A stretch of 29,184 nt of DNA, taken from the NCBI RefSeq assembly GCF_004010195.1, contig NC_057755.1, forward strand, positions 211,042 through 240,225, in the 5' to 3' direction. Positions 1-29,184 of this stretch are shown here, piece after piece. How positions within the stretch are numbered: position 1 is the stretch's first letter; the number at the start of each line of letters is the position of its first letter. The notes beneath the pieces were generated by a model that saw nothing but the letters and a program-made list of their open reading frames with translations, ran no database searches and was not told the origin of the DNA. This DNA comes from Chiloscyllium plagiosum. Lineage: Eukaryota. The translations under genes and the position numbers were made by a program.

Positions 1-240
1 CTGCAAGAGGTCATTCATGTCTGCAACAAATGAACAAACTATCTACCTGTTCTAATCCTCCTTTCCAGCACCTGGTGCACAGCGTTGAGATTTTCTATAT
101 ATCAGGTGCAGGTCCAAGTTCCCTTTAAATGACTTAAGGTTAGTCACCTCAAGTCATAATCAAAACAGTGAATTCCAGTCGCACCATCATCTTCTAAATG
201 TAACGCTGGGCCTCGTGTCCTCGATTATCCTCCCATCAAC
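1..240 (-). mobile_element. Old CR1-type LINE 3' fragment
   Basis: The reverse complement resembles a CR1 3' end (ggaattcactg...atttaaagggaacttggac...ggtgctggaaagaggattag) and is homologous to 26070-26096 plus 28155-28345. Confidence 0.55.
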
Positions 241-1288
241 ACCTAACACCATAATGTAAATATCCTCTTTTCTCTCTGTGCAATTCTGTCTGCACTACTC
301 AGCATTGAGCAGTAGTGTGCACTAAACCACAGCTGTGAGCGATACAGTTTCTCATGTAGTCCCACTGTGACCAATCTGGCAGGAGGTGAAAGAATTTGTC
401 TTGCGTTGGTCGTGGTACAGAGTAAGAGAAGAATAACATTATGGGGTAATATGGAATTGCATATTTGTGGATATCTGATCAGGGTCTGTGGCATATAATG
501 GACGTAAACAGATAGAGTTGGATTCTAATCTTTTTGAAATGTGGGGTTAGTTTTTCAGCTCCTCAGCAGTTCGTATAAGTGTTTAATAGCCTCACTTCTC
601 TTCTGACACCAGCTTTTAAATTACAGAACAAGCCAGATCCTCAATAGAAATACAACTTGATGGATCATAACCTTATTTATTTTGATTTAACAAAGTGGTC
701 TCTTGCTGAATCGCACACGATGCTGCAAATATTGCTTCACAAAAAAAGAAGATTATTCCAAAAGTAATAACGATAAAATGGAATAAACGAATCCATGAAG
801 GTATAACACAGATTCAAAGCTAATCAACATGCAGCCAATGTACTACTCTCATTAACTCAGAACAACGCATAAATAAAACAAAAGGACAGGACTTTTATAT
901 ATCATACAAAACATGACTCTCAGTGCCATTCCAAAGAAAACAACCTCATATAATAGTCACACCAGATTCCTTGTGTCTGCCAATTCTAAACTGGAACTGC
1001 TGTAAATTTCTTCCCAGAGATACCTCATCCCTGAGATTCAGTGTACTCAGCTTAAAACAATTTGTTCAGAGCTTTACCTTGTCCCAACACTTCTGTCTGG
1101 GTCTAATATAGCAATGTAATTTACTAAGACTCTCAGTTCCTACGCATGAGCATAAATTTATACATTCACTCAGTTCCAAGCTATTACTGGAACTAAAAGA
1201 AATGACAAGAATGATGGAAGGTAAACTACTGCTTTGTCAGTTGAGGGTTTCTTCTTTAATTGCAAATTCTAGAACTCTTCAACCAATC

Positions 1289-1971
1289 AATGAAGGTAAG
1301 CATGCAGGTACAGCTGGTAGTGAAGAAGACCAATAGCATGCTTGCCTTCATCACAAGAGGGACTGAGTATAGAAGCAAAGAGGTTCCTCTGCAGCTGTAC
1401 AGGACCCTGGTGAGACCACACCTGGAATGTTGTGTGCAGTTCTGGTCTCCAAATTTGAGGAAAGACATTCTGGCTATTGCAGAAGTGCAGCGTAGGTTCA
1501 CGAGGTCAATTCTTGGAATGGCGGGACTACCTTACGCTGAAAGACTGGAGCAACTGGGCTTGTAAACGCTTGAGTTTAGAAGACTGAGAGGGAATCTGAT
1601 TGAGACATATAAGATTATTCAAGGATTGGACAGTCTGGAGGAAGGAAACATGTTTCCGCTGATGGGTGAGCGCCGAACCAGGGGACACAACTTAAAAATA
1701 CGGGCAGACCATTTAGGACAGAGATGAGGAGAAACGTCTTCACCCAGAGAGTGGTGGCTGTGTGGAATGCTCTGCCACAGAGGGCAGTGGAGACCCAGTC
1801 TCTGGATTCATTTAAGAAAGAGTTGGATAGAGCTCTCAAGGACAGTGGAATCAAGGGTAATGGAGATAAGGCAGGAACAGGATACTGATTAAGGATTATC
1901 AGCCATGATCATAATGAATGGTGGTGCAGGCGTTAAGGGCAGAATGGCCTACTCCTGCACCTATCGTCTAT
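1289..1971 (+). mobile_element. 5'-truncated CR1 (HER1-like) LINE: RT C-terminus and 3' UTR, relatively young
   Basis: ORF 1260-1565 gives LYRTLVRPHLECCVQFWSPNLRKDILAIAEVQRRFTR, a typical CR1 ORF2 C-terminal sequence. It continues with RRLRGNLIETYKI and FFTQRVV-like motifs and the 3' tail gaatggcctactcctgcacc. AATC flanks both ends (1285-1288, 1972-1975), and the element is absent from the paralogous arm. Confidence 0.95.
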
Positions 1972-2532
1972 AATCTTTCAGTCTCCCTTTTAACCACGCT
2001 GAGTTGCAACCATCGAAGGTTCATTCGTACACAAAGCCATTCAGCCTGTAGCTAAACCTCAAACGCAATTTTTAAAACAATTTCTAAAACTCCAAGTGAT
2101 ATAATTTGGAGTTATCTTACTGATATAATTCCAAGTTAACTATTAACTTCAGATGTGCAGAGAAGCACACTGCTTCTTCACTCAATAGACCAGAGCCAAA
2201 CTCAAATTAAATAATTTTGCTCTCTCTGTATCAAAATACCAACGCTCATACCTTTCCAAAGTGATTCAGTTTCTTAATTCCAACGAAATTCTCTTCAGCC
2301 TCAGTTGGAAATGTAGATTTCTGGAAGGTTCCCAGAAGAGATTAATTCCTGCGGAACTTGCGATGATGGGGATTCCACAGGATGTCTGTAACTTCAAACT
2401 AAATTACTGATCGTCTGTCACTGTGTGTGACCTTTGGGCAAAACTTGCCCATGTACCATTCTCAGTGGTCGAGTGACCCCGCAAAGAATCCTCAAACAGA
2501 TTCACACAAATTCAATGGTACAAGGCACCTAC

Positions 2533-2599
2533 CAGGAATTGTTACATTTGGAAGAGTCCTGTAAAATATTCTCTGCATATGACGAATTGAGAACGTCAT
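2533..2599 (-). CDS. Candidate first coding exon of a GPR139-like GPCR paralog (MTFSIRHMQRIFYRTLPNVTIP, phase-1 donor); exon 2 would lie left of the window; may be a pseudogene
   Basis: AAAATG start, 22 codons plus G, then a GTAGGT donor. It resembles the short N-terminal exon of shark GPR139-like genes (..IYY..IA..GIP|V-N-L). TATAAA starts 81 bp upstream of the ATG, and the same layout is conserved in the paralog at 23949-24015. Confidence 0.6.
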
Positions 2600-2674
2600 T
2601 TTCTGCCTGAATATCTTTGTGCAGGTAATCTCTCTGCACTAAATGCCCAGGTGATACAATCTCAAAGCCTTTCG

Positions 2675-2680
2675 TTTATA
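2675..2680 (-). promoter_or_regulatory. TATA box upstream of candidate GPR139-like exon 1
   Basis: GCAGGTATAAA on the minus strand, with the same sequence and the same spacing to the ATG as the paralog at 23868-23873. Confidence 0.55.
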
Positions 2681-2874
2681 CCTGCTGTCATTGCCGGGGG
2701 GACTGCTACATTATAATGTGGTTCAATTCATTTATTTAAGAATTTTAACGAACAGGTGAAAGTGGTGAGTTAACACCCAGTTGTGACAAAGTATTTTGAG
2801 AACTGCATTTTATTGAATCTTAGAAATCTCAATCGGTCAATAGCAAACATTGGAAAATGTATATTAAACAAAGT

Positions 2875-3010
2875 GAGATAATCCTTACAATATGGAAGCT
2901 GACCAATGGACCCATCGAGTCCACACCGACGCTGCAAAGAGTATTCCACGCAGACGCACCTGCTGGCCCAGTCAGGCAACAGGGCTAGTCACTGAGCGCC
3001 TGTGCCACTC
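2875..3010 (-). mobile_element. Internally deleted, degenerate HE1-like SINE
   Basis: The reverse complement starts gtggcacaggcgctcagtgactagc (tRNA-like head) and ends with a CR1-derived tail (gtcggtgtggactcgatgggtcc...cttccatattgtaaggatt). The paralog is at ~23548-23678. Confidence 0.6.
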
Positions 3011-3157
3011 CACATACTATTGCCACCCCAACACCATCTATCCAACCTTGAACTTAAATTTTATTTCAGCGTCATCCTTCCCTTGCCTTTGACCATTTGG
3101 AAATTAAATTCCGATTGATGAGTGTATCTCTGAGAAATGTTCTCCTCAACACTGGGA

Positions 3158-3393
3158 TGCTGGAAAAGCGCAGCAGGTCAGGCAGCATCCAAGGAGAGAA
3201 GGAGAATCGACATTTCGGGCATAAGTCCTTCTTCAGGAATGCCTGCTTGGCACACCCTCCTCATTCCTGAAGAAGGCCTTATGCCAGAAACGTCGATTCT
3301 CCTTCTCCTTGGATGCTGCCTGACCTGTTGCGCTTTTCCAGCAACAGATTTTTAAGCTCTGATCTCCAGCATCTGCAGTCCTCACTTTCTCCT
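3158..3393 (+). mobile_element. Penelope-like element terminal-repeat (pLTR) remnant forming an inverted repeat
   Basis: 3158-3241 is the near reverse complement of 3262-3343, followed by gatctccagcatctgcagtcctcactttctcc. The 13-bp direct repeat AACACTGGGATGC flanks it (3148-3160, 3394-3406). The paralog (~23400) has a single site. Confidence 0.85.
3263..3298 (+). ncRNA. Degenerate minimal hammerhead-ribozyme motif in a Penelope pLTR
   Basis: attc-CTGAAGA-aggccttatgcca-GAAAC-GTC-gatt contains the CUGANGA and GAAA cores, a short stem II and a palindromic ACGT stem III. A second copy lies on the minus strand at 3205-3240. Stem II has mismatches. Confidence 0.55.
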
Positions 3394-4042
3394 AACACTG
3401 GGATGCGGCTTACGTAATTATCAGTGGCTGCTCTATGAAGGAATGATAGTTGGTGATTGGAGGTGCCACATTGTAGGTTTTAATAAATCCAACATCACAG
3501 TAAAATACAGCTTCTGAATCAAAAATACCTTTTTCCCAATCAAGGTAATAATTGAAGCAAGTAAAGTAACTCATTAAAAAATACCCGACAAGTTATACAA
3601 GCTCCAGTCAATACAGGTCCTCCTACCAGGATACGAGTCTCCTTTACATGTTTCAGAGCTGACACAGAGACAAACACGCGATCTATGCAGCAGTACATGG
3701 GGATGAGCTATTCCCGATTCCCTGCAGTGAACTGCACATGTATGGAGAAGAAACCCAAAGCATCTGATTGATGATTAGATGGAACAGTTTCAAGCGAGAT
3801 GATACAGTAAGTTCAGGGAGGGATTTTCATACACAAGGATGCATAAGTGACAAATTCTGGGAATAACATCTGGAAGGGCAATGCTGTCAATGAGGCCTAT
3901 AGTGATGGGGAATGGGACTTGGTGCGAGGAATGATAAAGGTCAGAAATCAGACAGCAGAAATAAATATGGTATGTTCATGTTGTCAGACTGATATTAGTG
4001 AGTGCCACAAGGATCATTTCTCCATGCACATCCATTTACAAT

Positions 4043-4172
4043 CTCGTGATGAAGGGCTTTTGCCCGAAGACTCCATTTTCCTGCTGTTCGGATGTTGTCT
4101 GACCTGCTGTGTCTTTCCAACACCACTCTAATCTTGACTCTAATCTCCAGCATCTGCAGTACCCACTTCTGC
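4043..4172 (+). mobile_element. Penelope pLTR fragment
   Basis: gatgaagggcttttgcccgaag...ggatgttgtctgacctgctgtgtctttccaacaccactctaatcttgactctaatctccagcatctgcagtacccacttctgcc, the same family as 3262-3393. Not present in the paralogous arm. Confidence 0.8.
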
Positions 4173-4197
4173 CCAATTATACTCTCCACCAAAAACA

Positions 4198-4365
4198 TAG
4201 ATGATGGGATCATGTGTGACGTTGCTGATAGCACAATGTTAGGTGGGACAGTAAAACACAAGGAGTACATAGGAACATTGGAAAGGTCAGGGGCAGGTTC
4301 ACTGTGAATGATCACAAAATACTCCATGCAATATAATGTCGAGAAATGTGAGGCACTGTTCATTA
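4198..4365 (+). mobile_element. Old CR1 RT fragment
   Basis: Translates to VADSTMLGGTV (cf. FADDTKLGG) ... MQYNVEKCE. Copies lie on the minus strand at ~22570-22735 and ~27630-27795. Confidence 0.7.
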
Positions 4366-4764
4366 ATCTCAGCCTTGCAATGATTTTAGTCCATTCAATA
4401 AAGTTTTAGATGTAAATCCTAGTCCTAAATCAAAAGACGACAAGACGCCTTTCTGCCCATTTAGTGCCAGGGGTTTCCATCATTCTCTTGAAAGTTTTAC
4501 TCATCCCAGACCCTTCTAACTTTGAGGAATTCAACCTTGGGTTTGTGTCATTTCACTTCCTCAGCATTGAACCCTTGCTGTCCAGCTATCATACTGGTCA
4601 ATCGATGCTGCACCGAATGGGCATGGACTCTCAACGTCCCAGTGTATTTCTTATTGTTCCCTATTTATAAAGTCAGTTTGGAGTATTGTTAAAATCAAAT
4701 CGCAGCAGTGAAGAGAGGTAAAATGAATGACTGATGCTTTCAGAACCATCCGTGCTGAATTGAC

Positions 4765-4945
4765 AGAGTCCGGGATGGTTTCTTCTCTAAAAGGTGGCTC
4801 GGGGTAAAAACGTCACAGAACAACTTCAGCAAGTCTTGGGAATTGTGGTTTTCTAGAGTGGCACAGCAGCAGGAGCGGGATTGTGTGTAAAGTAAAGAGT
4901 CCGTGGTCCTGGTCCAGACTGGCACCGACAATGTCTGGGAGGGAA
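4765..4945 (+). mobile_element. Decayed CR1 ORF1 (SGNH esterase-like) fragment
   Basis: With frameshifts it reads ESGMVSSLKGG/VKNVTEQLQQVLG...KESVVLVQTGTDNV. The paralog reads ECRVVYCL/NVTEQLQVILG...EEPMVRVHIYTDNI, matching CR1 ORF1 SRMVCCLPGARV.DV...EQPEVVVHIGTNDI. Confidence 0.65.
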
Positions 4946-5778
4946 ATCACTCTTTAGAGGCGGGCATCCTTTGTTTCTGAATGCATCGCCTTTGAGAACA
5001 GCCTCTCATTCATTCAGACATTCCGCATCTCAATATCCCTGAAATCCATCCTTTTATTTCAGACAGGTTCCCAGAAGTGATCAGCTTCACAGATCCAATC
5101 AGGGAACTGATATCTAATGAGGTTTAGCTGGCTGACTTCATGAAAATAATGACAGAAACAGCGATGAATTGCCATCAGTAAAAAGTAGTAAATCGGGCAA
5201 GAAATTCAAAAGTTGTTTTCTCCTGTTAGTCTGAGTAAACACCGTGCCGATGAACATGTGGCTGGGAGCATTGATTTCAGTAAGAAGGGCTTTGGACGTA
5301 TCGATGGTCAATGAGGTTTCTGGGTTTGGTGCAATCTGAATACATTGGAAACGTGGGTTTTGCTTTAATTGGATGGGGATTGCTACTCTTCTGGGGAAAC
5401 ACAACCGCCATGATGGAATATATATGCAATCTTATAATAGAGTGATGGGAACCTGGAATAATGTTCAGTTAGCAGGGAATGAAGCTGGCCACTTGAAGTA
5501 GTAAATCTGTAAGTGAAGGAGGAAAGCAACAAAAATACATTCTTGTCCATGAAGATGTTGTGCTGCAGAATCCTAATCTTCAGGATCAACCCCTTCCTCA
5601 TGCCTCTCAGATTCAGGACAGAGCTCTTTCTGAAGCATTACTTTCTCATTTTAGGGATATCCACAATAGTGTATCCGTTATGTTATACAGTTACTGTTGA
5701 AATCTCTCCTTTCTTTATTATTTATGATGATGCTTTCGCTATTTGGACAGAAATAATACATAAAAGAGTAACTCACTT

Positions 5779-6532
5779 CGAGGGACAAGATGTGCATGCA
5801 TTTGGAAAGGCAAAAACTGATTAGGGATTCTCAACATGGCTTTATGCGTGGTATATAATGTTTCACAAACTTGATTGCGTATTTTGAAGTTGTCACAAAG
5901 AGGATTGAGGAGGGTAGGATGGCAGACGTGATCTATATGGATTTCAGTAAAACGTTTGACAATGAACCTCAAGGGAGACTGATTAGCAAGGTTAGGTTAC
6001 ATGGAATACGGGGAAAACTAGTAAGTAGTAGACAGATTGGGTTGGTGGAGGGTTGTTTTTCAGACTTGAGGCCTGTGACCAGTGGAGTGCCACAAGGATA
6101 GGGGCTGGGTTCACTAGTTTTCAACATTTATATAAATGATTTGGATGTGAGTATGAGAGGTATAGTTAGTAAGTTTGCAGATGACGTCAAAATACGTGAT
6201 GTAGTCGACGGTGAAGACGATTACTCCAGATTACAACGGGATCTTGATCAGATGGGCCAATGGTTTGAGAAGTGGTAGATGAAGTTTAAATTAGATAAAG
6301 GCGAGGTGCTACATTTTGGAAAAGCAAATCTTCGCTGGACATACACACTTATTGTAAGGTCCTAGGGAGTGTTGATGAAAAAAAAGACTTTGAAATACTG
6401 GTTCATAGCTCTTGGAAAGTGGGTCTCAGGTAGATAGGATAGTGAAGAAGGCGTTTTGTATGCTTTCCCTTATTGGTTAGAGTACTGAGTACTGGAGTTG
6501 GGAGGACATGTTGCAGCTGTACAGGACAATTT
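5779..6532 (+). mobile_element. CR1 LINE internal reverse-transcriptase fragment lacking the 3' end
   Basis: Motifs LIRDSQHGF, FEVVTKRIEEGRMADVIYMDFSKTFD, VTSGVPQG, SKFADD and LQRDLDQMGQW, with stops and frameshifts. Confidence 0.95.
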
Positions 6533-6534
6533 GT

Positions 6535-6760
6535 ACAGTCTGAGAGAGACTCAAAATGGGGCTTCGCATTTCTACAAACTGTGGAACCCCTTTTGAGCTC
6601 GTGGATGGTTTCTGGGATCAGCACTTTCACATTCAGATTATACGTTCCCTTGCTGACCAGCAGGAGGCAATGGTCAGAGAAGAACACTAGTTTGACATTG
6701 TTGAATTTGACCGAAACCAATCCCAGACCCTCGAGTCTCACTTCACAGGTGTAACACACG
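6535..6760 (-). mobile_element. Tx1-like LINE ORF2 fragment (end of endonuclease domain)
   Basis: ORF 6403-6759 contains VKLVFFSDHCLLL...KGTYNLNVKVLIPETIHELKR...KPHFES. Paralog of 19650-19870. Confidence 0.85.
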
Positions 6761-7339
6761 AGCCCTTGTGAACTTCCCTCGTAAGTTTCCTCGTGATATT
6801 ATTAGTTTTAATATGGCGGCGGTGACAGGCTCCTGCTCCCATTTGATTCTGATTACCATTTCAGTCACATCAATCTTTCATCTTTGCTGTTTCATCTTCA
6901 ACTTGGTCTTCTGTTCCTTGTGCCTGTGACGGTGAAGGAAGATGGCATCAGTGTTGTCGATAGCAGCACTGTTGTGAACCTGGATCAGGTATTCTGATGT
7001 CGGTAGTGGTGACAGCGTGGTATGCCCATGTATGCAATCCCATTATTTTGATCGATTACATTGAACCGGTGTCAATGAGACAGTGGAACTGAGGTATTAA
7101 ACTGGGAATCTTGCAGCATTCACCGTCAAATTCAATCAAGTCAGACAGATGTGCAAGCCTTCACCTTGATTGAACATTGAATGGGTTGTTGATGAGATAT
7201 TGCCACAAAGCTTTAAATACCTAACACTATTTCCTGTAATATCCTTCCTGGGATAAAAAACTAAAGTTAAATCTGCTGCCAAGCTACTGCGTTCGGAAAT
7301 GACCTGGACAACTAATTAAAAGTAGGTTAAGAGTCACAT

Positions 7340-7440
7340 AAAATTTTCTGATCTCAAGTGAACCATTTGGATCATAACCTCATGTCGTGTGACTTCAGAC
7401 TTTTCCCACCCCAGTTCAACACTGGCATCCGCACATCAAG
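7340..7440 (+). mobile_element. Short shark interspersed repeat fragment (probably Penelope-related)
   Basis: ttggatcataacctcatgtcgtgtgacttcagacttttcccaccccagttcaacactggcatccgcacatca; inverted paralog at ~18970-19080. Confidence 0.5.
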
Positions 7441-7746
7441 GGTAAACAAGCCACATAAGTCAGAGAGATCCTACACACTCTCCAGAGAACATCATGACAA
7501 AGAAGCATGTGCCTTGGTGGTAGGAAGAAAGCCCCAACTCCAGTTCTGTGAGCTGTAATTGGAAATTTTAAACAAGTGCGTGGGCAAAGACGTTTGAGAC
7601 TAGCCGGTTACAGGGGACAGCAGAGGAAAAACCTGATTTTTTTAAAGGTTGGATTTTTTATATATTGCTTTTCAAAGATAATTAACAACTTCACATTATT
7701 AGTGTAAAACGAGTGCCACTAAATAAGCACGGAGATCTGTCAATAC

Positions 7747-8473
7747 TCGTATGAAGGTGTAGGTGCGTACTTTACTTTTTAGAGAGACTGTACCTTTAAG
7801 CAACACTGAACAATGACATTGACTTAGAGTGGCACAGGGTGTGCTGAGAGAAATCAACTTACAATATTTGACAGTGAAACCAATAGTTCAGTTGAGTTGC
7901 GATGGTACACAATAAATTCAAATTTAGCCATTTAGTTTAAATGATGTCCCAAAATACCAAAATTAAATCAAATTTGAATTTAATGTTTTGATGACATCAA
8001 ACAAATGATGTTTTGGGGTACAAAGCAGGACATTTTGAACAGTTAGGGAGAAAACAGAAAAGAACAGCCCCAAGCACCAACAGACTCTCAACAAAATTAC
8101 TCTTTGAAAGGTACATATCTATTAGAAATTTGTGCAGCAGAACATCAAAGCAGACCTAGACAAATCTGCAAAGAAAGTTCGACATCCGAAGATGTCAACG
8201 GCAATTGAAAGCGATTTGAGATAAATTTACGAGGGAAGTTATTGGACCAGTAACGTGCAGTTAGATGTAAAAGGTAGATTTAAGAGAATGGAGTTCTAAA
8301 TAGCGGTTTGAATGTTCTTTTTTGGACGTAAATAATAGAATTATTAACTTTACTTTAAATAGTGAAATATAGGATAAGCCTTTGCCTTTCAAACTTTAAC
8401 AGATTACGGTGGGAGGTGAGATATTCTGTACGCCGGGTTTAAATCAGCAGAAGGGTTTACCCAAGTTGCAACA
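7747..8473 (+). mobile_element. Degenerate solo LTR
   Basis: Starts tcgtatgaag (cf. TGTTATG) and ends gttgcaaca. Similar to 11312-12058 along its length (ctgtacctttaag; aaatagtgaaat...; aactttaacagattacg; tttaaatcagcagaagggtttacc). Flanks are ATAC/ATCC, an imperfect 4-bp TSD. Confidence 0.7.
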
Positions 8474-8597
8474 ATCCGAAAATGAAATGTACATTGGATA
8501 TTGTCAATGATTACAGAGAAATAACCAACACATTGATTCGGAATTTTGCCTCAGTAATTTCGAGGAAAATAACATCAACAAGAACAGTTTCTCTTAT

Positions 8598-8735
8598 GCC
8601 CTTTCGGGAAGGAAATTGCCATCCTTTTCTGGTCTGACCTAATGTGATTTTAAACCGACAGTAATGCGGTTTACTCTTGACTGCTGCCTGGGATGGGCCA
8701 ATAATGATGTCCGAGCCAATACTGCTCTCATCCCA
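8598..8735 (+). mobile_element. Degenerate SINE/LINE 3' fragment
   Basis: ccctttcgggaaggaaattgccatccttttctggtctgacctaatgtga...gggatgggccaataa...catccca resembles a common shark repeat 3' end. Confidence 0.5.
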
Positions 8736-9259
8736 TTTCAGGCCGCAGACGTTATGCTGCTTTTATATAGAACCTGGTTTGTTCGCCCTTGGGAATGAGA
8801 GAGCAATCGGTGAGATGGAGAGGGCTGTTCCCAGGACTCAGCGCAACATGGAGGCAACTAATTGCGGGGCTCGACGTGGTGAGAGCCACCGCTCAATGTT
8901 AATGTCTGGAAATTTGAAAAGAAGGTAATGCCCAACACCACCTCTCACACAAATTGATTAAAGCTGGAAATAGTCTCGATTTCCCTGTATTTATTCCACT
9001 CCATTTACCTGCATTTCAGCGTTTATGTTTCCCTGTATGCAAACTTCCCTGTTAATCGTATCTCTGATACCTTGTGTGTAACCCATATTCTTCCCAAATG
9101 TTTCATTCTCAGCTGATTGCTGCGTCATTCACCTTATCTCTCTCTCTGTATTTAAGCCTCTCCCTTTTACCCTGTATTTCAGCTATTCTTGTAATTCAAT
9201 CCACCCTATTCATTGCCCAGTATTTAATTCTGTTATTATTAGTCTGTAATTAGTAAATC

Positions 9260-9607
9260 ACAGTTTCCATACATTGTGGAAACTGGCCCTTCGCCCCAAC
9301 AAGTTCACACCAACCCTACAAAGAGTATCACTTTCAACCCCATTTCACTACCCTATTAACTACGTTTACCCCCGACTAATGTGCCTAGCCTACACATTCC
9401 TGAAAACTATGCGTAAATTAGCATGGCAAAATCACTGAACCTGCATACCTTTAAGTTATGGAAGGAAGCTGGAGCACCCATGGCGATCCCAAGTAAACAC
9501 AACGAGAACGTGCAAACTCCACACAGACAGTCGCCCAAGGCTGGAATCGAATCCGGATTTCTCGCACTGTTTGGCAGCAGTGGAAAACAGTGAACTACCG
9601 TCCATGC
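9260..9607 (-). mobile_element. HE1-type tRNA-derived SINE, near full length and degenerate
   Basis: The reverse complement has a tRNA-like head (ggtagttcactg...ccggattcgattccagccttgggcgactgtctgtgtggagtttgcacgttctc) and a CR1-like tail (ggtgtgaacttgttggggcgaagggccagtttccacaatgta). Confidence 0.9.
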
Positions 9608-10114
9608 TACCTTACTACTCTTTAATTAATTCTGTCTTTATCTGCATTCAATATTCTCTATTCTCCTGCATTTAACCATTTCTCTCTTACTCTGTTTTCA
9701 TTCCTCTTCCTGTTACTCTCTATTAAATCGTCTCAAATCTATGCTCCAATGTACCCGTTACATTTAATCCTAATCCATCTCAATCATTAACCACTTCTGT
9801 GTTCAGTTTTCTCCCCATTGCTCTCTAATTAGCTCTCTCGCTATTACTTTATATATATTCCTTTCCACTGTCCTCTTGCCCTTTAGTTAATCCGCTTCCT
9901 GTTCTCCTGTATTCAAAAATCACCGAATTAATTGATTGTTTGATTAACCTTTTTATTTAGTTATTTTCGTAATCTATTTATTCTTTTTCCATTTCTCTGC
10001 ATTAACTCCACTCCCTTTCCACTATACTTAACACTCGCGCTGCTCCACTCCAACAGGCTCCCTGTTATTCTGTGTTTACTTGTCTCCAGATTAAACTGTT
10101 GAACTCTCTCCCCT

Positions 10115-10507
10115 TCCACGTAAGCTGGCTTGCCATTCCAACACACATTCCTGCTCCCATGCTCACAGGTCTGTCTTTGGCATGCTACAATGTTTCAGTG
10201 AAGCTCAACGCAAACTGGAGGTACAGCATCTCATCTCCCCACTAGGCACATTACGGCCTGCCGATCTCAACAGTGAGTTCAACAACTTCAGATGATTATC
10301 CCATCTCGACCCCTCTGCTTTCATTCTGCTCCGTAATTTTATTTATTTATTTATTTATCTTTTTTATATATTTTCACTGTTCTGTACATCTTATTTCTTG
10401 ATTGTCTCTCTTTCTCTCGCTCCCCACTCTCTGATCAACTTTTCCCTCTCTTCTTCCCCCTTTTCTACTCTTCTCCACTGTTTTCCATTTTGTCTCTGCT
10501 TTACTCA

Positions 10508-10561
<54 letters not shown>

Positions 10562-10960
10562 CCCCCCCCCAGCGNNNNNNNNNNNNNNNNNNNNNNNNNN
10601 NNNNNNNNNNNNNNNNNNNNNNNNNNNNNNNNNNNNNNNNNNNNNNNNNNNNNNNNNNNNNNNNNNNNNNNNNNNNNNNNNNNNNNNNNNNNNNNNNNNN
10701 NNNNNNNNNNNNNNNNNNNNNNNNNNNNNNNNNNNNNNNNNNNNNNNNNNNNNNNNNNNNNNNNNNNNNNNNNNNNNNNNNNNNNNNNNNNNNNNNNNNN
10801 NNNNNNNNNNNNNNNNNNNNNNNNNNNNNNTTTTTTAGCTTTGACAAAGGGTCAGTTAGACTCGAAACGACAGCTCTTTTCTCCCCTTACAGATTATGCC
10901 AGACCTGCTGACATTTTCCAGCATTTTCTCTTTCCGTTTCAGATTCCAAAATCGGCTGTA
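10115..10960 (+). mobile_element. Penelope-like element 3' end (GIY-YIG ORF terminus plus pLTR) spanning a gap
   Basis: 10130-10295 translates ACHSNTHSCSHAHRSVFGMLQCFSEAQRKLEVQHLISPLGTLRPADLNSEFNNFR*, matching the Penelope C-terminal RKLEEQHLIFRLGTLQP.GLN.EF. After the gap come the pLTR motifs ctcgaaacg...gccagacctgctgacattttccagcatt. Confidence 0.85.
10575..10830. other. Assembly gap (N run) preceded by poly-C
   Basis: 256 Ns; a poly-C run lies at ~10509-10570. Confidence 1.
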
Positions 10961-11311
10961 ATTCACTTTTATCCCATCACCAACTCACGCTGCAGTTACA
11001 CGTGCATAGTACATCACACTGACCAAGCCGATTCCTGGAGTGAGCTGAAACCCTGACATTACTGTTGATATCTATCACTTCCATGGACCTGGTTAACATT
11101 CCCAATCAGGGAACTCATGTTCACTGAGATCCACCTCATTACAATTCCTGCAGGTTTCCCTGTATTTCCCCTCTCCCTGTGCCCCTGCAATCAACACACT
11201 TCTTCTTACTCTGCATGCAATTCTCCCCTATTACTTTATATTAAATATTTCCCTTTCCTCTTTTCAACCCACTCCCAGTTATCCTGTTTTCAATTTTCTC
11301 CCTATTACTCT

Positions 11312-12058
11312 TGTTATGAGAGTTGAAGATCTATACTGTACCTTTTAAGAGGGAGCGAACGCTTTTATGGCAATGAGACTTTGTAGATACGTGTCATGTG
11401 ACTGACTAGCGGTCTCAGAATATATTGGAAAATTGTAAGTATGTAACATTTAGCTGCTCCGTTCACATTTAATCAGTTCAGATTTAATCATGCAGTTTAC
11501 ATGATGCCCCAGTATCTAAACCCCAACGATTTTGAATTTTACTGCTTTGACAACATTGAACCATCAGAAATGCCGATGTTTGAGCTATAAACAAGCTGGC
11601 ATTTTATTCAATTACCAGAGGGAGCGACCAACTGCCATCATCAGAGCATATGCTCACAACATACGCTCTATTCAAGGTACTTTTTCATATGAAGCATCTT
11701 TGCAGAAAAAGATTGAAGATGACCCATGGAAATCTTCAACAGAAAGAAGACACCAAAGACAACAGACAGCAGTTTTGAACATTAATTGATGCAAATTCAA
11801 AAGACTTTTATTGGATCAATATATTGTCATAGAGTTGAAGGTAGACAACAGACCACGAAGAGAAAGGAGGTTTAGACATGTAAATAGTTGATGTTTAATA
11901 TTACCTTTAGAGTTAAAGAATAAAATTGATGTTTTTCTTTGAATAGTGGAATTTGCGGAGTTCTCTGTCACTCATACTTTTAACAGATTATGAGCCGAAT
12001 TGAGCTGCTCCCTGCGTTTGGTTTAATTAGCAGAACGGTTCACCACTATGACGTAACA
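11312..12058 (+). mobile_element. Solo LTR (747 bp) with 4-bp target-site duplication, Gypsy/ERV-like
   Basis: Termini are TGTTATG...CGTAACA (inverted TG..CA ends). CTCT is on both sides (11308-11311, 12059-12062), and AATAAA occurs near 11919. Confidence 0.85.
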
Positions 12059-12644
12059 CTCTCCATTCCACCATCTGTATTCCCTTATATTGAAATTTCT
12101 TCACGTTACTCTCTGCCTAATCCACTTCGTGCTACTTGACATAAACTCCTGGCTTTTCCCCGTAGTCAACCCTTTCCTCGCTCAATTAACTTGAAACTTC
12201 TTCCAATAAAATTCCATTTACAACTTTCCTTATTATTTTGCATGAAATTCCATCCCATTATCGAGTATTCAACGCTCTCCCTATTACTCTCCATTTAACC
12301 TTCTCATTATTGTTATCTATTTAATCCTATCACCATTGTTCTGAATTGTATTCGCTCTCTGTTACAATCATTAGTCCCCTCTCTAACTCTGTCTGTCTTC
12401 CTCTGATGCTCTTCAATTTTGGTTCCCTGTTCCAGAATGCGTGTTCCCACCACAAGAACCAGAGTCTCGGAGTCATTACCAAATCACTCATCACAACTGC
12501 TAACACGTGAACGTCGCTATTCTGTGTTGCCGACCCTCTGGCCGGCCCTGGAATTGCAACTTCATTCCAAAGGACTGGAGGGGCTCAGCAGCTGAACCAC
12601 ATGTTAGACACTATATTGCTGATCGGGAGGAGGCAGGCATAACT

Positions 12645-13350
12645 TCAATATACAATTATATTTACATATAATTAGCAACAGTTCCAATACACAATATTTA
12701 TGTGCAAACTGGAACAGCTCCAATACAAAGTACAATTTATAGACATCAACTGGAACAGTTCAAATTCACAGCTTTTATGTATAACTGAACAGCTCCAGTA
12801 CACTTCAATATTTACATATAAACATGAACAGTTCTAATATACAATATTTAGATATGAACACAAACAGTTGTAATGCACAATTGTCAAACACAAATATGAA
12901 CAGTTTCAATACTGTTTCAATATACCACAAGATTTTTATATAAACGTAAATACTTAGCAAATGAAAAATTGTTTACATATAAATGTGTGTAGCTGCAACA
13001 CACAAGTGTTTGTACAAAATAGAGAACAGTTCTGAGATACAACAATACTTATATACAAGCATGAACAGCTCCGAAAAAAAAAGAAATTGAATACTAAAAT
13101 GAATATTGTCTAGATCCAACAATACGTATATTTACAAATGAGCAGTTCTAATACTGAATCATATTTATATATAAGCTGGAACTGCCGCAATGCAAAAGAA
13201 TATTTAGATGTAAACATAAACAGTTACAATGCACAATAATATTTGCATGTAAGCATGATCTGTTCCTTCACACAGCAATATTTGGACAGACACAAACAGC
13301 GCTAACATATAATAATCCATAATACTGTGTATCCAATACCTATAAAGATG
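12645..13350. repeat. Degenerate AT-rich minisatellite, unit ~36 bp
   Basis: Repeated atacacaatatttatatacaaac(a/t)(t/g)gaacagttcca-like unit; gaacagtt/gaacagct recurs about every 35-40 bp. Confidence 0.8.
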
Positions 13351-13439
13351 TAGTACAGTGTATGTGAATGATATAGAGAAAGGAAGTGAACGCGCTGTTG
13401 CCAGGTTTGCAGAAGACACATAAATAGTTGGGAGGGCAA

Positions 13440-13545
13440 GTTCTGTCAGATTCTGAGAATGTCAATGACCCTGAAGCGTTAAATCTGATTTCTCTTCATG
13501 TTTGCTGACAGACCTGCTATGATTTTCCAGCAATTTCTTTTATTT
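13440..13545 (+). mobile_element. Degenerate Penelope-type pLTR fragment
   Basis: ttctgagaatgtcaatgaccctgaagcgttaaatctgatttctc...tgctgacagacctgctatgattttccagcaatttc. Confidence 0.55.
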
Positions 13546-13684
13546 TTAGCTGATAAATACATCGTTGCTTCAAACATGGACAAATCGCTGGATTCCAGAA
13601 GTGAGGTGAGAGTGACGTCCATGTGGCCCTGACAAAATGACAATCAACACACACTCCCCATGAGTTGATGTCATATCTAGCACA

Positions 13685-14090
13685 TAGGAAGATGGTTGTG
13701 CTTGTTGTAGGTAAGTCATTTCAGCTCCAGCCTACCTCAGAGTAGTCTCCTAGGCCCAATCAACTTCAGTGGCTTTGTCAATATCTATCTGTTCATAGTG
13801 AATTTAAACATTATTGCTTCAAGAGCAGGTCAGAGGCGAGGAATACGACTCCTGACTCTCCAAAATTCAGAAGATAAAATTCAGAATTTTCATGGAATAC
13901 TTCACACTTGCCTGGAAGAATGCAGCTCCATCAACGATTAAGAAGCTTGACACAATCCCTAAAAAAAAAACATCCCCAGTTTGAGTGGCATCACATCCAC
14001 AATCATCCATTCCCTCAAACACTGACAGGAGCAGAAATATGTCCGTTCTACCAGATACACGGGAGAAAACCATCAAGGCTTTTTAGTCAG
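13685..14090 (+). mobile_element. Decayed CR1/L2-clade LINE RT fragment with internal deletions
   Basis: Motifs RKMVVLVVGKSFQLQ, LGPINFSGFVN, RAGQRRGI and MEYFTLAWKNAAPSTIKKLDTI. Confidence 0.75.
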
Positions 14091-14329
14091 TATCAATGCT
14101 AAATGCATCAGCTCTGCTGAAAACAATGTGCTTTCTCCAATAATCAGAGGAGACTCATGTTCTTTTTTTGTAGGGAACCATTTTTTGGATACTTACTTAC
14201 TCAGGATTATCTCACTCTTACCCAGTTGACCTGTTCCCCATATTAAACGCTGTCACTCCTCCCACCTCTCATCAGCATTTTGAAGATTGATGTGTTTATG
14301 TGAGTGTTTAAATTCCTATCATGTGTTGA

Positions 14330-14560
14330 CCATAATTGTACACAGTACTTCAGCTAGATCCTCAGCAAAATCCTGCAAAACGCCAACAAACACTCCCTGC
14401 TCCTTTCATCTGCAGCACGACTGATCAAGGTATGTAGTGTACACTTTTCCTTCTTAACTACTCTATTAATCTATCATGCTACCATTAGGGATCTGTGGAT
14501 AAGCATTCTAAGATCCCATTGTTCCTCTGAGCTTCATGGTGCCTTGCCTCTTGTTGAATA
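14330..14560 (-). mobile_element. Old CR1 RT C-terminal fragment
   Basis: The plus-strand text aattgtacacagtacttcagc...ctccctgctcct...ttagggatctgtgga...agatcc is the antisense of the CR1 LEYCVQF / RDLGV region. Confidence 0.5.
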
Positions 14561-14619
14561 TCCCCAAGTCTTATTTCACTCATTAGAAAATAGGTCTTTG
14601 AAACAAACTAACAGTTGAC

Positions 14620-15890
14620 GTTTCAACACATCCACCCTCACACAAATATACACACAAAAACAGAAACACACCCACATGTACAAATATAGTCAAATTGAGG
14701 CATAGGAACTTACTGTTAAACAGAAACCGGAACACGTCCGATCACCCACCTCAACACGTCAACACACAGCTTCAAAACTAAGATATGGGGGGAAATACTG
14801 CACACCGACATAGAAACATTCACTCGCTCACACACATACAGAGGAATACAATCAGATTGCAGTGTGTGGCCACACCTACACACAGATACATTAGCAGACT
14901 CACACTTCACACACACACTGTCATACTGAAATGCAGGAATAGACCAAATTACAGACAAGGAACACACAGATAGACACATAAAAGTCATCCTGCAATAAAG
15001 AAAAACACATTTACACACAGACACAGAATCACACCCACATCCCCACACACATACAGAACTGAATTCATACTGATACGCATTGCACATCAACATGCAAGAA
15101 CTTACAGAAACGTTCGTATAAACACACATGAGCACACTTAAACAAAGTTACAAAGCCACACATACAATTAGATACAGTCATAGCGTGATACTCAGAGAGA
15201 CATACCCACAGAGAGGCACAGAGAGATCCTGCTGTGGACACGGAACAATCTTGACCCATGAACAGACAGCCAAATACAGTCTGAACAGCACATTCACCTG
15301 TTGAAACAGTAGCACAGCCAGGCAGAGACACACACAGCATTCCATAATAATACACTGACAGTTAGGGACGCACCCATATACAGTCATGGAAACATCATGA
15401 CATGCTGACGCTCAGAAACACACACACACACACACACACACAGTCAGAGGAATGTAACCACGCACACACTGCCTACACAAACATAACAGATGTCGCTGTC
15501 AAAACTCACACAGATGCACATTCACATTGGCACATAACAAACAGAAACACAAAGAGACTCACTGGCAACGAACCATTCCCACACAGACTGAATAACATAC
15601 CCAAATGCATAATTACCGCAATATGTAGTCATAAAATAATTTCCAAAACAAACACATACACATGCACAGACAATCAGACAGACACGGAAACCAAAACTCA
15701 GAAGCAATAATTTAACTTTGTTTAAATTATTCATAATGTGTCAAGGAACATATTTAAAAAAGAGCCGTACACAGAGTGACTTCCCATGAAAGGCAATGAA
15801 ACATACTCACATACACAGACCCTCATAGACCGAAATTGAAACACAGAATCACAAACTCCCTCACAGAGACAGGGAGAGAGAGAGAGAGAG
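14620..15890. repeat. Degenerate (CA)n / CA-rich low-complexity tract with terminal (GA)n
   Basis: AC-rich throughout, with a perfect (CA)n at ~15418-15442 and (GA)n at ~15874-15890. Confidence 0.85.
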
Positions 15891-16099
15891 CGACATTCAA
15901 AGTGCAGGAGATGGAGGGATATTTCGTTTACAGAAATGCAACTAAAATTACGTCAAGGTATTGCTGGTTGTGTTTGTGAATTTTTTATTTTGCAAGGACC
16001 ACCTCGTCAGGTAAAATCAGTGAATGAAGTGATATGGATGTGTTTTCAACCAATTCATGTGAGCAAACTTTAAACTGAAGCAACATGTGTCTGATGTGG

Positions 16100-16222
16100 A
16101 GAAATTGAGTGCAGACACTGAAGATCAAAGTCGACAGTGTGGTGCTGGAAAAGCACAGCACGTCAGGCAGCATCTGAGGAGCAGGAGAATCGATGTTTTG
16201 TAAGCCCTTCGTCAGGAAAAGG
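16100..16222 (-). mobile_element. Penelope pLTR fragment
   Basis: gtgtggtgctggaaaagcacagcacgtcaggcagcatctgaggagcaggagaatcgatgttttgtaagcccttcgtcagga is the reverse complement of the 3262-3393 family. Confidence 0.8.
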
Positions 16223-16261
16223 GACTGATGTGGTCAGTTTGATAAAAGGATACAGGGTGAG

Positions 16262-16470
16262 GCGCAGAAAGAGATAGAGATAGAGACTAAGACAATCAGA
16301 TAAATAGAGATAAAGGGAGATAAATACACAGAGAGAGAGAGAGACTGACAGCAAGAACCTTAGAGCTGGGGGCAGTGATACGCAGATATTGTGAAATAAG
16401 GGGGAGGGAGATAGAGAAGAGAGGGACAGAGATAATGACATGGAGAAAGAGGCAGAGGAACAGAAGGCAA
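16262..16470. repeat. GA-rich low-complexity tract
   Basis: gagatagaga / gagaga repeats. Confidence 0.7.
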
Positions 16471-16884
16471 TATCATTGTGATATAAGTATACAGGAGTTG
16501 GTCTCATGAAACACGGTCAAAACTGAAAACAAAAACAAATACGCGTGAAATAATAAGCATACTAGATGAGAGGATCATCAGCAACCGGAAACTTTCTCTT
16601 GTTGTAATAAAATGTTTATTGAGAGTTGAAGAGACAGAATCTTACAATCATCAGATTGTTTCTGTTTCTGCCCATCCTCCTGCTCCCCTGCAGCGGAAAT
16701 ATGGGACCCGTCCTGTTGGTTTTTAATACTCATTCATGGGGAAGTCAGTGAAGATCCAATGTTCCAGCTGAAAACATCACTTGCAGCCAGTCCGTCATTG
16801 CTAATCACTTCTGCAGCCTCATTCGAACCTCCCCTGCCGCAGACAGTTAACTCTTCCCTCCTTACCTGCTGTCCCTTTTCATAC

Positions 16885-17050
16885 CTGTCAATGTTTCTTC
16901 AGTTGAAGGTGGATAGATTAATGTTAAGCCTGAGCACTATCGGGGGCAGACAGAAATGTGGATTACACTTTAGAATTGCATGAACTGTGATCTTCTGAAA
17001 TGGCGGGCGGACCAAACTAGAATGGCTGAATGGCTTCCTGCTGCTCATTG
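16885..17050 (+). mobile_element. CR1-type 3' end fragment
   Basis: aaggtggatagatt...atcttctgaaatggcgg...aatggctgaatggcttcctgctgctc. Confidence 0.55.
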
Positions 17051-17295
17051 TTTGTGCGTCCCCTTGTGTGTCAATCCGTCAGTCAATCGGAGATAGAAGT
17101 ATGTTCCTGAGTGTGGTGAAAGGTGACCCATACTGTTAATACACACCCTACCCATTAACTGCCGTGAGTTATACATAAATCCATGTGTTTGTGCTGCTTG
17201 AATCTTCGCCGTAGATATGCAATTTCTGCACTGGGAAAACTGTGGCTGCCTCTTGAGCTCTTTCAGTTGTTTTGCTGAGTCATTAAGTGAAGAAG

Positions 17296-17993
17296 CTATC
17301 TGACCAATTGGTGCACTGCATTCCTGAACTTCCCTCTGAACTTGCGCAGAGTCACTGCATAAAATAATGTGTTTGTGCTGCAGCTGACACCCTTCAGCAT
17401 TTTTGCACCGAACACAAAATTCTTTCGAAAACGAATGTACTTGGCAGCAATTGTTCCATTAATGCTGCAATATAAGAAATTTGCACACTGCACGACCAAC
17501 AGAAGTATGAAGCTGATGGAAATAAGGAACGAAAAATTACCGACTTCCACTGGCTCTCTACACCTGCATCTTTGTGACTCTCTCCCTTTCTCTGTCCCCT
17601 GAGGTTCTTGTGCACTCGACTGGCCACTAAAATGCACTACACGATCAGAGTGTACATCAACAGAATTAACTCGAATTGGATGAACGATGTTGAAATATTA
17701 TGAGACTGGTTTCATTCCAGCTAACTGGGATCAGTCAAATAATTTGAATTAGTTCTATCGTACCACAGAATATTATCAATTATTATTCTAGGTTTGAAGC
17801 AAAAATACAATAGAATGTTTATGTTTAACAGCGCATAATGCCGATTGCAGCCATAGCAACAGCCAAGGCTTTTTCTGTCCAATATTTTCTCTTCATTCTC
17901 AGACAGCAAAGGATCAAAGGAGGAAAGAACAGTGAACCAGATGGAACAGTGTGCAGCTGTATGAGGCAGAGCATACAAAGCACTCCACACAGG
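17296..17993 (-). pseudogene. GPR139-like: GPR139-like class A GPCR pseudogene, main coding exon from TM3 to TM7/helix 8; 5' part lies in the gap
   Basis: The stitched translation is PVWSALYALPHTAAHCSIWFTVLSSFD/LCCLRMKRKYWTEKALAVAMAAIGIMR/..FKPRIIIDNILWY..YLTDPS*LE*..FELILLMYTLIV*CILVASRVHKNLRGQRKGESHKDAGVESQWKSVIF/ISISFILLL..MLKGVSCSTNTLFYAVTLRKFRGKFRNAV. It follows the shark GPR139-like pattern (CSVWFTV.FSFDRFVAICC.K.K.KYCT; IIDNVPW; ILVASRVRK.LRGQ.KGE...D.EMESRRKS; LSCCTNTFIY.VTQ.KFR). There are at least 3 frameshifts and 3 stops, and the DRF motif is damaged. Confidence 0.9.
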
Positions 17994-18493
17994 NNNNNNN
18001 NNNNNNNNNNNNNNNNNNNNNNNNNNNNNNNNNNNNNNNNNNNNNNNNNNNNNNNNNNNNNNNNNNNNNNNNNNNNNNNNNNNNNNNNNNNNNNNNNNNN
18101 NNNNNNNNNNNNNNNNNNNNNNNNNNNNNNNNNNNNNNNNNNNNNNNNNNNNNNNNNNNNNNNNNNNNNNNNNNNNNNNNNNNNNNNNNNNNNNNNNNNN
18201 NNNNNNNNNNNNNNNNNNNNNNNNNNNNNNNNNNNNNNNNNNNNNNNNNNNNNNNNNNNNNNNNNNNNNNNNNNNNNNNNNNNNNNNNNNNNNNNNNNNN
18301 NNNNNNNNNNNNNNNNNNNNNNNNNNNNNNNNNNNNNNNNNNNNNNNNNNNNNNNNNNNNNNNNNNNNNNNNNNNNNNNNNNNNNNNNNNNNNNNNNNNN
18401 NNNNNNNNNNNNNNNNNNNNNNNNNNNNNNNNNNNNNNNNNNNNNNNNNNNNNNNNNNNNNNNNNNNNNNNNNNNNNNNNNNNNNNNNNNNNN
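17994..18493. other. Assembly gap (500 N)
   Basis: N run of round length, so the true size is unknown. Confidence 1.
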
Positions 18494-18677
18494 TTGACCA
18501 AATTAACATTTGTTGCATACCATGGCACCTGAACCGATTTATTTGTTTCACAGTCAAATGTTACATTTTAAATTATTAGCACAACCAGTGCCACTCTAAG
18601 TCCATGCCAGCTTCCAGTGTCTCTTAAAGTTACAGACTCCCTTAAAGGAACAGTATGCACCTACACCTTCATATCAG
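18494..18677 (-). mobile_element. 5' part of the solo LTR paralogous to 7747-8473, running into the gap
   Basis: The reverse complement tgatatgaaggtgtaggtgcatac...gacttagagtggcac matches 7747-7930. Confidence 0.75.
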
Positions 18678-19649
18678 AATGGACTGATCTACTTGCTTGG
18701 TGGACCTTATTTTACACTAAGAGTGAGACGTGGTTTTATATATATATATATATATACAACCTGTAAAAATCAGTCTTTTGCTCCACTATCCCCAGCAACA
18801 TGTCAGGCTGAAATGTCTATGCCCACACCCTCATTTAAAATTCCCAATTACAACTCATCGAACTGGACTTGTGGCTTTTCTTTCTACTCCCAAGCTTCCT
18901 GCTTCTTTGTCCTGATATTATCTGGAGATTTTGTGAGATCTGTCTGACTTAAGTGGCTTATTTATCTTTTTTGTGGAGGTGTTGGCGTTGAACCTGGATG
19001 GCTAAGTCCGAAGTCACACAACACCAGGTTGTCGTCCAATTGGTTTACTTGAAATCAGAAACGTTTGTTTGATTTCTGACCCTCTTCTTGTCAGTTATCC
19101 GGGTAATTTCAGATTGCAGTGGCATAGCAGCTGTTTGACATAACAATGTAATTAGCTTAAGTTAAATTTAGTTTCTATTGCAGGAAGAATATAATGTAAA
19201 ACATATTGGATACTTAAAATATTGTAGCAATGTCTCATCAACAACCTATTCCATGTTCAATCAAGTTGAAGGTTTGTGCATCTGTCTGGCTTGATTGAAT
19301 TTGCAGTGCTTCCTTGGTTTATATCTCAGTTCCACTGTTTCATTAAGACCAGTTCAATGTAACCAATCAAGAAAATTTTGGATAATGAACTAGGGTCCAC
19401 CATAGTGACTACCGATACCGAGATTCCTGTTCCAGGTCCGCAGTGCTGCTGCTGCAGATACTATTGATGCCATATTCCTCCAAGTTCGCCACCATAGGAG
19501 CAGAAGTTGAAGATGAAGATGATTAGCCAAGGCGATAGAAGGATGTGCCCGGCCTGGCGATTCGAATCAAATGGACTCAGGAGCTTGCCAATGCAGCCTT
19601 CTTACAACAAAAATTCAGGAAGAATTTCACGAGCGAGGTTCACCAGGAC

Positions 19650-20945
19650 TGGAGTGATTCACACGTAAAGTGAGACTAGATAGTCTGGGATTGGTTTCGG
19701 ACAAATTCAACAATGCCAAGCTGGTGTTCTTCTCTGACCACTGCGCTACAATGGAACGTGGAAACTGAATGTGAAACTGCTGATCCCAGAAAATATGGAG
19801 GAGCTCAACAAGGTTACCACCGGCTGGAAAAACGTGAAGCCCCACTTTGAGTCACCCCGAGACTTATGGGAAACCGTCCAGCAGAACATCTGGAGGACAT
19901 TTCTGTCGAAAGTCTTCTGAAGGTGAGAGAGAAACGGGGAGAATGTAAAAACTCCAGAAACGTTTGCAGAATCTTCATCTCGTGTAGACAATAGAGGTTG
20001 ATGTCATGGAAGGTGTTCAGGAAGTGAACAGCCAGGAAGCCTCACCCTTTATCTCAGACGCCTCCAAGATGCTTTCCAAGTCCAGGGTTCACACTGTGGA
20101 GCAGGAGGAGGCGTGGTCACGTTTGGTCTTTGAATGTTTGCACAGGGAGAGCTATGTGCTCAGAGCCTGAAGGGAGAACATGGATCTGTAGCGTTATCTC
20201 AGCCTGACATCCTGAGGATCAGCAAATCCTTTTATGTCAGACTGCATGACACGAAGCCCACAGAGAGTGCAACCTCCCGGTCATTGCTCCCTGTCATGTA
20301 GGTCTTAGACGAAAGCACATGGGAGAGGTTGCTGCAACCGTTATTTCTGGATGTGCTGACCAAGACCCTCGAGTCCTTAAAAACGAGTAAGACACCAGGA
20401 AGTGACAGCTTACCAACTTAGTTGTTTAATCTGTGTCAGACTTGCTTGGCCAGGGCTTCCTTGAAGTGGACAACACTCGGCTTCTGACAGGTCGTCTGTG
20501 TGAACCCATGAGGATAGGTGTCATCCCCCTCACCTACAATCAGAAGGGGGAGAGGACGACTGACGACCCACATCATTGCTCAATGAAAATTAAAATTTCT
20601 TGAATAAGGTCATCACCAACCGGCTCAGTTCTGCTTTGGGATCAGTGATTCACCCCGAACAGATCTGATCTGTACAGGCAGCCTCACAATTCTTAAGGAT
20701 AGAATCGCCTCCATGCAGGACAGGGGAGTCGGAAGCCCGCCTCATCAGCCTGCACCAGGAGGTCCTTGACAGGATCTCTCACACATCCATGAAGGATATT
20801 CTCTCAAAGCTAGGCTTTGTGGAGGGATTCCACCAATGAATCCGACTGCTGTCCACCAGCATTATTCGTGCAGCCTCAATCAATGGGAAACAGAAAGCTT
20901 CTTTATTAATCGATAGTCAGGCAGGGCTGCTCCCATCGCCTTTCC
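19650..20945 (+). mobile_element. Tx1-like LINE ORF2 fragment (endonuclease end to mid RT), disrupted
   Basis: Motifs KLVFFSDHC, GTWKLNVKLLIPENMEEL, SRVHTVEQEE, DILRISKSFY, KTPGSDSLP, LGSVIHPEQ, LISLHQE, DRISHTSMKDILSKLGFVEG and VRQGC, across frameshifts. Confidence 0.92.
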
Positions 20946-21036
20946 TGTAACATTGTTGACCTGGAGGCAGCTGAATCAGTGCTGCAAACCATTCAGGCAT
21001 TGCTTCCTTTTTAGCAGATGTCAATATACCGAGAAC

Positions 21037-23093
21037 CTCTTCCCTAAGGTTCCTCAATCCATTACTTCATTTTTTTAGATTCAGCATCCGAATTTTAGAG
21101 TCCAATTCTTCATTCTCCACGTTAATATACAATTCAAGCATTTTAAGATCAATCTTCCCTCCGAAATAATATTGTAAATTCATACTACTGCATTGTGTCT
21201 GTACGTTTTGGAGAAAGTAAATTAACTTGTTGCATGCTTATATCTGTTCTCTCATATCAATTCAAACCTGTGAGATGGAATAGGTTAGTCCTTAAAATGT
21301 GTTATTTCTGTCCACGTGAAGCAAGCATAATCACAAATGATAAAAAAATGTGGGACTTTGACAGGATGTGTATGACTTATTGGATACAATCTTGGGATAT
21401 CCTAAAAATGAGAAAGTAAGACATCAGAAAGAACTCTGTCCCTGAATTTGTGAGTCATGTGAGGGGAGGGTTTGACCTGCAGATTGGGATTCTGAAAGAG
21501 AACGTCTTCATCGATCCAGAACGTCTTTTTGTGGCCGTTCTCTTTCACTCACAGATTTACTACTTCAAGTGGCCATTTCCCTGCTAACTGTGCTTTTTTT
21601 TTCAAGTTCCCAAAACTCTGACAAGATTGAACAAATATTTCACAATGGCGGGAGTATGTTTCCCCAAAAGAGAATCAATCGCCATCCAATTAATTCAAAA
21701 CCCATGTTTCCAATGTATTCAGATCACACCAGGCTGAGAAACCTCGCCAAACATCGAGACATCTAAAACCCTTCTTCCTGGAACCAATGCTTACAGCGAC
21801 ATGTTCATGTACCTAATGTGTACTCAGCGTAATGGGGGATCAGCTTTTCAATTTCTTGCCCGATTTTCTGCATTTTACTGATGAAGATTCATAGCTGTGT
21901 CTCCCTGTTATTGCCCTGGGTTTAGCCAGCTGGGCATCATAGGGTATGAGTTCACAAATTATGGCTGCGAACCTGATCCAATCAGGTAGCCCTGAATGAA
22001 ATTTAAAAGAAAGATGAATTTCAGGGATATTGAGATGCCAAATAGCTGACACAAAGAAAGACTCCTGTGAAAAGCGATGCATTTGCAAATAGCGAATGAT
22101 TAATTACATGATGCTGTCCTCTGGAGAGTAATTTCGATCCCAGATATTGTCGGTGTAAATATGCACTCGGACCATGGGTTCTTCACTTTCCACACTTTCC
22201 CGCTCCGGCTGCTGTCCCACCCCAGAAAACCCCACGCCCCAATATTACCTGAAGTTGTTCTGTCACGTTCTCGACCCGAGGCACTGTTGAGACAATACAC
22301 CACCCTGCATTCTGCTTAGCCAGGACTGATGGTTCTGGTAGATTAGCTCAGTCAGCCAGAGTTCACGAATGAGGGACTGAAATGATGCACACACATGTTT
22401 GAATTCTTCAAATTTAGGAGGTTCTGAGATGAGTACAGTTTTCAAGAGAATAATGGAAACTGCTGGCAATGAATGGACGGAAAGGCTGTCTGATATCTCT
22501 TAATTTAAGACTAGGATAAGCATCTAATAGTTTATAGATGGCTTGAAGTCTGTCTAAGACTGAAATGAATGAAGAACACCTCGTAGTTCTATGCATTATA
22601 TTGCTCAGACTAAATTATGCTTATTCACTCAAAGAACCTGTCCTTCCCTTTCTTAGCGTTCCTGTGTCCTCCTTGTCTTTAACTGTTCCACCTAACATTG
22701 TGCTGTCAACAGACGTCACCCCTGCTCCTATCATCACAGTCATTGCTAGAGATTATAAATGGCTGTTTGTGGAGTAATCATCCTTGTGGGACTCACTAAT
22801 ACCAGCCTGACAACATGAAAATGGCACATTTATTCCTTCTCTCTGTCCTTTATCATTCTTCACAATAAGTCACATTTCCCCATCACTACAGATGCCATGG
22901 ACAACAGTGACACACTCAAACATTTCCAGAATTTGACATTTCTGCACCCTTATGTGCACAAATCCCTCCCTGGCCTCACTCCACCATCTCACTTGGAGCA
23001 GTTGCATCTCATCATCAGTCAGATGTTTCAGGTTTCTTCTCTGTACATGTGCAGCACACTGCAGGGAATATTAAATAATTCATCCCCATGCGC
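21037..23093 (+). repeat. Source copy of a ~2.06 kb near-identical direct duplication
   Basis: Matches 26099-28154 (offset 5061-5062) with only scattered substitutions; the duplicated ORFs in the track are nearly identical. Confidence 0.97.
22120..22320 (-). mobile_element. Decayed CR1 ORF1 esterase-like fragment (also at ~27180-27380)
   Basis: ECRVVYCLNSA/NVTEQLQVILG...SEEPMVRVHIYTDNIWDR. Confidence 0.65.
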
Positions 23094-23547
23094 TGCTGTT
23101 CAGATTGTCTGTGCCTCAGAGTCAGGTCTGCAACATGTCCAGGACACTCTTATCCTGGTAGGATAATCTGTACTGATTGGAGCTTATGTAACCGTAAAGC
23201 GTATTTTTCACTCAGTTTGTTTACGTTATTCAATTATTGTCTTAATTGGAGAAGTTATATTCGATTCAGAAACTGTACCCATGCAAAGTGAGGAATTCTG
23301 TTGGGATGTTGGATTTACTAAAAAATACAATGTGTTGTTTCCATTCACCAACTATCATCACTTCACAGAATAGCCGCTAATAACCAGGGAAACTAGAGCT
23401 CAGTGTTGAGGAGCACATTTCTTTGAGAGACACTCAACAACTAGAATAAATTTTCTAAATGGTCAAAGGCAAGGAAATGATGACATTGAAATAAAATAAG
23501 ATCGCAAAGAGTCATAGATAGTGTTGGAGTATCAATGCTGGTATCGA

Positions 23548-23678
23548 GGGTGGCATGGTGGTTCAGTGATTATCCCTGCGGCCCGCACGTGGATTTGGGT
23601 GCGATACTCTTTTCAGGGTCGTTTTGGTTTCGATGGGCCCATTGACCCTCTTCCACATTGTATGCATTCTATGATTTT
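23548..23678 (+). mobile_element. Internally deleted HE1-like SINE
   Basis: Head gggtggcatggtggttcagtgattatccctgc and tail gatactcttttcagggtc...gatgggcc...cttccacattgtatgcattctatgatt. Confidence 0.65.
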
Positions 23679-23867
23679 ATTCGACATGCATTTTCCAAAG
23701 TTTGCTATTGACCGATTGAGATTTGTATCATCCAATAATACTCAATTCTAAAAATCCTCCAACACAAGTGGGAGTTAACTCACCGCTGTGACTTTCTTGT
23801 TCAAATTCTTAAATAAATGAATCGAACCACATTGCAATGCAAGAATCCTCCAGGCGATGCCAGCAGG

Positions 23868-23873
23868 TATAAA
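23868..23873 (+). promoter_or_regulatory. TATA box upstream of candidate GPR139-like exon 1
   Basis: GCAGGTATAAA, with TATAAA starting 81 bp before the ATG at 23949; conserved in the left arm. Confidence 0.55.
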
Positions 23874-23948
23874 TGACAGGCTTTGTGATTGCATCACCTC
23901 GGTATTGAGTGCAGATAGATTGCCTGCGCAAAGAGATTCAGGCAGAAA

Positions 23949-24015
23949 ATGACGTTTTCATTTTATCATGTGTGGACGATATTTTACACGATTCTTCCAT
24001 TTGTAACAATTCGTG
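23949..24015 (+). CDS. Candidate first coding exon of a GPR139-like GPCR paralog (MTFSFYHVWTIFYTILPFVTIR, phase-1 donor); exon 2 not seen in the window
   Basis: AAAATG start, 22 codons plus G, then a GTAAGA donor. The hydrophobic stretch fits the start of TM1, and length and signals match the paralog at 2533-2599. Confidence 0.6.
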
Positions 24016-24785
24016 GTAAGAGCCTGCAGCATTGAGTTTGTGTGAATCTGCGTGAGAATTCTCTGTGGGTTCACTCTACCACGAACAATGGTACATGAGC
24101 ATGTTTTGCCTGTAAATCAGACAGTGGCAGACGATCAAAAATTTAATATCAGGTTACAGACACCCCGTGGAATCCCCATCACCGCAGATTCCACAGAAAC
24201 TGCTTGGGGGATTATTCACCTCTTCTGGGAACCTTCCAGAAATCTCCATTTCAATCGGGACGACGGGGAATTTCGGTGGAATTAACAAAAGGAGTTTCTT
24301 TGTTAAAATATAAGCGGTGGTATTTTTATGTAGAGTCTGCAATAATATTTGATTTTCGTTTGGTTCTGCTTTTTGAGTGAAAAAGCAGTCGGCTTCACTG
24401 TGCATTTGAAGCAAATCGTCAACGTGAGTGCATTTCTGTTATCACAGCAATTCGTTTTAAAAGTTGCGTTTGAGATTTCTCCACGGGCTGAATGGCTTTG
24501 TCTACGAGTGAACCTTTGTATACTTTTCATGCTTGAAATCCAGCATGGCATTAATGGAGTCTGAATGATTTGTTGGCTAGTTCCGGTATTTGTGATTAAG
24601 GAAGAAACCCATAAATGAGAAATCTTTACTTTCACTTCAATCTTTTTTTTTTGTAATTTCTTTTCAATCCTGTAAGAACCTGGAAATGAGTGGATGCATA
24701 GCTCTGTGCTCATGTGAATGAGATGAGAGTTTTATTAAAATACATTGTGTTGGAATGAAAGTGTTGTATTGGTCCCAGACAGAGG

Positions 24786-25310
24786 TGTTGTGACGAGACA
24801 TAAGCTCTGAAGGTAATGTTTAAATCCACGTACATTGACACTCATATATGTGGTAGCTCCAGGAAGAAACCAAATGCAGTTCCAGTTTAGAAGTCGTAGT
24901 CACAAGTCATTTAACCAAATGATAGAAACAAGGATTTTAATATGACTATTATATGAGGGTTGCTTTGTTTTGAACTGCATTAGGAGTCTGTTTTGTTGAA
25001 TATATAAAAGTCGTGTCCTTTTGTTTCATTGATGCATTGTTTTGAGGTTAATAAGAATTATACATTTACTTCGTATTCGTTCTGTTTGAATCAACGTTAT
25101 AAGTAAGTAATTTGATTTATTCTAAGTTATTGTCATTTCTTTTGCAATAAACGTCTGTTTTGGTGTGAAAAAGAATGTTTTCAGCATTGTGTGTTTGTGA
25201 TTCAGCAAGAGATCAGTTTGCTAATTAATGTAAATAAGGTTATCACTCATCAATCTGGATTTCTGTCTCGGGTCTGGCTTGTTCTGTAATTAATCAGCTG
25301 ACATCAGAAA
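24786..25310 (+). mobile_element. Possible old solo LTR (inverted paralog at ~600-1092)
   Basis: Starts TGTTGTGAC, has tatataaaag and aataaa internally, and has an LTR-like 3' end (ggtctggcttgttctgtaattaatcagctgacatca). The termini are degraded. Confidence 0.4.
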
Positions 25311-25632
25311 AGAACTGAGGCGATTAAACGCTTCGACTGACTCCTGAGGAACAGACAAACTGAGCCACACTTCAAACAAATTGGGCCGAACTACATCCAT
25401 AAAAGAATGTTTTCAGCATTGTGTGTTTGTGATTCAGCAAGAGATCAGTTTGCTAATTAATGTAAATAAGGTTATCACTCATCAATCTGGATTTCTGTCT
25501 CGGGTCTGGCTTGTTCTGTAATTAATCAGCTGACATCAGAAAAGAACTGAGGCGATTAAACGCTTCGACTGACTCCTGAGGAACAGACAAACTGAGCCAC
25601 ACTTCAAACAAATTGGGCCGAACTACATCCAT
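25169..25632. repeat. Perfect 232-bp tandem duplication (25169-25400, 25401-25632)
   Basis: Both units run aaaagaatgttttcagc...aactacatccat, with no differences seen. Confidence 0.97.
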
Positions 25633-25794
25633 GCAGATTAATTACATATCGCAGATCCTGATATCAGACATCCGCAATGAGTTGTGATTCCATATTACCC
25701 ATCCCAAAGTTACTACTCTTTTACTCTACAGCACAGCCAATACAATACAAATTCCCTCACTCCCTGCCAAACCTGTAACACTGAAATGATACGA

Positions 25795-26096
25795 GACACA
25801 GGGTGGCTCACATACATGCAGTTTTGGTCATCACCGAGCAGTGAGGACAGAATTGATCTGTGGAGAGTGCAACAGAGATTTACCAGAATGGTGTTAGTGT
25901 GGGGAAATTACTGCAGTATTGAGCAAAGATGCATAGGGTCGTGTCATCTTCCCTAAACAGGGGCGCATGAGATTTGACGTGACTGGGATTACAAATTAAT
26001 CAGGGTGTTGATTGAATACATGACTCCCTTAACGGAGAACCAATTAACAAGGAGACAGAGAGTGAGAAACATTGGTGGGAGGATTATTAAGGACAT
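25795..26096 (+). mobile_element. Old CR1 RT C-terminal fragment, continued at 28155-28345
   Basis: YMQFWSSP...DRIDLWRVQQRFTRMV in ORF 25684-25956. Confidence 0.75.
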
Positions 26097-26098
26097 AA

Positions 26099-28154
26099 CT
26101 CTTCCCTAAGGTTCCTCAATCCATTATTTCATTATTTAGATTCAGCATCCGAATTTTAGAGTCCAATTCTTCATTCTCCACGTTAATATACAATTCAAGC
26201 ATTTTAAGATCAATCTTCCCTCTGTAATAATATTGTAAATTCATACTACTGCATTGTGTCTGTACGTTTTGGAGAAAGTAAATTAACTTGTTGCATGCTT
26301 ATATCTGTTCTCTCATATCAATTCAAACCTGTGAGATGGAATAGGTTAGTCCTTAAAATGTGTTATTTCTGTCCACGTGAAGCAAGCATAATCACAAATG
26401 ATAAAAAAATGTGGGACTTTGACAGGATGTGTATGACTTATTGGATACAATCTTGGGATATCCTAAAAATGAGCAAGTAAGACATCAGAAAGAACTCTGT
26501 CCCTGAATTTGTGAGTCATGTGAGGGGAGGGTTTGACCTGTAGATTGGGATTCTGAAAGAGAACGTCTTCATCGATCCAGAACGTCTTTTTGTGGCCTTT
26601 CTCTTTCACTCACAGATTTACTACGTCAAGTGGCCATTTCCCTGCTAACTGTGCTTTTTTTTTCAAGTTCCCAAAACTCCGACAAGATTGAAGAAATATT
26701 TCACAATGGCGGGAGTATGTTTCCCCAAAAGAGAATCCATCGCCATCCAATTAAATCAAAACCCATGTTTCCAATGTATTCAGATCACACCAGGCCGAGA
26801 AACCTCGCCAAACATCGAGACATCTAAAACCCTTCTTCCTGGAACTAATGCTTACAGCCACATGTTCATGTACCTAATGTGTACTCAGCGTAATGGGGGA
26901 TCAGCTTTTCAATTTCTTGCTCGATTTTCTGCATTTTACTGATGAAGATTCATAGCTGTGTCTCCCTGTTATTGCCCTGGGATTAGCCAGCTGGGCATCA
27001 TAGGGTATGAGTTCCCAAATTATGGCTGCGAACCTGAGCCAATCAGGTAGCCCTGAATGAAATTTAAAAGAAAGATGAATTTCAGGGATAATGAGATGCC
27101 AAATAGCTGACACAAAGAAAGACTCCTGTGAAAAGCGATGCATTTGCAAATAGCGAATGATTAATTACATGATGCTGTCCTCTGGAAAGTAATTTCGATC
27201 CCAGATATTGTCGGTGTAAATATGCACTCGGACCATGGGTTCTTCACTTCCCACACTTTCCCGCTCCTGCTGCTGTCCCACCCCAGAAAACCCCACGCCC
27301 CAATATTACCTGAAGTTGTTCTGTCACGTTCTCGACCCGAGGCACTGTTGAGACAATACACCACCCTGCATTCTGCTTAGTCAGGACTGATGGTTCTGGT
27401 AGATTCGCTCAGTCAGCAAGAGTTCACTAATGAGGGACTGAAATGATGCACACACATGTTTGAATTCTTCAAATTTAGGAGGTTCTGAGATGAGTACAGT
27501 TTTCAAGAGAATAATGGAAACTGCTGGCAATGAATGGACGGAAAGGCTGTCTGATATCTCTTAATTTAAGACTAGGATAAGCATCTAATAGTTTATAGAT
27601 GGATTGAAGTCTGTCTAAGACTGAAATGAATGAAGAACACCTCGTAGTTCTATGCATTATATTGCTCAGACTAATTTATGCTTATTCACTCAAAAAACCT
27701 GTCCTTTCCTTTCTCAGCGTTCCTGTGTCCTCCTTGTCTTTAACTGTTCCACCTAACATTGTGCTATCAACAGACGTCACACATGCTCCTATCATCACAG
27801 TCATTGCTAGAGATTATAAATGGCTGTTTGTGGAGTAATCATCCTTATGGGACTCACTAATACCAGCCTGACAACATGAAAATGGCACATTTATTCCTTC
27901 TCTCTGTCCTTTATCATTCTTCACAATAAGTCACATTTCCCCATCACTACAGACGTCATGGACAACAGTGACACACTCAAAGATTTCCAGAATTTGACAT
28001 TTCTGCACCCTTATGTGCACAAATCCCTCCCTGGCCTCACTCCACCATCTCACTTGGAGCAGTTGCATCTCATCATCAGTCAGATGTTTCAGGTTTCTTC
28101 TCTGTACATGTGCAGCACACTGCAGGGAATATTAAATAATTCATCCCCATGCGC
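26099..28154 (+). repeat. Inserted second copy of 21037-23093
   Basis: Near-identical to 21037-23093. Its flanks (…ggattattaaggacat | catttcattcggaagatga…) are contiguous in the left-arm paralog (~185-240). Confidence 0.95.
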
Positions 28155-29184
28155 CATTTCATTCGGAAGATGACTGTGCAACTGCCAGTTTTGATAGTGG
28201 CTTGAGTGACTAACCTTAACTCATATAAGGGGAACTTAGATCTGCACATGAAGTGCAGAAAACCTCAGTGCTGTCGACCAGATGCTGAAAAATGGGATCT
28301 GACCAGGTTGATTTAGTTGATGCAGATATGAATGACTTCTTTCAGTGCCACAAATGTCGTGCATTCCTCTTGTTTTGCAGAAAGACTGAGGAGAGTTGAA
28401 GTGTATTCACTTGGCAGGTTAAATGGCTTGTTTCTGTGTTGTCCATTTCCAACACTGGAAATTTGGAGAGCGTAAAATTGAATACAATAGTGCTACCTTC
28501 CAGTTTTTCACTGAAAACGTTTTTGTAGCTTCAAAATTTGTACAATGCATAAAGCAATTTTACATGGGGAGGAACAATGTTAACTAAGGTTAGAGCATAA
28601 TAATTTGTCAATTCATTAGGGTGACATTGCTTACTTTGTTTAGTTATTTTATTACAATGTAAAGATTTTAGAAAAGTAGCATTTTGAAATCGTGTATTAC
28701 CTATGGACTGTAGAGTATTCGGATTATTAATTTAAATGCTAATTGTCCATGACATGATCATAAAACAATAGAGAGTCAGAGAGACCTGTTTTTTTTATCA
28801 TGTCATATTTTATTATGCAATAGATTGGAGCTGCCACATTCCGTAGTTACAGTAGTGAATTCACTGTTTTCTTCTGTATTGTGTATTGCATTCATAGAAT
28901 ATCAACAGGCATATTCCAAAACTCTTTGAGTCAGATAATGCAGAGAATGCAAAAAAAAAGTCACATCTTCCGACTTGGACTTTGCATTATTTGCTGACTA
29001 AATGTCAGCGACATTAGAGCATTGCTAAACTTGACAAGGAATTGTTCTCTTTCCAAAACACACTATGAGGGATTCAGTGAGTTATCATATCCTCAGTTTA
29101 TCGGCACAGAGAGGACTCTGATCGCGATTTGCACCTTTAATAATGACATGAACATTTCTCATCTCTGTTAGCATTATTCGTCAA

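Follow-up and report, generated by a model that had tools for sequence, protein, structure and literature searches.

The window analysed here, a stretch of 29,184 nucleotides from Chiloscyllium plagiosum, features two homologous arms, a decayed receptor exon between them and two gaps. The left arm (1..7930, minus strand) comprises the upstream region, TATA box, candidate first exon and intron start of a putative GPR139-like unit, and continues past the left end of the window. The right arm (18495..28345, plus strand) is its paralogue as assembled. The gap at 10575..10830 consists of 256 N and adjoins a poly-C run; the gap at 17994..18493 consists of exactly 500 N and is a fixed-size scaffolding join, the true length of which is not given by the N count.

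Homology and repeat content of the arms

Aligned in reverse complement, 1-7930 and 18495-28345 share eight colinear blocks with an identity of 76% (4,330 of 5,685 aligned sites; K2P 0.29), in keeping with the preliminary description of 1-7930 and 18494-28345 as colinear reverse complements. Blastn yields 11 pieces between the arms, all on the minus strand and covering 5,949 of the 7,930 left-arm bases, as against no piece in 20/20 block-shuffles of the right arm. Left-arm base 7930 aligns to 18495, and the right-arm homology reaches the edge of the 500-N gap. An inverted duplication of about 28 kb had been proposed: the duplication stands, its size does not, since the homology spans about 8 kb in each arm and 7931-18493 is spacer. 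The mark of a segmental duplication, homology that stays colinear for more than 1 kb and includes non-repeat sequence and common junctions, is present, and the arms are, as judged by their sequence, true paralogues duplicated long ago. Descent from a common copy follows from the 76% identity, a shared deleted SINE and later arm-specific insertions. A pedigree rate taken from a part of PMC10587355 would place the duplication about 2e8 generations back; this is not credible, and no age is given.

The shared SINE-like element (left copy 2881..3006, minus strand, its head joined to its tail; right copy 23549..23677, plus strand) lacks about 200 nt relative to a fuller copy near 9240-9620, and its tail picks up again at the same point in either arm; a deleted SINE common to the arms had been noted earlier. 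Three insertions are confined to the left arm: two repeat pieces in opposite orientation at 3146..3392, flanked by a 13-nt target-site duplication and facing an empty site in the right arm; a reverse-transcriptase fragment at 5762..6536 (plus strand; Pfam RVT_1, E 2.7e-14); and a LINE 3' fragment at 1276..1975 (plus strand). The latter two, which the right arm lacks, are presumably CR1-like, going by their motifs. An old repeat fossil at 4741..5761 (plus strand) occurs in both arms, the right-arm copies being at 21297-22337 and 26358-27398. The sharing of old fossils between the arms thus holds, and the names given to them are tentative: the label CR1 ORF1 assumes esterase-like motifs judged by eye, the label Tx1 likewise assumes motifs judged by eye, solo LTR is a putative label, and the shared fossils have no match in Pfam or PDB. 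A search of Rfam gave no match.

The right arm departs from simple colinearity with the left, as it contains two local copies. The segment 26099..28154 (plus strand) is a direct copy of 21037-23093, 2,057 nt long and 98% identical (39 substitutions, one 1-nt indel), and sits between two blocks that are adjacent to each other in the left arm; it is either a recent local duplication or an assembly artefact. Sequence of both versions is present in other contig runs, a finding compatible with alleles and with paralogues alike. An exact 232-nt tandem duplication at 25169..25632 (plus strand), single in the left arm, is a probable assembly artefact.

Repeat fossils form much of each arm, and transposons inserted independently were considered as the source of the likeness. 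However, the colinearity extends over 7.9 kb and takes in the exon and intron as well as the promoter; both SINE copies have lost the same internal stretch; and left-only insertions have empty sites in the right arm. Homology limited to independently inserted elements, which the preliminary description had named as refuting its model, is not what is found, as unique sequence is colinear too; order, spacing and junctions practically rule this origin out.

Candidate first exons and the exon-2 pseudogene

Each arm features a candidate first exon of 67 nt that runs from an ATG to a phase-1 G/GT donor. The left one occupies 2533..2599 (minus strand, ATG at 2599) and the right one 23949..24015 (plus strand, ATG at 23949); TATAAA lies 81 nt upstream of the ATG in both, at 2675..2680 (minus strand) and 23868..23873 (plus strand). 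A TATA box and a 67-nt exon per arm, pointing outward as assembled, had been described, and all these elements were located. In the shark and ray family of GPR139-like proteins, the V/A/I-N of TM1 is preceded by exactly 22 residues in 47 of 134 models, the number that a 67-nt exon would give. In 47/134 models, sequence alien to the family begins at this very point, as an intron there would lead one to expect; the family-type exon end is seen in 87/134. Both candidates feature the ATG, 22 codons and phase-1 donor of the family, and neither has the A17 and G20 of its TM1 start motif. The atypical residues are P17, N18 and T20 on the left and P17, T20 and R22 on the right: A17 is conserved in the family and position 20 is G in 45 of 47 members, while P17 and T20, present in both candidates, each occur in 0/47.

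Among 56,462 six-frame windows scored for a family first exon, the two candidates rank 1 and 2. Once an ATG and a GT are demanded, the best remaining candidate scores about 20 bits lower and 0/40 shuffles reach the two. Their scores are 2.2 and -1.8 as against 20-63 for family members, and without the ATG/GT filter shuffles attain maxima of up to 2.9, a range that includes both. The elements might hence be chance ATG...GT stretches in a duplicated non-coding segment beside a GPCR pseudogene, the more so as they are copies of each other and count as one observation. Such an origin is very unlikely, however, given the exact match to the modal length and phase, a TATA box at the same distance, the identity of 10 of the 22 residues of a candidate exon to the family protein P0177, the filtered shuffles and a family pseudogene a few kilobases off. 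Identification of the elements as first exons of the GPR139-like family is weakly favoured by their sequence. The earlier term GPR139-like gene starts fits their length and phase, but not the residues at A17 and G20 or scores near 0.

The left and right exons differ by 1 silent and 13 replacement changes, a ratio with P 0.16 under neutrality and 0.0015 under dN/dS 0.3, by which ordinary purifying selection is rejected. This ratio, together with P17 and T20 being unseen in 47 members, suggests that at least one of the two exons is probably dead. The TATA-to-ATG interval is 86% identical between the arms (70/81; P 0.016 without correction for the seven regions compared), and promoter plus exon reach 270/334, slightly above the flanks and in the top 4% of equal windows. 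ATG, donor, TATA box and frame are all retained in both arms, and this, with the conserved TATA-to-ATG interval, hints at lasting constraint. Either start, or both, may thus be alive and belong to a subfamily outside the family sample, which took in about 180 proteins from a total of at least 1,393. A weak search for proteins beginning with either exon found none on record (two candidates, neither scoring). No exon 2 belonging to either arm lies within the window, and no further promoter/exon-like stretch in 8000-17993 or 24200-29184. A sample of about 2% of a poly-A single-cell run yielded nine reads matching 16600-25460, none of them on the right exon.

Between the arms, 17266..17993 (minus strand) is, by its sequence, a pseudogene of the shark and ray GPR139-like 7tm_1 family, covering family positions 79-325 of exon 2. 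It matches 59 representatives in a full HMMER scan (best E 1.1e-19); of 10 matches whose records were consulted, all come from sharks or rays and belong to 7tm_1, and 8 bear the name GPR139-like; 104 of 250 alignment columns are identical to P0102. The homology runs from TM3 to the C-terminus, in a frame broken by 3 frameshifts and 3 in-frame stops. The 500-N gap removes the first 56 codons of the exon. The TM3 D-R-F motif, of which D, R and F occur in 88, 88 and 86 of 89 family members, is cut by a deletion, and loose ends of related contigs retain it. The main frame alone gave nothing by word-based homologue search, Pfam or PDB. For every frameshift there is a contig from another run that reads through it gap-free; in run X1 an additional base turns up in one contig close to the second, so this lesion may not be fixed. 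Of the third, dead family member proposed between the arms, the family and the decay are borne out; what is present is a gap-cut piece of exon 2 and not a whole gene.

Orientation of the arms across the 500-N gap

The opposite orientation of the arms rests on the join at 17994-18493: the relation between the arms crosses this gap, and the inversion is thus a statement of the assembly. Fillers of 500 N between ordered and oriented contigs are placed by the 3D-DNA pipeline, according to passages of PMC8926247. The gap shares its length with such Hi-C joins; other scaffolders also use fixed fillers, and 3D-DNA would be one candidate source. No contig crosses the gap among the matches listed from three contig runs and one RNA run with 16600-25460; one contig record extends 91 letters into it. 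The edge of the gap lies in a many-copy repeat, where contig ends are usual. Of 24 contig pieces among the matches listed, 23 differ by 1-5% from the window, far above the 0.2% diversity of the epaulette shark given in a part of PMC10587355, and they are therefore paralogues or come from a related population or species.

The head-to-head orientation as printed is somewhat favoured. A serious contender, short of being preferred, is that the piece right of the gap is flipped and the true array runs head-to-tail on the minus strand with no inversion. The right first exon (23949-24015) would then, with a similar degree of belief, be the missing first exon of the pseudogene 17993-17266, leaving two genes and not three. 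The gap length equal to the 3D-DNA filler (PMC8926247) speaks for the flip, as do the cut through exon 2 at family position 79, the lack of a first exon for the pseudogene on either strand of 8000-17993, and right-arm homology that ends at the gap in a many-copy repeat; the left exon and the pseudogene are already head-to-tail, and both exon 1 and exon 2 have a decayed look. Yet no read or contig supports the flip, none of the listed pieces spanning the gap, and 28346-29184 lacks the 5' portion of exon 2, which may still lie further along if the contig continues; several kilobases with a separate first exon may also be hidden in the gap. Large scaffolds are as a rule oriented correctly by Hi-C, and receptor clusters are often of mixed orientation.

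A true inverted duplication could instead have left a divergent pair of working GPR139-like genes, with their second exons outside the window and a dead third member between them. Such a pair agrees with the minus-strand placement of all 11 arm-to-arm pieces, with the preservation of start, TATA box, donor and frame on either side, and with the slightly raised identity of promoter plus exon. Against it stand P17, T20 and the loss of the otherwise near-invariant G20, the silent-to-replacement ratio, the dependence of the orientation on the 500-N join and the failure of the weak search to find an annotated protein with these starts; a working pair is quite unlikely.

Cluster turnover and comparison with known receptors

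The window is quite probably part of a birth-and-death cluster of shark and ray GPR139-like class A GPCRs, in which an old duplication of a unit was followed by decay; a flipped contig would be a sub-case of this reading. Birth-and-death turnover, as proposed earlier, agrees with the large paralogous family, the duplicated arms and the decayed exon 2; the other half of that proposal, growth of the cluster by inverted duplication, is more than a single locus can establish. A unit of at least 8 kb, with about 5 kb of upstream DNA and its fossils, TATA box, 67-nt exon and intron start, would have been duplicated, possibly by unequal recombination between paralogues or repeats, by analogy with the growth of such clusters. 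The first exons would then have diverged without purifying selection and the neighbouring second exon would have decayed; the decay of this exon 2 is seen directly, whereas we infer that one exon 1, or both, was lost. In itself the duplication is what cluster turnover ordinarily produces, and an inverted duplication across a fixed-size gap calls for caution, as it may be a scaffolding flip.

Many GPR139-like paralogues in shark annotations had been noted, and at least 1,393 distinct proteins of 8,000 scored belong to the family lineage of sharks and rays at E<=1e-20, with more than 70 of 120 rows among the matches listed coming from one species (counted by eye). These proteins are automatically named GPR139, yet lack its identity and most of its pocket. 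The odorant receptors of sharks are regarded as few; if the family consisted of sensory receptors, the picture of shark chemoreception would change. That it is an undescribed set of chemoreceptors that turns over fast, numbers dozens to hundreds of genes in each genome and has a remodelled ligand pocket, spreading at this locus by promoter and exon-1 modules, with a P17/T20 subfamily under diversifying selection and not decay, is unlikely but worth stating, the chemosensory role being putative. The window contributes one decayed example and promoter/first-exon anatomy, and does not address function. In the literature on GPR139 receptors in sharks and cartilaginous fishes, within a coverage that leaves out subscription journals, the family was not found described. 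The main texts of PMC11979771 and bioRxiv 10.1101/2025.06.08.657570 do not contain "GPR139"; tandem-cluster tables belonging to the latter, beyond its main text, could list the family.

Compared with shark and ray proteins named probable or putative G-protein coupled receptor 139 (XP_078092165.1, XP_067894328.1), the pseudogene aligns and the candidate exons have the modal 22-residue start, but exon 2 is broken, the first exons lack A17 and G20, and the window holds no intact gene. GPR139 and its relative GPR142 belong to class A, with L-Trp and L-Phe as activators. Human GPR139 (PDB 7vug) is the solved structure that family members match best (E 1.8e-11 for P0102), and its gene of two exons, as stated in a section of PMC7318219, resembles that of the shark and ray family. 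P0102 is about 25% identical to human GPR139 by our own count on the alignment, as against 70% for the zebrafish orthologue and 70% or more across bony vertebrates in that same section. Among the pocket residues named in PMC5430874 (F3.33, H5.43, W6.48 and N7.38), the family keeps only W6.48 (88 of 89 members): F3.33 is found in 9 and H5.43 in 4, position 3.33 being mostly R and 5.43 mostly D, with the 7.38 column too poorly aligned for a call. The identity of about 25% and the lost F3.33 and H5.43 rule the family out as GPR139 orthologues.

Olfactory, TAAR and V2R receptor clusters grow by birth and death. V2R clusters have been reported in rays, as indicated in the main text of the bioRxiv preprint. 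The GPR139-like family is a different receptor lineage with a putative chemosensory role, but it resembles all three kinds of cluster in its many paralogues, its local segmental duplication and its pseudogenes beside gene starts.

Paralogy of the two arms

The left arm (1–7930) and the right arm (18495–28345) are true paralogs. Their common descent follows from a SINE-like element that lacks approximately 200 internal bases in both arms and resumes at the identical place, and from the left-only insertions at 1276–1975, 3146–3392, 4044–4172, and 5762–6536, which oppose empty sites in the right arm. In a self-comparison of the window, 1–7930 aligns with 28345→18495 of the other strand as eight blocks in conserved order, at an identity of 76.2% and a K2P distance of 0.29 (5,685 aligned sites; 0.26–0.37 per block). 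Blastn of left against right arm yields 11 pieces, all on the minus strand, that cover 5,949 of the 7,930 left-arm bases; block-shuffles of the right arm yield none (20 of 20). The arms are hence colinear reverse complements as assembled, in agreement with the preliminary description.

The lone left-only insertion named by a tool is 5762–6536 (RVT_1, E 2.7e-14). The insertion 3146–3392, bounded by a 13-nt target-site duplication, combines two oppositely oriented fragments of a single repeat and may resemble Penelope-type ends; related fragments lie at 4044–4172, 10856–10980, 13490–13541, and 16098–16218. The labels Tx1 and CR1 ORF1 presumably fit motifs seen in translations of the repeat fossils; Pfam and PDB searches gave no confirmation of them. 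The right arm features two copies not mentioned previously. A 2,057-nt direct copy (26099–28154 versus 21037–23093, 98% identity) occupies precisely the junction of two blocks that adjoin each other in the left arm, with approximately 8 nt lost at the site; the letters of both versions are present in other sequencing runs, and the copy is either a recent templated insertion or an assembled allele or paralog. The other, an exact 232-nt tandem duplication at 25169–25632, has only one counterpart in the left arm and resembles an overlap artifact. Directly upstream of the right promoter, 22951–23706 is skipped by one contig each in runs X2 and X5; these contigs represent a related copy in which 754 nt are deleted. 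Further features are a decayed minisatellite with a period of approximately 36 nt (12640–13325) and, over 14600–15900, an extended low-complexity stretch that is AC-rich and strongly strand-skewed.

Orientation of the right arm

The inversion between the arms, as assembled, is uncertain. The window contains two gaps, one of 256 N and one of exactly 500 N (17994–18493); the latter has the size of the fixed fillers that, according to an excerpt of PMC8926247, the 3D-DNA pipeline inserts between contigs it orders and orients, although the pipeline of the present assembly may differ. This gap truncates the middle pseudogene within exon 2. Left of the gap there is no first exon for the pseudogene, and on the other side the right-arm homology extends to the gap edge, in a many-copy repeat. 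With the right piece flipped, the three parts would be arranged head-to-tail, and the right first exon would point at the orphan second exon. On prior expectation rather than data, we give such a flip a real chance, somewhat short of even. No piece spans the gap among those listed from three contig runs and one RNA run over 16600–25460. The right arm's gap edge also pairs with the start of an old direct repeat (7744–8462 versus 11306–12045, ~62% identical), each copy of which is followed by a pyrimidine-rich tract; none of the three plus-strand frames of either copy matches Pfam.

Pseudogene and candidate first exons

The middle member (17993→17266, minus strand) matches 59 representatives of 1.84 billion searched (best E 1.1e-19). 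The top matches checked are all 7tm_1 proteins of sharks or rays (10/10), eight of them named probable or putative GPR139. It spans family positions 79–325, with 104 of 250 columns identical to the member protein P0102, and carries three frameshifts and three stops, which bears out the proposal of a third, dead family member between the arms. Contigs of other runs cross every frameshift gap-free, and the frameshifts are therefore not errors of one assembly; close to the second, one contig of run X1 carries an additional base. The window holds no further exon-2 piece of this family.

The two 67-nt exons (left, 2533–2599, minus; right, 23949–24015, plus) each feature TATAAA 81 nt upstream, an ATG, 22 codons, and a G/GT donor. 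In the 134 family models that have a TM1 V/A/I-N motif, exactly 22 residues precede it in 47, and unrelated sequence is joined at this point in 47 of the 134, as expected where a short first exon escapes gene finders; the family intron position is thereby predicted from protein models, not read in genomic DNA. A profile of family starts gives the two exons the top two scores among 56,462 windows. Their scores of 2.2 and −1.8, versus 20 and up for family members, lie inside the range of shuffle maxima; when ATG and GT are required, 0 of 40 shuffles match them. Both carry P17 and T20, either of which is found in 0 of 47 members (A17 in 40, G20 in 45). Between the two exons there are 13 replacement differences against a single silent one (P 0.16 under neutrality, 0.0015 at dN/dS 0.3). 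The ATG, TATA, and donor are kept in both arms and the TATA-to-ATG stretch is 70/81 identical (P 0.016 before correction, for one of the seven regions compared), which counts against full decay. A weak search found no protein on record beginning with either exon. Our reading is that both are first exons belonging to the shark/ray GPR139-like family, at least one being dead or from an unsampled subfamily; the gene starts are probably relics.

The promoter, first exon, and flanks were copied long ago, repeat insertions followed, and an adjoining exon 2 decayed. Birth-and-death turnover may have proceeded through local duplication, likeliest by unequal recombination among paralogs and repeats; the duplication mechanism is ordinary.

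Relation of the family to GPR139

A profile built from 17 pseudogene matches assigns at least 1,393 of 8,000 scored proteins to the family (E ≤ 1e-20), and the best 120 of these 1,393 all bear shark or ray names. The TM6 and TM7 prolines are absent: the 6.50-like column is mostly V/I/T, and N-T-x-x-Y stands for N-P-x-x-Y in 87 of 89. Such proline loss is unusual in class A receptors. The non-subscription literature searched gave no account of the family expansion, nor did term searches of the main text of PMC11979771 and bioRxiv 10.1101/2025.06.08.657570. The open prize is the family itself, to which the window contributes little.

The best relative of solved structure is human GPR139 (E 1.8e-11), with an identity of approximately 25% by our own count in the alignment with P0102; the zebrafish GPR139 ortholog is 70% identical to the human receptor (excerpt of PMC7318219). 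The GPR139 pocket residues given in an excerpt of PMC5430874 are F3.33, H5.43, W6.48, and 7.38; in the family, W6.48 occurs in 88 of 89 members, F3.33 in 9, and H5.43 in 4, whereas the 7.38 column aligns poorly. With this identity and the pocket residues mostly unkept, the family is, as judged by sequence, GPR139-related and not GPR139, and sensing of Trp/Phe is no safe assumption.
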